Made by a program: the position numbers and the translations under genes
The notes under the pieces: model-generated
What the model was told of the DNA's origin: nothing
The model's database searches: none
What the model saw: the letters and a program-made list of their open reading frames with translations, nothing else
Assembly (NCBI GenBank): GCA_964652835.1
Contig: CAZZCB010000001.1
Coordinates: 26,935 to 90,934, forward strand
DNA: 64,000 bases
From: an uncultured Candidatus Saccharibacteria bacterium
GTDB lineage: Bacteria > Patescibacteriota > Minisyncoccia > Phycocordibacterales > CSBR16-119
Direction: 5' to 3'
Shown here: positions 1-64,000 of the stretch, piece by piece
Layout: every line of letters starts with the position of its first letter
Position numbering within the stretch: the first letter of the stretch is position 1

Positions 1-251
1 CAACCGCCACCACCTTCAGGATTTCCAGGGTTATTTATTTCAACCCCCATCCAAGCGAAACCTCTGATGGTTCCTATTTCATCATTGTTGCCACCTGGAG
101 AAACTGGCCCAGTGTCTCCGTCTGCAGGACCGAGAGTCCCGCCGACATCAGTACCATATGCAATACCGCCGGCACTAAGGAAAAGAAACAAAGCTAAAGC
201 TAGTATATATGATTTTCCAAGTGTTTTTTTAAACTTTTTTAAAAAACTCAT
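1..251 (-). CDS. secreted protein, N-terminal part (gene continues beyond window start)
   Basis: ATG at 251-249 on minus strand. Translation MSFLKKFKKTLGKSYILALALFLFLSAGGIAYG has a signal peptide; reading frame stays open to position 1. Confidence 0.4.
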   Translation of the reverse strand, partial: MSFLKKFKKTLGKSYILALALFLFLSAGGIAYGTDVGGTLGPADGDTGPVSPGGNNDEIGTIRGFAWMGVEINNPGNPEGGGG

Positions 252-253
252 AT

Positions 254-556
254 TTAGTTACTGTTACTTAAATCTTTGATTATTTGTTGCTTTTGTTCTT
301 CTGAAATATTTACAGAATTTTTAGGACTTGAATCTGAGAGATCTTTTATTATAGCTTCTTTTTGTTCGTCAGATATTTTGATAGTAGACTTTTCTGCTGA
401 AGCGCTTAGCTCGGCTATTATCCTGAGTCTTTCTTGTTCGGCCTTGTTTACAGAGCTTAGTCTGTCCCCCTTTTTAACCACAATAACTATAATTACGACT
501 AGCAAAACAAGCAGTATTATAATTAAAAGTTTTCTATTTTTTTTCTCCGGTTCCAT
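254..556 (-). CDS. small membrane-anchored protein with degenerate ISEEQKxxIIKDLS repeats
   Basis: ORF track. N-terminal hydrophobic anchor followed by imperfect internal repeats. Confidence 0.4.
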   Translation of the reverse strand: MEPEKKNRKLLIIILLVLLVVIIVIVVKKGDRLSSVNKAEQERLRIIAELSASAEKSTIKISDEQKEAIIKDLSDSSPKNSVNISEEQKQQIIKDLSNSN

Positions 557-589
557 AATTTATATATTTAAATTTTAATTTATAATATT

Positions 590-904
590 TTAATTTGAGT
601 CTGGCGCTCTTGTTGCTTCATATGCTTGTTTTATCATTTCCTCTTCTGTTAGTATTTTTGGTTCTTGGTCTGGCGCTCTTGTTGCTTCATATGCTTGTTT
701 TATCATTTCCTCTTCTGTTAGTATTTTTGGTTCTTGGTCTGGCGCTCTTGTTGCTTCATATGCTTGTTTTATCATTTCTTTTGTTTCCTTGATTTCTTTA
801 AAATAGGCAGACAACCTAGAAACTACAAATATAAATAGAATAATTAAAATAAAAATTAGTATGTATTTATATTTTTTATTAGAGAAAATTGACTTAAGGT
901 TCAT
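590..904 (-). CDS. small membrane-anchored protein carrying 3 perfect 23-aa tandem repeats (EEMIKQAYEATRAPDQEPKILTE)
   Basis: ORF track. N-terminal TM segment. The repeats are encoded by the perfect 69-bp tandem DNA repeat. Confidence 0.5.
   Translation of the reverse strand: MNLKSIFSNKKYKYILIFILIILFIFVVSRLSAYFKEIKETKEMIKQAYEATRAPDQEPKILTEEEMIKQAYEATRAPDQEPKILTEEEMIKQAYEATRAPDSN
601..797. repeat. perfect 69-bp tandem repeat, about 2.8 copies, in-frame inside CDS 590..904
   Basis: ctggcgctcttgttgcttcatatgcttg... recurs at 601, 670 and 739 with no mismatches until the third copy diverges near 780. Confidence 0.9.
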
Positions 905-987
905 AAATTAGAAATTTTATTTTTAAATGTTTTACAGAAATATTATACCACTCTAAATTAAGAAAGATTTACAAATAAAAACAACAA

Positions 988-996
988 TGTGGATAA
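988..996. promoter_or_regulatory. isolated consensus DnaA box (TGTGGATAA) upstream of nusA
   Basis: Exact 9-mer match to the reverse complement of TTATCCACA. Confidence 0.4.
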
Positions 997-1114
997 TTTG
1001 ACCTCGGAAGGAAAATGATTTATTATTGAAGGGTAAATCGTCCTGCTCTTGCCGGACTTTTTTTAATGAAGAAGCCGGGGCTTTGCCCCCTATTACAATT
1101 AAATATAAACCAAT

Positions 1115-2323
1115 ATGTTAGATCTAAAAGCATTAAAATCAGCATTATTACAATTAGAAGAAGAAAAGAAGATACCGAAAGATAAGATAATCGACGCAAT
1201 CGAGCAGTCTTTGGCTGCCGCATACAAAAAAGATTACGGTAAAAAAGGCCAAATAGTTCGGGTAAAACTCGATCTAGATTCTGGGGCGACTGAATTCCAC
1301 CAAGTAAAAATAGTAGTAGATGAATCTACTGTTAGATTCCTGGAAGATGGTGAAGATATAGAAGATTTCCTAGAAGAAAACACTGAGACTCTAGAAGCAG
1401 ACGTAAAACCTGTTTTTAACCCTGAAAAACACATCTTACTGGCAGACGCAAAGATGATGAAAAACGACGCAAAACTAGGTGAAGAGATAATCTTCCCTCT
1501 TGAAATGAAAGATGATTTCGGACGTGTGGCTGCACAAACTGCTAAACAAGTTATTATCCAAAGAATCCGTGAAGCAGAAAGAGGTGCAGTTATGGAGGAG
1601 TACGGCGGACAAGAAGGAGAAATAATAAACGGAATTGTTCAAAAAGTAGAAAGAGGAATTGTTTTCGTGGACTTTAACAAAGCAACAGGAATAATCCCGA
1701 GAGAAGAGCAGATTTTTGGTGAAAGATTTATGACAGGCCAAAGAATAAAAGCCTACTTAACAAAAGTTGAAGAAGGACACCGAGGAGTAAATCTTTTCCT
1801 TTCAAGAACTCACCCAAAATTTATTGAGAAACTTTTCGCAATAGAAGCTCCTGAGATAGCAAGTGGAGTTGTGGAGATAAGAAGCATTGCCCGAGAAGCG
1901 GGAGCAAGATCTAAAATAGCTGTTTACTCAAACGATAATAACGTAGATCCAATCGGAGCTTGCGTAGGACAACGAGGAGTTAGGGTAACAACAGTGATGA
2001 ACGAACTCGGTGGAGAAAAAATTGATATTATCCCTTGGAGTGAAGATCCTGAAGAGTTTGTTTCCTCAGCCATATCTCCAGCAAAAATAATCTCTATCAA
2101 ACTAGTAGAACGAACAAATGAAAAAGGTGAGAACGAAAAAGTCGCAGTTATAGAAGTAGCAAACGACCAACTATCACTTGCTATAGGAAAAGGAGGACAA
2201 AACGTGAGACTAGCTGCGAAACTTACTGGATGGAAAATAGATATTAAAGGTGCAGATGCGCCAGAAGTGACGCCAGCAGAAGAAGCTTCTAAGGAAGAAG
2301 GAAAAATAGAGGACGAGGAGTAA
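1115..2323 (+). CDS. nusA: transcription termination/antitermination factor NusA
   Basis: 402 aa. N-terminal NusA domain, S1-like and two KH regions (GACVGQRGVRV, IGKGGQNVRLA). Confidence 0.9.
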   Translation: MLDLKALKSALLQLEEEKKIPKDKIIDAIEQSLAAAYKKDYGKKGQIVRVKLDLDSGATEFHQVKIVVDESTVRFLEDGEDIEDFLEENTETLEADVKPVFNPEKHILLADAKMMKNDAKLGEEIIFPLEMKDDFGRVAAQTAKQVIIQRIREAERGAVMEEYGGQEGEIINGIVQKVERGIVFVDFNKATGIIPREEQIFGERFMTGQRIKAYLTKVEEGHRGVNLFLSRTHPKFIEKLFAIEAPEIASGVVEIRSIAREAGARSKIAVYSNDNNVDPIGACVGQRGVRVTTVMNELGGEKIDIIPWSEDPEEFVSSAISPAKIISIKLVERTNEKGENEKVAVIEVANDQLSLAIGKGGQNVRLAAKLTGWKIDIKGADAPEVTPAEEASKEEGKIEDEE

Positions 2324-2362
2324 TTTTACTAACCACTATAAACTAATAACTAGAAACTATTT

Positions 2363-2902
2363 ATGAATCTTTGGCACGAAGTATCAAAAGGTGAAAATAT
2401 TCCAAACGAAATAAACGTAATAATCGAAATTCCCAAAAATTCACCGAACAAATATGAGATTGATAAGGAAACAGGACTTATAAGTCTAGATAGAGCAAAC
2501 TACAGCTCAGCGCCATACCCATTTGATTACGGATTCGTTCCTCAAACACTTTGGGAAGATAACGACCCACTGGATGTAGTAGTGCTAACCACCTTCCCTC
2601 TTCACCCTGGTATCTTGGTAAAGTCCAGGCCAGTGGCAGTAATGGAAATGATCGACGACGGAGAATCTGACTATAAGATAATCGCAGTTCCGGTGGATGA
2701 TAAAAGATGGGACGATACACATGATTTGGCAGATTTGAACAAACATATGATGAAAGAATTTGCTCACTTCTTTGAGACATACAAAGAACTTAAGAAAGGA
2801 CAAAAAGATATCGTAAAAATTCCAAAGATTTCTGGTAAAAAAGAAGCTATGGAAGCGGTGCTTAAATCAATAGAGTTATATAACCAAAAATTTGGTAAAT
2901 AA
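2363..2902 (+). CDS. ppa: family I inorganic pyrophosphatase
   Basis: 179 aa. NVIIEIPKNSPNKYEIDKETG...DNDPLDVVVL... signature. Confidence 0.9.
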   Translation: MNLWHEVSKGENIPNEINVIIEIPKNSPNKYEIDKETGLISLDRANYSSAPYPFDYGFVPQTLWEDNDPLDVVVLTTFPLHPGILVKSRPVAVMEMIDDGESDYKIIAVPVDDKRWDDTHDLADLNKHMMKEFAHFFETYKELKKGQKDIVKIPKISGKKEAMEAVLKSIELYNQKFGK

Positions 2903-2909
2903 TACAAGA

Positions 2910-2948
2910 AAAATCCCGCAAGACCTCTGGCCTTGCGGGATTTTTCTT
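2910..2948 (+). terminator. rho-independent terminator after ppa
   Basis: Hairpin cccgcaag-acctctgg-ccttgcggg followed by a T-run. Confidence 0.7.
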
Positions 2949-3011
2949 TACTTTACCCAAATTTAAAAAGAAGTTACAATTGGAGTATTACCAGAATTAA
3001 TCAAATAAAAT

Positions 3012-3665
3012 ATGAAATCATTTAAATATATATTTATGACGGCACTTTTAGTTTCACTTTTCCCAGGAGGAGTAGAAGCTAATGTCGGAACTAATTTAGA
3101 AATAGGAGCTGAAGCTAGAGTCGGAGCACCATTTGAAAATGGAATAAATCTTCGAAGACTAGATCTTCAGAAAAAGCTTTCAGTTGAAGAAGTAGAAGAG
3201 CGAAGAGCAGAATTTCAAAAAGCTAGAGAGGCATTCAAAAATGCAACAGTCGATACAAGAAATATTATGCGTTCAGAATTTAGAGCTAAGTTTGCAGAAA
3301 GATTTAAATTTACAGCAGATAAACTTTCAGAATTTCAAACAAGAATGGAGCTAAGACTAGAGACTGAAAACAATATGGGAACAGATGTTTCTAAGGCGAA
3401 AGTAAAACTTGAAGAATCAAAATCTTTTATGGTTCAAATTGAAAAAGATATTGAGAGTCTAAGAGCGCTGTTAGAAGAAAGATACGCAGAAGATGAAAGA
3501 GAAGCAAAAAAAGAAGAAGCTCGGAAATTAGTAGAGGCGATAAAAGCAGGTATTAAATCTTCACACCTAGCTCTTAAGGAATGCGTACAGGAGCTAAGGC
3601 TTGCAAAAGCGAGCGTACAGGCGGATGTGGATGTTTCCCTAGAGGCAAACGTAAATACTAATTAA
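3012..3665 (+). CDS. secreted coiled-coil protein
   Basis: Signal peptide MKSFKYIFMTALLVSLFPGGVEA; charged helical remainder. Confidence 0.5.
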   Translation: MKSFKYIFMTALLVSLFPGGVEANVGTNLEIGAEARVGAPFENGINLRRLDLQKKLSVEEVEERRAEFQKAREAFKNATVDTRNIMRSEFRAKFAERFKFTADKLSEFQTRMELRLETENNMGTDVSKAKVKLEESKSFMVQIEKDIESLRALLEERYAEDEREAKKEEARKLVEAIKAGIKSSHLALKECVQELRLAKASVQADVDVSLEANVNTN

Positions 3666-3688
3666 TAATTCTTTTTTAAAAAAATATT

Positions 3689-3952
3689 ATGGAACAAGAA
3701 AAAAAGGGCGGACTTTTTGGATCAATACTAGTTGTTTTAATTCTTCTTGGACTTGTGGTGTATTACCTATCGAATAAAAACCAGATGGCGCAAATTCCAG
3801 ACGGACAGAGTGCCTCAGAGACTGATACTGATTTAAACCAAAACCAGCAAACAAATATGGAGGAGGTCAGCGCAGAAGCAGAGCTTGAAGCCGAAATAGA
3901 ATCACTTGATACAGGATTTGAAGATATGAACGCTGAAGATCTAGATATGTAA
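3689..3952 (+). CDS. small membrane protein with acidic C-terminus
   Basis: One TM segment (LFGSILVVLILLGLVVYYL); acidic tail. Confidence 0.4.
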   Translation: MEQEKKGGLFGSILVVLILLGLVVYYLSNKNQMAQIPDGQSASETDTDLNQNQQTNMEEVSAEAELEAEIESLDTGFEDMNAEDLDM

Positions 3953-3957
3953 AAAAA

Positions 3958-3990
3958 ATGCCCCGCGGCCGAAGGCCGCGGGGCATTTTA
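3958..3990 (+). terminator. rho-independent terminator
   Basis: gccccgcggcc-gaag-gccgcggggc stem-loop plus T-run. Confidence 0.7.
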
Positions 3991-3997
3991 AATTATA

Positions 3998-5092
3998 TTG
4001 GACAAAACAAGACTTTTGAGTAATATGGTTATTATGAAAATAAATAACTTAGAGATAAATAAAAAAGAAAAATCAATCGTTGAAATTAAAGGCGAAGTAG
4101 AAACTGCGGACTTTGAAAAAGCTCGAGATATGGCTGTTTCAAAGCTTTCAGAGCACATGGAGCTAGACGGATTCCGAAAAGGAAAAGCTCCAAAAGATAT
4201 GGTTATTAAGAAACTTGGAGATCAGATAATCCTCGAAGAAATGGCTCAGGTTACCCTTTCAAAAGTATACCCACAAATAATCACTGAAAATAAGATTGAC
4301 GCTATTGGTTATCCGCAAATAAATATCACAAAACTCGCAAACGGAAATCCGCTTGGCTTTACTATCCTAACAGCTGCAATCCCAGAAATAAATCTTCCTG
4401 ACTACAAATCTATCGCAAAAGAAGTTTCTAAAACTAAAGAAATCGCCGAAGTAAAAGACGAAGAGTACCAAAGCTTTATCAAACAAATCAAAAGAGCAAA
4501 GGCGCACGACGATTTTCATAAAGCAAATCCAGACGTAAAAGGTCACGACCATCCAGAAATTTCTGATGAAAATCTTCCAGAGCTTGATTTAGAGTATCTT
4601 AAAACTCTTGGCAACTTTTCTGATATGGCAGACTTTGAAACAAAGGTTCGCGCGGATATCTTAAAAGACAAAGAGCTAAAAGCAAAAGAAAAAAACAGAC
4701 TTGCTCTAATAGAGTCTATTGAAAAAGAAACGACTATAGACGTGCCTGAGATTTTAATAAAATCTGAAACAGAAAAGATGATTGCTAGAATGAGGAGTGA
4801 TATTGAAAGAATGGGACTAAAATATGAAGACTACCTAAAAAGTATTGGTAAATCTGATGAAGATGTCCGAAACGAATTTAAGGGTGATGCAGAAAAAAGA
4901 GCAAAAGTTCAAATGGTTGTTGGAGAAATAGCAGTAAAAGAAGGCCTCCGACCTGACGCGGAAAAAGTTAAAGAAGAGGTTGCAAAAGTAATGCAGGCTT
5001 ACAAAGATGCCGACGAAAATAGCGCGAAGATGTATATTGAAAACGTGCTAGTAAACGAAGAAGTATTTAAGTTTTTGGAAGATTTAAAATAA
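3998..5092 (+). CDS. tig: trigger factor (short form, 364 aa)
   Basis: Trigger-factor signature GFRKGKAP. N-terminal ribosome-binding domain and C-terminal arm. Shorter than the canonical ~430 aa. Confidence 0.8.
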   Translation: MDKTRLLSNMVIMKINNLEINKKEKSIVEIKGEVETADFEKARDMAVSKLSEHMELDGFRKGKAPKDMVIKKLGDQIILEEMAQVTLSKVYPQIITENKIDAIGYPQINITKLANGNPLGFTILTAAIPEINLPDYKSIAKEVSKTKEIAEVKDEEYQSFIKQIKRAKAHDDFHKANPDVKGHDHPEISDENLPELDLEYLKTLGNFSDMADFETKVRADILKDKELKAKEKNRLALIESIEKETTIDVPEILIKSETEKMIARMRSDIERMGLKYEDYLKSIGKSDEDVRNEFKGDAEKRAKVQMVVGEIAVKEGLRPDAEKVKEEVAKVMQAYKDADENSAKMYIENVLVNEEVFKFLEDLK

Positions 5093-5197
5093 AATTTAAA
5101 TTTTCTTTCTTCTTAATAAGAAAGAAACAAAGAATCAAGACCCACACTTCACACCTAAAACTAAGATAATTTAAGTCAAAAAACCTGCAAACTCACA

Positions 5198-5235
5198 AAA
5201 ACCAGAAGTGTGTAAACACTTCTGGTTTTTGCTTA
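5198..5235 (+). terminator. rho-independent terminator after tig
   Basis: aaaaccagaagtgtgtaaacacttctggttttt hairpin with T-run. Confidence 0.6.
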
Positions 5236-5467
5236 AACAGTGCTGGTTTTTAAGACAAATTATCTTAGTTTTTTAACGGTGCTCTCGTGTAGGGTCGTAA
5301 GTGGTGGATTAAAGCAAATCAAATAAATTTCTTAACCTGCCTGCCGGTAGGCAGGCGATATATTTTAAGCGTCAAAAACTATTCCGAGTAAGGTGAGAAA
5401 AAGGAAAACGGTGTTCCCATATGAGGTAGAAATCTCTTCAATTTTATTTTGCGGATATTTAAAAGCA

Positions 5468-5497
5468 GAAAGGGCGCTCCGATATCGGAGCGCCCTT
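5468..5497 (-). terminator. GC-rich terminator of the high-GC island gene 5600..6106
   Basis: agggcgctccgatatcggagcgccct perfect hairpin, followed on the minus strand by a T-run. Confidence 0.6.
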
Positions 5498-5599
5498 CTA
5501 TGTGGCATGTGGCTCGCCTGGTGATTACCTTAACGGGGTATTCCAGTGCGGGTCACGGGTTCATCGATCATGTGCGTGCCACTACCAGGCACACGATCT

Positions 5600-6106
5600 T
5601 CAGCATCGCAAGTAGCGCGGCATCGTCCAGGCAGGATGGCGCCGCAGCAGGGGCACCATCTGAGGCGCATGCTTTGCGACACCCACGAGGGGCAGGCCGG
5701 CGGCGGTCTTCTTGTTGTCCAGGCTGTAGCGGTCCTTCATGATCATGTTGTAGCACGATCGTTCGGGTTCCGTTGCGGCCAAGGGCAGCGCATTGCTCAC
5801 GGTCATCAGATCCAGGGCGGGGTTCAAGATGTAACGGTTGCCGTCCGTGTGATCGGATCGGTGCACGCCGGTCTCCTGGCCGTTGGCTTGCCCTGGGGCG
5901 GAATACATGATGTTGATGTCGATGTCGTTGCCCTGGTCCACCACCATGTCGGTGATGTCCTCGGCGGCCTGCTGGTCAGCGGTGATGCTCTTGATGAATT
6001 CATTATGGTCAGCCTTCGGCCCCGTATCGGGTGCCGCGAAGGCGGTCGGGCTGAACGCCACACAGGCGAACAGTCCCATGGAAAGGAACAATGCTTTCGT
6101 TTTCAT
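5600..6106 (-). CDS. secreted protein of unknown function, high-GC island (about 60% GC)
   Basis: Signal peptide [24 protein letters not shown]. Codon usage is strikingly GC-rich relative to neighbours. No Shine-Dalgarno. Confidence 0.6.
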
Positions 6107-6156
6107 GCGAAAAGGATTTGGTTACAACCAACGAAATTGCTGGTCGTTTGTTTGGC

Positions 6157-6184
6157 AGTATAGCATATAATAAAAACTTGTCAA
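6157..6184 (-). promoter_or_regulatory. sigma70-type promoter (TTGACA-16-TGcTATACT) for island gene 5600..6106
   Basis: Minus strand reads gcTTGACAagtttttattatatgcTATACT. Same architecture as 5 other promoters in the window. Confidence 0.6.
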
Positions 6185-6288
6185 GCACTTTTATTTATGC
6201 TATAGTTTGTCTACCAAAAACCTTTATTTTAAGCCATTTTTTGGTAATTAATAAAAAATTACTAGACACTAATAACTATAAACCACAT

Positions 6289-6885
6289 ATGTTAATACCA
6301 ACAGTAATAGAAAAGACACATAACGGAGAACGGGCTTACGACATATACTCTCGCCTACTAAAGGAGCGGATTATCTTCCTGGGAACAGGGGTTGAAGAAA
6401 ACTCATCAAGTAACATAATCGCTCAACTTCTTTTTCTAGAATCAGAAGATCCTAAAAAAGATATATATATGTACGTAAACTCTCCAGGCGGAAACGTAAA
6501 AGACGGACTTGCGATAATAGACACAATGAATCATATCAAACCAGATGTGGCGACAGTTTGTGTAGGTATGGCAGCTTCAATGGGTGCAGTAATACTTTCA
6601 GCTGGAGCAAAAGGTAAGAGATTTATACTTCCAAACGCGGAAGTTATGATCCATCAACCACTTGGCGGAGTTGAAGGACAAGCTTCTGATATCGCTATAA
6701 CGGCAGACAGAATAATAAAGACGAAAGCTAAATTAAATAAAATCCTTGCAGAAAACACAGGTCAAAAAGTTGAAAAGGTTGAAAAAGACGGAGACAGAGA
6801 CTACTGGATGGACGCAAAAGAAGCAGTAAAGTACGGAATCGTAGACAAGATAATGGAGAAACCTAAATCTGGAATTAAGAAATAA
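6289..6885 (+). CDS. clpP: ATP-dependent Clp protease proteolytic subunit
   Basis: [10 protein letters not shown]...[14 protein letters not shown]...MIHQPLGG catalytic Ser/His motifs. The ORF-track N-extension from 6091 is non-homologous and overlaps the divergent promoter, so the start is set at the ATG at 6289. Confidence 0.9.
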
Positions 6886-6892
6886 AATAAAA

Positions 6893-6921
6893 AGACCCCG
6901 CACTTCGTGCGGGGTCTTTTT
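6893..6921. terminator. bidirectional terminator between clpP and the convergent 529-aa gene
   Basis: agaccccgcacttcgtgcggggtct hairpin flanked by A-run and T-run. Confidence 0.7.
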
Positions 6922-6924
6922 ATT

Positions 6925-8514
6925 TTATAGTCTACCTAAATCTACTCCGTACAAGTTCATATCGTGTTTGTTTATAAAGATAAAATAATCTTGTTTATCA
7001 TTTACAACCGGACTTGTAACATCTATTTGGCCTTTTATCTTATTTTGATCGAGTAATATTTTTGCAGTATTCGTCGCAACATCTATTTTCCAAATCATAT
7101 CTGAGAATAGAGTCTCCCCTTTATACCAGTCGTCTGGATAAGTGGCTGTTGGAACAGAAGATGGGGCGCCACAATAAATAGTTTTACTATCTTTTGTCCA
7201 TATACATTTTTCAGGAAGAGTTGTTGGGGCGAAATCTGAGATCTGTCCTGTTGCGATGTTTAATAAAGAAGTTTTTAAAGTCGCGTTTTCATATGAACTG
7301 TATAGAGCCTTTTTTCCATCTGGACTTATATTTGTCGTTAGCCCGTTTACGTTTGAGATTATATTTTTCAGACTATTATTTTTAACATCTAAGATATATG
7401 AGTTTCCTGGATATCTGCCAGATGCGCGAGTGGTTAAAGAAATAGTATTTTCAGATATAGCTTGAGGGATCCATTCTGAGAATTTTGATGACCAAACTTT
7501 TTTAGAAGCCCCTGTTTTAAAATCATATATCACGCCGTCCACACCAGAGGATTGTTTTAACAAGTAAAATATTTTTTGTCCTGAAGATATAGGAGAAACA
7601 AAAGTTATATTATTAGTCAGAAGTTTTGTTTCAAGCGTTGCATATTTTGCAGAGTCCCCCAAAAGAAGATCTGGCTTTTTAATACTCGCGACAACATTTT
7701 CAACAATACCGTCTTTAAGATATCTCATGAGCAAGAAGCTTTTTGTATTATCAAAATAAGACTCGTATACTCTAGCAACCTGAGAACTAGTAACTCTAGC
7801 AAGTGGCTCATTTGGTTTTATCGCCTTGTCAAAAATATATCCGTTTGATCTATCTACAAAACGGACAAGCTCTACAGTTTCCTTCAGAGGAGCTTTCGCC
7901 ACCTTTGGCACAATACCCTGGAATTCGTTAAGCTTCTTGTACATCATCGGACCCACAACTCCGTCCGGAGTTAGTCCGCTTTTGTCCTGGAATTCGATAA
8001 CTGCATTTTTTAGAGTTGTGTCAAAAGCGTTGTCTATAGCTAAAGACGGCGAAGGGTCTTGTCTATTCAAAACAGTTTTTAAATCTACAACCTCTTTCCT
8101 GTCGTCTCCAAATTTAAGAGATGGATATCCTGTAAAATCATACCCTTCTACCAAGTTCGCAGAAACTTCTTCTGGAACTATTATCTCTCTTTCGATATAA
8201 GTAAAGGTGGTGCCAGATACAGGCTCTTCACTTATTTTTTGAACTATTGGAGAATCTTCATTTGAAACAAAATCAACCTGAACAGGAACGGCTCCATCCC
8301 CTTCACCTTCTTCAGAACTGCCATCTCCCCCACTAGAATTATTCCCATCGCCCAAAGAAGTATCTTCTGAATTTATTCCAAAAGGATTTTCAATATTCGT
8401 CTGTATTTCCAGCGCATCTTTTTTGTTTTTTGCGCGAACCAAAATAATACCTAAAATAACAAGGCCGATAGCCAGAACTGAAACGAGTAAGATTTTAAAA
8501 AGTTTTTGTGACAT
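6925..8514 (-). CDS. membrane-anchored protein with peptidoglycan-binding domain and TolB-like beta-propeller repeats
   Basis: N-terminal TM. PG_binding_1-like LTPDGVVGPMMYKKL. Repeated SPDGKK / WD-like segments. Last gene of the T4SS-like operon. Confidence 0.55.
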   Translation of the reverse strand: MSQKLFKILLVSVLAIGLVILGIILVRAKNKKDALEIQTNIENPFGINSEDTSLGDGNNSSGGDGSSEEGEGDGAVPVQVDFVSNEDSPIVQKISEEPVSGTTFTYIEREIIVPEEVSANLVEGYDFTGYPSLKFGDDRKEVVDLKTVLNRQDPSPSLAIDNAFDTTLKNAVIEFQDKSGLTPDGVVGPMMYKKLNEFQGIVPKVAKAPLKETVELVRFVDRSNGYIFDKAIKPNEPLARVTSSQVARVYESYFDNTKSFLLMRYLKDGIVENVVASIKKPDLLLGDSAKYATLETKLLTNNITFVSPISSGQKIFYLLKQSSGVDGVIYDFKTGASKKVWSSKFSEWIPQAISENTISLTTRASGRYPGNSYILDVKNNSLKNIISNVNGLTTNISPDGKKALYSSYENATLKTSLLNIATGQISDFAPTTLPEKCIWTKDSKTIYCGAPSSVPTATYPDDWYKGETLFSDMIWKIDVATNTAKILLDQNKIKGQIDVTSPVVNDKQDYFIFINKHDMNLYGVDLGRL

Positions 8515-8516
8515 AT

Positions 8517-10049
8517 TTAGTTAAATGTTATGTGCCAATGTTTAGCGGTAGTGTTTCCTGTTGAGCCACTTGGTTCTGCGTAAAAACTTCCAACTCCATC
8601 AATATTAATCGTCTGACCGCTAGGGAAATTAGCGCTTGGGGATGGCCCTCCTGGTAAACCATTTAAGTATGTATTTAAAGATTCTGTAGCCCTCATGTCT
8701 ATAATCTTTTTATTTGGACCATGTGTGGAGTGAAGCCAGGCCTCACTCCCTCCTGTTATGACCATTTCACAGTTACAACTATTTTTAAAGGATATTATCT
8801 GCCCGATTACAGACTCAGCGGTTGAATCAAAATAAACAGAAGTACAATTTGGCGTACCAGCTGTTGGTGTACAGTTAGAATTACCGGAAGATGAAACAGA
8901 TATACCTGCAGCAGATAACTGACCTCTTTGCTGAGAATCATCTGGCCATGGCATTCCCATAACGATAGGTTGACCATTTAACATTGCAGTAGGTGCGATA
9001 TTTGTACCTGGTGTAGCATTACCGTTGTCCCATTCTCTTGTTGGTCCATCTAATGTGACTGTTGGTATTTTAATATTTAAATCCTCTGCAAGCTCTGGGT
9101 TTATTGTGTTTAATATAACCCAAGCGCCCAATGCTAAAACAAGTCCTGTTATTGCATTTACTATGTAACTTTTTCCCTTTCCTTTTTCTCCAAAAGACTC
9201 AGATGTTAGATATGTTATACCTCCAACAACAATCATTATCAGCGCCAAAAGTCCTGCGACAACTATAAGTATCGTGAACAGAGATTCAAGCCATTGACCC
9301 ACGTCTGGGTCCCCTGTGAATCCTGGAAGTGGTGCCAGAGGGGTGGTTGAATACTCACCTGAAACAACACCACCAGTGTTTATAACACCAGTTGTTGTTA
9401 TGTCTATGGTTGTATTATCCGTGCTACAAATACCACCATACGGTAAAGGGTTTGGCGCCTGACCGGCGCCGACGGGACATCCAAGTTGCCAGTACGTTTG
9501 ACATGAATAGTCACATTCATACATTAGCCCACTACCATTTTGAGATAGGTTAAAAATTTCTGGTGACCCTGTTATGCTGTCGTTAAATATTTTAATTGCA
9601 ATTATACAGTCCTCTATTCCTGCCACCGCCTCACACCCCCCCAAAACTCCTCGTTCTCCAACCAGAAGAGGTATTGAAAAGTCACTTGTTGTAGACTGAA
9701 AATCAGTAGAACCATTTGGTGACGAAGTAGAGTCAGTAAGTGCTATTTTTATTTCTTGTATTGGGACGACCTCGATACCAAATGATAATGTTGTACTAAA
9801 TTGAATATTTTGCAAAAGGACTCTGAATATATTTCCGCCAGTAGTATTACAATCTATAGTTTTTACATCTAGATATACAAATGGCCTAGGATCATCCTCG
9901 TACTGATTTATGGTAAACCAACCTTGGGGTCTGATGGACGTCTGACCAGATACTATCTCACAGGCCTCTACTGAGTGGGCGCCGGAAAAAACAAAAAAAC
10001 CTGTAAGGAAAAGAAAGACAGTTAAAAGATTTTTAATAAAACTATTCAT
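8517..10049 (-). CDS. T4SS-associated surface protein: signal peptide, internal double-TM hairpin, C-terminal putative zinc peptidase (M15/VanY-like) domain
   Basis: TM hairpin LFTILIVVAGLLALIMIVVGGITYL-TSESFGEKGKGKSY-IVNAITGLVLALGAWVIL resembles a VirB2/TrbC pilin-like hairpin. C-terminal HSTHGPNKKIID ... AKHWHITF resembles the H-x(6-7)-D ... HxH zinc ligands of M15 peptidases. Confidence 0.4.
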   Translation of the reverse strand: MNSFIKNLLTVFLFLTGFFVFSGAHSVEACEIVSGQTSIRPQGWFTINQYEDDPRPFVYLDVKTIDCNTTGGNIFRVLLQNIQFSTTLSFGIEVVPIQEIKIALTDSTSSPNGSTDFQSTTSDFSIPLLVGERGVLGGCEAVAGIEDCIIAIKIFNDSITGSPEIFNLSQNGSGLMYECDYSCQTYWQLGCPVGAGQAPNPLPYGGICSTDNTTIDITTTGVINTGGVVSGEYSTTPLAPLPGFTGDPDVGQWLESLFTILIVVAGLLALIMIVVGGITYLTSESFGEKGKGKSYIVNAITGLVLALGAWVILNTINPELAEDLNIKIPTVTLDGPTREWDNGNATPGTNIAPTAMLNGQPIVMGMPWPDDSQQRGQLSAAGISVSSSGNSNCTPTAGTPNCTSVYFDSTAESVIGQIISFKNSCNCEMVITGGSEAWLHSTHGPNKKIIDMRATESLNTYLNGLPGGPSPSANFPSGQTINIDGVGSFYAEPSGSTGNTTAKHWHITFN

Positions 10050-11010
10050 TTTCTGTAATATTTAATCTCAAAGGTCTTGAGTTTTCTTGTAATAACTCTG
10101 TCTTGTTGTTTGTTCTGAAATTTAAATCTACTGAATTAACATTTTGAGCAACATCAAGGAAAATCATATTAGGAAAATCTGTAGCAAAAACCCTGCCCCC
10201 CACCTTCCACTCAGTTAGAAGTGAGGGGTCTTTAAGATTTTTTGTGAAAATAAAATATGGCTCAGCTATTATGTTTATTTTTCTTTTATTGAAATTTTGA
10301 TCTGTTTTTACGGCTTTGTTATATAAAGGTCCGTAGGCAGAGCTAAATTCATAAAAGTGAACTTCACTGCTACCCGGGGTGATAGTAACGCTCTTTTCTA
10401 AAGACCTAGAAAGCCCGGCAGCCGAAACCTGAACTGAGTTTTGTTTATCTAAAATACCAGGAGAATAAAGGAAGCTGTTTTTTCCGTAGCCTGATTGGCC
10501 GGCAAAATTAGATCCGTCTTTATGCCAAGAATATACGAAAGTTTCCGGACTAGGAACAAAACCCTTACTGTTTGTAATCTGAGGAATAGCCACAACCTTT
10601 ATTCTGGACTGTTTTATAGGGATTATCTTACCTTTATAAAAAGGTGGCTCATATCCACCAACAACCTCCCAGAGGACATCCATAGAAGATGGGTTTATTT
10701 TTATAGAAGCTTCGAGACTACCCCCATTTATCTTGGCTATGCTTTTTATAGTATTTCCATTTTCACCAACAGAGAAAGAAAAGTTTTTTATTCCCTTTCC
10801 TTTACTTTCTAGCTTTCCGTCTTTATACCAAGAAATTTCTGAGTTATTTAGATCAAGACCAAAAGAAGAAACAGAAACGGAAACCATCTCACCAGGAGAA
10901 GGATAGCTTGGAGAAGATTTAAGCTCTAGAGACTGAGCGCCTACAAAAAAGGGCAACGCAAAAAAAACAAAGGCTGAGAATATTATTTTTTTTGACAAAA
11001 TGCCTTTCAT
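10042..11010 (-). CDS. secreted protein, unknown function (T4SS-like operon)
   Basis: Signal peptide MKGILSKKIIFSAFVFFALPFFVGAQS. Confidence 0.45.
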   Translation of the reverse strand: MKGILSKKIIFSAFVFFALPFFVGAQSLELKSSPSYPSPGEMVSVSVSSFGLDLNNSEISWYKDGKLESKGKGIKNFSFSVGENGNTIKSIAKINGGSLEASIKINPSSMDVLWEVVGGYEPPFYKGKIIPIKQSRIKVVAIPQITNSKGFVPSPETFVYSWHKDGSNFAGQSGYGKNSFLYSPGILDKQNSVQVSAAGLSRSLEKSVTITPGSSEVHFYEFSSAYGPLYNKAVKTDQNFNKRKINIIAEPYFIFTKNLKDPSLLTEWKVGGRVFATDFPNMIFLDVAQNVNSVDLNFRTNNKTELLQENSRPLRLNITENE

Positions 11011-11016
11011 AATAGT

Positions 11017-11661
11017 TTAAAATTTTAGCTCTTCCTCAACTTCTTTTTCAATATTTGATATCTCCCCTTTTATAGCATCAACTTTATTTAACTGACTTTC
11101 TATTTTTTGTTTTGATTCTTCAAGTTCTTTTATGTTTTCTATATCTTTAGCAATATCTTCTTTTACTTTTTTTAGATTATCTAATTCTTCTTTTACTTCT
11201 GTTTTTTTAAACCCGAGCTTTTCTACTATTTTAGAAAGCATCGACTGAAGACTTAAGATTTTTTCATTTAAGGATTCATTTTTCGCTGGAGCAGAAGAGT
11301 GTCCGACAGTTTGGTTAAACTCTTTTTCTAAATCAGAAATATTTGTTTCAACTTTATTTGGTAAAGGTTTTATTGGGTCAGTAGCCGGAGCGACGCTTTC
11401 CAAGGCCTCCTCTTTTGCCGGAGTAGATTTTTTATCCATCTGCTCTTTTAGTAAACTTAAATCTTCTTTGCTTCCTTGCGGAGCAAATTCTAAGCCTATT
11501 TTTTTAAGATCTGCATCGTCGCCCGACACAGGAGCACTATCTATATCTATAAATTCTTCTGTTTTGCTATCTCCAGATGACAAATCGACACCCGCATTAT
11601 GTAAAGTATCTTTCTCGCCACCAGTTATTTTATTATCTGTTGTTTTATTATCTGTATCCAT
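11017..11661 (-). CDS. acidic coiled-coil protein (T4SS-like operon)
   Basis: ORF track; low-complexity acidic N-terminus and K/E-rich coiled-coil C-terminus. Confidence 0.45.
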   Translation of the reverse strand: MDTDNKTTDNKITGGEKDTLHNAGVDLSSGDSKTEEFIDIDSAPVSGDDADLKKIGLEFAPQGSKEDLSLLKEQMDKKSTPAKEEALESVAPATDPIKPLPNKVETNISDLEKEFNQTVGHSSAPAKNESLNEKILSLQSMLSKIVEKLGFKKTEVKEELDNLKKVKEDIAKDIENIKELEESKQKIESQLNKVDAIKGEISNIEKEVEEELKF

Positions 11662-11713
11662 TGGCTTTATTATACCAAGAAGATACGAAAAAAGTCTTTA
11701 AATGTTGTGAATT

Positions 11714-13789
11714 CTAGATTTGATCCTTAAACATCTTTTCCAGCTCTTCTATTTCGGCGTCAAGTTTATTGTTTTCGTCTTCCATTTTATCAGTTTCGGT
11801 CTTATTTTCTAGAACAATTCTTACTTTAGGCTTATTTTCCATAGCCGGCTGTTCTGCGGTCACGGTTTCATCTGGCTCTAAATCATCACTTTTTGACTCT
11901 AAAGGCAGATCTTCTTCATAGTTAACCTCGTAGGATTCGTCTTTTGCTGGATTTGGCTTTCCCCCACCTTCTTCTTCCATATATTCATCTTTTGCTTTTT
12001 TAATAGCTAAAATCTGCGACGGATCAGATGTGATAATCTGGTCTTCTGTATATGAAGCGATTATTTTAATAGCCACGTGTTTAAGCCCGGCAAAGAAAAT
12101 TCCCTCTCCGACTTCTGATTCTAGAAGCAAATATTTTTCCTCATCTGTCAGGTTGAAAACTTTTTGCAATGCATCAGCAGAACTTGTGGATTGTTTCAAA
12201 AGAATCTGCATCGACGAGTTCGTCACGATAGGCATACCATACGGTGAGTTTATAAAATCATTTACGTCTTGAGTTATTGTTGAAAGGCCAAGATAGTATT
12301 TTCTACCTCTTTTTGCGATTGAATAAAGGAAACTCGCCGTATCTTCAGATTTCATCATCCACCAAGCCTCATCGACAATAAGAAGTCTCTTCTTTAGATT
12401 TTTACGGACAGCGTTCCAGATAAAGTGTGTGATGATATACATCGCAACAGGTTTTAGGTCGTCCTCCATGTCTCTAACAGAAAAAACTATAAATTTTCTA
12501 TTTATATCTACGTTTGTTGGTTGGTTTAGGAAATTCTTCCAAGTACCCTGAGTATATTTTATAAGTCTAGTTACCACAGATTCGCTTCCCTCAAGTCCCG
12601 AAAGAACCATTTCAAAGTCAGACAAAAGCGGCGGTTCGATATTTGAGAAATCAGATTCTGCTGAAATATCTTTCATTGCATAAGTTTCTGTTATGGCTTT
12701 GTCTATTAGTGCATCTTCTTCCGGCGAAAGTCCGCCGAGCATGATTCTAAAAAGTCCTACGAGCTGGATGGTGTTTCCCCTCAAAATATCGTCTGGCGTT
12801 TCGTCACCTGTTGGCATTGGTAAATCAAAAGGGTTTATGTGGTGCTCTGAAGAAAGAGAAATATTAAAATATCGCCCGCCGATAGCTTCTGCAAGATACT
12901 CATATTCTCTTTCCGGGTCGATAACAATAACTTCTGCATCAAACATTAGTGTTCGCAAAATCTCAAGTTTTGTAGAATAAGATTTACCAGAACCAGACTT
13001 GGCGAAAGTTACAGAGTTGTAGTTCTCAAGAGAAAATCTATCGAAAATAATAAGTGACGAGTTGTGTCTATTTACCCCATACAAAATACCCTTGTCTGAA
13101 GAAAGGTCGAAAGAGACAAACGGAAAAAGACTAGAAAGTGGTTCTGAGTTTAGCTTTTGGTGAATCGCCAAAAAATCGTTCCCTGTTGGGATAACACTGT
13201 TGAAACCTACGTCTTGTTGGAAAAGGGCTGGTTTTATATACACAAGCTTTGATTCAAGCATTGATTTTATTTCACTTTCTATCTTTGAAAGTTCTTTTTC
13301 GCTGTCAGCGTATATAGTTATATAAAGTCCAACGTCAAACATTTTCTGTTGAGCTTGTTGTAGGCTATCGCGAAGGTTTTCAAGATCCTGATACGCAGTA
13401 TCTAAAACAGGGTCGCGCACAAGACCTTTTGATTCACGCACATTTATCTGACTTTGAACTTCAGCAACTTTCTTCTGGAACTTTTTTAAAATATCTTCTG
13501 TGTTTATGTTGTGAATGTGAATAGCAACATCGAATATTTTGTCTAGGTTGATTATCGGCGTAAACCAGTTATCTGAAAGATAACGGGGATACGAGATAAC
13601 GAAATAAGTTCTGGTTATTTTATCTCCCAGGTTTAGGTTTTTTGGAGAAACCTTTAGGGCTGACGGAGCCAAAATATCCTGAAGCTCAAGAGTTGCGGCT
13701 TCGTAAATCTCCTTCGGTAAAACCGGCATTATCTCACGCTTTTTTGATCCAGATTTATTTGATTTTAAAATATTATCTAAAAAACCCAT
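11714..13789 (-). CDS. VirB4/TraC/TrbE-family type IV secretion ATPase (central and C-terminal ATPase part)
   Basis: Walker A SGSGKSYST. VirB4 DEAW motif (LLIVDEAWWMM). CagE_TrbE_VirB region VISYPRYLSDNWFTPII. Confidence 0.85.
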   Translation of the reverse strand: MGFLDNILKSNKSGSKKREIMPVLPKEIYEAATLELQDILAPSALKVSPKNLNLGDKITRTYFVISYPRYLSDNWFTPIINLDKIFDVAIHIHNINTEDILKKFQKKVAEVQSQINVRESKGLVRDPVLDTAYQDLENLRDSLQQAQQKMFDVGLYITIYADSEKELSKIESEIKSMLESKLVYIKPALFQQDVGFNSVIPTGNDFLAIHQKLNSEPLSSLFPFVSFDLSSDKGILYGVNRHNSSLIIFDRFSLENYNSVTFAKSGSGKSYSTKLEILRTLMFDAEVIVIDPEREYEYLAEAIGGRYFNISLSSEHHINPFDLPMPTGDETPDDILRGNTIQLVGLFRIMLGGLSPEEDALIDKAITETYAMKDISAESDFSNIEPPLLSDFEMVLSGLEGSESVVTRLIKYTQGTWKNFLNQPTNVDINRKFIVFSVRDMEDDLKPVAMYIITHFIWNAVRKNLKKRLLIVDEAWWMMKSEDTASFLYSIAKRGRKYYLGLSTITQDVNDFINSPYGMPIVTNSSMQILLKQSTSSADALQKVFNLTDEEKYLLLESEVGEGIFFAGLKHVAIKIIASYTEDQIITSDPSQILAIKKAKDEYMEEEGGGKPNPAKDESYEVNYEEDLPLESKSDDLEPDETVTAEQPAMENKPKVRIVLENKTETDKMEDENNKLDAEIEELEKMFKDQI

Positions 13790-13790
13790 A

Positions 13791-14426
13791 TTATTCTTTG
13801 TTAAAGTTTATCTTAGATTCGGCATCGCCAGGGTTAAACACTTTATAGAAAAGCTCGACTTCTTCATCTGTCTTTAGCGCAACTGTTCGTACTCCAACGC
13901 GCGAAAGACCTTGCTGAACAAGGGCTACCCTCTGCTCGAGCTGTGACCGGTAAAGCTCAAACTCCTCTTTTTTGTTTTGATTACTTTTACTGCTTGGTAA
14001 AATCTTTTCCAAAAAACCACCAGAAGAAGCTAGCACTGCGGGAGTATAGGGCACAACAACAAAAAAGTGCTTTGTCATAATATTAACATCATCTGTAAAA
14101 TTTTGGATGAACTGCATATACTCTTGTGTTTGAATCTTGAGTAGTGGCTCTGTTTGATTTTTTAATTTCTCTTCAAGAGTTGCGAGATATGAAGTAACAT
14201 CATATTTTCTAGATTGAATAGAGATCTGAACTGAAAAATCCAATGTGTTTAAAAAGTTTTGGAACTGCATAATAATAGCGTTTTGTTCGTCTTCTGATTT
14301 AAGAGAGATGTTCACCGAAGAAGCCATTAAAATAGACCGGAGTCCACCATCTTTTAAAACAACAATCCCATCCTGGATTTCTTTTATTGGTACAAATTCT
14401 TGTGAAGCGCGAGCATTTAAAGCCAT
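13791..14426 (-). CDS. VirB4 N-terminal domain protein (split VirB4, translationally coupled to 11714..13789)
   Basis: VPIKEIQDGIVVLKDGGLRSILMASSVNISLKSEDEQNAII matches the N-terminus of Gram-positive VirB4-like ATPases (PrgJ/TcpF/ConE type). Stop TAA is 1 nt before the next ATG (TAAtATG). Confidence 0.6.
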   Translation of the reverse strand: MALNARASQEFVPIKEIQDGIVVLKDGGLRSILMASSVNISLKSEDEQNAIIMQFQNFLNTLDFSVQISIQSRKYDVTSYLATLEEKLKNQTEPLLKIQTQEYMQFIQNFTDDVNIMTKHFFVVVPYTPAVLASSGGFLEKILPSSKSNQNKKEEFELYRSQLEQRVALVQQGLSRVGVRTVALKTDEEVELFYKVFNPGDAESKINFNKE

Positions 14427-14429
14427 AAA

Positions 14430-14909
14430 TTATTTTCTTTTATTCATATCTAAAACGTCTAAGCTCCATGAAATATCTTTTAATTTACCTTCTGTAAGAC
14501 GAGGAAGGGCCTCACCAGAGGTAGATTTTTCGATACGACTAGGTAAAACTTTTTCTTTTTTAGGAGCTCTTTGTTTCCAAATAAAAAGCTTACTTCTAAA
14601 AAAGTAATTCATAGAAGATTGCAGAACTTCAGAAAAATCTCTACCATTTACTTTGTAAAAAGTAAGGGCAAGAGCCAGCCCGACAACAACTAGAATCAAA
14701 GGTATGGCTATTAAAAGCGGTAAGACTTTTGATAAAACATAAGCTCCCCCGGCACCACCTAAAAGATATATGAACTGCTTAAAGGTAAAAGGACCGAAAA
14801 TCTTATCCTCTATTTCAATAAATTGTGGAACTTGAAATCGCATATACATAGTATACAGTATTCGGTATTTAGTATACAGTTTTAAACCAAAAATATTGTG
14901 GATGAACAA
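14430..14909 (-). CDS. PrgI-family (VirB3-like) small membrane protein
   Basis: RFQVPQFIEIEDKIFGPFTFKQFIYLLGGAGGAYVL plus a second TM. Typical PrgI layout directly upstream of VirB4. True start probably the internal Met about 20 codons in. Confidence 0.55.
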   Translation of the reverse strand: MFIHNIFGLKLYTKYRILYTMYMRFQVPQFIEIEDKIFGPFTFKQFIYLLGGAGGAYVLSKVLPLLIAIPLILVVVGLALALTFYKVNGRDFSEVLQSSMNYFFRSKLFIWKQRAPKKEKVLPSRIEKSTSGEALPRLTEGKLKDISWSLDVLDMNKRK

Positions 14910-14935
14910 AACCCCTTGCGGGGTTTTGTTTTATT
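14905..14935 (-). terminator. terminator between upstream operon and T4SS core operon
   Basis: aaaaccccttgcggggtttt hairpin with T-run. Confidence 0.6.
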
Positions 14936-15530
14936 CTATTGGTTCACGATATGGATCAAATTTTATTTCAGGTATTTTTATTACCCCTTCTTTTGCCATC
15001 ATCGCTGGAACACTCACGGGAACTTCTTTTGTTGAAGGCTCTGGCTCTGGGGTTTTTTCTACAACAGGCTCTGGGGCTTTAATTCTTTTATCTACAAAAG
15101 TTTCGATTGTTTTCTTTTCTGATTTTGGAGTATAACCATCTTCAACCTCAATCCCAGAGTAGTGAAGCTCGTCTTTTTCTTCGTCTGCCATTATTTCCCC
15201 AGCAGAAACTTTTTCATAGTGAAGTCGCAAAGCTTCTCTGATTTTTGAAAAAAGTCTCTCGTTTACCTGGTCAACAATATTCATAAGTTCATCGTCTGAA
15301 AGACCAATTCTTTTTTGAATATTTTCTGGATAGTCTTTTGGATGCTCGAGCCCTATCATGGTCAAAATAGTTTCAACAGAGAGAGTGTCGATGTCGTCTA
15401 TGTGCATTTTATGCTCGCGACCAATGTTAAAAATCGTTCGCTCCCAGTCCGACGCACGAATAGCTTCCCGCACCTCGGCTGGGATTTTCTTCATCTGCTC
15501 TTCTATTAACTTTTTTTGATTTTCATCCAT
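14931..15530 (-). CDS. hypothetical acidic protein
   Basis: ORF track only. Confidence 0.4.
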   Translation of the reverse strand: MDENQKKLIEEQMKKIPAEVREAIRASDWERTIFNIGREHKMHIDDIDTLSVETILTMIGLEHPKDYPENIQKRIGLSDDELMNIVDQVNERLFSKIREALRLHYEKVSAGEIMADEEKDELHYSGIEVEDGYTPKSEKKTIETFVDKRIKAPEPVVEKTPEPEPSTKEVPVSVPAMMAKEGVIKIPEIKFDPYREPIE

Positions 15531-15541
15531 ATATTTTTATT

Positions 15542-17707
15542 TTATATTGCACCTCCCCCTGGTGGCGGAGTGGCTGATGGCGGAGTGGCTGGCTTAGGTT
15601 TTTCATCCTCTTTTGCTAATTTTTTAGCAAGCTCTGAGAATTTTTCTGCATCACTCTTAGATGCTTTACCACTTCTTATATCGTTGGCTATTTCTTTATT
15701 ATCAACTCCCATCATCATGCCCCAGACATCTCTAGACGCCACAGCATCAGCAACAAGACCGCGTCTTTCTTTCTCTTCATCTTTAATAAAGTCTTCGTCT
15801 TTTTTCCTTCTAACCTCCTCTCCTTTTTTATCAATTTCTTTTAATTTTTTCTCTCTTTCTTCTGGAATTTCTTTGTTTAACCTTTTTTCAAGCTTATCTC
15901 TTTCTTCTGACTCGTCTTTATTTAACACACCCTTTTTTATAAGCTCGTCTAATCTTTCAGTAACCTCCTTTGTCTCTTCATCAAAACCACGCTTTATTTC
16001 GTTCTTCGTATCAAGTAGGGCAAACAATTCATCCTGCCTACGTTTACCAACAACCTTGTCTCTTTCTCTAAACGAAACAGATGATTGATCTTCTGCCATC
16101 TCAAGCTTTTCTTTTCGTTTGTCTTTTTCAAACTTGTCTCGACTTTCCGTGGATCCTTTTCCGAATGTCATTTTATCACCAGCAAAAGCTGTTGATGCCG
16201 GTTTTATAATGTTTTTACCCGCAAAACCAGCAACACCACCAACCGCACCACCTAGCATTTTTGACTTGTCGGCATTTCTGATATCAAAGCTACTTTTTTT
16301 CCAATTATTAAGACGATTTTTTGTACTCTGTAAGCTATATAATTCTTTTTGCAAAAGTCGTTTTTGTACAGGGTCGTCTGTATTTTTAAGAGCAGTTCTG
16401 GCTTCGGCAATACGAGCATTATAATTACCAGCCTTTAGAGCAGATGAAGCAAGTCCACCAACAACTTTCCTTCCCGCAAAAGCAGTCGCACCCAACGCAC
16501 CACCAGCCGCAACACCTGCGACCTTACCCACAATACTCTTAACCATACTGCCAAATTCCCCAGCCATACTGTCGGCTGTTTTCTTAGCTATTTGAAGCAA
16601 AACTATTATAAAAATAAACGGGATGAAAATCTTCATTAAGTTTGTAAAAATATCAGCACCCTCAGCTGGAACCGCTGGGCCTGTTCCAAAAATAGAAAGG
16701 AATGAAATCATTAAATAAAGGAAGAAGATAAAAATAGGGGCCATAAAAGCAAGCTTTAGAACTGTGTCTTTCCAAGTATCGAAACTCATTTGTTTTACGA
16801 GTCCTCCGCTTCCAGGTACGGCTAGTGTTATAAAAGCTATCGGAGAAAAAATCATCGAGAACCAAAGACCGATAACTCGCCCGACAAAAAGTAACGCCAC
16901 AGACACAAATGTCCACATAAGGAAACCGTTGACGATGACCATCAAAATAAATACCGCAAAAATAGTACCAGTCTTTTCAATTACGGGTGTAACTGTTCCT
17001 GTAAACTGACCTGTCTGAGTACTGTATTGACCAGAGGCGCTACTAGATCCAGACAAAAATATTGATGAACTGAGTAAATTTTGTGGATTTATTTTATCAA
17101 CAATACCAAAAGTTATTGATTTATAACCTTCTGCGTCTGCATAGGATTGATCATTTTCAATAACAATACTGTTGTAAAAAGCTCGGGCTAGAATATTACC
17201 TGCATCTATGACAACTTTTGTAAAAAAAAGTGAGAAGTTTAAAAGAAGAGCGACTATGATCAAAGTTGGAATATATTTTTTAGAACTTGAACCTAAAATA
17301 TGTCGTATTGCCAAATAAAGCAACGTAAAAATAAACGCCACGTTTGAGATATCTCGTATTAGCCCCCAACCTTTTATAATGAAATCTGAACGATAAGCAT
17401 TTGAATCTAGACTGTATCCCAAGAAAAAGTCTAAGATCTTTGCAGCAACTCCAACCAGCCAAAAAGATGGTTCTAAGATCACATTATAAAAAGCATAAAG
17501 TAAACAATTGGCAGAAAAAGGGTTAGACCAATTCGAGCAACCTTTTTCTACTGCGCTTTCTATATTTGTGTCTAGAACTAAGGAACCCTGATCTGTTGGC
17601 GCCCCTTGAGCAAAGGCCAAAGGCGCTGGAGACACAAAGTATCCAGAGAAAACTACAAATATTGAAGCTGCTAAAATTGCTATTTTTTTCATTATAGGCA
17701 AGACCAA
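15542..17707 (-). CDS. VirB6/TrbL-like polytopic membrane protein with long K/E-rich C-terminal tail
   Basis: Signal/TM followed by at least 6 hydrophobic helices. C-terminal 250 aa are charged low-complexity ending in PPSATPPPGGGAI. Confidence 0.5.
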   Translation of the reverse strand: MVLPIMKKIAILAASIFVVFSGYFVSPAPLAFAQGAPTDQGSLVLDTNIESAVEKGCSNWSNPFSANCLLYAFYNVILEPSFWLVGVAAKILDFFLGYSLDSNAYRSDFIIKGWGLIRDISNVAFIFTLLYLAIRHILGSSSKKYIPTLIIVALLLNFSLFFTKVVIDAGNILARAFYNSIVIENDQSYADAEGYKSITFGIVDKINPQNLLSSSIFLSGSSSASGQYSTQTGQFTGTVTPVIEKTGTIFAVFILMVIVNGFLMWTFVSVALLFVGRVIGLWFSMIFSPIAFITLAVPGSGGLVKQMSFDTWKDTVLKLAFMAPIFIFFLYLMISFLSIFGTGPAVPAEGADIFTNLMKIFIPFIFIIVLLQIAKKTADSMAGEFGSMVKSIVGKVAGVAAGGALGATAFAGRKVVGGLASSALKAGNYNARIAEARTALKNTDDPVQKRLLQKELYSLQSTKNRLNNWKKSSFDIRNADKSKMLGGAVGGVAGFAGKNIIKPASTAFAGDKMTFGKGSTESRDKFEKDKRKEKLEMAEDQSSVSFRERDKVVGKRRQDELFALLDTKNEIKRGFDEETKEVTERLDELIKKGVLNKDESEERDKLEKRLNKEIPEEREKKLKEIDKKGEEVRRKKDEDFIKDEEKERRGLVADAVASRDVWGMMMGVDNKEIANDIRSGKASKSDAEKFSELAKKLAKEDEKPKPATPPSATPPPGGGAI

Positions 17708-17768
17708 TTCACTATAATGAAATTATAACACTCTTCTTAAAAAGCGAAGATTTTTATTGTGTAAATCT

Positions 17769-20135
17769 TTAGTATAGAGACTGTAGATTATTTGCGAATA
17801 TCTCAGTTGTAACGGTTGGCACTGTAAATGTGAAATCATTGAATCCTGAAATATTGATTTCAGTGTTATCGTCCCCAAAGTTTATGTTATTTAAGAATCT
17901 ATCGGCGTTTACAGGTAGGTTGTTTCCAATAATGGTGTTTTCATATATGGATTGGAATGGATACTGAATTCTTTCATTTAATGCTGTATACCCCGTCGAA
18001 ACCTCACTTAAACAATCATTTATGTATCCATTGACTGCAAATATTTGAGAGGCGTAGTTTGAAACATTTGAGGTTACTTGATCTAACTGACCTTGACTAA
18101 CTATGGCGTTTTGATTATAGATATTATCTAAAAGAGACTCTATGACCTGCATTTCAGGACTATTTGGATCTCCTTGTTGTTCTGGGGTAAGAGATTCATA
18201 TTGAGAGAAAATGGCTTGTATTTGAGGTATAACAGGTATTAGGTTGTTAACTTGATTTTGTAGTATACCTATTTGAGTTTGGTAGCCTTCTATTTGTGAA
18301 AAATAGTTCGAGGCAACAGGTCTTATTGTTGGTGGAGCCTGGAGAGAAGAGTAATTTGCAAGAACCTCATTTCTATATTTAGTAAAAACAAAATTCATAA
18401 ACAAGCTAAACTGAGTGTAGTCAGGAACAATATATTCAGGAATAATAATTCCTGTAAGATCCTCAACAACGGCAGCGTAATAAACCCCGTCTCCACTCGG
18501 CGCAACTTCATTAATCATAGATTGTAAATTAATAGACGCAAATTCGTTCCATCTTGGATTTGGCCCAGGCACGCAATAATCTAGCGCTCTTATGTCTCTT
18601 ATTAAAGTTGAGATATTTTGTATAGCAGAGTTAGCTTGTATCAGATAAGATTGTTGTATTTCAAGTAAACCAGAATCTAGACCTTCTCCGTTTAAAACCT
18701 CGGAGACTGGTGGCTGGTTCGCGTTGGCTCCAAAATCTGGGTCGTTTGATTGCGCCCATAAAGCATTATAATTAGGGTCGTTTGGATTTGAGCTATATTG
18801 ACCGTCCGGTCTTTGAAAGGCCCTCAACCCTTGCTCAAACAACTGAGCCGCTAGTGTATCTAGTATTAGACCTAGGTTTTCATTAAATTCATCAGCAAGT
18901 TCAAGCCCCCTTAGAGGTGAACCCAGAGCCTGGCTAGTTTGTTCGGCAATAAATCTACCCGGGGTTACCGTCTCCCATTTTGCACAATTACTTCTGTTGA
19001 CGAAATAGTTATACATTTCTCTTTGAGCGTAGTCTCCCTCTACGTCCGAAAGTTCTGCTTGAACAGCCTCAGGAAGAAGCTCGATAACATCAGAAACGGT
19101 TCCGTTTGGACCCATTAAAGAGTAGCCCCCCATATGCATAGGGTCATTTCTGTCGAAATACACATCAGCAGGATCTCCTGTGTTTGTAAGCCTGCAAACT
19201 CTCTGGTTTAAAAGTCCACCAGCTTCATTTAACTCCTGCTGGAAATTTTCAACAATATTAATATCACTACCCGCTATTTGTCGAGAGAGATGGTTGTTTG
19301 CCATTATGTAGTTACCGAAAATATTATTGTTTGGTTGAGCAAAGGCTGTATATCCAGCCCACCCTCCAACACTAAATCTGGCTTGGAAGTTTTCATATGA
19401 GGCATATTGATTATTACTTTGAAGAACCTGGTTTAAAGAAAACCGCATATTGTCTTGAAGCCTGTTTTGAACAGTAAGCAATATTGTTTCAGATAGTATT
19501 CTTCCAAAAGGGTAGTCTTCTGGATTCATTGAAAACCAACCAGTAAAACTTACTATCTCGTCTTTTGCAATTTCTTCAAAAAAATTAGCCCTATCTTCTG
19601 GATAAAATGGATTTCCTTCAAACCCGCTGTTAATCCATTCAACGGTCATGAAGGTTATCTTATCAATAATCTTTAGAACAATAAACCGCGCGATAAGATC
19701 TAGACATTCCTCTTTAAAACTTTGTAGTGTTGTTTCAGTGTTAACTTTTCCCACCTCTGCCTGAACAGACGCCTTTACCGTCTCATCCACCACAGGAACT
19801 TTAGGTCCTGGGGTCACCCCCGAAGCTGCATCTGTTATATCTGTCCCAATAACAGCCTCACTTAATTCACCAACCCCGTCAACGACGGCGGCCTCACCTT
19901 TCTCAGACAATGCGGCAGCGGCTTTCGCCGCTTTTCTTTCTGCAAAAAATTTAGTACTGCAAGTCAAGGCAACCCCCGCAATACCTTGGATATTTAATCC
20001 CCCACTAGCATTTCCCCCACCACCAAAAAGCTGTGCTTCTGCCTTTGGTGTATGTGCGGAAAAAATTGAAACTAATAAAATAGTTACAACAAGGAAAGAG
20101 GATATTGTTTTTTTAAAAAAAGAAAAACTTTTCAT
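17769..20135 (-). CDS. large secreted Q/N/S-rich surface protein (788 aa)
   Basis: Signal peptide. No nucleotide-binding motifs. Adhesin-like composition. Confidence 0.5.
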   Translation of the reverse strand: MKSFSFFKKTISSFLVVTILLVSIFSAHTPKAEAQLFGGGGNASGGLNIQGIAGVALTCSTKFFAERKAAKAAAALSEKGEAAVVDGVGELSEAVIGTDITDAASGVTPGPKVPVVDETVKASVQAEVGKVNTETTLQSFKEECLDLIARFIVLKIIDKITFMTVEWINSGFEGNPFYPEDRANFFEEIAKDEIVSFTGWFSMNPEDYPFGRILSETILLTVQNRLQDNMRFSLNQVLQSNNQYASYENFQARFSVGGWAGYTAFAQPNNNIFGNYIMANNHLSRQIAGSDINIVENFQQELNEAGGLLNQRVCRLTNTGDPADVYFDRNDPMHMGGYSLMGPNGTVSDVIELLPEAVQAELSDVEGDYAQREMYNYFVNRSNCAKWETVTPGRFIAEQTSQALGSPLRGLELADEFNENLGLILDTLAAQLFEQGLRAFQRPDGQYSSNPNDPNYNALWAQSNDPDFGANANQPPVSEVLNGEGLDSGLLEIQQSYLIQANSAIQNISTLIRDIRALDYCVPGPNPRWNEFASINLQSMINEVAPSGDGVYYAAVVEDLTGIIIPEYIVPDYTQFSLFMNFVFTKYRNEVLANYSSLQAPPTIRPVASNYFSQIEGYQTQIGILQNQVNNLIPVIPQIQAIFSQYESLTPEQQGDPNSPEMQVIESLLDNIYNQNAIVSQGQLDQVTSNVSNYASQIFAVNGYINDCLSEVSTGYTALNERIQYPFQSIYENTIIGNNLPVNADRFLNNINFGDDNTEINISGFNDFTFTVPTVTTEIFANNLQSLY

Positions 20136-20142
20136 ACTCTTA

Positions 20143-21033
20143 TTATATTACACCATTTGTAGAAAAATACTTTTTAAATGCATTAATATCGTTAAGCAAC
20201 TTTTCTGAATACTCGTCATACTTACTAAAATAAGTTGCGACTTTTAACGGATCCTCTTCTAGAAAGAAGACGCTTTTCATTATTTCAGACATTTTATCTA
20301 GGTTGTTTATATATGACAAATGTAAACCAACGTTTGAGTTTGGAACTTTAGTACCTAATAAACCTTTAATTAGTCCTTCCGAAAAACTTAAATATTTTCC
20401 TAGCTCATCTAGTCCATACTTATCTTCTGGGTTTTCCAAAATATACGCAAGTAATGTTAATTCACTTGTTTCTAATTTACCAAGCCTTGCATAAATATCT
20501 GAAACATCTTTTTTATATTGATCAACGGAAGTATTACCTATCTTAAGGTCAGACATTGTATATTTGTCTTTCAAGCTAAAATTTTCAATCGACTGACCTA
20601 TTCCTTGAGAAAATTGATCTACCGTATCTTGGTTAAATGAACCATTTTGATTTAAAACAGAGGCGGTCGTAAAAAACTGCTTAGCAAAAACTTCTGTTTC
20701 GTTGTTGGGGTTAGATTTATATGTCTCATCAAAATCCACCTCTTTTCTTTTGTTTTCAACATATTTTTTATCATCTAGACCATCACCGTCTGTGTCTTTC
20801 AGACTTGGGTTTGTTCCCCATAAAGCCTCTTCCCAGTCATATAGTCCATCTTCGTCTGTATCTAAAGAAAAGAAATCTTCACTTTCGGCTACCGATGCAA
20901 ATGCTTCGCTCGAAGAATTTTGCCAGACTGTTTTTTTATTTAAAATTTTACCAAAAATAAAAATAAGTAACGCCAACAAAACAGCAGTACCGATTATTTT
21001 TACAAATTGTTTGCTTGGTAAGTATTTTTGCAT
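20143..21033 (-). CDS. membrane-anchored protein with thrombospondin type-3-like Ca-binding repeats
   Basis: DTDEDGLYDWEEALWGTNPSLKDTDGDGLDD (DxDxDG motifs). N-terminal TM. Confidence 0.5.
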   Translation of the reverse strand: MQKYLPSKQFVKIIGTAVLLALLIFIFGKILNKKTVWQNSSSEAFASVAESEDFFSLDTDEDGLYDWEEALWGTNPSLKDTDGDGLDDKKYVENKRKEVDFDETYKSNPNNETEVFAKQFFTTASVLNQNGSFNQDTVDQFSQGIGQSIENFSLKDKYTMSDLKIGNTSVDQYKKDVSDIYARLGKLETSELTLLAYILENPEDKYGLDELGKYLSFSEGLIKGLLGTKVPNSNVGLHLSYINNLDKMSEIMKSVFFLEEDPLKVATYFSKYDEYSEKLLNDINAFKKYFSTNGVI

Positions 21034-21040
21034 AGTTTAT

Positions 21041-21445
21041 TTATATTGGTAGCGGTAGAGATGTTCCCCACATAACAGCCCTAAGAACTGGGATAGGGCT
21101 AACTATCGGAGGTACGACAACTGTACAGTCGGGTAATGGTACAGGAAGATAAAGTCCCAAAATCCAAGAGCCTGGGGCAATTAGCCCGAACTGAGTAAGT
21201 GGTGATAAGGTTTGTTGAAACGGACCCACTATTGGAGGAGTCAATATTGTTGGTGTAGTGATAAAAGGATCTTCAGGAGCAAAATCAACGTCTGGGCAAA
21301 CTGCGCCCGGAACCGGCGCCGTCACAACCTGTCCACCAAAAGGCATGAGTGCTTGCGCAAGCGTGATATTTACAGACAACCCAAAAAGAATTATAAAAAC
21401 AAAAAATATGATTTTTTTCATATTTCTATTATATACCAAAACCAA
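21041..21445 (-). CDS. small Pro-rich secreted protein
   Basis: Signal peptide MKKIIFFVFIILFGLSVNITLAQA. Confidence 0.4.
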   Translation of the reverse strand: MVLVYNRNMKKIIFFVFIILFGLSVNITLAQALMPFGGQVVTAPVPGAVCPDVDFAPEDPFITTPTILTPPIVGPFQQTLSPLTQFGLIAPGSWILGLYLPVPLPDCTVVVPPIVSPIPVLRAVMWGTSLPLPI

Positions 21446-21462
21446 AAGCTTTCGTGTGGATA

Positions 21463-22236
21463 CTAAATAGATTTTAAAAGCAAAAGCCAGTCCGAAAGAC
21501 TCAGTTTTTCAGCTCTTATGTTTTGATCAAGGCCTAGCTCTTTAAATTTCTCTTCTAAAAGCTCTCTTTTGACACCTAGACCGCTAAGATTTTTTATTAA
21601 AGTCTTTCTTTTTTGAGAAAATCCTCCTTTTATGAGTCTGAAAAATTCATCTTTTTCTTTATCTTTTAGGGTATTTTTAATATTTTCTATCAAAAGTATG
21701 GCCGAGTCTACTTTTGGCTCTGGAGAAAAATACCGAGCTGGGATTTTACTCACGAATTTTGGCTCGCCAAAAACCCGAACGCTCATCGACAAAATACTTT
21801 CTTTGCCGTCACGTGCCACCACTCTTTCCGCCACTTCTTTTTGAACAATCAGCGCCATAACGGCCGGCTGATACTTTGACTCTAAGAATTTTTCTAAAAT
21901 AGCACCTGTTATATAGAAAGGAATATTTGCAACTATTTTATATTTTTTAGGAAGCTTTGAAAGATCGAAAGTTAAAATATCATCTTTTAAAAGAATAAGT
22001 TTTTTACTTTTTATTTCTTCTTTAAATTTCTCTTCAAGCACCGGGATAAGCTCTTCATCTTTTTCAATAGCAATAACCTTCCCTGCGGACTCTAAAACTT
22101 TTTCTGTTAGAGCTCCTTTTCCTGGGCCGATTTCAACCACGGTATCTTCCCCACTAATTTTTGCAGCCAAAATAATATCTCGTAGAGCTTTTCCAGATTT
22201 TAAGAAATTTTGTCCAAGGTGTTTTTTAGCTTTCAT
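21463..22236 (-). CDS. rsmA: 16S rRNA (adenine1518/1519-N6)-dimethyltransferase
   Basis: HLGQNFLKSGKAL...VVEIGPGKGALT KsgA signature. Confidence 0.9.
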   Translation of the reverse strand: MKAKKHLGQNFLKSGKALRDIILAAKISGEDTVVEIGPGKGALTEKVLESAGKVIAIEKDEELIPVLEEKFKEEIKSKKLILLKDDILTFDLSKLPKKYKIVANIPFYITGAILEKFLESKYQPAVMALIVQKEVAERVVARDGKESILSMSVRVFGEPKFVSKIPARYFSPEPKVDSAILLIENIKNTLKDKEKDEFFRLIKGGFSQKRKTLIKNLSGLGVKRELLEEKFKELGLDQNIRAEKLSLSDWLLLLKSI

Positions 22237-22239
22237 CCC

Positions 22240-24189
22240 CTAAATATACACTATATTATTCCCAAAGCCACTACTGTCTCTTTCTTCTCTATGAACAAAT
22301 TCTTCTGGAATATCTTCTAAAAATTCTGAAGGGTTTCTAACTTCTGTATTTCCAAAAACCATCCTGATAGTTGCGTAACTTAAAAACAATTTCTTTTTAG
22401 ACCGAGTCACAGCAACGTAGAAAAGTCTTCTCTCTTCTTCTTCGTTATAATCTCTGTTCATAGACTTTTTTCCATGAGGAAACAAATCATCTTCAAGTCC
22501 GACAATAAAAACATATTCGAACTCCAGACCTTTCGATGCGTGAACAGTCATCAGCTTTACTCCGTTTTTAGGTTTCTTTTTTACTGTTTCACTCAAAGTG
22601 TCTTGATCAGATGCGAGAGCCGCTTCTTCTAAAAGAAGCTCGATGCCGTCCATTTTTTCTAGCTCGTCGTATTTGGTCGCAAAAGTAATAAGTTCTTTTA
22701 CGTTTTCAAGTCTTTCTAAATCATCTTCGAGTCCTGACTTTAAAAGATCGGCTTCTATGCCAGACTCTTTTATAACGTAAGCAATAGTTTCTGACGGTAA
22801 ATGAGTTTCCGCAAAATTCCTGATTTTTTCCAAAGACTCATAGAAAGACTTTATTTTAAGCCTTGTTTTTAAAGGCAAAACAGACTCCTGCCCAGCGAAG
22901 AATTTATCTAAAGTAGTTTTTCCTAAACCTCTTTTTGGTTCGTTTATAATTCTTCTAATATCAGAAAGTGAATCTGGGTTTAAACTTCCACGAAGATAAG
23001 AAAGAACGTCTTTGATTTCTTTTCTATCAAAAAAGCGAACACCTAAAACTTGGTAAGGCAGTGAGTACTTAAGCATGTATTCTTCAAAAAGTCGGGACTG
23101 GAAATTTGCTCTATAAAGCACAGCGATGTCGTTTGGATTCACACCCTTGTCCATAAGCTCTGTTACTTTATCCGCCACGAACTCTGCTTCATATTTGTCG
23201 TTATAACTTTCAAAAACCGAAATCAGTTCCCCGTCTTCGTTTTCTGTAAATAAGTTTTTATCTTTTCTTTGTTTGTTTTTTCTGATTATGTGATTTGCAG
23301 CCCCAATAATATTTTTTGTTGACCGGTAATTTTGCTCAAGTAAAACTACTTTCGCACCTGGATAATCTTCTTCGAAATTTAAAATGTTAGTTATATCTGC
23401 TCCACGCCAGCTATAAATATTTTGGTCTGAGTCTCCGACCACGCAAATATTTCCATATTTTTTCGCCAAAAGTTTTGTCAGTAAATACTGAACTGTGTTT
23501 GTGTCCTGATACTCGTCGACGTGAATAAATTTCCACCTTTCTTGATACATATCCAAAACATCTTTGTGATCTTGAAAAAGCAAAACTGTTTTTAAAAGAA
23601 GGTCATCAAAATCCATTCCTTTTTCTTTTATTTTTTTCTCTTCATACTTTTGCCAAACGCGAGCTATCACTTGTGCGTTATAGGACTGAGCATTTTTACC
23701 GAACTCTTCGAGACTTACGAAATTATTTTTCTGGGAAGAGATCACACTTTTAAACATCCGGATAGGACTTTGCTTTGGGTCGATATTTAAATCTTTTAAA
23801 ACGTCTTTTATGATAGAGTTTGTATCTGCGTCGTCGAGTATTACAAAGTGTCTATTAAATCCTATTTTCTCAGCATTTTCTCGTAGAATTTTTACCGCAA
23901 GTGAGTGAAAAGTGGCAATCATCGGACGAGAAGTCGTGCCCAAAAGCATGTGCCCGACGCGTTCGACCATCTCTTTTGCCGCTTTATTTGTAAAAGTAAC
24001 AGCTAATATATTTTCAGGCGCCACACCTTCATGTATAAGGTGGATAATACGGTGAGTTACTGTTTTCGTTTTACCAGCTCCAGCTCCAGCCACTATCAAA
24101 AGCGCTCCGTGCGTGTGCAGAACCGCTTCTTTTTGTCTTTCATTTAAACCAGATAAATAATCCATGAAAGATACTATAACATAAATCAA
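22240..24189 (-). CDS. pcrA: ATP-dependent DNA helicase PcrA/UvrD
   Basis: GAGAGKTKTVTHRI Walker A. UvrD motifs throughout. Confidence 0.9.
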   Translation of the reverse strand: MIYVIVSFMDYLSGLNERQKEAVLHTHGALLIVAGAGAGKTKTVTHRIIHLIHEGVAPENILAVTFTNKAAKEMVERVGHMLLGTTSRPMIATFHSLAVKILRENAEKIGFNRHFVILDDADTNSIIKDVLKDLNIDPKQSPIRMFKSVISSQKNNFVSLEEFGKNAQSYNAQVIARVWQKYEEKKIKEKGMDFDDLLLKTVLLFQDHKDVLDMYQERWKFIHVDEYQDTNTVQYLLTKLLAKKYGNICVVGDSDQNIYSWRGADITNILNFEEDYPGAKVVLLEQNYRSTKNIIGAANHIIRKNKQRKDKNLFTENEDGELISVFESYNDKYEAEFVADKVTELMDKGVNPNDIAVLYRANFQSRLFEEYMLKYSLPYQVLGVRFFDRKEIKDVLSYLRGSLNPDSLSDIRRIINEPKRGLGKTTLDKFFAGQESVLPLKTRLKIKSFYESLEKIRNFAETHLPSETIAYVIKESGIEADLLKSGLEDDLERLENVKELITFATKYDELEKMDGIELLLEEAALASDQDTLSETVKKKPKNGVKLMTVHASKGLEFEYVFIVGLEDDLFPHGKKSMNRDYNEEEERRLFYVAVTRSKKKLFLSYATIRMVFGNTEVRNPSEFLEDIPEEFVHREERDSSGFGNNIVYI

Positions 24190-24227
24190 AAAGCCCCCGA
24201 TTGGGGACTTTCTGTGTATTATTTTAC

Positions 24228-27200
24228 TTACTTTTTGTATATTTTTAAGACTCTAATTGTTCCATCTTGAAGTCTTGTAGCTTTTTCATAGACCAGCGTT
24301 CCTATTTTACCAGCATTATCTCTTCGTATTTTATTTATTTTTTCATTTATCAAGCCTTGGTCTTTTGCTTCTTCGTAAATTCCAATATATCCATTTTTAA
24401 AAGATACTAAGTTTTTTGAAGATCCTGTAACCTCTCCGTAAGTATTTACTACTTCATCTGCTTTAAAAAGCTTACTTCCTAAATCAACCTGTGTGCTAGA
24501 ATTTGTTAAATATTCGACTCCACCCAAAGATGATTTTCCTGGCGACGGAACGGCTGTCTCAAAAACATCTTCAGCCCTAAGAGCCGCTGAGATTTTATTT
24601 TTCTGTTCATTTATAGTATTTTGTAGAGCTTCGTATTCTTCACTTCCCGCTGGATATTTACCTGAATCTAAAAATTCTTGCGCAACGGCTAGTCTGTCAA
24701 AGTCAAGATTATACTTTAGCGCCTCGTGGTATTTAGAATTTATTATTTCTCCCAAAGCTTCATTTCGAGCAACAGGAGTGTCGTCCATATTCCAAGAAGA
24801 CAGGGCGGCAATTGGTATATACTTCTTGCCTTCTCTTTCGTCAAAAGATATCTCGTAGCTTTTTCCTGAAACATTTGCGCTTTCAGCTACGGGCACAGCC
24901 TTACTTGGAGAAGCTTCTTTGTTTAGAACAAAATCTTGCCCCTCAGAAACAGAAGTTACGTTAGGTGCCGGCTCTTTACTGAATTCTGTTGGAACAGGTT
25001 TTTCATACCAATTAGAAGGACCTGGTTTTATTTCCTTACTCACAACGTTATACCCCTCATCAATCTTTGCCCTTAGAGCTTTCTCATAGTCAAAGTCACG
25101 AGAAGGCGCCTTAGCATAAGAGTTTTCTGGGGCTCCAGAAGATTCATTTCCAGCATTGAAAAACTTTCTTTCAGATTCTACAGCCTCCACCTCTGTGACC
25201 GCCTCTGGTTTATACACGACATCTTCACCGTTTAACCCCATAAATCTAACCACTCCTTTTGAATCGATAGAAAATCCTTCTCCCTTTTTAATCACAGCGC
25301 TTTCATTAACCTCACCAGGTTTATAGAATCCCCATTCTCTGGCAAGCTGGTCTGGGGTTTTTGCCATAAGGTCTTTATACTGCGCAGGCACATCGTTTCC
25401 AAATTTTAGTTTAAGGCTATCTTGTAAATCATCTATCGCACCGATAGCACCCCTTGATCCAGCCATCGCAGATTCCAGGACGCCAGATTCTGAAGGAATG
25501 TTTTTAACTGTTAAATCTTCTGGGGTCTGGCTTAGGCCCTCACCCCCGATGATCTCTGAAGTCTTTGGGGTAATTGGTGTGCCCTCTGTTTTAAAATAGT
25601 CATAAGGCACTCCTGTGATTTGACCTTTTAAATTTTTTATTTTTTCCACAGCATCACCACTTTTATCTAGCATAGCTTCCCATGCAGCATTAAAGTAACC
25701 TTGTTCCTGCGCATGTCTAATGCCTGCACCAAAGCTAAAACCGAGCATCGCAACGCTAGCACCTTTCAAAACAGCCAAGGCTCTGGCTTTGTCTTTTTCG
25801 CTTTGAGCCTGGTCGTCTTTTATAAATTGTTTAAATCTTTCAAAAACCTGCTCTTCTTTTGAAGCTTCGTTTGTTGACTTATCGAAGACCCCATCAGTGT
25901 TCGTATCTACTCCAAATCCGCCATTCATTTCAACAAGCACAGCAGCCTTCGACATAAGATCAGAGATTTTAAATTGGTTTACTATTTGATCTTTTGATTT
26001 ACCGAAGTTTATACGACCATCTCTCATCATCTCGTCTGTCACAAAAATTCTAGTCTTGATAGTTTCAAGTATTCTTGCCTTACTTTTATCATCAGTCGTT
26101 TTTTCAAATTGACTAACTAATTTTCCAAGTCTTTCGTGAACATTTTCAGAATTAATAGATTTTTTAATTCCGAGGTCGTCAACCTCTTTTCCATACCTTT
26201 TTCTAAGCTCTTTGCCTTCAAACTCTAGTCTTTTCTTTCTATCTGCCAAATATCCTCCGACAGCACCTGCTACAACAATACCTATGCCTGTAGCCGCAAA
26301 AGTTCTACCTAGCCACTTGGTGGCGTAACCAGCTCCAATAAGTGCCGCGCCCTTAGCCCAATTACCCATATCCGTTCCTAAGATTTTTTCAGAAAAAGAC
26401 GATGATATTTTTTCCATTTCTGGATTTTGCGTTATGTATCGTCCAAAGTTAACATGCATGTCCGTTTCTCTGATCATCATCATAACTTGTGTTTGCGCTT
26501 CTTTATATTTTCCGGCAATTTCAATTTCTTCTTCATTTGTTTTTCCTTTATCTTGATACTCTTTTTCAACAGCAGAAAGCATTGCTCGTGAAAGCTCATT
26601 TTTTTCTTTCATATAATCTTCTAATGCTTCACGATAAATTTTCCTTTGAGAATTTGTAGCTGTTTCTAGTGACCATTCATAAGGGATTTCGGAGAAACGA
26701 CTAGCGGACGCATTGAAAAATGTTTTAGCTTCTTCTATTTTTTGATCTCTAGAATTTCCAACCTGAACATACTCAAAATTAGGAACAGGTCTTCCTTTTA
26801 TAGTATCTCTGTATTTAAGTTTTGGCGCCCCCATCAAATATTTACCTAGAGTGGCAATATCCTCTTTATAATCCTCAAGTCCACCGTCTATTATTTTATT
26901 TATGGCTTTATCTCGAAGAGAAACTTGTCTTTGGTCTTTTGTAAAACTCGCCCCAATCTTTTTAAAGAATCCCATATTTTTTATCTCTTCTTCGTTTTGG
27001 TCTTTTGAAGCAAGATCTGCATCGAGATATATCTTTTGTTCAATCTTTGAAAGTAGATACATCTGCTTGTCAGGCAATAGAGAGAAAAACTCTGGAGACA
27101 TCGCATAAAGACTTTGCAAGGATTCTATACCAAGATCACTTAGTCTTTCTTTTACACCAGAGGACACACTTATATTTTCTAAATTTATTGATGGAGCTTC

Positions 27201-29330
27201 ATTAACCCCTCTTTCATCTTCTGGTAAATCTTGCGCATTTTCTGAAACATCTTTAGTCCCTGATTCATTTCCAGCCGCTTCCAAAGCGCCTCTTTTTGCG
27301 ATCTCTTTTTTTATTTCTTCAGAATTTTGATTATAGAAATCTTCGTCTTCTACTTGTAGGTGAATGCTACCTGACTCGTTTTTCGTTGCCCAAATACGAT
27401 CTACAAATTCACTAACCGTTTCTTTCTTTCGGTCTTCTACATTAGTATTATTTTCTTCTGGGGTTTTATTTCGAGAATACTCTTCTTCTTTAACCCCTTT
27501 CCAATAAACAAAATCCTGGTCTTCTTTTGTAAGAGCCTCGTATTCTTCCTTTGACCAACCATTTTTTTCTAATACATCTTTTCTTTCTTCATAATCTGAT
27601 TTCTCCTCCAGCTCAGGTTCAAGTGTTTCATTTTTTGGTTTGTTTAGGGCCTCTTGTTTTAAAGCTTCCAAATCTTCAAGTTCTTCCTCTTCTTGCTTTA
27701 TAACTTCCTCTGATCCATCTACCACTCTTAATTCTTTAATAACCTCTTCTTGCTCTTCTATTTTTTTATTTAAATCTTCTATGTCCACCTGCACATCACC
27801 TGAATTAAGGAGTTCTTTTGCTTCTTTTACAGAAACATATCTAACATGAACATCCAGACCCTCCTCGTCACTATGGCGAACAGACAGAACTCTGATATTT
27901 CTTTCTTCTTCTTTTTGTTCTTTATTAACAACAGCATCTTCTTGCACCAAAGCTTCTGCATGATTCTTAAACCATTCTTCTTTGGTTATCTGCTCTCTGA
28001 AAGCTTTCTGTTGATCCTCTATAGACATTCCTCGAAGGTCTTCGTTTGTAAATCCAAGAACTGGAAGAAATCTTCCATTCTCCACCCCTCTAAAATCATC
28101 AACGTCCCCCAGCCCTGCGTCATCCCCAGAAAAAGCTTCTGGTGACATCGGTACTACAGCGCTTTTTGTAGGAGGATTTTCTTTTCTTTCATTATTTTCA
28201 GGGCTTGTCTTTTTATTTCTTAAACTCTCAATATACATCCCCTTACTCATATTGGTGTTTAAAATTCGAGTGGCTTCCGCTGCAGACATTCTGTTAATTT
28301 CAGTATTACTAAACCCCCTCTTTAAAAGTGCGACGGATATTTCCGCCTTATTAATTTTTTTAGAAATCTCACTTTTATCATCATCTGTTTTTGCATATTT
28401 TAGAGCTGTTCTTAGTCTAATAAGACCATCCTCTATTTTTTTTATATTTACACTAGACGAATATTCCCCGTCTTCATAGCCCATAACAAACTCATCTTTT
28501 GTTACACCTGAGTCAAGTATTTGATTTCTTTCTTCCTCTGTTAAAGATTTTATATCACCCTGAATAAAACCTTTTTTATTTAAAAGTTTATCGTCTATTT
28601 TTCTATTTACATAGTCACTAACATTAGAAAGCTTGTTTATATCTTCGTTAGTAAGTCCCGCGTCATAAAAATCCAAAATAGATTGTTTTTCGGCCAATTC
28701 ATTCTCTAGTTTTTTTAGTCTATCACCCAGCAAAAATATATCCTTTGATTCTTTTTTATTTTTTGCAATTTCAGACTGAGCTAGTTTTATGTCGTGTTTT
28801 AGGATTTTAACTTTAGCTTGGATGGTTTTTTTGTTTTCATTTTCTCCAACAAAAATTGACTGTTTATTTCCTATTTTTTGCTCTGCAGAATTTTTATTCT
28901 CGCCCGAAAATCTAGCTCTTGAGATTTCAAGCCATTTATCTTTTGTATAATTATTTTGTAATATCTCAGCTAAATCCTCCCTTGAGTAAACCTCATTTAT
29001 TTCATTAGCTGAAAATCCAAGCCCTAAGAATACTTTTAAATTATCTCTAGCTTCTTCTATTTGAGAAGTACTGTACCCTGAATTATCATATACAGGAGAC
29101 GCATCAAAAAACTCCCCTGAATCATCCCTATGTCTACCTTTCTTTCCCTCAAAACCCCTTCTTCTGGTGCGTCCGAAGCTCCTTTCTCTGATACCCGCAG
29201 CCTCTTCCTCAATTTTAAAATGAAGGGCATCGGTTGCACGATCCTCACCCTGAGCCATTCTTTGCTTTATTTTATTTAAATCAAAATCTTCTAAATTTTT
29301 AGGTGACATAATAAATTTATTATACAACAA
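24228..29330 (-). CDS. giant protein (1700 aa): coiled-coil rich, central double-TM anchor, unknown function
   Basis: Single uninterrupted ORF. TM pair around GAALIGAGYATKWLG...IGIVVAGAVGGYL. No recognisable catalytic motifs. Confidence 0.6.
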   Translation of the reverse strand: MLYNKFIMSPKNLEDFDLNKIKQRMAQGEDRATDALHFKIEEEAAGIRERSFGRTRRRGFEGKKGRHRDDSGEFFDASPVYDNSGYSTSQIEEARDNLKVFLGLGFSANEINEVYSREDLAEILQNNYTKDKWLEISRARFSGENKNSAEQKIGNKQSIFVGENENKKTIQAKVKILKHDIKLAQSEIAKNKKESKDIFLLGDRLKKLENELAEKQSILDFYDAGLTNEDINKLSNVSDYVNRKIDDKLLNKKGFIQGDIKSLTEEERNQILDSGVTKDEFVMGYEDGEYSSSVNIKKIEDGLIRLRTALKYAKTDDDKSEISKKINKAEISVALLKRGFSNTEINRMSAAEATRILNTNMSKGMYIESLRNKKTSPENNERKENPPTKSAVVPMSPEAFSGDDAGLGDVDDFRGVENGRFLPVLGFTNEDLRGMSIEDQQKAFREQITKEEWFKNHAEALVQEDAVVNKEQKEEERNIRVLSVRHSDEEGLDVHVRYVSVKEAKELLNSGDVQVDIEDLNKKIEEQEEVIKELRVVDGSEEVIKQEEEELEDLEALKQEALNKPKNETLEPELEEKSDYEERKDVLEKNGWSKEEYEALTKEDQDFVYWKGVKEEEYSRNKTPEENNTNVEDRKKETVSEFVDRIWATKNESGSIHLQVEDEDFYNQNSEEIKKEIAKRGALEAAGNESGTKDVSENAQDLPEDERGVNEAPSINLENISVSSGVKERLSDLGIESLQSLYAMSPEFFSLLPDKQMYLLSKIEQKIYLDADLASKDQNEEEIKNMGFFKKIGASFTKDQRQVSLRDKAINKIIDGGLEDYKEDIATLGKYLMGAPKLKYRDTIKGRPVPNFEYVQVGNSRDQKIEEAKTFFNASASRFSEIPYEWSLETATNSQRKIYREALEDYMKEKNELSRAMLSAVEKEYQDKGKTNEEEIEIAGKYKEAQTQVMMMIRETDMHVNFGRYITQNPEMEKISSSFSEKILGTDMGNWAKGAALIGAGYATKWLGRTFAATGIGIVVAGAVGGYLADRKKRLEFEGKELRKRYGKEVDDLGIKKSINSENVHERLGKLVSQFEKTTDDKSKARILETIKTRIFVTDEMMRDGRINFGKSKDQIVNQFKISDLMSKAAVLVEMNGGFGVDTNTDGVFDKSTNEASKEEQVFERFKQFIKDDQAQSEKDKARALAVLKGASVAMLGFSFGAGIRHAQEQGYFNAAWEAMLDKSGDAVEKIKNLKGQITGVPYDYFKTEGTPITPKTSEIIGGEGLSQTPEDLTVKNIPSESGVLESAMAGSRGAIGAIDDLQDSLKLKFGNDVPAQYKDLMAKTPDQLAREWGFYKPGEVNESAVIKKGEGFSIDSKGVVRFMGLNGEDVVYKPEAVTEVEAVESERKFFNAGNESSGAPENSYAKAPSRDFDYEKALRAKIDEGYNVVSKEIKPGPSNWYEKPVPTEFSKEPAPNVTSVSEGQDFVLNKEASPSKAVPVAESANVSGKSYEISFDEREGKKYIPIAALSSWNMDDTPVARNEALGEIINSKYHEALKYNLDFDRLAVAQEFLDSGKYPAGSEEYEALQNTINEQKNKISAALRAEDVFETAVPSPGKSSLGGVEYLTNSSTQVDLGSKLFKADEVVNTYGEVTGSSKNLVSFKNGYIGIYEEAKDQGLINEKINKIRRDNAGKIGTLVYEKATRLQDGTIRVLKIYKK

Positions 29331-29357
29331 ACTTTGACAAAAACAGCCACCTGTAGT

Positions 29358-29366
29358 TTATCCACA
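29358..29366. promoter_or_regulatory. consensus DnaA box TTATCCACA in the divergent promoter region between the giant protein gene and the LysM/M23 gene
   Basis: Exact 9-mer. Confidence 0.35.
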
Positions 29367-29455
29367 AACCGATTGACTAGGGACCCAGGGTAAGATACCA
29401 TTTACATACGTGTTGATTTGGATGCGCGTCTAATAAACCATTTTTCAATTAAACG

Positions 29456-30622
29456 TTGCAAAATAAGGGTTTTCCAGAAAGATTAATCAACAATAAACCA
29501 AAAAGGCTTATAAAAACTCAACAACAAGACCCAGATCCCCTTAATCAAATCAGTTATTCGGGACAGGTATCAAATAACCTTAAAAAATGGCTTTTCCTTG
29601 GAAAGGCTTCTATTCCTTTTGCTCTAACCTTTTCTTTGATTGTTCTGCCGATAGCCAAATCTTCTGGGGACGAAATCCTAAAATCAAAAAATCTAAGCTC
29701 AAACTCTCAAAACCTAAAACTGCTTCAATCTGACATATCTCCGGCCGGGGCTGGCTCGACAGGAGGAGCTGAGATACTAATAGAAGAAAATGCCTTACTT
29801 GCCACGGGGATCTCAGGAGAAGAAAGTGCGCCGAAAGTGGTAAAAGCAGGGGCGGATGAAATCAGTGTATATATAGTACGTGAAGGAGACACACTTTCTC
29901 AAATAGCAGACATGTTTGGCGTAAAAGTAAGCACTATAAGAGGTTTTAACAACATACGAACAGACGGAGACTTAAAAACTGGTCAAGAACTACTTATTCT
30001 TCCGATAGACGGAGCTACATATAAAGTGGAAAAGGGTGACACACTATCTAGTATTGCTAAAAAATTTAAGAGCGACGAATTTGATATTTCAGTATTTAAC
30101 GATATAGGTGAAGATGGAGTTTTGGTGATTGGCTCTGAGATAGTTATCCCAAATGCAGAAAACCTACCAGTCGAGCCAGTAAAAGAAGTTACAAAAGTTG
30201 CGACTAGTACAAAAACAACAGTCAAAACTACCGCTTCTACGACTAAGTCTGGCGCGCCTTCTGGATTCTATACCCACCCAGTTCCAAGAGGTTCTGTTAA
30301 AAGCCAAGGCTTCCACGGACCATACCAAGCTCAAGACCTAGCCGCAAAAGAAGGAACTCCGATTGTTGCTTCATCTGCTGGTAGAGTTATTTCAGTTAAA
30401 AATGGCGGATACAACGGGGGTTACGGAACAATGTTAATCATCGACGATGGAAGAGCAAACGTACTCTACGCCCACATGAGTAAAATAGATGTGACCCAAG
30501 GGCAGACTGTTAAACAAGGAGAAGTGATCGGATATGTTGGAAACACGGGACGTTCAACTGGTCCACACCTACACATCGAATACAGAGGAAAGAAGGGCCC
30601 TGTTAAAACTCCTACTTGGTAA
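29456..30622 (+). CDS. LysM-domain M23 family peptidase (peptidoglycan hydrolase)
   Basis: Two LysM motifs (YIVREGDTLSQIA, YKVEKGDTLSSIA). M23 motifs HxxxD and HLHIE. Confidence 0.8.
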   Translation: MQNKGFPERLINNKPKRLIKTQQQDPDPLNQISYSGQVSNNLKKWLFLGKASIPFALTFSLIVLPIAKSSGDEILKSKNLSSNSQNLKLLQSDISPAGAGSTGGAEILIEENALLATGISGEESAPKVVKAGADEISVYIVREGDTLSQIADMFGVKVSTIRGFNNIRTDGDLKTGQELLILPIDGATYKVEKGDTLSSIAKKFKSDEFDISVFNDIGEDGVLVIGSEIVIPNAENLPVEPVKEVTKVATSTKTTVKTTASTTKSGAPSGFYTHPVPRGSVKSQGFHGPYQAQDLAAKEGTPIVASSAGRVISVKNGGYNGGYGTMLIIDDGRANVLYAHMSKIDVTQGQTVKQGEVIGYVGNTGRSTGPHLHIEYRGKKGPVKTPTW

Positions 30623-30642
30623 TTTGATAGGAAGTAAAAATA

Positions 30643-30667
30643 AAGCCGCACCCGAAGAGTGCGGCTT
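30643..30667. terminator. bidirectional terminator (LysM/M23 gene and comM)
   Basis: aagccgcacccgaagagtgcggctt hairpin. Confidence 0.7.
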
Positions 30668-30682
30668 TATTTTTACTTCTAC

Positions 30683-32200
30683 TTAATACTCTTCTTTCGG
30701 TCTATACGCCAGCGCCTCTAAAATATGTTTTGTTTCTATATCTTCTTTGTCATCTAAATCCGCAATGGTCCGCGCGAGTTTTATAATCCTGTGATATGCG
30801 CGCGCAGAAAGTCCGAGTTTTTCCGCAGAAGTATTTAAAATATTTTTTATATCATCTTTTAAGAAAACAACCTTATCTAAATCACGAACTGACATTTCGC
30901 TATTTGTTTTAGCTTTTGATCCAGTAAGTCTTTTCGCTTGCCTCTGCCGAGCTTTTATAACCCTTTTAACAATCTCACTACTTGTCTCGCCTGATTTTTC
31001 TTTCGCACCTAAAAGTTCGTAATCTATCTTTGGCACATCAACCCACATATCTATCCGGTCTATTATCGGCCCTGAGATTTTCTTTTTATAACGAACTATC
31101 TCACTTGCCGTGGCGTTATCTGGTGGCGGATTCATCGCAGCTATTAAAATAAAGTTAGTCGGGAAAACCGCAGTGCCTTTTGATCTTGAAATATGAACAA
31201 CTCTATCTTCTAGTGGCTGACGAAGTGACTCTATTACCCTTCTGTCGAACTCTGGGAATTCATCTAGAAACAAAACTCCTTTGTGTGCCAAAGTTACTTC
31301 ACCAGGTTTTGGAAAAGTTCCACCGCCAATAACAGAAACGTAGCTCGAGGTATTGTGTGGAGAGCGAAAAGGTGGATGAGTTATCAGGGCGCCATCTAAA
31401 GTTCCAGCCACACTGTGTATGCCAGTAATTTCTAAAATATCTTCTTTTGAAAGCGGGGGAAGAATGCCAGAGAATGCACGAGCAAGCATTGTCTTCCCTG
31501 TTCCAGGCGGCCCATACATAGCGATATTGTGCCCGCCAGCTGCCGCAATCTCAAGCCCTCTTTTTGCTACGTCTTGCCCACGAATATCAGAAAAATCGTT
31601 ATGTGCTTTTGGGGGCCCGGATAAAATCTCGGTCAGCTCTTGCGGGGCGATACTGAAATTCACATCTTCTTTCAAATGGTTTATAACTTCGAGTAAATTT
31701 TTTGCCGGAAAAATATCTATTCCTTCTATCAGCGCCGCCTCTTCTTTATTTACATCTGGTATGAAAACCTCCTTAAATCCCAAATCTTTTAAAGTTTTAA
31801 CCAGCGCCAAAATCCCTTTCACTGGTTTTAATTCTCCGTTCAAAGAAAGCTCTCCCACAAAAGCTTTTTTCTCAGGACTGAATTTAAGCTCTTCGTTTGA
31901 AAGAAGATACCCGAGGGCAATTCCTAAATCAAAATACGATCCTTCTTTTTTCACAGAAGCAGGAGAAAGAGAGACAACTATTTTTTGATTACTTTGTTTT
32001 GGAGATGAAAATCCGGAGTTTTTAATAGCGCTGCCGACGCGGTCTCTGGCTTCTTCGACGGCTTTGTCGGGGAGACCAACAACAGAAAAATTATGCAGAC
32101 CTCTTCCGATATCTGTTTCTATTGTAATTAACTGCCCGTCTAAAACATTCACCTGAGCAGAATATACTCTCGAGAATGACATAATAAAAGTATACCGCAA
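30683..32200 (-). CDS. comM: Mg-chelatase-like AAA+ protein ComM/YifB
   Basis: YifB N-terminal domain. Walker A GPPGTGKTM. C-terminal Mg-chelatase region. Confidence 0.9.
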   Translation of the reverse strand: MRYTFIMSFSRVYSAQVNVLDGQLITIETDIGRGLHNFSVVGLPDKAVEEARDRVGSAIKNSGFSSPKQSNQKIVVSLSPASVKKEGSYFDLGIALGYLLSNEELKFSPEKKAFVGELSLNGELKPVKGILALVKTLKDLGFKEVFIPDVNKEEAALIEGIDIFPAKNLLEVINHLKEDVNFSIAPQELTEILSGPPKAHNDFSDIRGQDVAKRGLEIAAAGGHNIAMYGPPGTGKTMLARAFSGILPPLSKEDILEITGIHSVAGTLDGALITHPPFRSPHNTSSYVSVIGGGTFPKPGEVTLAHKGVLFLDEFPEFDRRVIESLRQPLEDRVVHISRSKGTAVFPTNFILIAAMNPPPDNATASEIVRYKKKISGPIIDRIDMWVDVPKIDYELLGAKEKSGETSSEIVKRVIKARQRQAKRLTGSKAKTNSEMSVRDLDKVVFLKDDIKNILNTSAEKLGLSARAYHRIIKLARTIADLDDKEDIETKHILEALAYRPKEEY

Positions 32201-32365
32201 CCAATATTTTGTTTAAAGTAATAAAAACAAAAAGTGTGAAAAAGTTTTTAAAACCACAAACAACAATCGAAGAGGTTTCGACCCTACACGAGAACACCGC
32301 TCGCACAATTCAATCCCCTCTACAAAAAGAAAGGAAATTAAAAAACCCTTTCGGGTTTTTTAAGA

Positions 32366-32731
32366 TTAATCATTCATGTGTTCCTTACACGTCCTCGCAG
32401 CTGGATTCGCCATAAGCCTATCTTCTTCGATATCTTTTCCTGATAGCTCACATTTTCCAAAACTTCCGTCAGCTCTCTCTATTTTTGCCAAAGCATTTTT
32501 AACATCTAAATATCTTTTTTCAAGCTGTCCTAAAGTGTTTGCTCTTATTGCAAAATCTTCATCAACATCCGCTGCGTCATTCTTATCTGAGACTTCGGCC
32601 TCACCTTCTTTTTGATAAGCACCCCAGTCCCCAGTCTCTGGATCCATTATTCCAAGCTCTGAAAGCTCTGCTTCAAGCTTCGCTCTTTCTTCTAAAAGCA
32701 TTCCTTTAAATTTATTTGTTTCTGTTGTCAT
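32366..32731 (-). CDS. DksA/TraR-family protein with degenerate (2-Cys) zinc finger
   Basis: Coiled-coil N-terminus. C-terminal CELSGKDIEEDRLMANPAARTCKEH resembles the TraR/DksA finger with Cys-to-Ser/Thr substitutions. Confidence 0.5.
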   Translation of the reverse strand: MTTETNKFKGMLLEERAKLEAELSELGIMDPETGDWGAYQKEGEAEVSDKNDAADVDEDFAIRANTLGQLEKRYLDVKNALAKIERADGSFGKCELSGKDIEEDRLMANPAARTCKEHMND

Positions 32732-32867
32732 CCCATTAGAGATAGCAAATTATTAATTTGCATACCTATTTAAAATTTTATGAATAATATCCGTCTGTAA
32801 CTTTCTTTAACCTATTAAAGAATTTAAGTAAAAATCTCTAACGGGACAAGTATTATTATTTTACCAA

Positions 32868-33815
32868 TTATCTAATACTTTGTGAATTAATCCTTTTTAT
32901 AATCTCTTCTACCGACGGCGTGTGACTTGTCATTAAAATAGTATTTCTATCCAAGTAAATATATGAGAAAACCAAGGCTCCGTTTTCATCATACAGGTTT
33001 CTAGACTCCTTGTTGAAGGTTACCCCGCTTTGAAATGTTCTCAGGAAAATATCTCCGGCAAAAGATTTTGGATCAATTTTAAACAATCTAACAAGGTCGT
33101 TTACCATCGAAACTTCCCAGTCTTTCATCGCTGAGAAAGATTCATTAAAATCCTTAACCTTTAAAATAAGGAAGAGATTTCCCTTGTCTTCAACCTTATA
33201 AACACCAAGCATAAACTGACCTGTTAAATTATTTGTGACCGTTTCAGGAACATCTATACCGAGTTTACTAAATAGTACATTTACGTTTATCAAACTTTTT
33301 CCCACAGAAGTCTGATTGGTTATAAACATATTAGTTATCGTTTCGTTCTCAGCAAAATCTGCTTTTAGTGTATTGTGAATAGCAGTGAAAAAATTCCCTC
33401 TTGTTAGACTTGTTATATCTGTTTGTGTTTGGTTTTCAGAATAAATAAGACTAGGTGAACCGATAGGGGCGACAACAGAAACAGGATTATCTTTATTCAT
33501 TATTGTGTAAACAAAAATAAGAATACCCGCCACGATAAACATAACACCGAGCAGTATCACAATAAGATTTTTTGTACTTGTCGGATCTTTTGTTTCTTTA
33601 TAAGCCTTTCTTCTTTCTTGTTCGGCTAGGGCTATCTTTATAACAGAACCTTTTTCACGTCGCATAATTTCTGCAATATCAGCAGAATAAGTTCTGATAC
33701 CAATACCGACTTTTTTTGAATCAGTGTTTTCTTTTGAGAGAGGTGAAGGTCCCACAACTGCTGTGGTTTTTTCAAGCTCATTTTTTAAAACTTCCCTATC
33801 TTGATCTAAACTCAT
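32868..33815 (-). CDS. membrane-anchored hypothetical protein
   Basis: TM segment LIVILLGVMFIVAGILIFVYTIM. Confidence 0.45.
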   Translation of the reverse strand: MSLDQDREVLKNELEKTTAVVGPSPLSKENTDSKKVGIGIRTYSADIAEIMRREKGSVIKIALAEQERRKAYKETKDPTSTKNLIVILLGVMFIVAGILIFVYTIMNKDNPVSVVAPIGSPSLIYSENQTQTDITSLTRGNFFTAIHNTLKADFAENETITNMFITNQTSVGKSLINVNVLFSKLGIDVPETVTNNLTGQFMLGVYKVEDKGNLFLILKVKDFNESFSAMKDWEVSMVNDLVRLFKIDPKSFAGDIFLRTFQSGVTFNKESRNLYDENGALVFSYIYLDRNTILMTSHTPSVEEIIKRINSQSIR

Positions 33816-33855
33816 GAAAATATTTTACCACGCTTTAGAAAAAACGAAATGAAAA

Positions 33856-33879
33856 AGGCCCGCACAAGTACGGGCCTTC
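33856..33879 (-). terminator. terminator of the OMP island gene
   Basis: aaggcccgcacaagtacgggcctt hairpin; T-run on minus strand. Confidence 0.65.
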
Positions 33880-33895
33880 GTCGCAGAACTTCTCC

Positions 33896-34594
33896 TTAGA
33901 AGTTTACGGCTGCTTGGAAAGCAAGCGCTTGGCGACGGTAGTCGCCGAGACCCTGACTTTCCAGCAAATTGTTCATCGCCTGATCCCAGGCATAGGTTAC
34001 GCCGAGTGAGTAACGCTCACAGGTGAAGTAACTGATCTGTGCATACTGACCCTGGGCAATGGAAGATATTCCAATACGACCTTCGAAGCTCTTGAATCGA
34101 GCTCCAACATGTTGGTCATAGAAGATACCTCGACCACCAACCTCAGCGTGCACGCCGGCGAACATCGACAGGTTGTCATCGCAGGAGCGGAATTCCGCAC
34201 GAGCGATGATCGTTCCACCGATAGCTCCGTGACCACGGTACTGGAAGGTTGGCCCAACAGCAAACTCGATAAGACGATGATTGCCTTGGACTCGACCTTT
34301 CACAAGCGGGCTCACAGAGCTCACTGCGGTATTGTACCGCGAGTAGTTCTGGGCACTGCCTCCAACGAAGAAGCTTTCCTTCTTACTCAGCGAGAAGAAG
34401 GCTTCTCCACCAATATGGTGGAACTGGTTGCCCAGCTCCGGAGTGGAAACCTCCCCGAAATCCGGGATGGTGTAGTCGCCCATCAACACGGACGCTTGTC
34501 CGTGATAGGACTGGGCGTTAACAACGCCAACACACACAGAGGTCACCAGCATGATAACCAGAGCGATGAGGTGAAAATTGATCTTGTTTTTCAT
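33896..34594 (-). CDS. outer-membrane-type beta-barrel protein (OmpA/OmpW-like), high-GC island
   Basis: Start set at the internal Met of ORF 33896..34711. Signal peptide MKNKINFHLIALVIMLVTSVCVGVVNAQ. Alternating hydrophobic beta-strand pattern. Aromatic-rich C-terminus ending in Phe (…AFQAAVNF). About 55% GC. No SD. Confidence 0.55.
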   Translation of the reverse strand: MKNKINFHLIALVIMLVTSVCVGVVNAQSYHGQASVLMGDYTIPDFGEVSTPELGNQFHHIGGEAFFSLSKKESFFVGGSAQNYSRYNTAVSSVSPLVKGRVQGNHRLIEFAVGPTFQYRGHGAIGGTIIARAEFRSCDDNLSMFAGVHAEVGGRGIFYDQHVGARFKSFEGRIGISSIAQGQYAQISYFTCERYSLGVTYAWDQAMNNLLESQGLGDYRRQALAFQAAVNF

Positions 34595-34654
34595 GGGAAA
34601 GGGCTGTGTTTTACCTGGTTTTACGCAGGTTGGTTGGTTTCTAGGTTCTTGTAT

Positions 34655-34683
34655 ATAATAGCATAAATAGATTATTTTGTCAA
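34655..34683 (-). promoter_or_regulatory. sigma70-type promoter (TTGACA-17-TGcTATTAT) for the OMP gene
   Basis: Minus strand reads acTTGACAaaataatctatttatgcTATTAT. Confidence 0.6.
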
Positions 34684-34735
34684 GTATATTTAGACAAGGA
34701 AAAAGGCCCATCTACATTGCGTAAACGGGCCTTCG

Positions 34736-34808
34736 TGCTGGGGGCAGGACTCGAACCTGCGACCTTGTGCTTGTGATACACATGCTCTACCATCTGAGCT
34801 ACCCCTGC
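34736..34808 (-). tRNA. tRNA-Val (anticodon CAC)
   Basis: Minus-strand sequence GCAGGGGTAGCTCAGATGGTAGAGCATGTGTATCACAAGCACAAGGTCGCAGGTTCGAGTCCTGCCCCCAGCA. D-arm GCTC/GAGC. Anticodon loop AUCACAA. T-arm GCAGG-TTCGAGT-CCTGC. 7-bp acceptor stem with one A-A mismatch. CCA not encoded. Confidence 0.8.
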
Positions 34809-34883
34809 ATTTATCTCTGAACCCCTAAGGGCTTGATGGTCTTAAAAGAACTTACCTGGAATATATTACTCAGGTATAAAAAA

Positions 34884-34914
34884 TTGTCAACGTAAAAGCC
34901 CGGCGCCTCTGGCG
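34884..34914 (-). terminator. terminator after pnp
   Basis: aaaagcccggcgcctctggcgccgggctttt hairpin. Confidence 0.7.
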
Positions 34915-34957
34915 CCGGGCTTTTACGTTTTAAGCTCCACGTTCTACGTTTCACTTT

Positions 34958-37084
34958 CTACCCTTTCGGATTCTTCACGAAATCCTTATCAGCTTCTTTA
35001 ATAGAAAGTCCTAATTTACCCATTTCATTTTTGATAATTTTAACTGGAACTATTTGTCCAAGCTTTAGAACTTCTTCTACTTTCTCCACCCGGAAAGGCG
35101 CTATTTCAGAAATGTGAATCATCCCCTCTTGTCCGTTCATCATTTTTGCAAAAGCTCCAAAATCTTTTATTCCGCTAATCTCAGCACTTGAAGTATCTCC
35201 AACTTTCCATTCGTAAGTCATATTTTCGATTATCTTTTTCGCTTCGTCAGCTCCACCATCTTTTCCTGTGATAAACACAGTTCCGTCATCCTCTATCGTG
35301 ATCTCTGTTTTTGTTTTGTCTCTGATTTCGTTTATTGTTTTTCCTCCAGAACCTATTACCATTCCGATTTTATCTGGAGATATTTTTGTCACTACTATTT
35401 TCGGCGCAAAAGGTGAAATATCTTTTCTAGGTTCTGCAATAGCTTCTTTAATAGTTTGAATAATTTTATTTCTAGCAGACAAACTTTGTGTCATAGCTTC
35501 TGATAGAATTTTCCGAGAAACTCCATCTACTTTTACATCGAGTTGTATTGCAGTCAGTCCGTTTTCTGTTCCAGCAACTTTAAAATCCATATCTCCGTAG
35601 TGATCTTCTGGGCCTTGAATATCTGTTAGGATTTTATAATTATTTTCATCTTTATACATCAGACCCATAGCAATACCTGCTACGGGAGCTTTGATCGGCA
35701 CACCACCGTCCATCAGCGCAAGAGACGATGCGCAGATAGAAGCTTGAGAAGTCGAACCGTTTGAAGCCATCGCCTCAGAAACAAGTCTTATCGTATACGG
35801 GAATTCTAGCTTGCTCGGCAGAACCACTTCCAAGGCTTTTTCAGCTAAAGCTCCGTGACCAACCTCTCTTCTGTTGACAAACCCAGCTCTGCCCATCTCT
35901 CCAACAGAAAAAGGTGGGAAGTTGTAGTGGTGCATAAACTGTTTGTTTTCTTCGTTCTCCATACCGTCTATAAGCTGAGCGTCTTCTGGTCCACCGAGCG
36001 TTAGCGCTGTGAAAATATGAGTTTCTCCTCGGTAGAAGATACCAGAGCCGTGAAGAACTTTTGAAAATCCTCCGGCCTGAGCGTAGAGTCCGCGCACCTC
36101 ATCCATCGCACGTCCATCCGCTCTGACATTGTTTTCTACGGCCTCTTTATGGAGAAGTGCGTCGAGCTGACCTTCAAAAAAATCTAGCTCTTTTTTAAAG
36201 CCAGCACTCTCTGGGAAATTTGTCTTGAGTAATTCTTTCCAAACCTTTTTTAGGCTTTCCATTTTTTCTTTTCCAGGGACTCCTGTCACTGCGTGATCTT
36301 TTAAAACAGGTCTTATTTTTTCTTCAAACAAAGAGAGGGCCTCGTTAGATATTTTTTCTTCTTCTAAAACTTTCTTTTCTTTACCGATTTCTTTTCGGAT
36401 TTCATTTTGCCAGTTTTCAAGTTTTTTAATTTCTACTTCTGCTTTTCCTAGAGCATCAGCGATAATATTTTCTGGGATTTGGTAAGCCACAGCTTCTATC
36501 ATATTTATCTTGTCTTCTTTTCCGCAAACAATAAGATCGTATTCAAAACCTTCTCCTCTGCTTTTCAGTGATGGATTAAAAATAGATTCACCGTTTCTCT
36601 CTATTAAACGCACTGCACCGATTGGACCAGCCCAAGGTATCTCAGAAGTATGAAGAGCTAGTGAAGCTCCATTCACCGCCAATATTCCTGGATCAATAGA
36701 TTCGTCCATTGCGAGCACTGTCGCAATAATCTGCACACCGTATTCCATTTGCTGGTTAAAAAGAGGGCGAAGAGTTCTGTCGATAACTCTTCCCGCGAGA
36801 ACAGCTTCATCTGTCGGCTTACCTTCTCTTTTCATAAAACGTCCGCCGCCGATTTTTCCTGACGCGTAGAACTTTTCGATATAGTCTACTGTTAAGTTAA
36901 ACCAGTCGGTCTGACTTTTTTCTTTTGACATCACGGCTGTAACGAGAACTCTCGTTTCGCCACAAGACATAATCACAGAGTTTGCTTGATCTACTAAATC
37001 AGAAAAAATAGCTGTTACCTCTTTTCCTCCTACTTCTAAAGTATATTTCTTTTCTTTCATTTTAATTTCCTGCCAATCTGGCAA
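34958..37084 (-). CDS. pnp: polyribonucleotide nucleotidyltransferase (PNPase)
   Basis: 708 aa; two RNase PH domains, KH and C-terminal S1 domain. Confidence 0.92.
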   Translation of the reverse strand: MPDWQEIKMKEKKYTLEVGGKEVTAIFSDLVDQANSVIMSCGETRVLVTAVMSKEKSQTDWFNLTVDYIEKFYASGKIGGGRFMKREGKPTDEAVLAGRVIDRTLRPLFNQQMEYGVQIIATVLAMDESIDPGILAVNGASLALHTSEIPWAGPIGAVRLIERNGESIFNPSLKSRGEGFEYDLIVCGKEDKINMIEAVAYQIPENIIADALGKAEVEIKKLENWQNEIRKEIGKEKKVLEEEKISNEALSLFEEKIRPVLKDHAVTGVPGKEKMESLKKVWKELLKTNFPESAGFKKELDFFEGQLDALLHKEAVENNVRADGRAMDEVRGLYAQAGGFSKVLHGSGIFYRGETHIFTALTLGGPEDAQLIDGMENEENKQFMHHYNFPPFSVGEMGRAGFVNRREVGHGALAEKALEVVLPSKLEFPYTIRLVSEAMASNGSTSQASICASSLALMDGGVPIKAPVAGIAMGLMYKDENNYKILTDIQGPEDHYGDMDFKVAGTENGLTAIQLDVKVDGVSRKILSEAMTQSLSARNKIIQTIKEAIAEPRKDISPFAPKIVVTKISPDKIGMVIGSGGKTINEIRDKTKTEITIEDDGTVFITGKDGGADEAKKIIENMTYEWKVGDTSSAEISGIKDFGAFAKMMNGQEGMIHISEIAPFRVEKVEEVLKLGQIVPVKIIKNEMGKLGLSIKEADKDFVKNPKG

Positions 37085-37285
37085 ATGCTTGTTTTCAGGC
37101 TTTAGGATTGAAATCTATTTTTTGATTTCAACTCTACTTGCCCAAAAACAAGTTATTTAATTTATAATACTTCGATTTTACTTGATTTTAGCCAAAAGAG
37201 AAAGTCTGGTTTTAGGGCACTTTATATTAAGGTTGCCCAAGATAAATAACAAAAACCCCTTTCGGGGTTTTTGTTATTTATCTTT

Positions 37286-38758
37286 TTATTTAGCTATTTT
37301 AATTCCCTCTTCTGCTTTTTCTTGTTCTTCTCTTTCTTCTTTATCTCTTGCTAGTTTTCTAGCGATTAAGATTATAAAGAATATGATTAGGACAATTATA
37401 AGCCATCCAATAAAAGATGATGGGAAGAATTTACCTGCAAAGATAGAGTTTGCTGATTGGTTAGAACCTCCGCTAACAACTTCGATGATTGAGTAAACCA
37501 GTGAGTCTACTTTAGCACCTACTGTTGTCGGGTGATCGTGGATTCCTAAAAGAGATGCAATAAGAAGAGTTTCTCCTTGCGCGCTCTTTAGAACATCTAC
37601 TATTACAAAGAATTCTCCTTTAGCTTCTTTTGGAAGAGTTTCCACCGTAACAACTACTGAGTTTGTAGATTTTGAATATCCACCAAGAGTTGTTTTTCTA
37701 AATGCAGTTTCCTTTGGAAGATTAACTTGCATTATTACGTTTTTAAGATCTTTTCCAGAATTGTTTTTATAAGAAACAGTATAAGTTACAGTGTCTCCGA
37801 TAGAAACTTTTTCTAGATTTGAACTTAGGTCAAGACTTAGGAATACAGAATTGTTTACAGTGCTTACTGTTGTGTTTGTCGATGTAGCTCCTGAGACAAC
37901 CCCAGTGTTAGTATTTACATATACACCTCCAGTTGTAAAAGTTGAAATATCGCCGTAATCTGTTCCTTCGTTGTTTTGAATAACAAGTCTTACGTAGTAA
38001 GTAGTTTTTTGAGAAAGACCAAGTATTTGTCTTGAAATATTACTTGTTCCGTTTCCGATAGATTGATTTGGAGTTCTGTTACCCATAGCAGTAGTGCGAC
38101 CATATTCAAACCAAGCATTTCCGTTTCCACCATCGTTTATAACAGAAATTCCGTTTAGATTTGCTGAATAACTTGTAACATTTGTCGCATATAAAGTTAT
38201 TGCATTTATACCACTTGCAGATGAGTTGTTGTCATCATCGTCGTTATCATTATTATTGTTGTTGTCGTCATCAGTTGTAAATGATCTTACGCTTCCAGAG
38301 TCATCGTTAGTACAAGCTCTGAAATAATAAGTTTCATCTTCGTCAAGACCAGATACTGTTCTAGAGAACACATCTCCGTCATCAAAATCTCCTGAAACAC
38401 TGTATTCTAGATCATCATCAGAACAAGAAGGTGTTGAGTCGTTATCATCGATAACAAACCAAACATCTACGTTGCTTCCGTTTGTAACTTCTCCTCTTAG
38501 TCTCGCAGAGTCTTCATCAATACTTGTCGCAGAAAGAGTTGTAACTTGATCATCGTTATTATTGTCGTTGTCATCATCGTTATCGTCGTCATCGTTGTTG
38601 TTTCCAGAACCATCCCAGTCTATAGGGACAAGTTCTTCTCCGTTCCAATAAGTTGCACCACCGTTGCTTTGAGCAAAAGATGGGTTAGCGAACAGACCAG
38701 AGAAAGAGAACACCAGTACAAACGCGAAAATATTTAGTTTTTTTATTGTGTTTTTCAT
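37286..38758 (-). CDS. surface protein with D/N-rich low-complexity linkers, Fn3-like repeats and C-terminal TM anchor
   Basis: Signal peptide. NNNDDDDNDDD tracts. Repeated ...RLRGEVTNGSNVDVWFV / ...YFRACTNDDSG blocks. C-terminal TM plus charged tail. Confidence 0.55.
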   Translation of the reverse strand: MKNTIKKLNIFAFVLVFSFSGLFANPSFAQSNGGATYWNGEELVPIDWDGSGNNNDDDDNDDDNDNNNDDQVTTLSATSIDEDSARLRGEVTNGSNVDVWFVIDDNDSTPSCSDDDLEYSVSGDFDDGDVFSRTVSGLDEDETYYFRACTNDDSGSVRSFTTDDDNNNNNDNDDDDNNSSASGINAITLYATNVTSYSANLNGISVINDGGNGNAWFEYGRTTAMGNRTPNQSIGNGTSNISRQILGLSQKTTYYVRLVIQNNEGTDYGDISTFTTGGVYVNTNTGVVSGATSTNTTVSTVNNSVFLSLDLSSNLEKVSIGDTVTYTVSYKNNSGKDLKNVIMQVNLPKETAFRKTTLGGYSKSTNSVVVTVETLPKEAKGEFFVIVDVLKSAQGETLLIASLLGIHDHPTTVGAKVDSLVYSIIEVVSGGSNQSANSIFAGKFFPSSFIGWLIIVLIIFFIILIARKLARDKEEREEQEKAEEGIKIAK

Positions 38759-38805
38759 ATTTTGTGTGTCCTGCTTTCACAGGTTTATTAACTTATAACC
38801 ACTAT

Positions 38806-38834
38806 ATTATAGCACTTTACAATATATTTGTCAA
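38806..38834 (-). promoter_or_regulatory. near-perfect sigma70 promoter (TTGACA-17-TGcTATAAT) for 37286..38758
   Basis: Minus strand reads gcTTGACAaatatattgtaaagtgcTATAAT. Confidence 0.65.
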
Positions 38835-38935
38835 GCATTATTTTATAACTTTTATTATTTTACCCTTGTTTTAAAAGACTTTTTTCAAGTAAAACATTCC
38901 TAAATATTCGATATTTCTATCAAAAACTTAGGAAT

Positions 38936-38962
38936 GTAGAGGGGCCATTGAGGCCCCTCTAC
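38936..38962 (-). terminator. GC-rich terminator of island gene 38997..40913
   Basis: agaggggcc-attga-ggcccctct perfect 9-bp stem. A 9-bp AT-rich inverted repeat (cattcctaa / ttaggaatg at 38895-38936) lies immediately downstream on the gene strand. Confidence 0.6.
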
Positions 38963-38996
38963 TACTTTCCCCGTTTTGGGGCTAGTTCCCTTCGTG

Positions 38997-40913
38997 TTAG
39001 CGACGCTTGGGTCCACTGCTGGAACCACCGCTTTGCATCGCATTGCGAGCAGGTGCGGAATTGGTCCGCATTTGCTGCCGAGCAGGTTGCGACGGCCTGA
39101 CTGCCACTGGCTTAGTAGCCACTCGGGTGTTACCGCTAACAGTACGCACCTGATGATGTGTCCGAGAAGGACTAGCAGAAGGTCGCACACCTCCAGTGTT
39201 TCGGCTGACAGTTCCACCGTTCCGTGAAGGAGTGGTGTTACCGTAAACTTGACCCCGGTTTCCGTTCGCTCGAGGCTGTTTAGGAGGATTAACGCTCGGC
39301 TTCGTACCATAACCTGAAGGCTTGGTAGTCTGAGCAGTAGATCCACCATTCACACGCCCTTGGGGAGCGGTTTGCGGCTTTGCGGCAGGCTTAGTGCTTA
39401 CACCGGATGAACCTTGACGGTTCTCGGCGAAAGTTTCAGACGTGCCGCGTCCATTGGCACCAGCTGGTGCCTGCAGACCACCCCTGGGAGCCATAGGCTC
39501 TTTGCTGGGAGGAGCAGCTACCATATCCGGGGTTGAAGGAGGAAGCTTGATCGTGGGTTTGTTACCCTCGACAACCTTTCTATCAGCCACCGAACCGGTA
39601 GGGATGGAAGAAGGCAGAACCAAGGCTGGGACTTTACGCTCCGTCGTTACCGACGTTGCGAGTCCAACTTTAGTTTGACCTTCAGCCGAAGCTTTGGTCG
39701 ACTGAGTGAATGAGGTGGAGTTTCCGCCAAGCTCTGCCGAAGCAAGCTCAACATACTCCTCTTCAACGTTTCCTCCTGAGGTTACGGCAGATTTGCATCC
39801 GCCACAGCCGTCGTTGTAAACGTCCCCGTAGTAATTGTTGCTGACTGTGTAGCCAACACCACTACCAACCCAGTCGATCCCGACATGGCTGTAGCCATTC
39901 CACACAGAGGAACCACCGCTTACCCAACGATTAGGCATACAGCCGTAATAAGGAATGGATGGCATACAGCCGAAACCGTTACCAAATCCACCGCCGAAGC
40001 CGAAACCAACAGAGAAGCCTCCGCCGAAGCCACCTATTCCCCAGTTGTTACCGAAGCCTCCACCCCACATTGGTTGTGAGTAAAAGGGTTGCAACATCAC
40101 GGGATAGCCGTAGGCACCAGCACTACCGAGTGGCGCGCCGTTGCTGGCGTGCCGGTAGTAGTTCTGGCTATATCCAGCATAGTCTCCCATGCCGAACTTA
40201 TAACCATTGCGCTTGTTCGAAGCGGTAGGCTCCCACTCACCCTCAGCGTTCTTGCTGAAGATGAATGTCGGGTCCTTTTTGCGGTCACCGGCTTTGATAG
40301 CCTTAGGCGCATCAGGATCTTCGGTCTCCCACTTGTCTCCGTTCTTCTGATAGAAACGGTCTTCATGGAAGAACGACTTACCTTCCTCGACCCACTCGAT
40401 GTTGGCAACTTTCGTCGCGTCATCGCTGGTCTCGGAAAACCCTTTCTTTGCTTCAGCCAGAACATCTGGCATTTGCCCAGAAGGGGTGTACACTTTGATG
40501 ATCCGGCTCGTAGATCCCTCGTAAAGGGGTACTAAGAATTTCGGATCATCCACATCCACACCCAAACTGGGTGGAATGTAGAAAGGTACGGACAAGTCCG
40601 ACACCCACACAGAAAGCGTGGTATCAATGAGACGGTATTCGTTGGCGCCGTCCAAGAGGATGAAGTCACCCTCAAGATTCACAGGCTTAACGTGGCTCGG
40701 ATATCCGAACAGGACATCTTCCCACATCTCATCGTTCAGCATCTCCGGGGAGATACCTCCGGGAACCACCGAATTGGTGGCCTCCCATCCACTTGAGGCC
40801 AAAACGACCTCCTTTACAGCCTTCACCCACTCTTGCGAATGAGCGGAGGTTTGCGCGAGCAATGGCTGAGCCATTGCGCACACGAAGAGAATGACAAAGA
40901 TCAGATTTTTCAT
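38997..40913 (-). CDS. secreted Gly-rich protein (GFGGG/GNxW repeats, basic S/T/P-rich tail), high-GC island (about 60% GC)
   Basis: Signal peptide MKNLIFVILFVCAMAQPLLAQ. Central WGGGFGNNWGIGGFGGGFSVGFGFGGGFGNGFGC block. No SD. Confidence 0.6.
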   Translation of the reverse strand: MKNLIFVILFVCAMAQPLLAQTSAHSQEWVKAVKEVVLASSGWEATNSVVPGGISPEMLNDEMWEDVLFGYPSHVKPVNLEGDFILLDGANEYRLIDTTLSVWVSDLSVPFYIPPSLGVDVDDPKFLVPLYEGSTSRIIKVYTPSGQMPDVLAEAKKGFSETSDDATKVANIEWVEEGKSFFHEDRFYQKNGDKWETEDPDAPKAIKAGDRKKDPTFIFSKNAEGEWEPTASNKRNGYKFGMGDYAGYSQNYYRHASNGAPLGSAGAYGYPVMLQPFYSQPMWGGGFGNNWGIGGFGGGFSVGFGFGGGFGNGFGCMPSIPYYGCMPNRWVSGGSSVWNGYSHVGIDWVGSGVGYTVSNNYYGDVYNDGCGGCKSAVTSGGNVEEEYVELASAELGGNSTSFTQSTKASAEGQTKVGLATSVTTERKVPALVLPSSIPTGSVADRKVVEGNKPTIKLPPSTPDMVAAPPSKEPMAPRGGLQAPAGANGRGTSETFAENRQGSSGVSTKPAAKPQTAPQGRVNGGSTAQTTKPSGYGTKPSVNPPKQPRANGNRGQVYGNTTPSRNGGTVSRNTGGVRPSASPSRTHHQVRTVSGNTRVATKPVAVRPSQPARQQMRTNSAPARNAMQSGGSSSGPKRR

Positions 40914-40984
40914 GGTCGTTGGGGTTTATATGTCGTTTCTGGTTGTTTTCGGTTTGTCTGAGTCCAAGACTCATTTCCTGGTAT

Positions 40985-41013
40985 AATATAGCATATCTCG
41001 GGTTTTTTGTCAA
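40985..41013 (-). promoter_or_regulatory. sigma70 promoter (TTGACA-17-TGcTATATT) for island gene 38997..40913
   Basis: Minus strand reads gcTTGACAaaaaacccgagatatgcTATATT. Confidence 0.6.
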
Positions 41014-41093
41014 GCACCCTAAAAGCCCCTACCCCACTGTTTTCCCCTTGTAAATATGTGCTTTTTCTTGACATAGAGTATAATTAATCGCGT

Positions 41094-42812
41094 ATGACAG
41101 TCCTATTTGATGACGAAAAGCAGTTAAAACAAGTCGAACTTCTTCGCACTGCCGAAGAAGAGGATTTGGCTAAAACCCTTGCCGAGACAAAATACGGTGT
41201 TCCGTATATTGATTTAACAAAAGTAACCATTGAAAACGACGCCCTAAAGACTGTCCCGGAACAAGAGGCACGAGAAATAGAAGTTGCCCCTTTTAATATT
41301 TCCGCAAAGAAAGTTTTGATCGCAGTGCACGCGCCAGAGCGTATGGAGGTTTTAAATCTAAAGAAAACTCTCGAAAGAAAAGGATACAAAGTAATTTATT
41401 TTATGGCTTCTAAGAAAAGCCTAGAAAAAGTTTGGGACAGATATCAAGAAGTTTCTCAAGCTGAAAAGTTAAAGGCTGGAAGTCTGTCTATCTCCGGAGA
41501 AACACTTCTTAAGACTGCGGAGAAAATTAAAAAGCTTGAAGATATCCAAAAAGAAGTTCAAAACATTACGGACGCAACATCAACTCACAAAGTTTCTAAG
41601 ATTATCGAAATTATTTTCGCTGGAGCGATCGCACTGAAAGCATCTGACGTGCACATCGAGCCGGCAGAAGATTTTGTTCAAGTTAGAATCAGACTCGACG
41701 GAATACTGCACGAAGTTCTAAAACTTGATGAAAGAATTTACAATCTTATAAACTCAAGAATAAAACTTGTTTCAGGACTAAAGCTTTCTAAGAACCAAGC
41801 GCAGGACGGACGTTTCTCTATTTGGCTAAATGAATACGAAGTTTCAATGCGTACTTCTGTTATCCCTGGAGCATACGGTGAAGGAATAGTTATGCGTCTT
41901 CTAAATCCACAATCGATAATGGTGCCGATGGAAGAACTAGGTATTGAGAAAAAACTTTTCAAAATAATCGAGAGAGAAATAGAAAAACCAAACGGACTAA
42001 TCATAATCACAGGTCCTACAGGTTCTGGTAAAACAACAAGTCTCTACACTTTCCTACAAAGAATATATTCTCCGGAAATTAAAATCCTAACTATAGAAAA
42101 CCCTATTGAATACCACCTAGAAGGAATAACCCAAACACAGACTGATCACAAAAAAGGTTACGGATTTCTAGAAGGTCTCCGAAGCGCACTAAGACAAGAC
42201 CCGGACGTGCTAATGATCGGAGAAATCAGAGATGGAGAAACAGCGAAGATTGCAGTCGAATCTTCACTTACCGGGCACATGGTTTTCTCTACTCTCCACA
42301 CAAACAACGCCGCCGGCGCAGTGCCGAGACTAATAGACCTTGGAGTTAATCCGAAAATCCTAGCCTCTGCCCTTTCACTTTCTATCGCCCAACGTCTGGT
42401 TAGAAAACTCTGCGTTCACTGTAAACAAAAAAGAGTAGTCACAAAAGACGAGGAAGAGATCGTAAGAAAGATTTTATCTGACGCTGGAAAGTTTGGAAAA
42501 GATTTAGCTTCTTATGGAGTAAGCGCGGACCAGAAAATAGAACTTTGGAAACCAGTCGGATGTGAAAAATGTAACGGAATTGGATATAAAGGACGTATTG
42601 GTATTTTCGAAGCTATCATATCGGACGATGCGATAATAGACATTATGCCGATGAACCCAAGTGAAGACGAGATAAAGGTCATCGCAAACAAACAAGGGAT
42701 ATTGGACATGAAAGAAGACGGCATCGTAAAAGCTGTCGCCGGTATCACAACAATAGAGGAAGTTAAAAAAGCAGTTGATATTTACGAGGAGATAAAGGTC
42801 AAAGAAGAATAG
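41094..42812 (+). CDS. pilB: type IV pilus assembly ATPase PilB (GspE family)
   Basis: T2SE N-terminal domain. Walker A GPTGSGKTT. Tetracysteine CVHCK...CEKCNG motif. Confidence 0.88.
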   Translation: MTVLFDDEKQLKQVELLRTAEEEDLAKTLAETKYGVPYIDLTKVTIENDALKTVPEQEAREIEVAPFNISAKKVLIAVHAPERMEVLNLKKTLERKGYKVIYFMASKKSLEKVWDRYQEVSQAEKLKAGSLSISGETLLKTAEKIKKLEDIQKEVQNITDATSTHKVSKIIEIIFAGAIALKASDVHIEPAEDFVQVRIRLDGILHEVLKLDERIYNLINSRIKLVSGLKLSKNQAQDGRFSIWLNEYEVSMRTSVIPGAYGEGIVMRLLNPQSIMVPMEELGIEKKLFKIIEREIEKPNGLIIITGPTGSGKTTSLYTFLQRIYSPEIKILTIENPIEYHLEGITQTQTDHKKGYGFLEGLRSALRQDPDVLMIGEIRDGETAKIAVESSLTGHMVFSTLHTNNAAGAVPRLIDLGVNPKILASALSLSIAQRLVRKLCVHCKQKRVVTKDEEEIVRKILSDAGKFGKDLASYGVSADQKIELWKPVGCEKCNGIGYKGRIGIFEAIISDDAIIDIMPMNPSEDEIKVIANKQGILDMKEDGIVKAVAGITTIEEVKKAVDIYEEIKVKEE

Positions 42813-42821
42813 TTAAAACAA

Positions 42822-42848
42822 AAGGACGACGCTTACGCGCCGTCCTTT
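42822..42848 (+). terminator. terminator after pilB
   Basis: aaggacgacgcttacgcgccgtcctt hairpin plus T-run. Confidence 0.7.
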
Positions 42849-43133
42849 TGTTTTTATTGAAAAAGATCTACAAACCTCCAAATAATCCTTTTTCTTACAA
42901 AGTAAGAAAAGTAATAAAATCTTAAAGGATAGCCGCAGTAACTCCGCTTGATGCGGTAACCATTGCGTCCTTTTTGAAGTTATAGAGACAGAGCCTGATT
43001 ACTTAGAGGTTTCTAAACCCTTTTCAATGAGACAGATAATATATCACGGACAAAAATATTGTAAAGTACATTTATAAGGACGCACCGTGCATACGTTCCT
43101 TACAAAATAAAAAAAGACTAAAACGTCTTTGTT

Positions 43134-43163
43134 TTGAACAAAAAATCACAAAAGTGATATAAT
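43134..43163 (+). promoter_or_regulatory. candidate promoter (TTGAAC-18-TATAAT) for ruvB
   Basis: ttgaac...aaagtgatataatg about 55 nt upstream of the ruvB ATG. Confidence 0.35.
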
Positions 43164-43216
43164 GTTTTTAAATCTTTAATTTACTTACCTGAGTAGTTTA
43201 GCATATAAAAAATAAA

Positions 43217-44209
43217 ATGTCAAGTGATACAAATACAAATGAAGAAATAAAGAGCGACAGCTTTTTAGACAATACTTTAAGACCTCGCACTTGGGACGAG
43301 TATATTGGTCAGGAAAAAATTAAACAAAACCTAAAAATACTTATCCAAGCAGCAGAAGAAAGGGGTCATGTCCCAGAACATATTTTATTCCACGGACCAC
43401 CCGGACTTGGTAAAACAACTCTTGCACACCTGATCGCTCGTGAAGCAGGGAAACAAATGAAAATAACATCTGGGCCTGCGATAGAAAAAGTTGGGGACCT
43501 CGCGAGCGTTCTAACAAATCTTTCTCCTGGAGATATTTTATTCATCGACGAGATTCACCGACTAAACAAAATGGTTGAAGAAGTTCTCTACCCTGCGATG
43601 GAGTCAGGAGTGCTCGATATCATCATCGGTAAGGGTCCTTCTGCTAGAACTATCCAGCTCGACCTACCACCTTTCACGCTCATCGCAGCGACGACTCGTC
43701 CAGCGCTCATCTCTTCCCCACTTCGTTCACGTTTCTCAGGCGGAGTTCACAGACTTGAATTTTATACAGATAACGAAATGAAAGAGATTGTGAAACGAGC
43801 GAGTCTTCTTTTGGGAACAGAAGCGGACGAAGGAGCAGTGGAAGAAATAGCAAAGAGAGCGCGGTTCACACCAAGAACTTCTAACTACTTTTTAAAACGC
43901 GCTCGCGACTACGCTCAAATAAATAAAGAAAAGTTAACAAAAGAAAATGTCCGTAAAGCGCTAGAGCTTTTAGGTGTTGACGATATCGGACTTTTTGAAA
44001 CGGACAGAAATCTTTTAAGGACAATAATCGAAAAGTTCGGCGGCGGACCCGTAGGACTAAACACTCTCGCCGCAGCAACAAGTGAAGAAGAGGCAACAAT
44101 AGAAGAAGTTATCGAACCATATCTTTTAAGACTAGGACTTCTCGAAAGAACACCTCGCGGACGAACAGCGACAGAAAAAGCATATCAGCACCTGGGGATT
44201 AGGCAGTAG
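43217..44209 (+). CDS. ruvB: Holliday junction branch-migration helicase RuvB
   Basis: GPPGLGKTTLA Walker A. RuvB sensor motifs. Confidence 0.92.
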   Translation: MSSDTNTNEEIKSDSFLDNTLRPRTWDEYIGQEKIKQNLKILIQAAEERGHVPEHILFHGPPGLGKTTLAHLIAREAGKQMKITSGPAIEKVGDLASVLTNLSPGDILFIDEIHRLNKMVEEVLYPAMESGVLDIIIGKGPSARTIQLDLPPFTLIAATTRPALISSPLRSRFSGGVHRLEFYTDNEMKEIVKRASLLLGTEADEGAVEEIAKRARFTPRTSNYFLKRARDYAQINKEKLTKENVRKALELLGVDDIGLFETDRNLLRTIIEKFGGGPVGLNTLAAATSEEEATIEEVIEPYLLRLGLLERTPRGRTATEKAYQHLGIRQ

Positions 44210-44225
44210 GCATCAGGCTTTAGCT

Positions 44226-44585
44226 ATGAAAACTTTTAAAGACTTAATTGTATGGCAGAAATCAATGGATCTTGTAAGGCTTGTTTATAAAACAACAAAA
44301 TCATTTCCTGCTGAAGAAAAATTTTCATTAACTAGTCAAATTCAAAGATCTGCAATATCGATACCTTCGAATATTGCAGAAGGAAAATTACGTAGGACAA
44401 ACAAAAATTTTATTCAGTTTTTATATATTTCTCTCGGCTCTTGTGCCGAACTAGAAACACAGATTATAGTCGCCAAAGATATCGGATATATAGAACCTGA
44501 TGATTTTGAAAAAATACAGACCGATATAAACGAGATTATGAAAATGATTACTGGATTAATTAAAAAACTAATGCCTAGCGCCTAA
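44226..44585 (+). CDS. four-helix-bundle protein (23S rRNA intervening-sequence protein family)
   Basis: LIVWQKSMDLV...IPSNIAEG...LYISLGSCAELETQ family pattern. Confidence 0.65.
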   Translation: MKTFKDLIVWQKSMDLVRLVYKTTKSFPAEEKFSLTSQIQRSAISIPSNIAEGKLRRTNKNFIQFLYISLGSCAELETQIIVAKDIGYIEPDDFEKIQTDINEIMKMITGLIKKLMPSA

Positions 44586-44603
44586 GGCCTAGTAACTATA
44601 CAA

Positions 44604-45125
44604 ATGGGATCATCACATAAAAAACAAGGAAAAATTGCTGACAACAATGCGAAAAAATCTCAAGTTTTTTCTAAACTTGTCAGACTTATACAAGCAGAAT
44701 CTAAAAAATCAGGAGGTGATCAAAACTCTCCAGGTCTTCGTGTTGCTATCGAACGAGCAAGGAAAGAAAATATGCCAAGCGACACTCTCGAAAGAGCTAT
44801 TAAAAAAGGTTCTGAACCGGGGGTTGATTTACAGCCTGTTTTATTCGAGGCTTACGGCCCAGCGGGAATAGGAATTATCATCACTGGGCTTACAGACAAC
44901 AACAATAGAACGAGTCAGGCAGTAAAACATATTCTTTCAAAAAACGGATCATCTCTTGGGGGCGCCGGATCTGTGGCTTGGAATTTTTCTAAAAATGCCG
45001 AAGGCGAGTGGACTCCAAATACTACAATGAGCGCAAGTGAAGAAGATTTAGAAAAACTTTCTATCATCATAGAAGCTCTTGAAGAAAACGAAGACATCCA
45101 AGATGTTTATACAAATGCAGAATAA
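44604..45125 (+). CDS. YebC/PmpR-family protein, shortened (173 aa, lacks middle domain)
   Basis: KSGGDQNSPGLRVAIERARKENMPSDTLERAIKKG and C-terminal EDIQDVYTN match YebC. About 70 residues shorter than canonical YebC. Confidence 0.65.
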   Translation: MGSSHKKQGKIADNNAKKSQVFSKLVRLIQAESKKSGGDQNSPGLRVAIERARKENMPSDTLERAIKKGSEPGVDLQPVLFEAYGPAGIGIIITGLTDNNNRTSQAVKHILSKNGSSLGGAGSVAWNFSKNAEGEWTPNTTMSASEEDLEKLSIIIEALEENEDIQDVYTNAE

Positions 45126-45147
45126 ATAAATTTTTCAATAAGAAAAA

Positions 45148-45169
45148 GCTCCGGACACGTGTCCGGAGC
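45148..45169. terminator. bidirectional terminator
   Basis: gctccggacacgtgtccggagc perfect hairpin. Confidence 0.65.
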
Positions 45170-45186
45170 AAAAACATGGAATATTT

Positions 45187-45792
45187 TCACGATGCAATGA
45201 ATGCATCGACGGCCTTAAGCTTCGCAATTTCCACTTGCGAAACCGGCCCCACCAACTTCCCCGAAGTAAGTGTGCGCATTTTACCAAAACGACCAGTGTG
45301 AACGAACCTCTCTTCGTGACAGCGCAGAACATAACCGTCCCAATTGCCATCTTTAATGAGGTTCCAGTCGCGCTCAGTAATGAACACGCTCTCAATCGGA
45401 CCGTACAGCCACGCGATAGATATTTCAGGAAGTGGCGTTATCGGCCAAACTTTCCGAAAACCTGTCACGATAAATCCGTTCTCGGTCTTGAATCGGTTTC
45501 GGAAAGATCGAGCAGGAGCCATGTAGTCATCTTTACTATAGGGTATGGCTACCCACATAGATGCAACAGCGGCAACGTCCTCAAAATACTTACTACTTAA
45601 GACAACCATGTCGACCGGCACAGGGTGCTGGCAAGGAAGAAGTGCGACCCTCTCCTTAAACCATTCCTTGAGATCCATGGACCAATAACTGAGTGTCTCG
45701 GACAAGTTATCGGCGATTTCGAACTTTTTTTCGACATACATAAAAACTAAGACAATAATTGCAACGATGCAGATGATGGTCAAGGTTGTCAT
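45187..45792 (-). CDS. membrane-anchored hypothetical protein (moderately high GC); start set at MTTLTIICIV
   Basis: N-terminal TM anchor. ORF track gives 45187..45846 with an 18-codon N-extension. Confidence 0.45.
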   Translation of the reverse strand: MTTLTIICIVAIIVLVFMYVEKKFEIADNLSETLSYWSMDLKEWFKERVALLPCQHPVPVDMVVLSSKYFEDVAAVASMWVAIPYSKDDYMAPARSFRNRFKTENGFIVTGFRKVWPITPLPEISIAWLYGPIESVFITERDWNLIKDGNWDGYVLRCHEERFVHTGRFGKMRTLTSGKLVGPVSQVEIAKLKAVDAFIAS

Positions 45793-45868
45793 GTTTGCGG
45801 GGGTTGGTTGGTTTTTGTTTAAGGAACAGTGGCTAAATATAAACATATATTTAGCTATTAGTCAATAC

Positions 45869-45916
45869 TTCCACTCTTTGAAAACTCGAGCGAACTCAAG
45901 TCCTCAAAAGTGGAGC
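45869..45916. repeat. 48-bp palindromic intergenic element, copy 1 (CCACTCTTTGAAAA-N19-TCAAAAGTGGAG)
   Basis: Direct comparison with copies at 46632 and 47851. Confidence 0.8.
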
Positions 45917-45938
45917 CCTGTAAAAACAGAGCTACGCT

Positions 45939-46619
45939 TTATTGTTTTTTCAAATTTCTCAAATACCCTCCGTCTATTGGTATAACCATATTACTAATCA
46001 CGTTTTGATTCACTAACCAAAAAATAGATTCAGCCACTTCTTCCGGGTTTAAAATTCTGCTCCCTGGTGAATCTTTTAAAACCTGATTAAATTTTTTACC
46101 AAAACCTTGTCTTGAAAGACCTGTGTCAACAAGTCCTGGAGCAACGCAATTAATAAATACGTCTTTTATTTTCATTAATTCATTTTCAAGTTTTTCATGT
46201 ACATCTTTTTCAAAAGAATAGTCTTTATTATCAGGAAGAAAAGTATACAGAGATCCAACCGCGCAAACATGACTTACGTTATTTGTTTTCAGCAATTCTT
46301 TTATTATTTGAACCCCGCCCAATTTTATTTCTTTATATAGTTTTTTATATTCTTTTGTTTTATCTTGAGAAAAAATTCCAGCGCAATGTATTATTTTTGA
46401 AATATTATATTTTTCTAATTTTTTAACCAACTCTTCTCTTTCTTTGTTTTTAGAAATATCGCATTGTATAAATTCAATATTTCCAAACACAGAAGCAAGG
46501 TCTCCTTTGTTTTCATTTCTACCAACAACAATAACCTCATTATCTTTTGATAATATTTTTGCTGTTTGGAAACCTATACCAGACGTTCCTCCTAAAATTA
46601 GTATTTTATTATTTTTCAT
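45939..46619 (-). CDS. SDR-family short-chain dehydrogenase/reductase
   Basis: ILILGGTSGIGFQTA (TGxxxGxG) and downstream Y/K catalytic region. Low GC, unlike flanking genes. Confidence 0.8.
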   Translation of the reverse strand: MKNNKILILGGTSGIGFQTAKILSKDNEVIVVGRNENKGDLASVFGNIEFIQCDISKNKEREELVKKLEKYNISKIIHCAGIFSQDKTKEYKKLYKEIKLGGVQIIKELLKTNNVSHVCAVGSLYTFLPDNKDYSFEKDVHEKLENELMKIKDVFINCVAPGLVDTGLSRQGFGKKFNQVLKDSPGSRILNPEEVAESIFWLVNQNVISNMVIPIDGGYLRNLKKQ

Positions 46620-46631
46620 ATATTTAAGTTA

Positions 46632-46679
46632 TTCCAATCTTTGAAAAATCAAATTTCTTTAATTTCTCAAAATTGGAGC
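46632..46679. repeat. 48-bp palindromic intergenic element, copy 2 (CCAATCTTTGAAAA-N19-TCAAAATTGGAG), fused to a GC hairpin 46673-46697
   Basis: Compensatory CCACT-to-CCAAT and AGTGG-to-ATTGG changes relative to copy 1. Confidence 0.8.
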
Positions 46680-46723
46680 CGACGAGTTTTCGTCGGCTCG
46701 AACTTCTTAGGCGCCGCTTAGTC

Positions 46724-47776
46724 CTACGAATCGTAGTGCCAAGCAGCGTCGAACACGGGTATCAAGAAATGTTTGCCAGACATCTTGTGCATCCGCGCCA
46801 ATTTCACAGCAACCGCAAACCCAGCCCTTCCTGTGCGACCAAACTCCGACAACGCTTCGTGGTGAAAGTCGTCCCACTTCACAACCCACTCACTTTTATC
46901 TGCCGGCTTAAAGCCAACAGATTCAATGAAGAGTTGATCTACGTAGTCGCTTGTCACCAATCCAACACCGTCGAGTAGTGGTATTGCCACATCAAGTGCG
47001 GGCATGGAAAAGGTGGTGTGAGAAGGTGATGATCCGGGTAAGTCATGTCGCAAAAACATGTCTGGGTTGATTCCAAAAATCCTTTCGTACTTCCCAGGAG
47101 GATAGTATTTGCGGTGAGCATTGCCAGATGCCACAGATTCAAACCCGAACACTTTCGATTGGGGAAAGAGTGACTTGAACCCGGTTGCCATGGGAAGTGC
47201 CGTGGTGCCATTACCCAAAGGGCAAATGACCACATCCGGTCGAATACCGGCTTCGACGACTTCTTCGACGAAGGGACGGAACGCATTAGTCGCAGCGTTG
47301 TTAATCGAAATTCCTCTCCCGAATATGTCACCCATCGCGTGGTTGATATATTTAGTTTCGGGATGTTTAGCAAGAAAAGCCTTGATAAACTCTGGGAATC
47401 CGTTCACGTACGCTTCGGCTGGCGTGAGGATAAGCTCCCCGCCAGCTTCTTCGATCGCCCGCTCACGAGCCTTCTCACCACCAGCAGGCACTGCGATCTT
47501 GATATTGTAACCAAGAGCAGTGGCAACTGCGGCTGCGGCACGTCCGCCACTGCCCGAAGTGGTTTCCAGAAGCGTGTCACCTGGCTTGATGAGGCCGAGG
47601 CACTCTTTCAAGTAGATGAGCTTCAGGAACACTCGGGAATAGTGGCACTCACCGTACGGCAACTTGTAGTCAAGTTTGAAGTGGTAAGTGTTACCCTCAA
47701 ACTCAATGGTTTCGATTGGCGAATTGCGGACTTCAGACATCATGCGTGTGTAGAGGTTTTTGCGCTGAGTGTTCAT
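46724..47776 (-). CDS. cysteine-synthase-like (PLP fold-type II) protein lacking the Schiff-base lysine, paralog 1
   Basis: Aligns along its length to CysK (TSGSGGRAAAAVATALGY, GEKARERAIE, LGNGTT). The SVKxR lysine motif is replaced by ECHYSR. About 52% GC. Confidence 0.7.
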   Translation of the reverse strand: MNTQRKNLYTRMMSEVRNSPIETIEFEGNTYHFKLDYKLPYGECHYSRVFLKLIYLKECLGLIKPGDTLLETTSGSGGRAAAAVATALGYNIKIAVPAGGEKARERAIEEAGGELILTPAEAYVNGFPEFIKAFLAKHPETKYINHAMGDIFGRGISINNAATNAFRPFVEEVVEAGIRPDVVICPLGNGTTALPMATGFKSLFPQSKVFGFESVASGNAHRKYYPPGKYERIFGINPDMFLRHDLPGSSPSHTTFSMPALDVAIPLLDGVGLVTSDYVDQLFIESVGFKPADKSEWVVKWDDFHHEALSEFGRTGRAGFAVAVKLARMHKMSGKHFLIPVFDAAWHYDS

Positions 47777-47790
47777 GATGGTTTATGTTA

Positions 47791-47809
47791 TGTGTTAGGC
47801 CTAAACACA
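47791..47809 (-). promoter_or_regulatory. 19-nt palindrome TGTGTTTAGGCCTAACACA, 14 nt upstream of the paralog-1 ATG
   Basis: Identical element with identical spacing upstream of paralog 2. Confidence 0.6.
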
Positions 47810-47850
47810 CAACATAAATTAATTTATATTTTTAAAAGAACTAAATATAT

Positions 47851-47897
47851 CTCCACTCTTTGAAAATTCCACCGAGGTGAAATTCTCAAAAGTAGAG
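47851..47897. repeat. palindromic intergenic element, copy 3 (CCACTCTTTGAAAA-N19-TCAAAAGTAGAG)
   Basis: The G-to-A change in the right arm gives a G-U wobble only if the element is transcribed from the minus strand. Confidence 0.8.
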
Positions 47898-48002
47898 ACA
47901 AGACCTTAGCCTTGTCTACTTTGGGTTGTTCGTCTCACGACGATCTTCAGTTTTAGGGGACCTTAGCTCCCTAACCAGAGGTTAGTCTGTCTGTGACTTT
48001 GA

Positions 48003-49103
48003 CTAGCTTTGTTTGGTTTTTTCCGTCTGCTCCCACCAGCTGTCGTAGCGGTTCGCGTGATCGTAGGCGACTATCAGGTAGTTTTGACCCTCGGTTTCCC
48101 GTGCCAAATTTTCTGCCACCTTATAGCCAGCCCAGGTCGTTCGACCGAAGGTCTTGAGCTCATTTGGGATGCCGGTGTCGAACACTATGGCATCTTTTGG
48201 GGGCTCTTGACCCGTGATCTCGGTGTACTCCCTGAGAGTGCTTGAATCCCAGACCAACTTCTCTGCTGCGAGAAGTGGCAAGGAAGCCTCCAGAGCGGGC
48301 ACATCGAAATGCACTCGGTAGCTCGTACCTGGCAACCTATGCCTTGAGAACTCTCCGCGTTGCGACAGGTTCATCCCGAACTCTTCTTCGAAGCGTCCAG
48401 GATAAAGTTTGTCGTACACGAAACCACTCTCAAAACTTTCGGCTCCAACGATCTTGACCGAAGGACACAACTCCTTGATCCTGCGACCATATCCGTTCTG
48501 GGTTGTCCCATTACCGGATATTGCCACAAAGACATCAGGGGTCACGTTCTCCATGTCGCGCAACGCTTCGTCTACCACGTTGGCACAGGCGGCCATCGCC
48601 TCTTCGTTCACCATGGGCACTTTCCCTTCCAGGACCATGCTGTGGTTAAAGAAGAAACAATCCCTATTTTTCGCAAGGAACTTCCTTGAGAAAACGGGTG
48701 CGCCGTCAACGTAAGCCAGAGAGTCAGTGAGGTGCAGTTGGTGTGAAGGAATCCACTCCAAGATTGCACGCTCACGAGCTTTTTCACCATCGGCAGGCAT
48801 CGCAACCTCGCACACATACCCGAGTTGGGCAGCGAGCGAAGCCATTGCGATGCCAGCGCTTCCACTGGTGAAATCGTAGACTCTTTGACCCGGCTTGATC
48901 AAACCCTTCTCTTCGAAGTGCTTGAACAAAGCCAAGTAGATACGGACATAGTGGTTGAAACCAGGAGCATTTTCACACTCGAGCTTCACAAACAACTTGT
49001 TCCCGTTGGGGAGCACGTTATTCATTTCCACTAATCGCGTGTTAGAGGTTTTCACCTCGAGGCGAGAGTAGAGTTGGGCGCGCTGAGTGTTCATGGGGTT
49101 CAT
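48003..49103 (-). CDS. cysteine-synthase-like protein lacking the Schiff-base lysine, paralog 2
   Basis: Same fold (TSGSAGIAMASLAAQLGY, GEKARERAILE, SGNGTT). SVKxR replaced by FNHYVR. Start set at ATG 49103 (MNPMNTQR). The ORF track starts at an upstream GTG (49136) inside the leader palindrome. Confidence 0.7.
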   Translation of the reverse strand: MNPMNTQRAQLYSRLEVKTSNTRLVEMNNVLPNGNKLFVKLECENAPGFNHYVRIYLALFKHFEEKGLIKPGQRVYDFTSGSAGIAMASLAAQLGYVCEVAMPADGEKARERAILEWIPSHQLHLTDSLAYVDGAPVFSRKFLAKNRDCFFFNHSMVLEGKVPMVNEEAMAACANVVDEALRDMENVTPDVFVAISGNGTTQNGYGRRIKELCPSVKIVGAESFESGFVYDKLYPGRFEEEFGMNLSQRGEFSRHRLPGTSYRVHFDVPALEASLPLLAAEKLVWDSSTLREYTEITGQEPPKDAIVFDTGIPNELKTFGRTTWAGYKVAENLARETEGQNYLIVAYDHANRYDSWWEQTEKTKQS

Positions 49104-49116
49104 GGGGTTAGGGTTA

Positions 49117-49135
49117 TGTGTTAGGCCTAAACACA
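49117..49135 (-). promoter_or_regulatory. 19-nt palindrome TGTGTTTAGGCCTAACACA, 14 nt upstream of the paralog-2 ATG
   Basis: See 47791..47809. Confidence 0.6.
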
Positions 49136-49188
49136 CAACCGAAACCTTTTCTGAAACTGAATCTTTTCGATGAACAACTTTCTGGACA

Positions 49189-49218
49189 TATCATAGCAGG
49201 TTTTGTCAATCTTGTCAA
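49189..49218 (-). promoter_or_regulatory. sigma70 promoter (tandem TTGACA TTGACA -18- TGcTATGAT) for the cysK-like pair
   Basis: Minus strand reads TTGACAagaTTGACAaaacctgcTATGAT. Confidence 0.55.
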
Positions 49219-49328
49219 ATTACTTTTTATATTTTGTTATATTTTTTCTAAAAAAACGTTGTGAATCAATGTTTAAAAACTGTTGATAACCTCTTTACAA
49301 CAATGAGTATTTTTAGTAGCATTTAGAC

Positions 49329-50090
49329 ATGGAAGATAAATTAAAAAGGCTAGGACTTACAGATAATGAAATAAAGGTGTATTTGTGTGTTCTTGAAAAC
49401 ACTAAAATAACCCCAGCAATGATTGCTCGAAAAACAGGCGTAACCCGCCCTACCTCCTACGGAGTAGGTAAATCTCTGGTAGAAAAAGGCTTTATTTTAG
49501 CCGACGAGCTCAGTCCAACGCTGTATTTCGTCGCCCTGCCCCCAGAAAACATAATAAAGTCTGTAAAAAAAGAAAGGCTTGAAATAGAAGAAAAGATAAA
49601 AATAGCAGAAGAGCTGAGTGCGGAGCTTTTATCTGTGCCAAAATCTAAAAACTATTCTGTGCCAAAAGTCAGATTTATAGACGAACACAGCTTTAAAGAC
49701 TTTATGTATGAAAGAGCTCCCGTTTGGAACAGCTCCGGACTTGCCGGCGACGGCACATGGTGGGGTTTCCAAGATCATGGACTTATAGACTATATTCCAG
49801 ACTGGTTTAAATGGTATTTTGATTTTTCTGCAGGGAAAATTAAATCAAACCTCATAACAAACGCCGAAGAAAGTGTGATGATTGGCGACAAGCTGCACGA
49901 GAAATATGAAAGACGGGCTAAATATTGGGCTGGTGCGGATAAAATAAAAGTTACGTATTCTGTTTTAGGTGACTTTGTTTTTATTGCAAACACACAAAGT
50001 AAGCCACACTATGTGGTGGAAATCCACGACGCTGTGATAGCTGAAAATATGCGACAAATCTTTAAGGGCTTTTGGGAGATGTTGCCTTAA
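49329..50090 (+). CDS. TrmB-family HTH transcriptional regulator
   Basis: N-terminal LGLTDNEIKVYLCVLENTKITPAMIARKTGVTRPTSYGVGKSLVEKGFI winged-helix region typical of TrmB. Divergent from the cysK-like pair. Confidence 0.55.
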   Translation: MEDKLKRLGLTDNEIKVYLCVLENTKITPAMIARKTGVTRPTSYGVGKSLVEKGFILADELSPTLYFVALPPENIIKSVKKERLEIEEKIKIAEELSAELLSVPKSKNYSVPKVRFIDEHSFKDFMYERAPVWNSSGLAGDGTWWGFQDHGLIDYIPDWFKWYFDFSAGKIKSNLITNAEESVMIGDKLHEKYERRAKYWAGADKIKVTYSVLGDFVFIANTQSKPHYVVEIHDAVIAENMRQIFKGFWEMLP

Positions 50091-50106
50091 GGGGTAAAAT
50101 ATAAAA

Positions 50107-50928
50107 ATGAATAATCTTTTTCTTATACAAATATTATCTTCTTTTTTAATTGGCGGAATTTTAATATCAGCCCTAACTTTCTGGTCTGAAAAACTAAATA
50201 GTAAATTGTCGGGGATCGTCGTCTCATTTCCAACAACTGTTGTTCTAGGTTTTATATTTTTATCTTGGGTTTCATCCCCAGAAATAATTCCCGAGGTTGC
50301 ACCTACCGCTATTGCAGTTTTAGGGGCCACAACACTGTTTACAAACTTTTATTCAAAAACTTCTATAAAGATTAGCAGGATTGTTAAACAAAAAATATTT
50401 CAAATAGCACTATCGTTTCTGATAAGTAGCGCCATGTGGATCATTATCTCGTCTATTATTGTGTCGCTTAAAATAAGTCTACCTATTTCGATTTTTGTTT
50501 ATTTTATACTAATGACAATAAGTCATTTGTGGTTTAAAGAAGGAAACAAAAATAAAACAAAAGATCTTATTAAGATTAAAAAATACAACTTGTCACAAAA
50601 AATATTTCGCGGAATATTTGTTGGAATAATCGTTGTTCTTATAACAATATTAAGTAAAACTTTAACCTCTTTTTGGGGTAGTGTTTTTTCTGTTTTCCCG
50701 GCAGCTTTTTCGTCGGTTCTAATGATCTACCACTTTAATTATGGAACACAAAAACTATCTCTTGTTTCTCGAAATATGCCGATTGGATCAATATCTATAT
50801 TAATATATATTTTAGGCTGTTATTTTACTTTTCCAATTATGGGTGTGCTTTTGAGCACACTAATTTCTTTATTATTTAGTCTAATTACTTCAGTCTTTTT
50901 ATTTAAAATAAAAACTCACCGAGGGTAA
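50107..50928 (+). CDS. polytopic membrane protein (about 8 TM), unknown function
   Basis: ORF track; hydrophobic throughout. Confidence 0.5.
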   Translation: MNNLFLIQILSSFLIGGILISALTFWSEKLNSKLSGIVVSFPTTVVLGFIFLSWVSSPEIIPEVAPTAIAVLGATTLFTNFYSKTSIKISRIVKQKIFQIALSFLISSAMWIIISSIIVSLKISLPISIFVYFILMTISHLWFKEGNKNKTKDLIKIKKYNLSQKIFRGIFVGIIVVLITILSKTLTSFWGSVFSVFPAAFSSVLMIYHFNYGTQKLSLVSRNMPIGSISILIYILGCYFTFPIMGVLLSTLISLLFSLITSVFLFKIKTHRG

Positions 50929-50932
50929 GTTT

Positions 50933-51463
50933 TTATTTTTTGTTTAGTTTTAATAAATTATCCACCGCCTTTTTGTAGGAAGAAGTAAAATAAATTTTGT
51001 CTTTAGAATACTTTTTCTTTGATATTTTTATTATTGTTTTAAGATAATCTGTTATTCCGTCCGTTCCCTCTAAAACAGAAACTGGTAAACCTTCTTCTAT
51101 CGCAATAGTAAATTCTGAAAGCGTGCCTATCCGGCCGTTTAAAACGATGGCGCCGTCAATACTTTTTATCATTGCCAAACTTCTGGCGGTAAAACCGGGG
51201 ATGAATTTTTTGTTGCGATAGAAATCGAGACAGTGATTGTCGTGACGTTTATCGTGGTCTTTTTTATTTTTATCTGGAGAGTAGACGGATGTTTTTCCTC
51301 CGAGTTTATATGTGTGTTCAGCGATAATACCTGGAATCCCTAAAGATCCGCCAGTAACAACTTCTACACCTTTTTCTTTTAAATATTCTGCGATACTTTT
51401 TGCAAGTTTTTTATTTTTACTTGAAACTTTAAAGCTCGCCGAACTAAAAATTCCTATTTTCAT
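50933..51463 (-). CDS. LOG-family (TIGR00725/TIGR00730-type) Rossmann-fold protein
   Basis: VTGGSLGIPGIIAE and NGRIGTLSEFTIAIEEG resemble the LOG GGGxG ... PGGxGTxxE motifs. Confidence 0.55.
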   Translation of the reverse strand: MKIGIFSSASFKVSSKNKKLAKSIAEYLKEKGVEVVTGGSLGIPGIIAEHTYKLGGKTSVYSPDKNKKDHDKRHDNHCLDFYRNKKFIPGFTARSLAMIKSIDGAIVLNGRIGTLSEFTIAIEEGLPVSVLEGTDGITDYLKTIIKISKKKYSKDKIYFTSSYKKAVDNLLKLNKK

Positions 51464-51464
51464 G

Positions 51465-52145
51465 TTAACGTTTCTTAAATTTCATAACCATAAACCCTGG
51501 ATAAATATCTCCATCAATTTTTTCTGCAGCTGGATCATATCTTTCGTCGAACAATTCAAGATTAAACTTACTTAATATTTCTGGAGAAAAATATTCATAA
51601 AAAGTATGGGTTGGTTCTTTTACAGTTAGTGATCCATTAAACAAAACAGAATCTACAATTTTTGTTTTGAAGTAATTTTTGTTTTTACCTCTTCTTTCCA
51701 TGTATTGTCTTAATGGGTGTGTAACCAATAGAATAAAATATCCATTCTTTTTTAAAAGCCTGTGAGCTTCGCTAAAAACCTTACCAATATTTTTTGATGT
51801 TTGCATTGCATATTTACTCACAACTAAATCAAAGCTTTTATCTGGAAATTTCACTTTCTCAAAGTCAGAGAGTTTTATATTTTCAGAAAAAGATGGATTG
51901 TTTATTTTTGCCATTTTTATAAATTCCAAAGACATATCTACTCCGTAAACAACGGCTCCTAATTTTGAGTAGTAGTTCATATCCTTGCCATCTCCACAAC
52001 CTAGATCAAGGATTTTTTTATTTTTAATATCTTTTGACAAAACTTCATAAAGAACAGCCCTATTAACCCAATTTTGGTCTTCGTGTGTATTTGAAAATAC
52101 GATTGCTATTTCTTCATATTGTTTTTTTATTCTTAATGTTTTCAT
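51465..52145 (-). CDS. class I SAM-dependent methyltransferase
   Basis: ILDLGCGDGKDMNYYSKLGAVVYGVDMS (motif I). Stop is 1 nt from the LOG-family start. Confidence 0.8.
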   Translation of the reverse strand: MKTLRIKKQYEEIAIVFSNTHEDQNWVNRAVLYEVLSKDIKNKKILDLGCGDGKDMNYYSKLGAVVYGVDMSLEFIKMAKINNPSFSENIKLSDFEKVKFPDKSFDLVVSKYAMQTSKNIGKVFSEAHRLLKKNGYFILLVTHPLRQYMERRGKNKNYFKTKIVDSVLFNGSLTVKEPTHTFYEYFSPEILSKFNLELFDERYDPAAEKIDGDIYPGFMVMKFKKR

Positions 52146-52245
52146 ATGTCTTAAATAGTATCGGAAAGTCTTGACATTATCAAAATATATGCCTAAATAT
52201 AGATATTATTAAACTTTTAGTTTAAAAAATGATATACTTGCCTAC

Positions 52246-53070
52246 ATGATTCCGTTGCAAAACAACAACATTGAAGAAATTGCCTTTTTATTTTTTTTAA
52301 AGAAAGAGGGCACGGCATTTGATCTAAAAAATCATTTGGATGACTTGGGTAAAAATGTAACTATTCAAGGTGTATACAAATCACTAAATAAGCTCATAAA
52401 ACAAGGGGTTTTAATAAAAAATAAAAAGAAAATGGTTGTTAGCCAGGAATGGCTTCAAAATTTGATAAATAAACTTGGTGGTGAAGGACCAACCCCTAAA
52501 ATAAAAGATGGTGAGTCAACAACACACCAATTTAACTCTTTAAAAAAACTAGATATGTACTGGAAACATATAACTAAGTCTGTTGGATTGGAGTTTGGTG
52601 ATTTCCCCATTTTTTCTTATGAACCACATGAAATATGGATTCATCTCAAAGATAGAGAGGAAAGCCAGAAGGAGTTTTTTAAAAGCTTCGATAAGCATAA
52701 AAGGTTTGGTTTTTTTAGGATTGGTGGAACAGATTTTGGAGATAAGCAATATAAAAAAGATTTTGCGAGCAAATATGTAAACGTCGATATTGATGAGAAA
52801 AGAATATTAAATGATTATATTGTTGTTATTGGAGACTACATAGTGAAAACTAAACTCAAAAAAGAAACAGCTGTAAAAATTGATGATGTTTTTAAGAAGG
52901 AAGTTAATATAAAAGGTATCCAGGAAAACCTAAATAAGTTCTTAACAGATAAACAAAAAGTTAAACTAATCATAGAAAGAAACAAAAACAAGGCTAAGTT
53001 ACTTAGAAAGAAAATGTCTAGAGAGTTTTACATCCCCCAAGAGCTTATTAAAAAGTATGATTTGTTTTAG
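52246..53070 (+). CDS. hypothetical protein with N-terminal winged-helix-like region
   Basis: ORF track; PadR/wHTH-like first 70 aa; weak. Confidence 0.35.
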   Translation: MIPLQNNNIEEIAFLFFLKKEGTAFDLKNHLDDLGKNVTIQGVYKSLNKLIKQGVLIKNKKKMVVSQEWLQNLINKLGGEGPTPKIKDGESTTHQFNSLKKLDMYWKHITKSVGLEFGDFPIFSYEPHEIWIHLKDREESQKEFFKSFDKHKRFGFFRIGGTDFGDKQYKKDFASKYVNVDIDEKRILNDYIVVIGDYIVKTKLKKETAVKIDDVFKKEVNIKGIQENLNKFLTDKQKVKLIIERNKNKAKLLRKKMSREFYIPQELIKKYDLF

Positions 53071-53080
53071 AATATAGAAT

Positions 53081-53560
53081 ATGAAAATAATCGGTATAGA
53101 TCCAGGGTATGAGCGGGTTGGGATTGCGGTTTTGGAGAAAAACAAAACTGACCGCAAGGAAAATGTTCTGTACTCAAACTGTTTTAAGACGAATGCAAAG
53201 ATGTCGCTCGACGAGCGGATATTTTTGATTGGAAAAGAAATAGAAAAAGTTATAAAAGAATTCTCTCCAGAAGTGATGGCTATTGAAAAACTTTTTTTTG
53301 AAAACAATGCGAAGACTGCGATGGGAGTTTCTGAGGCGCGCGGGGCGATAGTTTTCGTCGCGCAAAACCTGGGACTAAAAGTTCTACAGTACACACCGCT
53401 TCAAATAAAAAGCGCTGTGACAGGATATGGAAAGGCAGATAAAAGTGCTGTACATATGATGGTTCATAAACTGGTTACTCTGCCAAAAGAGGTAAAACAA
53501 GACGATGAAATCGACGCAGTCGCTGTGGCTATCACAGGATTTGCGACGGAAAGATTTTAA
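53081..53560 (+). CDS. ruvC: Holliday junction resolvase RuvC
   Basis: IIGIDPGYERVGIAV ... DEIDAVAVAITG catalytic acidic residues. Confidence 0.85.
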   Translation: MKIIGIDPGYERVGIAVLEKNKTDRKENVLYSNCFKTNAKMSLDERIFLIGKEIEKVIKEFSPEVMAIEKLFFENNAKTAMGVSEARGAIVFVAQNLGLKVLQYTPLQIKSAVTGYGKADKSAVHMMVHKLVTLPKEVKQDDEIDAVAVAITGFATERF

Positions 53561-53647
53561 TTTCCCCAAAAGCTGTTTTTCCCTCTTGCCTTTAATAAGG
53601 CTTTCTGCTAAAAATAGCGTAATTATAATAATCAATTTTAAAAACAC

Positions 53648-53857
53648 ATGGGACACGACGATTTACTTGGAGAGGATTTGTTTGCAAGTGAGTTAGATGA
53701 TGATTTACTGATCGGGGCTGATCTACCAGAAGAACTGGATCCGCTAGACGAAGTTCTTCCTGCTGAGGAAGAGGCTCTGGGTCTCGATGATGAAGATTTG
53801 TTAGATGAAGATGATGAAGATTATTCTGGAGGATACAATCCAGACGAGTGGAATTAA
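53648..53857 (+). CDS. small hyper-acidic protein (69 aa, about 45% D/E)
   Basis: ORF track; followed by a GC hairpin at 53868-53897. Confidence 0.4.
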   Translation: MGHDDLLGEDLFASELDDDLLIGADLPEELDPLDEVLPAEEEALGLDDEDLLDEDDEDYSGGYNPDEWN

Positions 53858-53939
53858 AGATGAAATAAAGAGGGGCGCCCGAGGGGCGCGCCTCTTTATT
53901 TATATCTAATTCTCACAGTGAGATTTGTTGTTATGTAGA

Positions 53940-53968
53940 TTGACAAAAACACTTTTTAGTGCTATGGT
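53940..53968 (+). promoter_or_regulatory. sigma70 promoter (TTGACA-17-TGcTATGGT) for 54001..54678
   Basis: ttgacaaaaacactttttagtgctatggt. Confidence 0.6.
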
Positions 53969-54000
53969 GACACAGAAGTTCTTACCAAACCCCATCAACC

Positions 54001-54678
54001 ATGAGTACGAAAAACTTTTCAATCGCTCTTTTGGGGCTTGTTATTGTAACAATCCTCTACCTTGTTTTAAGGTGTGACCGCTTTCCTGGAAAAGAAGTCC
54101 AGCGCAGCAAGCCGGCAATATCCACGGAATACAAAAAGAAGTTGGGCGAGTCTGAGTGGAAGCACTTTGACTATGCGGTCAAGGAGTGTCGAGCGGTTTT
54201 TGAAGCTGACACGTTTCTTGTTCAAAACGCTCACTTTTGGGAAAAACACAACATCGAACCGGCCGTCGGTTACGCTGCGTGGCTTTTCCAAGAAACGCGT
54301 TTCAGGGGCGACACCATTGGAGACAGTGGAACAGCCTATGGATACGGACAAATTCATGGTCCTGCCTTAGAGGAGATGAACCAAATTCGCGCAGAAAGAG
54401 GGTGGCAACAATACTCACTACCAGATCTTCATGGAAGGTCGCGAGAAAGGCTAAGGTTCTTTCTTCAGTCTCTTCATGACTACACAGATCTGTGTGAGAA
54501 AAGGTACAGCCGTAAAAGGAACCTTGATGCAGACCTGAATGCATGGAACGGTGGCGGCAAGAATGGGAAAACCAGGGAAACAAAATACTCTGGCGAGATC
54601 AAGTCTGTCGTCCTCCAATACTACGAGAGGAAGAAGGTTGAGGAAGCGAAACAGAAAGGGGTTAGCGCCAAGCGCTAA
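54001..54678 (+). CDS. membrane-anchored protein, possible lytic-transglycosylase/lysozyme-like fold, elevated GC (about 48%)
   Basis: N-terminal TM. WLFQETRFRGDTIGDSGTAYGYGQIHGP loosely resembles the SLT E-S...G..Q active-site region. C-rich SD-less leader aaccccatcaaccATG. Confidence 0.35.
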   Translation: MSTKNFSIALLGLVIVTILYLVLRCDRFPGKEVQRSKPAISTEYKKKLGESEWKHFDYAVKECRAVFEADTFLVQNAHFWEKHNIEPAVGYAAWLFQETRFRGDTIGDSGTAYGYGQIHGPALEEMNQIRAERGWQQYSLPDLHGRSRERLRFFLQSLHDYTDLCEKRYSRKRNLDADLNAWNGGGKNGKTRETKYSGEIKSVVLQYYERKKVEEAKQKGVSAKR

Positions 54679-54683
54679 CCCCT
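54659..54683 (+). terminator. terminator overlapping the stop codon of 54001..54678
   Basis: ggggttagcgc-caa-gcgctaacccc perfect 11-bp stem. Confidence 0.6.
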
Positions 54684-54692
54684 TCGCCTTTT

Positions 54693-55889
54693 CTATTTAA
54701 CTAAAATCCTCACAAAATCTTTTTTACCGTATTTAAGCGTCATATTTTTTTTAACTTCAATATTTTCTTTTACCACCTCTTCTGTTTCTAAATCTTTTAC
54801 CGCCCCGCCGGAAATCCTTCTTGTGAATTCACTGTTTGAAGGAAGTAAATTATTTTTTACCAAAACCTCGCCGAGCTTCGTACCACTTTTTACAGAAATC
54901 TCTTTTATGTTTTTTGGTATTTCTTTTTTAGAAAAAGTATTTTCCCAGTTCTCCCAAGCTTTCAAAGCTTCTTTATCACTGGTATACATTTTTGTAATCT
55001 CAAAAGCGAGCTTCATTTTTATATCTTTTGGATTAAAGCCAAGAGATAAAGATTTTTCATGTTCGGAAATCATATCGAGTGGAACACGAGTTAGAAGCGT
55101 AAAGTATGGGATAACTAAATCGTCAGACATGGACATAATTTTCCCAAACATATTGTTTGCGTCGTCTAGGAAGTTAATAGTATTTCCCCAAGAAGAACTC
55201 ATTTTTCTACCATCAAGACCATTTATAATCTTAGTCATTACAACATCTTGTGGGTTTTGGCCAACCTCTTTTTGCATATCACGCCCAGCCAAAAGGTTAA
55301 ATTTTTGATCTGTTCCACCAAGCTCGACATCTGCTTTTACTGCCACAGAGTCATATCCTTGCATTAGAGGATACAAAACCTCGCGAAGTGAAACTCTCTT
55401 CCCTTCTTTTAATCTTTTTGCAATATTTTCCCGAGAGATAAATCCATTGATAGAAAAAATATTTGCGTGCTCTCCCACCTCCTTATATCCAAGCTTTTTC
55501 AGCCATTTACTGTTTTGGTGAAATTCACATTTTTTTAAGTCGATAATTTTACCAACTTGTTTTTTGTAGTTCTTTAAATTCTCTTTTATTATTTTATCTG
55601 TTAGCATCGGTCTTTCAGAATCTTTATCAGATGTGTCACCGATAATCCCAGTGAAGTCCCCTGCGATAAAAACAACTTTGTGACCAAGCTCTTGGAAATC
55701 ACGAAGCTTTAAAAGTGGAATAGATCTACCCAGGTGAATATTAGGACTTGTTGGATCGATACCGAGTTTTATCCGAAGCTGTTTTCCGCTCATTAATTTT
55801 TTCTTTAAATTTTCAGCGTCAATAACCTCTTCAACGCCCCGAGTTAAAAGTTCTTCGATTTTTTTAGAATCAGTAATTATTTTTGCCAT
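54693..55889 (-). CDS. tyrS: tyrosyl-tRNA synthetase
   Basis: Class I HIGH-like PNIHLGR and KMSSS motifs. C-terminal S4-like domain. Confidence 0.88.
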   Translation of the reverse strand: MAKIITDSKKIEELLTRGVEEVIDAENLKKKLMSGKQLRIKLGIDPTSPNIHLGRSIPLLKLRDFQELGHKVVFIAGDFTGIIGDTSDKDSERPMLTDKIIKENLKNYKKQVGKIIDLKKCEFHQNSKWLKKLGYKEVGEHANIFSINGFISRENIAKRLKEGKRVSLREVLYPLMQGYDSVAVKADVELGGTDQKFNLLAGRDMQKEVGQNPQDVVMTKIINGLDGRKMSSSWGNTINFLDDANNMFGKIMSMSDDLVIPYFTLLTRVPLDMISEHEKSLSLGFNPKDIKMKLAFEITKMYTSDKEALKAWENWENTFSKKEIPKNIKEISVKSGTKLGEVLVKNNLLPSNSEFTRRISGGAVKDLETEEVVKENIEVKKNMTLKYGKKDFVRILVK

Positions 55890-55986
55890 AGTCCCCGTAT
55901 TTTAGCATTTCAGCGGGCTTTGGTAAATTCTTGCAAAACACCAAGATCTGGGTAATATATTTTCCACCACTTCGTCTTTAATATAT

Positions 55987-58602
55987 ATGCGTAAATTCTT
56001 TTTTACTGATAAGATAAAAGTAATGATAAAAAAACTAAAAAACAAAATAAAAAACATTAAAGGAATTCACGCGAGCAAAATAAAAAACAAGATAAAAAGC
56101 TTGAGACTTAAAAAACACCACGTTATGAACGCAGGTTTAATCTTCTTGGTTCTGGGAGGCCTACTTGCCAGCTTTTCGATAATTTGGGTTGCCACCTTGC
56201 GCGTTCCAGACTTCAAATCTTTCGATGAAAGACGTGTCGCCAGATCTACAAAGATCTACGACAGAACAGGCGAAGAAGTTTTATTCGATATCCACCAAGA
56301 TGTAAAAAGAACCGTTATCTCTTTTGAAGAGATGGGAGATTTTGTAAAAGATGCCACTCTGGCGATCGAAGATAAAGACTTCTACGACCATAAAGGAGTT
56401 CAACCGAGAGCATTTATCCGGGCTCTGGTTGCAAACCTAAAATCAGGAAGTTTCTCTCAAGGAGGTTCGACCATCACACAACAGGTTGTTAAAAACTCTT
56501 TACTTACAAACGAAAAAAGAATTTCAAGAAAACTAAAGGAATGGTTTTTAGCTTTAAAACTTGAAAAAGAAATGTCAAAAGACGCCATTCTGGCAACATA
56601 TTTAAACGAAATCCCTTATGGAGGAAATATTTATGGAATAAAAGAAGCTTCAAACTATTTCTTTAGTAAAAATCCAGTCGATTTAACTATTGCAGAATCT
56701 GCATACCTGGCAGCGATACCAAAAGCTCCGACTTACTATTCTCCATATGGAAAAAACAAAGAGATTCTAGATACAAGAAAAAATCTTGTTTTGTCTGAGA
56801 TGTTTAAACAAGGAAGAATCACGGAGGAAGAATATAACACCGCAAAAGAAGAAATTGTAGAATTTTTGCCTCAAAGTAGATTTAGTATAAAAGCTCCACA
56901 CTTTGTCTTTTATGTCAGAGAATATTTAGAGCAGAAGTACGGCGCAGATGTTGTAGAGTCTGGTGGACTGAGAGTTATCACAACTCTTGATTACGATCTT
57001 CAGCAAAAAGCTGAGCAGGTTGTATACAAACACGCAAAAGAAAACGAAGAACTTTGGAATGCGTCAAACGCAGGATTAGTCGCAATGGATCCAAACACTG
57101 GAGAAATCCTAACAATGGTTGGTTCTAGAAATTATTTTGACGAAGAAATTGATGGAAAATACAACATCGCAACAGCTAAAAGACAGCCAGGTTCGTCATT
57201 TAAGCCATTTATTTATGTAACAGCGATGATGAAAGGTTTCACTCCTAATTCTGTTTTATTTGACACAAAAACAGAATTCCAGACAACTTGTAACCCGCAA
57301 GGAAGAGCGCTAAGCGGAGGCCAGGGAGACTGTTACAGTCCTTCAAACTACGATGATGTATATAAAGGGCCGGTCACTCTAAGACAAGCTCTGGGTGAAT
57401 CAAGAAACGTACCAGCTGTTAAACTTCTTTACTTAACAACAATAAACGACGCCCTAAAAACAGCAAAGAATATGGGTATTAAAACTCTTTCTGATGCTAA
57501 CCAGTACGGACTAACGCTAGTTTTGGGAGGTGGTGAAGTAACTCTTCTAGATATGACTTCCGCTTACAGTGTTTTCGCGGCAGAGGGAGTTCGCTATGAA
57601 CCAGTCTCTATTTTAAAAGTAGAAGATTCTAGTGGAAATATCTTAGAAGAACACACAGAGTCAAGCGGACAAACAGTGGTAGATGCAAACGCAGCGAGAA
57701 TTATCTCAGATATGTTGAGTGATAACGAAGCTCGTACACCTTTGTTTGGGGCAAACTCATTCCTGAATTTTGGAGAAAGAGATGTGGCTGGTAAAACAGG
57801 AACAACAAACAACAACAAAGACGCATGGATGATGGGCTATACACCAAATATAGTTGTGGGTGTTTGGTCTGGAAACAATGACAACACACCGATGAAAAAA
57901 GGTTCTGCTATATCAGGAAGACTATGGCGAGAATTTATGGATTTTGCTTTAACAAAAGTTTCAAGCGAATCTTTCACCCCACCTTTCATAAACGAATCAC
58001 TCGATCTTAAACCAATAATGCGCGGAAACTGGCTTGGTGGAGAAAGTGTTTTAATAGACTCTATATCAGGAAGACTGGCAACAGAATCCACCCCAGAAGA
58101 AACATTGGAAGAATTAACTGTAACAGAAGTTCACAACGAACTTCACTGGATAGACCGAGCAAATCCAACCGGCCCAAATCCGGAAAACCCAGGAGGAAGA
58201 CAATATGAAAACTGGGAATATTCAGTACAAAATTGGTGGAACCTAAACAAAAGTAGATTCAACACTGTAGACGAAGGAGATCTTCCTACTGCCTACGACA
58301 ACGTCCACACAGCAGAAAAACAACCAACGATAGATATCGAATATCCTGATGCTGTAGAGTTATATCCAGCAGATCAGCCAATATTTATTCAGCTCGATTA
58401 CGAAACAGAGTATCCAGTAGATTCGTTTGATATTTTTGTAAACAATACATATCTTGGAAATACAAAAAATCTACCTTTTAATTTTTCTTTCACTCCTTCA
58501 GCGATAGAAAATATCCAGTCAGTGAATGAACTAAAGGTTATCGTTCGCGATGAGGTTTATAACAAAGCAGAGGCAAGTGTAAGTTTCTCAGTAGATATAT
58601 AA
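55987..58602 (+). CDS. bifunctional penicillin-binding protein 1A (glycosyltransferase + transpeptidase)
   Basis: GT51 motifs (EDKDFYDHKGV, GGSTITQQ). Transpeptidase SSFKPF (SxxK), SRN, KTGT. True start probably an internal Met before the TM at MNAGLIFLVLGG. Confidence 0.9.
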   Translation: MRKFFFTDKIKVMIKKLKNKIKNIKGIHASKIKNKIKSLRLKKHHVMNAGLIFLVLGGLLASFSIIWVATLRVPDFKSFDERRVARSTKIYDRTGEEVLFDIHQDVKRTVISFEEMGDFVKDATLAIEDKDFYDHKGVQPRAFIRALVANLKSGSFSQGGSTITQQVVKNSLLTNEKRISRKLKEWFLALKLEKEMSKDAILATYLNEIPYGGNIYGIKEASNYFFSKNPVDLTIAESAYLAAIPKAPTYYSPYGKNKEILDTRKNLVLSEMFKQGRITEEEYNTAKEEIVEFLPQSRFSIKAPHFVFYVREYLEQKYGADVVESGGLRVITTLDYDLQQKAEQVVYKHAKENEELWNASNAGLVAMDPNTGEILTMVGSRNYFDEEIDGKYNIATAKRQPGSSFKPFIYVTAMMKGFTPNSVLFDTKTEFQTTCNPQGRALSGGQGDCYSPSNYDDVYKGPVTLRQALGESRNVPAVKLLYLTTINDALKTAKNMGIKTLSDANQYGLTLVLGGGEVTLLDMTSAYSVFAAEGVRYEPVSILKVEDSSGNILEEHTESSGQTVVDANAARIISDMLSDNEARTPLFGANSFLNFGERDVAGKTGTTNNNKDAWMMGYTPNIVVGVWSGNNDNTPMKKGSAISGRLWREFMDFALTKVSSESFTPPFINESLDLKPIMRGNWLGGESVLIDSISGRLATESTPEETLEELTVTEVHNELHWIDRANPTGPNPENPGGRQYENWEYSVQNWWNLNKSRFNTVDEGDLPTAYDNVHTAEKQPTIDIEYPDAVELYPADQPIFIQLDYETEYPVDSFDIFVNNTYLGNTKNLPFNFSFTPSAIENIQSVNELKVIVRDEVYNKAEASVSFSVDI

Positions 58603-58603
58603 T

Positions 58604-58921
58604 ATGCATTGGCTAATACCGTTATTTATACTTGTAGCACTAGAGGCTGTGGCAGATATTGTTTCAAAGACTTGGCAAATACGAGGACATAATTTTCTCG
58701 CAGTACTGGCTTTGTTAACTTATCTAGCTGCAAACTTTTTTTGGTTAATCTCTCTTAAAAATGGAGCAGGGCTTGCGAAAGGTGCCGTTTTGTTTTCGAT
58801 TTTTTCAGCTATTGTTGCAGTGGCAATAGGTGTGATCTTCTATAAAGAAAGTCTTTCCACTATTCAACTCGTTGGTCTAATTTTAGGAATTATCGGTATC
58901 GCTTTCATTTTCTGGGAATAA
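58604..58921 (+). CDS. small 4-TM transporter (SMR/DMT-like)
   Basis: 105 aa, four hydrophobic helices. Start overlaps the PBP stop. Confidence 0.5.
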   Translation: MHWLIPLFILVALEAVADIVSKTWQIRGHNFLAVLALLTYLAANFFWLISLKNGAGLAKGAVLFSIFSAIVAVAIGVIFYKESLSTIQLVGLILGIIGIAFIFWE

Positions 58922-58933
58922 CAAAAAGCAAAT

Positions 58934-58959
58934 AAAAACCGCCCAGATGGGCGGTTTTT
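58934..58959. terminator. bidirectional terminator
   Basis: aaaaaccgcccagatgggcggttttt. Confidence 0.7.
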
Positions 58960-59215
58960 ATTTTATATCTTTCACTATCTTTTCCAATCCTTGTTTTTTA
59001 ATTTCTTTTAAAAGAGATTCTTTGTTTAATTTTATCTCAGCTTTTAGATATGAGTCTGATTTTATAAACAGAGTATCGTTTTTAAAAGAAACATCTTCTC
59101 TGTCTATTTTTACATCTAAGACTCTTTCAAAAACCCTGACAATAACATCTTTTTCGGCAAAGCCTTTGTTTAAGATATTATTAAATTTTGAAAGTAAATC
59201 TTTTATATCCGCCAT
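58958..59215 (-). CDS. small protein downstream of dnaN (DUF721-like position)
   Basis: Synteny only (dnaA-dnaN-small ORF); weak sequence support. Confidence 0.35.
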   Translation of the reverse strand: MADIKDLLSKFNNILNKGFAEKDVIVRVFERVLDVKIDREDVSFKNDTLFIKSDSYLKAEIKLNKESLLKEIKKQGLEKIVKDIK

Positions 59216-59216
59216 A

Positions 59217-60314
59217 TTATCTATTCATAGGCATTATTAGATATTGGAAATCCTTATCTCCATTGCCTTTTATAATAAGAGGTCTGTTTGATCCGTTAAA
59301 GTTTAGAGATATTGAATCGTCGTTTATAGATTGGAAACAGTCTGAAAGGTATTTTAGGTTTATATTCATCTGTACATCTTTTCCTTTTAGAGAACCTTCT
59401 AGTTTTGTTTTATTTTCTCCAACATCTTTGTTTTCTGAATATATTTCAAATAGTTTTTCTTCTGGCTTTATAGATATTGTTATTTGATTAAATTTATCTG
59501 AAAAGACATTTGAAAGTTTTAGTGCATTTTGCAAATCATTCTTAAGGACAATAACCGTTGTCTCATATTCTTTAGGAATAATTTGTCGATAGTCTGGAAA
59601 AACTCCATCGATAAGTCTTGAAGTTAAAAAGAAACCTGGTGAATTAAAAGATATTTGGTTTTTATTATAAACAACCTTCATATCAATATTTAGCCCAGCA
59701 ACCACTTTTAGAATCTCTATAATATTTTTATATGGGATTAAAAGTGTTGAAATATCAGCTTCGTTTTTGTTTTTTATAGATTTTTCAGCGAGACGAAATG
59801 AGTCTGTTGCAATAAAATATATTTTATCTTCGTTTGTATATAAAAACACACTTGAGATTTCTGGTTTAATATCAGATACGGATGAACTGTAGAACACTGC
59901 TTTAATACCCTCTAAAAGCTCCGTAGAAGAGATTTCGAAGCTGTCACCCACAACGTCTGGTAGTGTAGGAAAATCTTCTTTAGGAATCGATTTAAGAAGT
60001 ACTGAACTATTTTTATTTGAAATAACTAAATTATTTTCTTTTTGTTCAAAGCTAATTATCTTTTCATTACCTAAATTTAGCACCGCGCCACTTAGAACAG
60101 ATCCAAGTATTGCAATCTCACCTTCCTTCTCAATGTTTGCCGGGATTTCTATTTCAATACCCAAGCTTAAGTTTGTGGCCTTTAACTTAAGAGACTTTCC
60201 TACTGCTGTTAAAAGGACAGAATTTAAAACTTCTAGAGTAGAATTTTTACTCACAATCTTTTCTACCTGAGAAACAGCTTCTTTTATTTTATCTGCTCCA
60301 CATTCTAATTTCAT
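59217..60314 (-). CDS. dnaN: DNA polymerase III beta subunit (sliding clamp)
   Basis: 365 aa; three-domain clamp pattern; synteny with dnaA. Confidence 0.9.
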   Translation of the reverse strand: MKLECGADKIKEAVSQVEKIVSKNSTLEVLNSVLLTAVGKSLKLKATNLSLGIEIEIPANIEKEGEIAILGSVLSGAVLNLGNEKIISFEQKENNLVISNKNSSVLLKSIPKEDFPTLPDVVGDSFEISSTELLEGIKAVFYSSSVSDIKPEISSVFLYTNEDKIYFIATDSFRLAEKSIKNKNEADISTLLIPYKNIIEILKVVAGLNIDMKVVYNKNQISFNSPGFFLTSRLIDGVFPDYRQIIPKEYETTVIVLKNDLQNALKLSNVFSDKFNQITISIKPEEKLFEIYSENKDVGENKTKLEGSLKGKDVQMNINLKYLSDCFQSINDDSISLNFNGSNRPLIIKGNGDKDFQYLIMPMNR

Positions 60315-60569
60315 ATAAGATATATTAAATGTATAAAACTCTATTTATAAAAGATTATATTTATTAACCCTGTTGATAATGTGGATAAGCTCACAATCTT
60401 TTTTATTCATAACCCTAAAGAGAGATTTTATTTTGTGTATATCTTTCTCAAAAGAGTTTAAAACTTCTAATAAAAAATCTGTTTTTAAAGTTTATGTTCA
60501 TAACTCTTTTTTATCCCCACGAAGTTATAAACAAAACTAGATACTTATCAACATACTTATCAACAATTT
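60315..60569. other. oriC segment (dnaA-dnaN intergenic) with clustered DnaA boxes
   Basis: TGTTGATAA + TGTGGATAA at 60370-60387. TTATCAACA at 60545-60553 and 60557-60565. AT-rich. Confidence 0.6.
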
Positions 60570-61922
60570 TTAACTAAACATTACTCTTATTTGTTCTATT
60601 TCTTCTACTAATTTAGGATCTTCTTTTATGTCGTTTTTAATCTTTAAGCATGAGTGAATTACTGTTGTGTGGTCTTTTCCGCCTAGTTTTTGTCCTATTA
60701 GAGGGTAAGAGACATTGAAATCTTCTCTTAGAATGTACATTATCACTTGTCTTGCCTTTACTATTTCCTTTCTTCTTGTCTTTTCATAAATACTATCTTC
60801 GGCAATATCATAAAAATCACTTATTGTTTTAACAATATTCTGAACAGAAACACTTTTCTTTGGTTTAATGTTGTTTTTTATAAGCTTTTTAACCTCTATT
60901 AAGGTTAAGTCACGTTTTTTAAACTGAACTTGGCAGATAATAGTGTTTAAAGTTCCTTCAAGTTCTCGAATACTTCCACTTATAGAAAGAGCAATATAAT
61001 CAATAATATCATCAGAAAGATCAATACCGTTTTCTTCAAGTTTTGACTTAATAATAGCCACCTTTGACTCTGTTTCTGGCTCTGTTACGTCTACGATCAT
61101 TCCTGATCCGAATCTTGAACGAAGTCGGTCTTCAAGTCCTGGAATATAGTTTGGGTGTTTATCAGATGAAAACACGATTTGTTTGTTGTTTTCATACAAG
61201 CTGTTGAAAAGGTGGAAAAGTTCCTCCTGAGTCTTTTCTTTATTTGAAATAAACTGAACGTCGTCCATGATTAAAACGTCGTATTGTCGATACTTTTGTT
61301 TAAATTCGTTTGGCTTGTTGTTTCTAAGAGAGTTTACGTAATCAACAGCAAATTTTTCAAGCGGAATATAGTGAACAGTCTTTCCTGGAAACTTTTCTTT
61401 AATAGAGTTCCCTATCGCTTGGATTAAGTGAGTCTTTCCAAGACCTGTTGGCCCATAGATAAAGAACGGGTTATATGATTTACCTGGATTTTTAATAATA
61501 GCTTGCGCCGCAGCGTAAGCCAGTTCATTAAAAGAACCAACAACGAACGTATCAAACACGTATCGTGGGTTTAGATTGTCTCTTTTATCTATATATAGAT
61601 TGTTTAAAGGTAATTCGTTGTTAATTATGATGTTTTGAGAGCTTCCAATATCCCCTTCTTTCTTATTTGGATTATGTTTGTAGATACTAAACTCAACATT
61701 TCTTATGTTGTTTGAATAGTTCATTAAAACTTTTAGTATAAGTTTCTCGTGTTTGTTCTTTAGCCAATCTCTTACGAACTCGTTTGGCACCCCTACGTAT
61801 GCAGTACCATTTTCTTGTTTAGTTAGTTTTGTATTTTTAAACCAAGTAACAAAATTAGCTCTAGAAAGATTATTTTCAATCTCGTTTAAACAACTTTCCC
61901 AGATCTGTTTGTTATCAATCAT
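60570..61922 (-). CDS. dnaA: chromosomal replication initiator DnaA
   Basis: GPTGLGKTHL Walker A. Sensor and box motifs. C-terminal DNA-binding domain. Confidence 0.95.
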   Translation of the reverse strand: MIDNKQIWESCLNEIENNLSRANFVTWFKNTKLTKQENGTAYVGVPNEFVRDWLKNKHEKLILKVLMNYSNNIRNVEFSIYKHNPNKKEGDIGSSQNIIINNELPLNNLYIDKRDNLNPRYVFDTFVVGSFNELAYAAAQAIIKNPGKSYNPFFIYGPTGLGKTHLIQAIGNSIKEKFPGKTVHYIPLEKFAVDYVNSLRNNKPNEFKQKYRQYDVLIMDDVQFISNKEKTQEELFHLFNSLYENNKQIVFSSDKHPNYIPGLEDRLRSRFGSGMIVDVTEPETESKVAIIKSKLEENGIDLSDDIIDYIALSISGSIRELEGTLNTIICQVQFKKRDLTLIEVKKLIKNNIKPKKSVSVQNIVKTISDFYDIAEDSIYEKTRRKEIVKARQVIMYILREDFNVSYPLIGQKLGGKDHTTVIHSCLKIKNDIKEDPKLVEEIEQIRVMFS

Positions 61923-62109
61923 GATTAAAAAAATTTAAAGCTAAAGTAAGTTAGAAGTATTATAGTATTTTTATGGAAAACATTTTTATAAATAAAAATG
62001 TTTATAAACTGTGGATAACTACATTATATAAAACAAAAATTCTTTTTAAAAATTTATTAGGCATTAACCATTGATTTATTTTTATGTCTAGTATATAATC
62101 CTCCTACTT
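61923..62109. other. oriC segment upstream of dnaA (AT-rich, one consensus DnaA box at 62010-62018)
   Basis: tgtggataa plus AT-rich stretches. Confidence 0.5.
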
Positions 62110-62256
62110 ATGTCATTTACATATAGTCCAAAAAAGAAAAAAAGAGCTCGAACTCATGGATTTCTAGCGAGAACAGCCACAACAAGTGGAAAGAAAATCC
62201 TAACAAATCGCCGAAGAAAAGGGCGAGCTAAATTGACTGTATCTAAACCTAGATAA
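62110..62256 (+). CDS. rpmH: 50S ribosomal protein L34
   Basis: Not in ORF track (48 aa). Translation [48 protein letters not shown] matches L34. Confidence 0.85.
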
Positions 62257-62265
62257 TTTATTTCT

Positions 62266-62604
62266 ATGATTCCTAAGACAAATAGGATATCTAAAGGGTT
62301 TTTTGAGGAAATTAACAAAAACGGGAAAGGTCTATCTTCCCCGTTTTTGTCTATTAAATATCTTAAAAATGACCAGAAAATAAGCCTTTTTGCGACCGTT
62401 GTATCAAAAAAGGTCTCAAAAATATCTCCAAAAAGGAATTTAATCAAAAGAAGGGTTAATTCTGTGGTGAATAACCATAAAAGTCTTATAAAACCAGGCT
62501 TTTTTGTTGTTTTCTATATAAAACCAGGTGCTTTAGACCGAACTTTTGATCAAATAAAAGGAGAAACTCTTGATTTACTTAAAAAATCAGGGCTTTTGGT
62601 ATAA
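62266..62604 (+). CDS. rnpA: RNase P protein component
   Basis: Position after rpmH. Basic 112-aa protein with RnpA pattern. Confidence 0.8.
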
Positions 62605-62611
62605 TAAAAAG

Positions 62612-62848
62612 ATGAAATACTTATTTATGGGCCTTATCTGGCTTTACCAAAAGCTAATATCCCCTATTTTCTATCTTTTGGGTGTCAGATGCCGGTTTTA
62701 CCCAACCTGTTCACACTACTCGATGGAAGCATTCCAAAAACACGGATTTTTAAAGGGTTTTTGGCTCTCAACCCGCCGAATCTCAAGATGTCACCCATGG
62801 GGAGGTTCTGGGGTGGATAATGTTCCGGAAAAACAAATAAAACTTTGA
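62612..62848 (+). CDS. yidD: membrane protein insertion efficiency factor YidD
   Basis: [12 protein letters not shown]...[14 protein letters not shown]...HPWGG. Start set at the internal ATG after the rnpA stop. Confidence 0.85.
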
Positions 62849-62878
62849 AAATCCGTCATTTTACGTTAAAATCAAGAA

Positions 62879-63616
62879 ATGTTTAATACCATTTTTTATG
62901 AACCAATATATAACGCTTTAGTCTACCTTATTAACGTTATTCCTGGCGGAGATATTGGTTTGGCTATTATTTTACTTACTATTATTATTAAATTTATCCT
63001 TCTCCCTCTTCACCGAAAAGCTATTATTAGCCAAATAAAGCTCAAACAGCTAGAACCAAAGATAAATGAAATAAAGGCAAAATACACAGACAAGCAAGAA
63101 CAAGCAACAAAAACTTTTGAATTATATAAGCAAGAAAAGATAAACCCACTTTCTGGATGTTTACCAATCTTGATCCAGCTCCCTATTATCTTCGCGCTAT
63201 ACAAAGTTTTCTTAAACGGATTCGATTTTACTTCCTTGGAACATCTTTACTCTTTTATAAAAGCGCCAGAAACTATAAACGTGAATTTCTTGGGAGAGTT
63301 TGATCTCGGCGCGCGAAATCTTTTCCTTGCGGTCTTGGCCGGAGTCACTCAGTTTTTCCAAATAGACTTAGCCGTGAAAAGAAATCCAGAAGTTAAGAAC
63401 GATGGATCGATGCAAGCAAATATTTCAAACATGATGAGTAAGCAAATGAGATTTATAATGCCGGTGTTTGTTGGATTTATCTCATACCAAATCTCTGGAG
63501 CCATCGCCCTTTACTGGTCTGTTAACAACATCTTCACAACGGTTCAAGAAGTTTTGATTAACAAAAAGATGGCGAAAAAGCAGGAAGTAATAGAGGCTGA
63601 GATTATCAATAAATAA
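62879..63616 (+). CDS. yidC: YidC/Oxa1-family membrane protein insertase (short, Gram-positive type)
   Basis: Conserved YidC TM core; synteny. Confidence 0.85.
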   Translation: MFNTIFYEPIYNALVYLINVIPGGDIGLAIILLTIIIKFILLPLHRKAIISQIKLKQLEPKINEIKAKYTDKQEQATKTFELYKQEKINPLSGCLPILIQLPIIFALYKVFLNGFDFTSLEHLYSFIKAPETINVNFLGEFDLGARNLFLAVLAGVTQFFQIDLAVKRNPEVKNDGSMQANISNMMSKQMRFIMPVFVGFISYQISGAIALYWSVNNIFTTVQEVLINKKMAKKQEVIEAEIINK

Positions 63617-63626
63617 TATTTAGCTT

Positions 63627-64000
63627 ATGGAAACAGAAATCAAAAAGATAATAGAAGAATTACTCAGTAAGCTTGGGTTTGATTTTCCAAATGTTTCTAG
63701 TGAGCTTGATATGGACTCTGGATCTTTTTGGTTCTCTGTGGAAAGTAAAGATTCTAATTTTTTAATAGGAAAAGACGGTGAAACTATACAATCTCTGAAT
63801 TTCTTACTGAAAAGATTTGTTGAGAAAAAATACAAAGAAAATACTCCTCACGTAACACTCGATGTAAATAATTATCAAAAAGCAAAAGTTGAAAAGATAA
63901 AAACCATTGCACATATGATGTCTGAACGCGCTCGATTTTTCAAAAGCAAGATAGAGCTAGAGCCGATGAATTCATTTGAAAGAAGAATAGTCCACGAATA
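63627..64000 (+). CDS. jag: Jag/KhpB-like KH + R3H RNA-binding protein (5' part; runs off window)
   Basis: METEIKKIIEELLSKLGFDF (Jag_N), KH (LIGKDGETIQSLNFL) and start of R3H (ELEPMNSFERRIVHE). No stop before window end. Confidence 0.75.
   Translation, partial: METEIKKIIEELLSKLGFDFPNVSSELDMDSGSFWFSVESKDSNFLIGKDGETIQSLNFLLKRFVEKKYKENTPHVTLDVNNYQKAKVEKIKTIAHMMSERARFFKSKIELEPMNSFERRIVHE

Follow-up and report, generated by a model that had tools for sequence, protein, structure and literature searches.

The GC-rich genes scattered through the window (the whole 64,000-nucleotide stretch of DNA analysed, which lies near dnaA/dnaN in a Paceibacterota [Patescibacteria/CPR] chromosome) are real; capture from a GC-rich host is unsupported, and they appear to belong to a class of self-contained, fast-swapping cassettes in fixed slots. 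The explanation that we favor, with about as much belief as doubt, is that Patescibacteria, whose gene pool is mixed in composition, exchange these islands as flexible cassettes.

A window scan together with per-ORF GC3 resolved the high-GC signal into seven ORFs in five islands, and the sliding-window GC peaks coincide with the islands of the preliminary description. These ORFs, all on the minus strand except the last, are island 1 (5600-6106; GC3 0.80; peak GC 0.615 at 5601-6000), island 2 (33896-34594; GC3 0.59; 0.53 at 34001-34400), island 3 (38997-40913; GC3 0.54; 0.525-0.563 over 39201-40800), island 4 (45187-45792; GC3 0.53; 0.482 at 45201-45600), islands 5a and 5b (46724-47776 and 48003-49103; GC3 0.56 and 0.63; GC 0.49-0.545 over 46801-47600 and 48001-49200) and island 6 (54001-54678, plus strand; GC3 0.51; 0.475 at 54001-54400). 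Because GC3 in 42 backbone genes averages 0.287 (sd 0.048, maximum 0.39), the island values of 0.51-0.80 correspond to z = 4.7-10.7. The backbone, earlier put at ~33% GC, measured 36-38%, and the GC of the entire window is 0.380. The shift takes in the whole transcription unit, untranslated regions included. Composition changes in sharp, gene-sized steps at the promoter and terminator, and the island leaders are joined to promoters of host type. Island codon usage is not that of highly expressed genes (GC3 of rpmH is 0.18). A non-island comparator, the secreted 490-aa DUF11-domain gene at 37286..38834 (minus strand; nicknamed CLIPPER after the look-up label of PF01345), is of backbone composition (GC 0.36, GC3 0.24) in spite of its hypervariable patches and of a promoter (38806-38834) that fits the consensus perfectly, at 12/12 positions.

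The uniform layout previously proposed for the islands was largely right, except that island 5a lacks its own consensus promoter. Across the regions scanned for sigma-70 promoters, those of islands 1, 2, 3 and 5b match best (11-12/12, with an extended -10 TG), that of island 6 (TTGACA-17-TATGGT with TG) was read directly from the sequence, and hairpin terminators lie 3' of islands 1, 2, 4 and 5b. Consensus promoters and GC-rich hairpin terminators occur genome-wide and cannot serve as island hallmarks, and the same is true of the absence of a Shine-Dalgarno sequence. The sole island-specific signal is the C-rich leader (C 0.32 vs 0.14, T 0.14 vs 0.33; Mann-Whitney p = 2.7e-9 for 199 genes, 13 related loci), in which C stands in place of T, with A and G the same as elsewhere.

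Island 1 (5469..6184, minus strand), between TF and ClpP and divergent to ClpP (inside ORF 6091-6885), consists of a promoter (TTGACA-16-TATACT with TG, 6157-6184), an A/C-rich 5'UTR, a 168-aa coding sequence with a signal-peptide-like N-terminus, a GC-rich 3'UTR and a terminator hairpin (5469-5498). Identical copies are present on Logan contigs L076 and L077, and positional homologues between TF and ClpP occur in L089 (47% identity, GC3 0.75) and L087 (37%, GC3 0.74). Homologues, with GC3 of 0.74-0.82, were found in the low-GC clade only.

Island 3 (38939..41013, minus strand), between PilB and the DUF11 gene, has a promoter at 40985-41013, a conserved 5'UTR hairpin (GAGTCttgGACTC, 40960-40972) and a 3' hairpin without a T-run (38939-38959). 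Its 638-aa product begins with a signal-peptide-like N-terminus and a variable N-terminal domain, followed by a Gly/aromatic-rich region and a long basic tail that is apparently disordered. A positional homologue exists in all seven clade genomes (GC 0.49-0.58, GC3 0.45-0.59), and this family too was found in the low-GC clade only. Amino acid identity is 28-91%, as compared to 79-99% for PilB, and all seven genomes have kept the promoter and 5'UTR although the coding sequence falls to 28%, directly supporting synteny, conserved regulatory regions and hyper-divergence. Codons 211-270 are closer to L014 (0.82-0.87) than to the otherwise closest L004 (0.68-0.77), so that recombination has produced mosaic alleles. 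For islands 1 and 3, GC3 has been kept at 28-47% identity, where synonymous sites must be saturated; either continual re-import or an in-situ force is therefore required.

Island 6 (53940..54695, plus strand), in the TyrS slot, has a promoter at 53940-53968, a leader ending in accaaaccccatcaacc, a 225-aa product with an N-terminal anchor and an E-T-x-F...GYGQI motif, and a hairpin at about 54657-54683 that overlaps the stop codon. It matches Phage_lysozyme2 weakly (E = 0.0089). In the same slot, L002 has a frameshifted homologue (34% identity), and L013 and L014 have anchored proteins that are not homologous to it and that match Glucosaminidase below threshold (E about 1e-5); the occupants appear to be non-homologous, wall-hydrolase-like genes.

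Island 2 (33854..34683, minus strand) has a promoter at 34655-34683, an A/C-rich leader and a terminator at 33854-33879. Directly upstream is tRNA-Val(CAC) (34735-34808), whose terminator (34702-34734) is similar to that of the island. The 232-aa product, with a signal-peptide-like N-terminus and a C-terminal Phe, is a predicted transmembrane-type beta-barrel; the AlphaFold2 model (pLDDT 84.7, pTM 0.74) consists of a signal helix and 12 predicted strands, and Foldseek matched it in the PDB to porins, OMPLA, Omp33 and FapF at TMq 0.40-0.49. The family has just six matches among 1.84 billion cluster representatives, none of them in any broad OMP family. The L004 homologue is 66% identical, with neighboring genes at 97-100%. 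In GC-richer genomes the family still lies above the resident backbone (0.60 vs about 0.45 in L096; 0.58 vs about 0.50 in L095), which looks like a gene-intrinsic offset.

Island 4/5 is an array. Its first gene, island 5b (48003..49218, minus strand), has a promoter (TTGACA-17-TATGAT with TG, 49190-49218) and a 5'UTR hairpin, TGTGTTTAGGCCTAACACA, and encodes a 366-aa PALP (fold-type II PLP) enzyme. The 350-aa paralogue encoded by island 5a is 38% identical to it and has the leader hairpin in common. As neither PALP enzyme has an N-terminal signal or anchor, the view that all island genes encode exported or membrane proteins does not hold. An SDR oxidoreductase cassette (45939..46619, minus strand) follows; with GC3 of 0.18 and a GC of 0.29, the latter found in every array, it is a low-GC gene inside island 4/5. 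Island 4, the last cassette (45148..45865, minus strand), has a promoter-like TTGACT-18-TATATT (45836-45865), an A/C-rich leader, a 201-aa product with an N-terminal membrane anchor and a terminator at 45148-45169. Divergent from the array is a TrmB-family regulator (49329..50090, plus strand; GC 0.40); the divergent TrmB/PALP pair occurs in L002, L005, L006 and L078, and the pairing is conserved in other CPR genomes.

Three copies of a 47-nt hairpin, all on the minus strand, separate the array members: 45869..45915 between the SDR gene and island 4 (70.2 bits to the covariance model on the gene strand but only 26.2 on the antisense strand), 46632..46678 between island 5a and the SDR gene (71.8 bits; its annotated end at 46632 is only 12 nt from the SDR start codon) and 47851..47897 between islands 5b and 5a (66.8 bits; directly after the terminator hairpin 47896-47917). 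An alignment of the element gives a 19-bp consensus stem with compensatory changes in six pairs. Between genomes, array genes are 91-95% identical (PALP, island 5b, 94% and SDR 91% in L002 and L078; island 4 93.5% in L078 and L079), whereas the flanking YebC is only 65-69% and TrmB 73-83%, demonstrating horizontal transfer of the array. Members are also shuffled between strains: slot 2 holds either island 5a or, in L002 and L078, an unrelated GC-rich 190-aa gene, and slot 4 either island 4 or, in L002, an unrelated 136-aa lipoprotein-like gene. This fits the cassette-like mechanism that had been offered as an alternative. Presence in relatives is mixed, the array being missing from L004, L013 and L014 and the island 3 family present throughout the clade.

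The preliminary description was right about horizontal acquisition insofar as the array was transferred; the idea that a high-GC host supplied genes again and again is unsupported. Such independent single-gene capture from a high-GC non-CPR host or neighbor, already weakened, is improbable. It would suit island 1, whose codon choices are typical of high-GC bacteria, the tRNA gene adjoining island 2, and the predicted fold of the latter, which is otherwise typical of diderm outer membranes, a structure Patescibacteria are thought to be without (PMC12102498). However, the slots of islands 1, 3 and 6 are GC-rich-occupied in most sampled relatives (Paceibacterota MAGs), the island 3 promoter is conserved likewise, every island homologue found is on a Patescibacteria-like contig, and the island 2 family is minute. 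Homologues of islands 2 and 4 (the latter at 33% identity on the GC-rich contig L095) occur together on GC-richer Patescibacteria-like contigs that share the promoters, A/C leaders and hairpin; the source-named members of the 48-protein PALP family are Moraniibacteriota, Paceibacterota, Nanoarchaeota or Pacearchaeota (CPR or DPANN); and searches with the proteins tested turned up no relatives from plasmids or phages. Because the homology searches had low recall (one missed a known cluster representative, another the queries' own entries), a narrow family distribution is firm for island 2 only; none of the islands could be traced to a donor allele. Mis-joining of contaminant fragments into a low-GC contig could give sharp, gene-sized steps, but, as the preliminary description had thought, chimeras are most improbable: they are excluded by independent Logan assemblies that reproduce the junctions of islands 1, 3 and 6 (one from SRR15237806 is 100% identical to 38441-43596, across both island 3 junctions), orthologous islands are GC-rich at the same positions in MAGs of other studies and samples, and composition changes at promoters and terminators, with host-type promoters fused to island leaders. 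Targeted hypermutation of surface-protein genes, e.g., by a diversity-generating retroelement, has equally little to recommend it. The island coding sequences are hypervariable, CPR genomes are rich in such elements, and 44226-44585 contains an Avd-like gene of the 23S-rRNA-IVP family (its L002 orthologue matches PF05635 and, weakly, bAvd). However, self-comparison of the window found no template/variable repeat pair, no reverse transcriptase was noticed among its annotated ORFs, and divergence involves entire genes, including non-homologous replacement.

A more serious but still doubtful alternative is that these are resident genes in which an active process keeps GC high and T low, either mRNA selection (A/C leaders free of structure for initiation without a Shine-Dalgarno sequence, a smaller number of A/U-rich RNase sites, and long-lived, abundant transcripts) or GC-biased gene conversion at unusually recombining loci. 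Consistent with this, the offset is seen even among positional orthologues that have diverged deeply and above GC-richer backbones, the whole transcription unit is shifted, leader C replaces T with A and G unaltered, the region's closest matches to the promoter consensus are those of the islands, island 3 is a recombinational mosaic, and in 11 of 14 bacterial groups GC3 is higher in recombining genes (PMC4450053). On the other hand, neither rpmH nor the DUF11 gene is shifted, polarised island 3 substitutions have no W>S excess (W>S 17, S>W 23; small counts), and negative offsets exist: the SDR gene everywhere, a methyltransferase homologue in L096 (0.35 GC in a 0.46-GC genome) and PALP in L009 (GC3 0.41, with neighbors mostly 0.5-0.76). 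The shift in GC3 from 0.29 to 0.5-0.8 also looks well above usual bacterial effects of GC-biased gene conversion.

Exchange within the Patescibacteria would accommodate offsets of either sign, as each cassette would retain its own composition, above or below that of the resident genome; PALP GC3 is at the native level in L005 (0.64) and above the neighbors' 0.31-0.47 in L006 (0.53). Island codon usage is closer to that of genes native to GC-richer relatives (46-54% GC; r = 0.75-0.78 for L096 and L095, 0.69 for L005) than to that of the own backbone (r = 0.39). As cassettes keep their composition and share this codon usage, the GC contrast is best explained by gene flow among Patescibacteria. 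In aquifer Patescibacteria, 83.2% of detected incoming horizontal transfers came from other Patescibacteria (PMC12455944). The donors, the direction of transfer, the recombination route and the cause of GC persistence in long-resident slots are what we infer. The likely route would be DNA uptake followed by homologous recombination, anchored by conserved flanks, promoters and terminators and, inside the array, by the repeated 47-nt hairpins.

The islands, which are correctly assembled parts of the chromosome, would represent a clade-wide second gene class, whose cassettes may be housed in fixed slots flanked by conserved housekeeping genes. Such a cassette would comprise a near-consensus sigma-70 promoter with an extended -10, a leader that is rich in A/C, poor in T and devoid of a Shine-Dalgarno sequence, a GC-rich coding sequence and, at the end, a hairpin terminator. 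The contents of the slots, narrow lineage-restricted secreted or membrane families (a beta-barrel resembling porins, a surface protein rich in Gly and proteins resembling wall hydrolases) plus the TrmB-linked PALP/SDR array, would make up the flexible genome of the clade, which recombination among related Patescibacteria may replace, shuffle and mosaicise much faster than the backbone diverges.

The window has a GC content of 38.0%, and its 400-bp profile rises sharply in five places, all at the coordinates first reported. In this profile, island 1 peaks at 0.615 (positions 5601-6000), island 2 at 0.53 (34001-34400), island 3 at 0.525-0.563 (39201-40800), island 4 at 0.482 (45201-45600), island 5 at 0.49-0.545 (46801-47600 and 48001-49200) and island 6 at 0.475 (54001-54400), with islands 4 and 5 belonging to a single array. 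Among the window ORFs, the high-GC signal resides in seven: isl1 (5600-6106; GC3 0.80), isl2 (33896-34594; GC3 0.59), isl3 (38997-40913; GC3 0.54), isl4 (45187-45792; GC3 0.53), isl5a (46724-47776; GC3 0.56) and isl5b (48003-49103; GC3 0.63), all on the minus strand, and isl6 (54001-54678; GC3 0.51) on the plus strand. The backbone genes have a mean GC3 of 0.287 (sd 0.048, maximum 0.39, n = 42), and the islands therefore lie at z = 4.7-10.7. The picture of GC-rich islands in a low-GC backbone is thus borne out by both the profile and GC3. The compositional shift spans approximately the transcription start to the terminator, including the UTRs.

Codon usage, which had been proposed as a check, also places the islands in a different regime from the backbone. 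The frequencies of Arg AGA (0.04 in the islands versus 0.56 in the backbone), Ile ATA (0.13 versus 0.41), Lys AAA (0.42 versus 0.80) and third-position A (0.16 versus 0.37) are all lower, and the G-ending Lys and Glu codons are also raised. Island codon usage correlates with that of the non-island genes of two related contigs, L096 and L095, at r = 0.75-0.78, and with that of L005, a 54%-GC CPR genome, at r = 0.69, but with that of its own backbone at only 0.39. The SDR gene of the array and the DUF11 gene, a low-GC secreted comparator, follow backbone usage (r = 0.72 and 0.92, respectively). In both codon usage and expression signals, the islands agree with GC-richer Patescibacteria.

The backbone is a Patescibacteria chromosome close to the replication origin, with dnaA, dnaN, rnpA/rpmH, yidC and the genes for PilB, RuvB, YebC and RuvC; it also has a VirB4-type T4SS cluster, and its closest named relatives are Candidatus Paceibacterota MAGs. 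The T4SS-type cluster (6925-20135, minus strand) contains a VirB4-like gene at 11714-13789, a T4SS_pilin-domain protein at 8517-10049 and several large secreted ORFans; a small pilin-like gene, recognised by eye at 21041-21445, is grouped with it, and the cluster fits the monoderm-type T4SS described for Patescibacteria (PMC12102498). Also present are a perfect tandem repeat at 599-778 (period 69 bp, 599-709 being identical to 668-778), inside or beside small ORFs at 590-904; a long imperfect palindrome at 5157-5272 (122 nt, 77% self-complementary), between the trigger factor gene and the isl1 terminator; and a 1700-aa ORF of backbone composition at 24228-29330 (minus strand). A gene of the 23S-rRNA-intervening-sequence or Avd-like four-helix-bundle type lies between RuvB and YebC at 44226-44585 (plus strand), and it is missing at that position in the related genomes L004, L013 and L014.

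A Logan contig from SRR15237806, which is an independent assembly, is 100% identical to window positions 38441-43596, covering isl3 and both of its flanks, while other Logan contigs cross ClpP-isl1 and RuvC-isl6-TyrS. In addition, GC-rich genes occur at the same positions in independent MAGs and contigs from other projects. Because the junctions recur in this way, the islands are real and not chimeric, as the preliminary description had supposed, and an assembly artefact is barely conceivable.

The islands occupy fixed positions between conserved genes, and these slots have changing contents. A PilB scan of species-representative genomes found a close clade (L011, L013, L014, L015 and L019) with PilB 79-91% identical, L015 being the same genome as L002, as well as many more distant Paceibacterota (PilB 53-62%). 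L004 is a very close relative, whose backbone proteins are 97-100% identical to those of the window. Between PilB and the DUF11 gene, every clade member carries a 550-670-aa gene of the isl3 family (GC 0.49-0.58, GC3 0.45-0.59), with identities to isl3 of 91% in L004, 71% in L014 (N-terminal part), 46-48% in L019 and approximately 30% in L002, L013 and L011. The isl3 promoter and 5'UTR, including the 5' hairpin GAGTCttgGACTC, are kept in all seven of seven genomes. Codons 211-270 of isl3 show identities of 0.82-0.87 to L014 but only 0.68-0.77 to L004, even though the sequences on either side are 0.96-1.00 identical to L004; the isl3 alleles are mosaic.

In the slot between trigger factor (TF) and ClpP, L089 carries a 160-aa isl1 homologue (47% identity, GC3 0.75) next to a TF that is 82% identical, and L087 carries a partial homologue (37% identity, GC3 0.74). 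The slot holds genes of GC 0.55-0.56 in L084 and L082 and a different small gene in L081, L085 and L086, while L088, with a TF 98.7% identical, nevertheless has no isl1 beside it. At the TyrS slot, L002 has a frameshifted isl6 homologue (34% identity), and the slot is filled in L013 and L014 by membrane-anchored proteins that are not homologous to isl6 and match Glucosaminidase below threshold (E ~1e-5). For isl2, the L004 homologue shares just 66% identity, against 97-100% for the neighbouring genes. As the same slots are GC-rich in most of the relatives sampled, the islands are not fresh, independent insertions. The slots predate the clade and their contents turn over, so repeated acquisition from a high-GC host, initially raised as a possibility, is not supported: in relatives, diverging GC-rich genes fill these positions. 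The flanks change far more slowly than the coding sequences of the islands, which are subject to divergence, recombination or replacement.

In the regions scanned, the best sigma-70 matches (11-12/12, with an extended -10 TG) were those of isl1, isl2, isl3 and isl5b, with an equally good match at the low-GC, secreted DUF11 gene (37286-38758); direct reading of the sequence gave TTGACA-17-TATGGT with TG for isl6. GC-rich hairpin terminators lie 3' of isl1, isl2, isl4 and isl5b. No recognisable Shine-Dalgarno sequence precedes any window gene in the upstream regions of all ORFs. The shared layout attributed to the islands therefore stands as far as consensus promoters and hairpin terminators are concerned, but not as a set of island-specific traits: starts lacking a Shine-Dalgarno sequence are genome-wide, the promoter type is common to backbone genes, and terminators of this kind are also found in the backbone, one of them behind PNPase (34889-34929).

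The C-rich leader, on the other hand, is island-specific. Of 199 genes from 13 related loci, 23 have a GC3 that exceeds the locus median by at least 0.15; in their leaders, C stands at 0.32 versus 0.14 in the other genes and T at 0.14 versus 0.33 (Mann-Whitney p = 2.7e-9), while A and G levels are the same. Backbone leaders are A/T-rich, mostly with A at -3. In several cases, PilB at 41094 among them, the -10 box is no more than about 10 nt away from the start codon, pointing to leaderless or near-leaderless mRNAs. Both PALP paralogues, isl5a and isl5b, share a leader (47782-47818 and 49107-49139, minus strand) that is kept in L002 and L078 and carries a near-palindrome, TGTGTTTAGGCCTAACACA, approximately 10-20 nt 5' of the start codon; it may act as operator for the divergent regulator TrmB or as a translational hairpin. 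The terminators after tRNA-Val and isl2 are alike (GAAGGCCCGT...GGGCCTTTTTC; 34702-34734 and 33854-33879), and paired similar terminators are also seen in L004 (~13219-13258 and 14060-14096). The promoter-leader-CDS cassette of isl2 is thus bracketed by a direct terminator repeat. In the tRNA-Val homologue of L004 (13127-13217), about 20 nt are inserted, by eye, in the region of the anticodon arm, and ARAGORN does not call this gene; relative to the window, L004 also has upstream insertions of a tRNA-Thr(TGT) gene and of an additional gene of 169 aa.

Islands 4 and 5 are one array, horizontally moved and reshuffled. In the window, TrmB is divergent from the PALP gene isl5b, which is followed by the second PALP gene isl5a, the SDR gene, isl4 and then YebC. 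The order is PALP, a 190-aa gene, SDR and isl4 in L078, and PALP, a 190-aa gene, SDR and a 136-aa gene in L002; L004, L013 and L014 are without the array and have YebC near RuvC. Array genes are 91-95% identical between genomes versus 65-69% for the flanking YebC and 73-83% for TrmB, and the array was therefore transferred more recently than the backbones diverged. Cassette-like insertion, put forward earlier as an alternative, fits these two islands, as their members differ between strains at repeat boundaries. The composition of the array is mixed: genes of 0.46-0.53 GC accompany the 0.29-GC SDR gene, which sits between isl4 and isl5a and is low-GC in all three array genomes (the window, L002 and L078). 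The neighbours of the array are TrmB, a DUF3147 membrane protein, an LDcluster4 protein, a methyltransferase, YebC and RuvC. The 8-kb variable region between YebC and RuvC (45100-53080), which holds the array, TrmB, the DUF3147 and LDcluster4 proteins, the methyltransferase and a 274-aa ORFan, is missing from L004, L013 and L014, and L019 and L078 have other genes there, including toxin-antitoxin and NYN genes.

At each array junction, just 3' of the terminator hairpin, lies a 47-nt element, CCACTTTTGAG-N-TTTTCAAAGAGTGG, of constant length, with conserved outer arms (CCACTTTTGAG and TTTTCAAAGAGTGG) and a covarying inner stem. The hairpin has a 19-bp stem in which 6 pairs show compensatory changes among 11 distinct copies, and it is flanked by co-oriented genes of TrmB-PALP arrays. 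The covariance model finds three copies in the window (45869-45915, 46632-46678 and 47851-47897, minus strand), four in L002 (6799-6845, 11199-11245, 11886-11932 and 12656-12702), three in L078, two in L079, two in L096 (1110-1156 and 1539-1585) and one in L095 (1373-1418), with two weak hits in more distant loci, L016 (33 bits) and L018 (24 bits). It finds none at isl1, isl2, isl3 or isl6, and the hairpin is therefore not a general island boundary. Its score is 59-75 bits on the gene strand versus 18-30 on the opposite strand. A search of Rfam returned only the tRNA, with no match for the hairpin or the leaders. The strand specificity and the position after the terminator fit an intercistronic RNA hairpin that may serve processing or attenuation; a DNA recombination site would account for them no better than an RNA element does. 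The repeats could also provide short homology for shuffling of the array.

Being co-oriented and of mixed GC, with strain-variable members and a structured repeat between genes, the array resembles an integron or CALIN. However, attC sites are 57-141 nt long and have R''/R' cores (RYYYAAC ... GTTRRRY) together with a conserved imperfect hairpin, whereas the array element, which does form a covarying hairpin, has a constant 47 nt without these cores and, also unlike attC, lies 3' of a terminator and has a strongly strand-specific covariance score. A tblastn search with a CPR XerC-like query, a single query of limited sensitivity, found nothing in the window at E <= 10. With no integrase homologue and no attC-type core, the array is therefore not an integron.

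The island products had all been described as exported or membrane proteins. This applies to the five that have signal-peptide-like or anchor-like N-termini, but not to the two PALP enzymes, which have none. Nor does the "CysK-like" label of the latter hold in full: isl5a and isl5b pass the Pfam PALP threshold but score 48-80 bits against NCBIfam CysK/CysM equivalog cut-offs of 344-394. They are fold-type II PLP enzymes of unassigned reaction and not demonstrable CysK. The AlphaFold2 model of isl2 (pLDDT 84.7, pTM 0.74) has an N-terminal helix followed by 12 predicted strands, and every one of its top PDB hits is an outer-membrane barrel (OmpC/F, OmpM1, Omp33, OMPLA and FapF; TMq 0.40-0.49), supporting the reported beta-barrel OMP as a fold prediction. 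There is no match to a Pfam OMP family. With a C-terminus of ...AAVNF, the protein is predicted to combine the signal peptide, closed barrel and C-terminal aromatic residue of an outer-membrane beta-barrel. This fold is odd here, because Patescibacteria have been proposed to be without an outer membrane (PMC12102498). The product of isl3 is modular and secreted: a variable N-terminal domain leads into a middle module of either of two alternative types, after which come a Gly/aromatic-rich stretch, the conserved motif NRW-SGGS-VWNGY and a basic tail that is long and looks disordered. Only weak lysozyme-like signals were obtained for isl6 (Phage_lysozyme2, E = 0.0089, sub-threshold); its AlphaFold2 model, with a pLDDT of 42, is too poor to use, and a PDB sequence search gave chance-level hits only. 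No family was detectable for isl1 and isl4.

The PALP subfamily comprises 48 proteins, the source-named ones being from Moraniibacteriota, Paceibacterota, Nanoarchaeota or Pacearchaeota, and the divergent TrmB/PALP pairing recurs in L002, L005, L006 and L078. The 54%-GC genome L005 holds the TrmB-PALP-SDR module at native composition, while PALP is GC-richer than its neighbours in L006 (41% GC) and GC-poorer in L009. Six relatives of isl2 were found among 1.84 billion cluster representatives; three were traced, two of them with usable context (L095, 6.2 kb, GC 0.505; and L096, from GCA_964615845.1, GC 0.46), both on Patescibacteria-like contigs. These two contigs also bear either an isl4 homologue or a homologue of the 136-aa gene of L002, and they share TTGACA...TGnTAT promoters, A/C-rich leaders and the 47-nt hairpin. 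The methyltransferase of L096, a homologue of window 51465-52145, has a GC of 0.35, under that genome's level. Cassettes retain their own composition, whether above or below that of the resident genome. Viral-contig scans with isl1, isl2, isl4 and isl6 found no relatives, and tblastn of isl1 against plasmids and of isl3 against phages gave no match. The homologous-protein search had poor recall (an isl3 N-terminal profile returned one fragment and missed the known representative P0007, and four concatenated island proteins missed their own database entries), so that an absence of matches in it is not evidence. Capture of these genes from a non-CPR host is improbable.

Phage morons are inserted singly between conserved phage genes, each having a promoter and a terminator of its own as well as an atypical composition. 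An island unit similarly consists of one gene under a strong promoter of its own, closed by its own terminator, with a composition off that of its flanks and with conserved syntenic neighbours; however, the flanks are housekeeping genes (TF/ClpP, PNPase/tRNA, PilB, YebC/RuvC and TyrS) with no prophage, and the slots are clade-conserved. The O-antigen and capsule loci of enterobacteria and pneumococci are surface-antigen loci of atypical GC with allele replacement between conserved flanks. The islands share with them a fixed position, conserved flanks, divergent or non-homologous alleles, a persistent atypical composition and mosaicism, but they differ in having one gene per locus, a shift to higher GC, and proteins instead of polysaccharide pathways. 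As for classical tRNA-linked islands, which lie beside a tRNA gene and have flanking direct repeats and an integrase, only isl2 adjoins a tRNA, with similar terminators flanking the cassette in the window and L004. In the available text of a survey of aquifer Patescibacteria (PMC12455944), transfer is likewise mostly within the phylum and membrane or host-interaction functions are implicated; it does not describe single-gene slots at fixed positions, leaders rich in A/C, a lasting GC offset or an array delimited by hairpins. Precedents exist for transfer within Patescibacteria, islets of atypical GC, morons and cassette arrays. In the literature searched, we found no description of fixed slots for single genes in which strong, conserved promoters and Shine-Dalgarno-less A/C-rich leaders are tightly coupled to hypervariable, GC-rich coding sequences, nor of an array that has no integrase and is divided by a covarying 47-nt hairpin.

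The explanation that we favour, with about even confidence, is that the islands would be the flexible gene set of the clade, exchanged in a compositionally mixed Patescibacteria gene pool, probably by DNA uptake and homologous recombination at the conserved flanks. It agrees with the aquifer survey, which traced 83.2% of the transfers that it detected into aquifer Patescibacteria to other Patescibacteria (PMC12455944). What the gene-pool explanation accounts for poorly is the long-resident slots. The divergence among isl3 orthologues, and likewise among those of isl1, is deep enough to imply turnover of the synonymous sites, but either family retains a high GC3 of its own; isl2 relatives, too, exceed backbone GC even in GC-richer genomes. 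High GC despite synonymous turnover, together with the isl2 offset, requires either continual re-import or an in-situ force. Such a force, be it selection on mRNA or GC-biased gene conversion (PMC4450053), is a possible but rather unlikely sole cause. Against a purely in-situ force, the GC3 of rpmH is 0.18, some cassettes have a negative GC offset, and the DUF11 gene is strongly promoted, secreted and hypervariable but still low-GC; expression, secretion and hypervariability are therefore not sufficient to cause high GC. Translational selection is not supported, as rpmH uses backbone codons and G-ending Lys and Glu codons, too, are more frequent in the islands. Polarised substitutions in the window/L004 pair with outgroups are too few and parsimony-biased, so that drift to backbone GC is neither shown nor excluded.

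Hypermutation of the DGR type would be very surprising, since self-comparison of the window revealed no template/variable repeat pair; no reverse transcriptase was noticed among the annotated ORFs. It is also doubtful, if less so, that all these features belong to a dedicated new system by which the clade would retain and swap host-interaction genes, and in which fixed strong-promoter slots with A/C leaders would receive swapped or mosaic coding sequences with GC held high, alongside an integrase-less, hairpin-delimited, TrmB-controlled array, and in which the isl2 barrel would be inserted in the outer membrane of a diderm host to tap nutrients.

Patescibacteria are ultra-small and host-dependent, and how they attach to and exploit their hosts is largely obscure. 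The pattern described here flags, from sequence alone, a few strongly promoted, secreted and rapidly replaced genes as host-interface candidates, among them a porin-like barrel in a lineage thought to be without an outer membrane. It also indicates that a GC anomaly by itself misdates transfers, as several islands predate the clade without having drifted to the GC of the resident genome. The A/C-rich leader, which goes closely with GC-rich genes in a genome devoid of Shine-Dalgarno sequences, and the 47-nt covarying hairpin between the array genes bear on translation initiation and on operon or cassette dynamics in the CPR. The interest of the islands lies mainly in these candidate host-interaction genes and in the leader and the hairpin as two testable RNA elements.

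Follow-up and report, generated by a model that had tools for sequence, protein, structure and literature searches.

The six near-identical promoters found in the 64,000-nucleotide stretch of DNA analysed here (the window) are most likely ordinary housekeeping sigma70/sigmaA promoters in their full near-consensus form; we put the probability of this reading at roughly 0.72. The motif consists of a -35 element (TTGACAAA), a 17 bp spacer, a TRTG "-16" or extended -10 element and a TATNAT -10 element. The comparison drew on about 64 kb from this genome and about 120 kb from its close relatives; Table 1 lists the features discussed.

All six promoters of the preliminary description are present in the sequence where it placed them, five of them on the minus strand. 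At site 5, only the upstream one of the tandem TTGACA hexamers lies 17 bp from TGcTATGAT. The pattern TTGACA-N14-TGCTA, with at most one mismatch, has seven matches in the window, while 1.32 +/- 1.02 are expected from dinucleotide-preserving shuffles, and none of 100 shuffles reaches seven. In consensus scans of 1-12000 and 33000-64000 the sites are the sole 11-12/12 matches with an upstream TG, site 6 scoring 10/12, and every one is intergenic and correctly oriented; 12001-32999 was covered by a regex scan and per-gene scoring only. A C stands between TG and TAT in eight of eight window sites.

Two promoters had been overlooked at first. One has the full consensus (43195-43223) and no ORF downstream; a short RNA is a possible product. 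It faces the ruvB promoter. The other belongs to clpP and is divergent from site 1, the two -35 elements overlapping as a palindrome, cTTGTCAAg. This arrangement is kept in two relatives (L008, L011), where the site 1 promoter is conserved at the orthologous loci. Likewise, the site 2 promoter is conserved in L017, L019 and L020, and L020 has a promoter orthologous to site 3. The promoter of the tRNA-Val unit is orthologous in L001, L002, L017 and L019, and the tRNA genes downstream of each differ.

Table 1. Promoters, genes and terminators of the window; promoters are given as -35 element/spacer length (bp)/-10 region.
Feature	Position	Strand	Details
Site 1 promoter	6157-6184	-	TTGACA/16/TGcTATACT; heads GC-rich 168-aa exported-protein gene
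Site 2 promoter	34655-34683	-	TTGACA/17/TGcTATTAT; 60-nt CA-rich leader (34595-34654)
Site 3 promoter	38806-38834	-	TTGACA/17/TGcTATAAT; perfect 12/12 match with TG
Site 4 promoter	40985-41013	-	TTGACA/17/TGcTATATT; 71-nt CA-rich leader
Site 5 promoter	49190-49218	-	TTGACAagaTTGACA; tandem TTGACA hexamers; TGcTATGAT
Site 6 promoter	53940-53968	+	TTGACA/17/TGcTATGGT; 32-nt CA-rich leader
Extra promoter	43195-43223	-	TTGACA/17/TGcTAAACT
clpP promoter	6178-6206	+	TTGTCA/17/TGcTATAGT
ruvB promoter	43134-43163	+	TTGAAC/18/TGaTATAAT
tRNA-Val(CAC) unit promoter	34863-34890	-	TTGACA/16/TAATAT; tRNA 34735-34808, terminator 34702-34734
168-aa gene	5600-6106	-	GC 0.61, GC3 0.80; signal peptide; 50-nt CA-rich leader (6107-6156)
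Intrinsic terminator, 168-aa unit	5469-5498	-	preceded by conserved 3'UTR hairpins (5499-5599)
232-aa gene	33896-34594	-	GC-rich, GC3 0.59; signal peptide; terminator 33854-33879
DUF11 surface-protein gene	37286-38758	-	low-GC; putatively driven by site 3 via 47-nt leader
638-aa gene	38997-40913	-	GC-rich, GC 0.54; Gly/Ser/Pro-rich; signal peptide; behind site 4
Two PLP-dependent (cysteine-synthase-like) enzyme genes	46724-49103	-	GC-rich paralogues; 48003-49103 GC3 0.62; 46724-47776 GC3 0.56
TrmB-family regulator gene	49329-50090		divergent from site 5 unit
201-aa gene	45187-45865 incl. promoter	-	GC-rich, GC3 0.53; membrane-anchored; start 45792; CA-rich leader; weaker putative promoter TTGACT/18/TATATT (45836-45865)
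225-aa gene	54001-54684	+	GC-rich, GC3 0.51; N-terminal anchor; terminator 54656-54684; behind site 6

Outside the window, the full motif heads rpsO in five close relatives (L001, L002, L003, L017, L019) and nusA in two more distant CPR genomes (L013, L015). In front of clpP and of the tRNA unit in the PNPase slot stand near-variants that keep five of six -35 positions or lack the TG. More than 120 unrelated metagenome contigs contain the 20 specified bases exactly, mostly before GGAGG-type leaders. Twenty promoters of the clade with a 17-bp spacer all share only TTGACAAA, (T/A)ATGC, TAT.AT and ATA; their spacers and flanks are not conserved. The preliminary description had set a general strong-promoter consensus against its own proposals. 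In essence the motif is such a consensus, but it is absent upstream of most genes, since most core genes would use a -10-only architecture. The housekeeping genes of the window had been said to show no such perfect matches; some of them, clpP, tRNA-Val and ruvB, do match well.

The enrichment of the full promoter on compositionally deviant genes, noted earlier, is real. In the window it precedes five of the seven high-GC3 genes and one of the 45 core genes (Fisher p = 4.7e-5). This link tracks gene architecture. The GC-rich genes are monocistronic units of promoter, CA-rich leader, ORF and terminator, whereas most core genes carry an extended -10 element (TGnTAnAAT) that ends 6-12 nt before the ATG, without a -35 element. 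A -10-like hexamer is found at 22 of the 45 core genes, and such hexamers number 12 in the bin 5-12 nt before the start codon against 4-7 per other 8-nt bin. A 315-aa gene has TGgTAAAAT 7-8 nt before its ATG, conserved in seven genomes. With neither a -35 element nor a Shine-Dalgarno sequence, the mRNAs of the core genes are probably leaderless, a reading based on a modest excess of hexamers at this distance in DNA that is AT-rich.

Five of the six sites lie in high-GC islands, as had been implied, the gene behind site 3 being low in GC. Exported proteins had been assigned to all six, which does not hold for site 5, whose gene encodes a cytoplasmic PLP-dependent enzyme; the paralogue has a cytoplasmic product too, and a duplicated leader is common to both genes. 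The 232-aa protein has a predicted OMP-like beta-barrel fold, and the 225-aa protein shows a faint lysozyme-like match. When relatives are compared, the 168-aa gene has a hypervariable middle and is a mosaic. A putative orthologue of the 638-aa gene is present in L020, assigned by the same position and product length, and a fragment of it has a GC of 0.57. The leaders behind the sites are long (32-86 nt) and C/A-rich, with 34% C and 10% G versus 14% C and 14% G at core genes. They were described as C-rich and free of Shine-Dalgarno sequences. Both statements are right, but the latter is not distinctive, since a Shine-Dalgarno sequence is visible at essentially no gene of the window.

We propose that this Candidatus Paceibacterota (CPR) lineage would start transcription in two modes. 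Most core genes, in long co-directional arrays, would use the extended -10 alone, while stand-alone units with a leadered RNA would use the full -35/-10 promoter, exact, one position off or without the TG. In the clade and in more distant CPR genomes the second mode would serve rpsO, nusA, the tRNA unit, clpP and the DUF11 surface-protein gene, as well as a set of small proteins that are confined to the lineage, GC-rich in codon usage and for the most part exported or membrane-located. Likeness among the six sites would come from selection of each towards one RNA-polymerase consensus for high expression; activity, start sites and strength are here inferred from the promoter sequences. Each GC-rich gene would form an autonomous module of promoter, C/A-rich and G-poor leader, ORF and intrinsic terminator. 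These modules are best seen as long-term residents, at the same positions in relatives, fast-evolving and with signs of allelic exchange.

Alternatively, moron-like mobile modules could move between intergenic slots and related lineages with their own strong promoter, which we consider unlikely. It would fit that every module comes with a promoter and a terminator of its own and deviates in composition. A GC-rich module occupies the PNPase slot in the window and in L003, L005, L017, L019 and L020, while none is present in L001, L002, L004 and L007, and the slot holds two unrelated cargos (the 232-aa and 137-aa families) whose promoter, leader and signal peptide are similar. In the window both terminators flanking the module of this slot read GAAGGCCCG...GGGCCTTTTTC. 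The 232-aa gene and its flanks conflict in their similarity patterns, and the mosaic 168-aa gene points the same way. However, neither an integrase, a transposase nor target-site repeats are seen beside any module of the window, and no relatives of the modules were found on viral contigs. The modules are kept in place across several relatives, and the promoters of site 1 and clpP physically interlock. The promoters of non-orthologous modules have only the consensus positions in common; because this similarity is limited to functional positions, they are not duplicates of a single mobile promoter. The variation of the slot is equally explained by homologous recombination via its conserved flanks. 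Still, its variable content and the incongruent similarity patterns among relatives show that at least some modules are gained, lost or replaced, which makes a cassette-like component possible. For the promoter capture or mobile cassette suggested at first, the varying presence and cargo downstream of PNPase is a weak and partial sign, against which stand the promoter similarity confined to functional positions, the absence of an integrase or flanking repeats beside the modules of the window and the conservation in place.

That the genes were recently acquired from a GC-rich donor and are still unameliorated, only insertions that came to lie behind a strong native promoter or evolved one having been retained, is quite improbable, although their composition is what such an origin would leave. 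GC3 is 0.51-0.80 in the GC-rich genes versus 0.18-0.39 in core genes, AGA makes up 4% of their Arg codons versus 56%, and their RSCU is anticorrelated with that of the core (r = -0.32). Composition shifts from the transcribed region on, the promoter itself being AT-rich like the host, and one module adjoins a tRNA gene. Against this, orthologues in the same slots are equally high in GC3. The 168-aa gene has them between clpP and tig of L008 and L011 (GC3 0.79-0.80), with the same divergent promoter. For the 232-aa gene they occupy the PNPase slot in L017, L019 and L020 (GC3 0.61-0.69 versus 0.21-0.33 in the flanks), with the same promoter and leader. Among four genomes 49 of 58 four-fold sites (~84%) are variable, and GC4 is still 0.59 versus 0.25-0.28 in flanking genes. 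The composition is therefore maintained and not decaying. Across CPR lineages the PALP gene of the site 5 unit retains TrmB as its divergent partner, with a GC3 of 0.62 versus 0.37 for TrmB in the window. Searches of 5.8 billion clusters and of 1.84 billion representatives gave no homologues beyond this CPR group, the orphan families having nine, eight and seven homologue clusters. For the 168-aa and 232-aa genes, recent import is largely refuted by the same-slot orthologues. The GC-rich genes, first described as compositionally foreign, thus appear not to be recent imports, given high-GC3 orthologues in relatives with saturated synonymous sites. They encode a lineage-specific set of proteins, most of them exported, and have long kept their GC-rich codon usage in the AT-rich genome of this tiny symbiotic bacterium.

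A dedicated regulon, also proposed in the preliminary description, would have an alternative sigma factor or activator read gcTTGACAAA ... TATGCTAT.ATATA and co-regulate exported-protein genes. Conservation does extend slightly past the hexamers, to AA behind the -35, to the C that separates TG from TAT and to ATA behind the -10, and the genes have export and a leader type in common. However, all conserved positions are known sigma70/sigmaA contacts (the -35, the TRTG/extended -10 and the -10), TGA is as frequent as TGC in relatives, and the sole nearby regulator, TrmB, belongs specifically to the PALP locus. With rpsO and nusA behind the same motif, clpP and the tRNA unit behind near-variants, and the motif present in many unrelated organisms, no dedicated sigma factor is needed and a regulon of this kind is very improbable. 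Chance matches within AT-rich intergenic DNA can practically be dismissed; loose promoter-like matches do stay near the shuffled expectation (43 versus 38.9; 36 versus 31.4), but the shuffle statistics of the strict motif and the conservation at orthologous loci refute a chance origin, and the sites, all in the right orientation, precede a start codon by 32-86 nt.

The extended -10 of sigma70/sigmaA promoters (the "-16 region", TRTG) is described for E. coli, Bacillus subtilis and other Gram-positive bacteria. The motif of our sites is identical to it, with TTGACA, a spacer of 17 (16) bp, TG at -15/-14 preceded by T/A-A, and TATNAT; what is particular is the distribution, with few stand-alone leadered units and most genes carrying a -10 only. 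In promoters of leaderless mRNAs, common in Actinobacteria and Deinococcus and modelled by GeneMarkS-2 (PMC6028130), the -10 element lies a few bases before the start. The core genes of the window, the contrast class to the six sites, putatively have this architecture, with TGnTAnAAT near the ATG and no Shine-Dalgarno sequence. Putative mobile promoters are promoter sequences that recur nearly unchanged in front of genes without homology to each other. Our sites likewise stand before unrelated genes, but their identity is confined to polymerase-contact positions and does not amount to the copied sequence that defines that class. Phage morons are additional genes that lie among the conserved ones of a phage, each with a promoter and a terminator of its own and a base composition that deviates. 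The modules resemble them as autonomous promoter-gene-terminator units of deviant composition between conserved genes, present or absent at one slot. Unlike morons, they are chromosomal in a CPR bacterium, not in a prophage and with no phage genes nearby, and they are old, conserved in place and stable in composition.

All six promoters of the preliminary description are present in the window, five of them on the minus strand (Table). The strict motif TTGACA-N13-15-TGnTAnnnT has seven matches in the 64 kb, i.e. these six and one more. When TTGACA-N14-TGCTA is searched with at most one mismatch, seven matches are found, a number that none of the dinucleotide-preserving shuffles (1.32 +/- 1.02 matches) attains. 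In a generic promoter scan of positions 1-12000 and 33000-64000 the total of loose matches is close to chance, and matches of 11-12 out of 12 with an upstream TG are confined to the described sites, site 6 having 10/12.

Table. Promoters, GC-rich genes, terminators and the contents of the PNPase slot (the intergenic stretch downstream of PNPase). L numbers are contigs of other CPR genomes.
Feature	Position	Strand	Remark
Promoter, site 1	6157-6184	-	strict motif, pattern search
Promoter, site 2	34655-34683	-	strict motif, pattern search
Promoter, site 3	38806-38834	-	strict motif, pattern search
Promoter, site 4	40985-41013	-	strict motif, pattern search
Promoter, seventh	43195-43223	-	strict motif, pattern search; not among the six
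Promoter, site 5	49190-49218	-	strict motif, pattern search
Promoter, site 6	53940-53968	+	strict motif, pattern search
Promoter, clpP	6178-6206	+	TTGACA-N14-TGCTA, one mismatch allowed
High-GC3 gene	5600-6106		168 aa
High-GC3 gene	33896-34594	-	232 aa
High-GC3 gene	38997-40913		638 aa
High-GC3 gene	45187-45792		201 aa
High-GC3 gene	46724-47776		PALP, downstream paralogue
High-GC3 gene	48003-49103		PALP
High-GC3 gene	54001-54678		225 aa
Terminator, 168-aa unit	5469-5498		motif only
Terminator, 232-aa unit	33854-33879		motif only
Terminator, 225-aa unit	54656-54684		motif only
tRNA locus of PNPase slot, window	34702-34890	-
tRNA locus of PNPase slot, L001	12215-12382
tRNA locus of PNPase slot, L002	12202-12380
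tRNA locus of PNPase slot, L017	4672-4864
tRNA locus of PNPase slot, L019	4663-4737
PNPase slot, L001 and L002			tRNA genes only, different in each
PNPase slot, L003 and L005			137-aa GC-rich gene
PNPase slot, window, L017 and L019			232-aa gene, tRNA unit upstream
PNPase slot, L020			232-aa gene alone
PNPase slot, L004 and L007			nothing

Including clpP, eight window sites can be compared. The -35 is TTGACA (6/6) at seven of them and matches 5/6 at clpP; site 1 has a spacer of 16 bp and the other seven have 17 bp. As -10 hexamers we find TATAAT, TATATT, TATTAT, TATGAT, TATGGT, TATACT, TAAACT and TATAGT, directly preceded by TGC in 8/8, and most sites of the clade carry (T/A)ATG. Both TTGACA hexamers described as a tandem at site 5 exist, but the 17 bp spacing holds for the upstream one only. 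The sites are intergenic with a start codon 32-86 nt downstream, and they are kept in the orthologous loci of L008, L011, L017, L019 and L020. The site 1 and clpP promoters stand back-to-back, and their overlapping -35 elements form a common palindrome, cTTGTCAAg.

The seventh promoter has the full consensus and points towards the ruvB promoter (43134-43163, plus strand); no ORF follows it. It could give rise to an RNA of ~80 nt that stops at a T-rich hairpin near 43105-43125. A second unit lies in the same region (42813-43223, minus strand), with TTTACA/16/TGaTATATT at 43038-43065 leading to a bidirectional terminator at 42815-42854. Neither unit matches an Rfam family, and a sensitive scan of 42700-43300 gave only sub-threshold matches driven by the terminator. 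Some -10 regions are near-palindromic (TATAATATA, window 40980-40990 and 34655-34662), so extended -10-like elements can be read on the opposite strand too, for instance TGgTATAAT at 40978-40986 on the plus strand, 107 nt upstream of pilB. These elements may reflect bidirectional promoter activity.

To see what the motif is, we aligned 20 promoters of the clade with a 17 bp spacer. Information is found only in TTGACAAA, (T/A)ATGC, TAT.AT and the following ATA; in spacers and flanks it is near zero. Primary-sigma promoters (E. coli sigma70, Bacillus sigmaA) consist of the -35, the TRTG '-16' or extended -10 and the -10, and the informative positions coincide with these elements. A copied or mobile promoter element was rejected, as no identity extends past the polymerase-contact positions across non-homologous genes in the 20 sites. 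The same architecture heads rpsO in L001, L002, L003, L017 and L019, where the downstream gene is Pfam Ribosomal_S15, and nusA in two other CPR genomes. It is also found at clpP, and the tRNA unit downstream of PNPase is headed by TTGACA/16/TAATAT. The exact 20 specified bases, TTGACAAA-N11-ATGCTATNATATA, occur in at least 120 public metagenome contigs from rumen, gut, soil, marine and sludge samples, and among the listed matches most have GGAGG-type leaders. The occurrence on housekeeping units and in such varied contigs means that the motif is the universal strong-promoter consensus, and no signature of the GC-rich islands or of a special factor. The dedicated sigma factor that had been suggested was rejected on the same distribution. 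According to this analysis, the six sites are probably strong promoters for the primary sigma, each serving an autonomous monocistronic unit whose expression is probably high, and their resemblance would come from convergence on the polymerase consensus.

The core genes look different. Most of them belong to long arrays of genes that run in one direction with very small gaps in between. Their best upstream element is typically TGgTAtAAT, which lacks a -35 and ends 6-12 nt ahead of the ATG. Upstream of core genes, 12 -10-like hexamers fall in the 5-12 nt bin, compared with 4-7 in the other 8-nt bins; such a hexamer is present in 22 out of 45 core genes and in one out of seven island genes. The 315-aa gene downstream of the PNPase slot has gcgTGgTAAAAT and then 7-8 nt to the ATG, an arrangement kept in seven genomes. 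The pattern is probably the signature of leaderless transcription, whose promoter architecture places the -10 shortly before the start codon (PMC6028130). Every full-consensus promoter, in contrast, is followed by a leader, of 32-86 nt in the GC-rich genes, 47 nt in the DUF11 gene, 83 nt in clpP and 83-127 nt in rpsO of the relatives. The dichotomy therefore tracks leadered stand-alone units versus probably leaderless operon genes. The preliminary description had allowed for the motif being the general strong-promoter consensus, found upstream of most genes. The first part is essentially correct; the motif is however not upstream of most genes, because these appear to use the -10-only, leaderless architecture.

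The description of the leaders as C-rich and lacking a Shine-Dalgarno sequence agrees with our data. In the GC-rich genes they contain 37% A, 34% C, 10% G and 20% T, as in ...aaaccaaccaacc... and ...ccccatcaaccATG, and direct reading of the upstream regions shows no Shine-Dalgarno anywhere in the window. The strong excess of C over G argues for some selection at the RNA level, at least in the leader part of the unit.

The window comes from a CPR/Patescibacteria genome of ~38% GC. Its PNPase gene (34958-37084) matches metagenome-assembled genomes labelled Candidatus Paceibacterota and some records labelled Saccharibacteria, with a protein identity of 83-92% to L001, L002, L003 and L005 and 74% to L007. 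According to Pfam, the window encodes NusA, trigger factor, ClpP, a VirB4/TraG-like ATPase, PilB/GspE, RuvB, RuvC, TyrRS, a TrmB-family regulator and an SDR. Seven genes deviate in composition, with a GC3 of 0.51-0.80 compared with 0.18-0.39 in all others. They use AGA for 4% of Arg (56% in core genes) and ATA for 13% of Ile (42%), and their RSCU correlates negatively with that of the core (r = -0.32). A full promoter is found at five of these seven genes and at one of 45 core genes (Fisher p = 4.7e-5), which bears out the proposed enrichment on compositionally deviant genes. A sixth has TTGACT/18/TATATT, and the seventh is the downstream PALP paralogue. In the relatives, apart from those of rpsO, full promoters are followed by CA-rich leaders and small ORFs whose GC3 is 0.51-0.80.

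The islands code for proteins, as seen from the GC3 > GC1 > GC2 periodicity and conserved protein alignments. Rfam at gathering thresholds finds only tRNA-Val in the whole window, and hence none of the GC-rich islands is a known structured RNA. Classical signal peptides are present in the 168-aa, 232-aa and 638-aa proteins, and N-terminal anchors in the 225-aa and 201-aa proteins. The remaining two genes encode cytoplasmic PLP-dependent enzymes, one of them behind site 5, so the claim that all six promoters drive exported proteins holds for most but not for this one. The gene behind site 3 is low in GC, and its product is a DUF11 surface protein that has a signal peptide. In the island proteins, Pfam and NCBIfam found only the PALP (cysteine-synthase-like) domain of the two enzymes and a faint lysozyme match, with DUF11 in the low-GC surface protein. 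BLAST detected no shared domains among them, only a signal-peptide similarity between the 232-aa protein and a 136-aa protein of L005.

The PALP enzyme and its divergent TrmB partner stay together in other CPR genomes; in the window the TrmB gene has a GC3 of 0.37 versus 0.62 for the adjoining PALP gene. An SDR gene (45939-46619, minus strand; GC 0.29, GC3 0.18) lies between GC-rich genes on the same strand (GC3 0.53-0.62), so that composition changes from one gene to the next inside a single co-directional cluster. The two PALP paralogues share a duplicated leader, ttgtgtgtttaggcctaacacataac... (47780-47830 and 49104-49150, minus strand). A 15-nt repeat, TTTTCAAAGAGTGGA, which may be an operator, precedes the second PALP gene and the 201-aa gene (47850-47875 and 45872-45900, minus strand). 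The PALP genes of L012 and L015 are preceded by a long leader that is conserved, gttcattgatatttcatttcgg...ccgtcgtttctgtg.atcggccgatcacagaaa, possibly a cis-regulatory RNA. Just upstream of site 6, an uncalled 69-aa ORF (53649-53858, plus strand) encodes an extremely acidic peptide, MGHDDLLGEDLFASELDDD..., and has its own -10 element and a terminator at 53875-53896. A hairpin can be read in the sequence after the 638-aa gene.

Three of the families are rare, with nine clusters for the 168-aa family among 5.8 billion, eight clusters for the 232-aa family and seven representatives for the 225-aa family among 1.84 billion. No homologues of the three families were found outside the clade in these 5.8 billion clusters and 1.84 billion representatives, and scans of viral contigs gave no relatives. 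In L008 and L011 the 168-aa orthologue lies between clpP and tig, as in the window, with the same interlocked promoter pair and a GC3 of 0.79-0.80 in genomes of 34-38% GC. The DNA identity of clpP is 85-95% among the three genomes. The signal-peptide part of the 168-aa gene is 93-100% identical between the window and L011, and its middle (window 5784-5999, minus strand) has 43-48% DNA identity to L008 and L011. Its product is, judged from these alignments, a mosaic, hypervariable exported protein. In its 3'UTR (window 5462-5599, minus strand; L008 6556-6712; L011 6502-6640) a conserved long hairpin, AGATCATGTGCC...GGCACGCATGTGATC, directly follows the stop codon, and a second stem lies before the terminator; a few compensatory changes occur among the three sequences.

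The 232-aa gene has a GC3 of 0.61-0.69 in L017, L019 and L020, versus 0.21-0.33 in its neighbours, and its promoter and leader are kept there. Among four genomes 49 out of 58 four-fold degenerate sites are variable, and the flanking genes are similarly saturated (77-84%). Despite this the GC4 is 0.59, versus 0.25-0.28 in the flanks. A composition that outlasts synonymous-site saturation is maintained and no remnant. Parsimony polarisation of four-fold changes was set aside, given the few sites and its known bias towards common-to-rare changes. On this compositional evidence the GC-rich genes are not recent imports; an import still in compositional transit was rejected, as the orthologues have equally high GC3 despite the saturated sites. 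Codon usage compared with higher-GC CPR genomes gave only weak correlations (r = 0.25-0.33), and therefore no donor is identifiable.

Moron-like cassettes have limited support, which comes from the PNPase slot. Here a module is inserted between genes that are adjacent in relatives, as it is absent in L001, L002, L004 and L007. Relatives that share the 168-aa or the 232-aa family all carry the respective module. Between the 232-aa and 136-aa proteins only the signal peptide is common, and their promoters and leaders are alignable. In the 232-aa gene the window copy is the outlier, 60-63% identical to the others, which are 68-76% identical among themselves; the flanking genes instead group the window with L020. 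From the slot variation and this discordant grouping it follows that modules were gained, lost or replaced on evolutionary timescales. Ordinary recombination through conserved flanks would also explain the variation. No mobility genes, integrases included, were noted in Pfam and NCBIfam scans of 20 of the ~58 ORFs, and promoter identity stops at the contact positions. The support for the mobile cassette proposed earlier is weak and partial. One island adjoins tRNA-Val between two similar terminators; the others have no such features. Downstream of PNPase, the tRNA genes behind an orthologous TTGACA/16/TAATAT promoter differ between close relatives. They are Val(CAC); an unassigned tRNA and Glu(TTC); Thr(CGT) and Lys(TTT); or Ile(GAT) and a 96-nt 'Ile(TAT)'-like gene, and there are none in L020. 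It appears that this slot exchanges its tRNA genes.

An AlphaFold prediction for the 232-aa family (eight sequences) is an all-beta barrel with 12 DSSP strands; the best model has a pLDDT of 80 and the other four 36-64. The best 50 Foldseek matches in the PDB are outer-membrane-type beta-barrels, including porins (OmpF), Omp33 (TM 0.48), OMPLA (TM 0.50) and OmpG, with three artificial metalloproteins among them unchecked. The protein carries a signal peptide and ends in Phe. Patescibacteria are thought to have no outer membrane (PMC12102498). If the model is right, the barrel is unexpected and would hint at an action on the envelope of a diderm host.

The promoters are textbook, so the finding as stated is ordinary. 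For an uncultivated CPR lineage without transcript maps, sequence alone nevertheless separates two expression architectures, with core genes that look -10-only and probably leaderless, and a few stand-alone units with full-consensus promoters and leaders. The full-promoter set points to a few exported proteins that are lineage-specific, probably highly expressed and candidates for host interaction. A bolder reading, which we hold tentatively and think rather unlikely, is that the clade keeps two codon dialects in the long term under an unrecognised force on GC3, with the promoters marking a host-interaction secretome. Orphan, fast-evolving, mostly exported proteins would then be encoded at a GC3 of 0.5-0.8 in a genome of GC3 ~0.28, each gene in a unit of its own that has a strong promoter and a CA-rich leader. 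Among them would be a predicted beta-barrel of the outer-membrane type, in a bacterium supposed to have a single membrane. Candidate forces are GC-biased gene conversion where allelic exchange has its hotspots or recombination is active, selection on the mRNA (for stability, or for initiation independent of an SD in a cell that is mostly leaderless), and continual replacement or re-import from an unsampled GC-rich partner population. The GC-rich codon usage is held stably against the genomic bias, and recent transfer explains this stability poorly; the genes offer a tractable bacterial case for GC-biased gene conversion versus mRNA-level selection.

Among known systems, the 22-kb co-directional array at 6925-29330 (minus strand), in which a PG-binding protein, a T4SS-pilin-like protein, the VirB4/TraG-like ATPase and a 1700-aa protein are encoded, corresponds to the monoderm-type T4SS cluster known from patescibacterial chromosomes (PMC12102498). 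The GC-rich units resemble morons in having their own promoter and, by motif only, an intrinsic terminator, and in deviating from their flanks in GC3 (0.51-0.80 versus 0.18-0.39). However, they are flanked by housekeeping genes, outside any phage or prophage, and have no viral-contig relatives. Literature searches for CPR promoter or TSS maps and for GC-rich gene classes in CPR gave nothing directly relevant. The closest likeness is to the sigma70/sigmaA extended -10 housekeeping promoter, which the window sites fit in the -35, the spacer of 17 +/- 1, the TAnnnT, the TG, and their placement and orientation.

Follow-up and report, generated by a model that had tools for sequence, protein, structure and literature searches.

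A chromosomal type IV secretion system of Paceibacteria whose sole pilin gene appears fused to exchangeable binding and wall-enzyme modules

[quoted passage not shown] A single feature is unusual: the sole pilin gene, which by sequence comparison is fused to binding and cell-wall-cutting domains that are swapped in close relatives. The system itself is no longer novel, having been published (Wang 2023; Quinonero-Coronel 2025) together with the missing relaxase and the ksgA/dnaA neighborhood; a single pilin gene with exchangeable binding and wall-enzyme modules was not found in the literature.

The cluster occupies positions 6925–21445 of the window (the whole 64-kb stretch of DNA analyzed) as a single run of 13 genes, all on the minus strand together with the features of the cluster proteins located below; the annotated ORFs are present at their coordinates and intact, separated by gaps of no more than 61 nt. 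Its core comprises PrgI/VirB3, a CD1110-type VirB4 ATPase, a separate TrsD-like protein, a VirB2-like pilin and a VirB6-like polytopic protein, with which six envelope or accessory genes without known family are co-conserved. A terminator scan places strong terminators only at 6884–6926 and 24187–24214, the former a bidirectional element (perfect 20-bp stem) that closes both the cluster and the convergent clpP. These gaps and terminators, together with an internal hairpin and a −10-like element described below, bear on the first-pass division of the run into two operons, which may hold.

Core genes and chromosomal setting

VirB4 (11714–13789) spans what in a canonical VirB4 are the C-terminal two thirds and carries an acidic tail ~80 residues long. 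It scores 379 bits against the CD1110 family profile NF045971 (cutoff 325; profile positions 183–733 covered) and matches a solved VirB4 domain (PDB 4ag5, E 3e-40), and a motif search locates GSGKS (residue 266, 12980–12994) and DEAW (residue 473, 12362–12373), leaving Walker A and B intact. On this sequence evidence it is an ATPase of the CD1110 type (MPF_FATA, Firmicutes), which bears out the VirB4 call that the first-pass annotation had made from the same motifs.

The N-terminal domain of VirB4 appears to be encoded as its own gene (13791–14426), whose product matches NF045975 (positions 103–232, E 2e-11) and TrsD of the pGO1/pSK41 Trs system (NF041427, E 1.1e-5), thereby resembling a VirB4 N-terminus; since it also aligns with N-terminal positions 2–136 of the CD1110 VirB4 profile (E 5.6e-7), we read VirB4 as split over two genes, in contrast to the single 796-aa VirB4 of pCF10. 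Orthologues of 209–234 aa are found in 75 loci (median identity 58%). This TrsD-like gene had been overlooked in the first-pass annotation.

The adjacent PrgI/VirB3-family membrane protein (14430–14909) exceeds the PF12666 cutoff (35.7 bits against 27), in line with its earlier naming; translation probably begins at M21 (14849) for a product of ~139 aa, and orthologues in 75 loci measure ~130–150 aa. Between prgI and the next gene lies a GC-rich hairpin (14904–14931, terminator-like scan) that is possibly an internal attenuator or terminator. That gene (14931–15530) encodes a 199-aa acidic protein (D+E 22.6%) that lacks a TM segment and is predicted to be cytoplasmic; Pfam and NCBIfam give no family match, and the gene is syntenic in 48 loci.

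The 721-aa protein (15542–17707; true start probably M6 at 17692) is predicted from hydropathy to have ~6 TM helices up to residue ~400, followed by a charged helical tail of ~320 residues, and an extended −10-like element, TGTTATAAT, lies upstream of its gene. The gene stands where SEML1_0013 (VirB6-like) and prgH stand in their own clusters. TrwI/VirB6 of R388 fills Foldseek PDB ranks 1–3 for the AF2 model (mean pLDDT 74; prob 0.82–0.91, E 0.12–0.19), whereas Pfam and NCBIfam return no HMM match and hhalign lends VirB6 no support. The proposed VirB6/TrbL identity is supported in part, by this weak fold match, and we call the protein VirB6-like.

The cluster is flanked by housekeeping genes (clpP/tig and ksgA/uvrD, with dnaA 47 kb off), and the order from ksgA to the 529-aa gene at its far end is kept in most of 80 species-level genomes; the nearest relatives are Patescibacteria MAGs throughout. 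VirB4 identity is 75–81% across the 80 species and, in two loci that also hold clpP, 79–80% against 72.5% for ClpP. Around the cluster we find neither flanking direct or att-like repeats nor a compositional break. This synteny across ~80 Paceibacteria species argues for a vertically inherited core machine and against a mobile element.

Neither relaxase, VirD4 coupling protein (T4CP) nor integrase was detected among the main ORFs of the 64-kb window (Pfam on the window's main ORFs; NCBIfam on cluster ORFs and those without Pfam match), and no VirB8-like part was identified in the cluster. The first-pass annotation had pictured a Gram-positive-type T4SS devoid of conjugation functions, carried by a reduced genome, and this picture holds: a CD1110-type VirB4, PrgI, the TrsD-like protein and a VirB2-like pilin are all present. 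In published Patescibacteria T4SSs relaxases are likewise rare and ksgA, dnaA and dnaN close by (PMC12102498). That the cluster is nonetheless a working conjugation or mobilization apparatus, served in trans by a relaxase, coupling protein and oriT elsewhere in the genome, we regard as very unlikely. Every component of recognized family is homologous to a conjugative MPF_FATA part, and VirD4-like T4CPs, encoded in 2,918 Patescibacteria genomes, mostly lie distant from virB4 (PMC12102498), here against 64 kb inspected; yet relaxases occur in only 103 Patescibacteria genomes, rarely close to virB4, and S. epibionticum can dispense with its distant T4CP but not with its T4SS (PMC12102498). In addition, VirB4 is conserved in the manner of a core gene, and the cluster keeps a fixed site among housekeeping genes, free of integrase and att-like repeats.

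Given the missing conjugation-specific genes and the many components without recognizable family, the cluster could also be the degenerating leftover of an integrated conjugative element, without present function, but we find this scarcely credible: ORFs and Walker motifs are intact, VirB4 identity and gene order are conserved in 80 species, and S. epibionticum requires the homologous T4SS in order to grow epibiotically (PMC10633639).

A tripartite pilin with exchangeable outer modules

The cluster's only pilin gene (8517–10049) encodes a 510-aa protein with a signal peptide, an Ig-like ectodomain, a VirB2-like hairpin and a C-terminal enzyme-like domain. The two-helix hairpin (residues 236–333, 9051–9344), recognized earlier as pilin-like, is the conserved part: it carries invariant PLAPLPG and ILNTINPxLA motifs, scores 37 bits against PF18895 (cutoff 26.6) and matches the Mbov_0395 pilin-like family (E 9e-6). 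The segments on either side behave as swappable cassettes. The N-terminal one (residues 30–235, 9345–9962) is modeled by AF2 as an all-beta sandwich (pLDDT ~80) with Ig/CBM-like fold matches; the C-terminal one (176 aa, 8520–9047; AF2 pLDDT ~90) has conserved cysteines and, across 82 sequences, invariant E436, H440, H443, D451, H504 and H506.

The C-terminal domain has 484 relatives at E ≤ 1e-3. An alignment of the query domain with 81 relatives was scanned: 74 of its 82 members carry the pilin domain, and Pfam matches none of them over the C-terminal domain. It was previously labeled a putative M15 zinc peptidase, an identity that found no M15 HMM or profile match and is unsupported at family level by sequence; in its favor there remain the invariant His and Asp residues and a fold match that is weak. 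We describe it as an unannotated His/Asp domain, a putative zinc hydrolase.

Comparison of close relatives demonstrates that either outer module can be exactly replaced while the flanking DNA stays ~92% (90–93%) identical: the C-terminal domain gives way to NlpC/P60 in locus L085, and the N-terminal ectodomain is exchanged in L087, where the flanks are 90–99% identical. At least 100 residues extend beyond the hairpin in 57 of 67 syntenic orthologues, and in these 57 the C-terminal modules fall into 18 unrelated families (NlpC/P60, VanY, YkuD, amidases, SLT and others); Pfam assigns 11 to NlpC/P60, 7 to VanY, 5 to YkuD and 4 to SLT-type domains, with M15_4 (3), Amidase_5 (3) and Amidase_2 (1) rarer. 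The N-terminal modules form 24 unlinked families in 37 orthologues. The C-terminal family bears no relation to the VirB4 phylogeny, being shared with the VirB4 nearest neighbor in 8 of 57 cases (chance value 0.10).

This diversity bears on the enzyme's target. Possibly, though we consider it the less convincing reading, the pilin-fused enzyme only remodels the cell's own wall for T4SS insertion, as VirB1 or PrgK does, and the modules vary through neutral turnover. Monoderm T4SSs require a hydrolase of their own, with PrgK directly following VirB4 in pCF10; a class A PBP (55987–58602) points to peptidoglycan synthesis by the bacterium itself, and VirB1-type matches are associated with virB4 in Paceibacteria (PMC12102498). 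On the other hand, strains ~92% identical in flanking DNA are expected to share the same wall and yet carry unrelated enzyme classes, the 18 module families are spread randomly relative to the VirB4 phylogeny, and the binding module at the N-terminus is exchanged on its own, a pattern also seen in host-recognition proteins. Because both modules are freely exchanged among close relatives, we lean towards the host envelope, rather than the own wall, as the target.

Envelope and accessory genes

The best-conserved accessory gene encodes a secreted 322-aa protein (10042–11010), found in 79 of 80 loci and in every case shortly after virB4; its family has no Pfam domain in 26 homologues and no PDB profile match. 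At the end of the cluster, the membrane-anchored 529-aa protein (6925–8514, syntenic in 71 loci) bears a PG_binding_1 insert (residues 139–195; PF01471, 38.6 bits against a cutoff of 23), as anticipated, and a possible PD40/TolB-like beta-propeller. For the latter, TolB (7mx5) is the sole PDB match of the family profile (E 0.0085), whereas PD40 is found in just 3 of 34 orthologues, such that the TolB-like label keeps its profile match and loses family-level support; PG_binding_1 itself occurs in only 6 of the 34.

Upstream of the VirB6-like gene, the 788-aa protein (17769–20135) is predicted to be secreted or anchored and is Q/N-rich (15.7%), with no Pfam, NCBIfam or PDB profile match; orthologues of 324–1184 aa, some with F5/8-type-C or Ig-like inserts, are syntenic in 45 loci. 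The membrane-anchored 296-aa protein (20143–21033, syntenic in 34 loci) contains two TSP3-type DxDxDG calcium-binding motifs (residues 58 and 80) and a CglD region (E 1.2e-5). Its TSP3_bac score falls under the cutoff (19.2 bits against 25, E 0.0011), but the motif pair, 22 residues apart, is retained in 26 of 32 orthologues, so the earlier calcium-binding TSP3 claim survives in its motifs and not in its profile. Two genes are lineage-specific: a 214-aa acidic protein (11017–11661; 2 of 80 loci) with weak coiled-coil-type matches only, and a small Pro-rich 134-aa protein (21041–21445) with an N-terminal hydrophobic segment predicted to be a signal peptide, which has no Pfam match and a tblastn match in 2 of 80 related loci, and whose part in the system is uncertain.

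Relation to known systems and proposed working

The closest parallels are the T4SS of Ca. Southlakia epibionticum ML1 (SEML1_0006–0019) and the “Patescibacteria clade” T4SS (Quinonero-Coronel et al. 2025), likewise chromosomal and in a monoderm, without relaxase or T4CP in the cluster and with ksgA, dnaA and dnaN nearby. Gene order parallels SEML1_0013 to 0008: a VirB6-like gene lies upstream of adjacent PrgI, TrsD-like/hypothetical and VirB4 genes, wall enzymes follow virB4, and the pilins belong to PF18895. S. epibionticum, however, has six small separate pilins (132–185 aa) rather than one fused pilin gene, encodes peptidase and lysozyme separately rather than as a pilin module, and possesses an NTF2-like (VirB8-like) gene; the 322-, 529-, 788-, 296- and 199-aa accessory proteins are Paceibacteria-specific.

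The MPF_FATA prototype, pCF10 Prg/Pcf of Enterococcus faecalis, shares the VirB4 (CD1110, NCBIfam) and PrgI (Pfam) families and a parallel order of PrgH (VirB6), PrgI (VirB3), PrgJ (VirB4) and PrgK (wall hydrolase). Peculiar to pCF10 are the PcfC coupling protein, the PcfG relaxase, adhesins (PrgB) and a plasmid backbone, while a pilin is absent from it; comparison of PrgH with the 721-aa family, and of PrgL with the 322-aa family, gave no sequence similarity. pGO1/pSK41 and the mycoplasma ICE (pilin-like Mbov_0395, VirB4 Mbov_0397) are, unlike our cluster, conjugative elements of Firmicutes and Mollicutes; the TrsD- and Mbov_0395-type scores fall below curated cutoffs, which indicates remote homology and not membership.

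Two further systems offer analogies only. The X-T4SS of Xanthomonadales, a diderm MPF_T system, kills neighboring bacteria with VirD4-dependent secreted effectors (peptidoglycan hydrolases among them) that are paired with immunity proteins; in the present cluster the enzyme forms one polypeptide with the pilin, and we see no sign of an immunity gene. Polymorphic toxins and modular phage endolysins join a conserved delivery or anchor segment to interchangeable C-terminal enzyme and binding modules, and the pilin cassettes are similarly exchanged at sharp recombination boundaries; the conserved segment here, by contrast, is a T4SS pilin hairpin, and neither an immunity gene downstream nor orphan cassettes were seen.

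The first-pass annotation had suggested a machine for DNA uptake or host interaction like those proposed for episymbiotic ultrasmall bacteria, and we retain the second half. A DNA-uptake or nucleotide-scavenging machine working with competence genes, like the Helicobacter ComB T4SS, seems improbable to us, despite ComM (30683–32200) and a PilB-type ATPase (41094–42812) within the window and the proximity of class ABY1 T4SS genes to comF, recG and radA (PMC12102498). ComM lies 9 kb off, past unrelated genes, and a pilin with wall-enzyme and binding modules is unnecessary for that role; moreover, published Saccharibacteria genetics speaks against it: according to PMC12857230, citing Wang 2023, competence in S. 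epibionticum depends on T4P/ComEC, and comEC deletion abolishes transformation and not viability, while the T4SS is essential.

We consider it probable instead that the cluster derives from monoderm MPF_FATA conjugation machinery and is no longer tied to the transfer of DNA, and infer its working largely from family knowledge. A VirB4 hexamer, held at the membrane by PrgI/VirB3, would power assembly and translocation, with the VirB6-like protein as membrane platform or channel; the exported 322-, 529-, 788- and 296-aa proteins would build the wall-crossing, partner-contacting part. The pilin protein would display its Ig-like binding and wall-enzyme modules outside the membrane, flanking the hairpin, and serve as the wall-breaching and contact part, a role taken by PrgK/VirB1 in conjugative systems; with two ~20-kDa domains, it may be too bulky to polymerize like VirB2. 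More likely than DNA as substrate are effector proteins, or the machine may be a conduit for host-derived molecules.

A chromosomal type IV secretion locus of patescibacterial type

Thirteen co-directional ORFs occupy the minus strand of the window between positions 6925 and 21445 with intergenic spacing of no more than 61 nt. Strong terminators lie at 6884-6926 and 24187-24214, a further hairpin lies at 14904-14931, and a TGTTATAAT element precedes the gene for a 721-residue protein. The first-pass annotation had described the cluster as a Gram-positive-type type IV secretion system (T4SS) without conjugation genes. Profile searches (Pfam for the main ORFs of the window; NCBIfam for the ORFs of the cluster and for any without a Pfam match) bear out its list of core parts, in that PrgI, VirB4, a pilin hairpin and PG_binding_1 all pass curated thresholds.

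The ATPase (11714-13789, minus strand), proposed earlier to be a VirB4, falls in the CD1110 VirB4 family and is of MPF_FATA/CD1110 type (NF045971, 379 bits against a cutoff of 325); it matches the solved VirB4 domain 4ag5 (E = 3e-40) and has both its Walker A (GSGKS) and Walker B (DEAW) motifs intact. Its 691 residues span just positions 183-733 of the NCBIfam profile. Two further minus-strand genes adjoin virB4: a PrgI/VirB3 homologue at 14430-14909 (PF12666, 35.7 bits against a cutoff of 27) and, at 13791-14426, a TrsD-like protein of 211 aa that the first-pass annotation had overlooked. The latter aligns with TrsD and, at their N-terminal positions, with two VirB4 models, which marks it as a remote homologue of the VirB4 N-terminus. 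Since this gene covers the N-terminal positions that the ATPase lacks, VirB4 is split over two genes, an arrangement also present in 75 related loci, where the separate TrsD-like gene encodes 209-234 aa. Most VirB4 orthologues are ~610 aa long; an acidic C-terminal tail of ~80 aa (11714-11960, minus strand) and a 214-aa acidic coiled-coil gene after virB4 (11017-11661, minus strand) are both restricted to the two closest relatives.

Housekeeping genes flank the cluster, with tig and clpP on one side and ksgA (21463-22236, adjoining the cluster) and uvrD/pcrA on the other; the window further holds PNPase, ruvABC, tyrS, a class A PBP, dnaN, dnaA (60570-61922), rnpA and yidC. Pfam and NCBIfam find no relaxase, coupling protein, integrase or transposase among the main ORFs of the 64-kb window, in agreement with the absence of relaxase, VirD4 and integrase reported from the sequence alone. 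Conjugation in trans is a reading to which we give very little credence. The only direct repeats seen in a search for att sites are of low complexity, and cluster GC (0.35-0.40) resembles that of the remaining window, with no compositional break.

A scan of a genome collection (one genome per species) yielded 577 confirmed VirB4 relatives. The best 80 of these are 74-81% identical to the window protein, and most are labelled Patescibacteria, Paceibacteria, Nomurabacteria or (mislabelled) Saccharibacteria, with a few just "bacterium". Across those ~80 loci the gene order ksgA, 296, 788, 721, 199, PrgI, TrsD, VirB4, 322, pilin, 529 (numbers denoting protein lengths in the window) is kept, and two of the loci include clpP as well, with VirB4 the better conserved there (79-80% identity as against 72.5% for ClpP). 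The cluster thus belongs to the vertically inherited core and is no mobile element; fixed synteny in ~80 species, uniform composition and the lack of att repeats led us to reject an integrative and conjugative element. That so widely kept a locus, its VirB4 motifs intact, should be a decaying relic is scarcely credible. Many of the closest loci (L001 and L005-L007 among them) are TPA assemblies labelled "uncultured Candidatus Saccharibacteria" that nevertheless group with Paceibacteria/Nomurabacteria MAGs, and the public Saccharibacteria labels of these close relatives are probably wrong.

The neighbourhood has several other features. The clpP ORF (6091-6885, plus strand) encodes 264 aa, with a Pfam match over aa 78-257 only, and the clpP gene called in a relative of 91% DNA identity is 198 aa long; the true start probably lies downstream of 6091. 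A 1700-aa acidic ORF (24228-29330, minus strand; D+E 18%) is separated from the upstream end of the cluster by two genes, uvrD and ksgA, and is followed by the minus-strand terminator at 24187-24214; it has no Pfam or NCBIfam match and no tblastn match in any of 80 related loci. An M23 peptidase with two LysM domains (29456-30622, plus strand) and ComM (30683-32200, minus strand) are found 8-10 kb upstream of the T4SS genes. A PilB-type T2SSE ATPase (41094-42812, plus strand) stands beside two large minus-strand ORFs (the group spanning 37286-42812), one of 638 aa without a match (38997-40913) and one with a DUF11 repeat (37286-38758); the group may belong to a type IV pilus or to the cell surface. 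A 23S-rRNA-intervening-sequence/bAvd-like four-helix protein (44226-44585, plus strand) sits between ruvB and yebC. In the replication-origin neighbourhood (59217-63616), the minus strand carries dnaN and dnaA and the plus strand rnpA and yidC, with jag just past the window.

This arrangement agrees with published accounts. Quinonero-Coronel et al (2025; PMC12102498) surveyed 2,474 patescibacterial virB4 genes and recognised a Patescibacteria clade related to MPF_FATA. Near virB4 they listed TrsD, PrgI/VirB3, VirB6 and VirB2-like pilins; relaxases turned up in just 103 patescibacterial genomes, and ksgA, dnaA and dnaN were common neighbours of virB4 in Paceibacteria. The window cluster is likewise chromosomal, near ksgA, dnaA and dnaN, and devoid of relaxase and coupling protein, and its virB4 lies ~47 kb from dnaA, consistent with the published origin-proximal placement. 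In the saccharibacterium S. epibionticum, the T4SS cluster has a Gram-positive-like composition with pilins and without coupling protein or relaxase, runs in the order VirB6-like, NTF2-like, 998-aa T4SS protein, PrgI, hypothetical protein, VirB4, and is essential for epibiotic growth by Tn-seq, the only species in which this has been demonstrated (Wang et al, 2023; PMC10633639). A 2025 review gives the same account and adds a proposed conduit to the host. The PrgH-I-J-K order of pCF10 parallels the cluster order, and the Pam pilus (described in a preprint) is an unrelated, chaperone-usher-like system. Profiles, synteny and literature together support the initial reading of a Gram-positive-type, non-conjugative T4SS, here an already-described system.

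Proposed membrane platform and envelope proteins

The 721-aa protein (15542-17707, minus strand) had been taken for a VirB6 homologue. Its AF2 model (mean pLDDT 74) places TrwI/VirB6 of R388 at ranks 1-3 of 350,542 PDB chains in Foldseek, with DotA fourth, these VirB6 matches being weak (E = 0.12-0.19, TM 0.35-0.37); on the other side, every sequence method was without a family match, the family having none in Pfam, NCBIfam, PDB profiles or hhalign against PrgH. A precomputed PF19590 tag on two distant homologues was not reproduced at E ≤ 0.01, and a Pfam scan of all alignment members of the 721-aa and 788-aa families returned no T4SS family. Given ~6 transmembrane helices, a long charged tail and a gene position upstream of prgI, the label "VirB6-like" is reasonable but not proven. 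PDB profile searches of the 510-, 721-, 788- and 322-aa families gave nothing usable, and hhalign, a weak test with a single-sequence template, showed no relationship of the 721-aa family to PrgH or of the 322-aa family to PrgL.

For the 296-aa protein (20143-21033, minus strand), the TSP3 profile scores below threshold; two DxDxDG motifs are retained in 26 of 32 orthologues, on which ground we accept the TSP3 assignment made earlier. The 529-aa protein (6925-8514, minus strand) does contain PG_binding_1 above threshold, in this family an insertion that only 6 of 34 orthologues have. Its suggested TolB likeness holds at most in part: the family profile matches only TolB (7mx5, E = 0.0085) in the PDB; PD40 is present in 3 of 34 orthologues and has no match in the window protein. 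The organism is a monoderm, and no Tol-Pal genes are present.

For the window cluster we observe the parts, their predicted topologies, their conservation and the module exchange described below; how the parts would work together we infer from knowledge of the T4SS family. TrsD and VirB4 would form a membrane-associated ATPase that docks via PrgI/VirB3, and the VirB6-like protein would act as the membrane platform. The exported 322-aa (10042-11010, minus strand), 529-aa, 788-aa (17769-20135, minus strand) and 296-aa proteins would span the wall and surface, with the pilin protein supplying wall-cutting and contact functions. DNA uptake through such an assembly seems to us improbable.

A three-part pilin with exchanged outer modules

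A VirB2-like pilin gene is present near virB4 (8517-10049, minus strand). Its 510-aa product contains the pilin-like hairpin previously noted (T4SS_pilin at aa 251-316; PF18895, 37 bits against a cutoff of 26.6) and has the build of VirB2/TrbC/T4SS_pilin proteins, with a signal peptide and then a hydrophobic hairpin of two helices that fits both family model and fold. It is not a small-subunit pilin of ~70-130 aa, carrying outside the hairpin an extra N-terminal domain of 206 aa and a C-terminal domain of 176 aa. The N-terminal ectodomain (aa 30-235) is all-beta and Ig/CBM-like in the AF2 model, and against the PDB the whole model has only Ig-like and arrestin matches in Foldseek, all from this domain; the C-terminal domain (8520-9047) is confidently modelled (pLDDT ~90). 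VirB2 topology would place both extra domains outside the membrane. In one related locus (L077, 13882-15303), the pilin polypeptide has two tandem hairpins (aa 36-132 and aa 167-263).

The C-terminal domain had been tentatively assigned to the M15 peptidases, which our searches do not support at family level: there is no M15 match for the 510-aa protein in Pfam or NCBIfam, and no Pfam model matches this domain in any of 82 alignment members (81 relatives and the query domain). Hhalign against the M15_4 modules of orthologues aligned nothing beyond the SxH...D motif (probability 0.45%), and membership of the M15 family by sequence was rejected. The domain has 484 cluster representatives at E ≤ 1e-3, and 74 of the 82 scanned alignment members also contain a T4SS_pilin domain. 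Its invariant residues (T403, E436, H440, H443, D451, H504 and H506, with conserved cysteines) form a pattern resembling the SxH...D/HxH zinc sites of LAS peptidases, and the module occupies the slot held by wall enzymes in relatives. We regard it as representing a new family of putative zinc hydrolases.

Database homologues retain the N-terminal part and hairpin and end in NlpC/P60, YkuD, Peptidase_M15_4 or GH18; one is 90% identical over aa 1-333 and unrelated thereafter. Of the 67 orthologues in syntenic loci, 57 extend 100 aa or more beyond the hairpin, and Pfam assigns their C-terminal modules to NlpC/P60 (11), VanY (7), YkuD (5), SLT-type (4), M15_4 (3), Amidase_5 (3) and Amidase_2 (1). 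The replacements are exact at the DNA level. GCA_030916785.1 is 92.8% identical to the window over 11022-9058, unalignable over 9057-8518 and 91.3% identical from 8517; a JGI contig matches at 98.7% as far as the signal peptide, cannot be aligned over 9985-9382 and is 89.9% identical thereafter. Clustering resolves the orthologue modules into 18 unlinked C-terminal and 24 N-terminal families, with one N-terminal family combining with five different C-terminal families, and 8 of 57 orthologues have the same C-terminal module as their nearest VirB4 neighbour (chance expectation 0.10).

Possible target and meaning of the pilin modules

The sole VirB2-like pilin in this Paceibacteria lineage is a three-part protein, consisting of a binding module, a hairpin and a peptidoglycan-enzyme module, whose outer modules are cassette-swapped between near-identical strains. 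The literature searched holds no description of such a pilin-enzyme fusion or of its module exchange. These modules could act on the cell's own wall or on that of a partner. Because strains with ~92% identical flanks bear unrelated enzyme and binding modules, we tentatively favour the partner's envelope as the target, slightly ahead of pure remodelling of the cell's own wall by the pilin enzyme, though we hold neither to be more likely than not. The pilin might then possibly form a tip or sheath that pierces the wall and is specific to the host.

No T4SS before that of Patescibacteria had been shown to be indispensable to the cell that carries it. The window adds no new system, and the interest lies in the shuffled pilin-enzyme gene and not in the T4SS itself. 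An unannotated domain family is now defined that is nearly always fused to a T4SS pilin, and the fused gene, which ties the pilin to wall-cutting enzymes and binding domains, provides a concrete handle on what the T4SS moves and points to the partner's envelope as its favoured target. As a sequence marker, pilin module type could be examined in metagenomes for correlation with host identity. Should the host-directed reading be true, the patescibacterial T4SS would cut the host wall, opening a feeding or effector conduit, and module type would track host wall chemistry.
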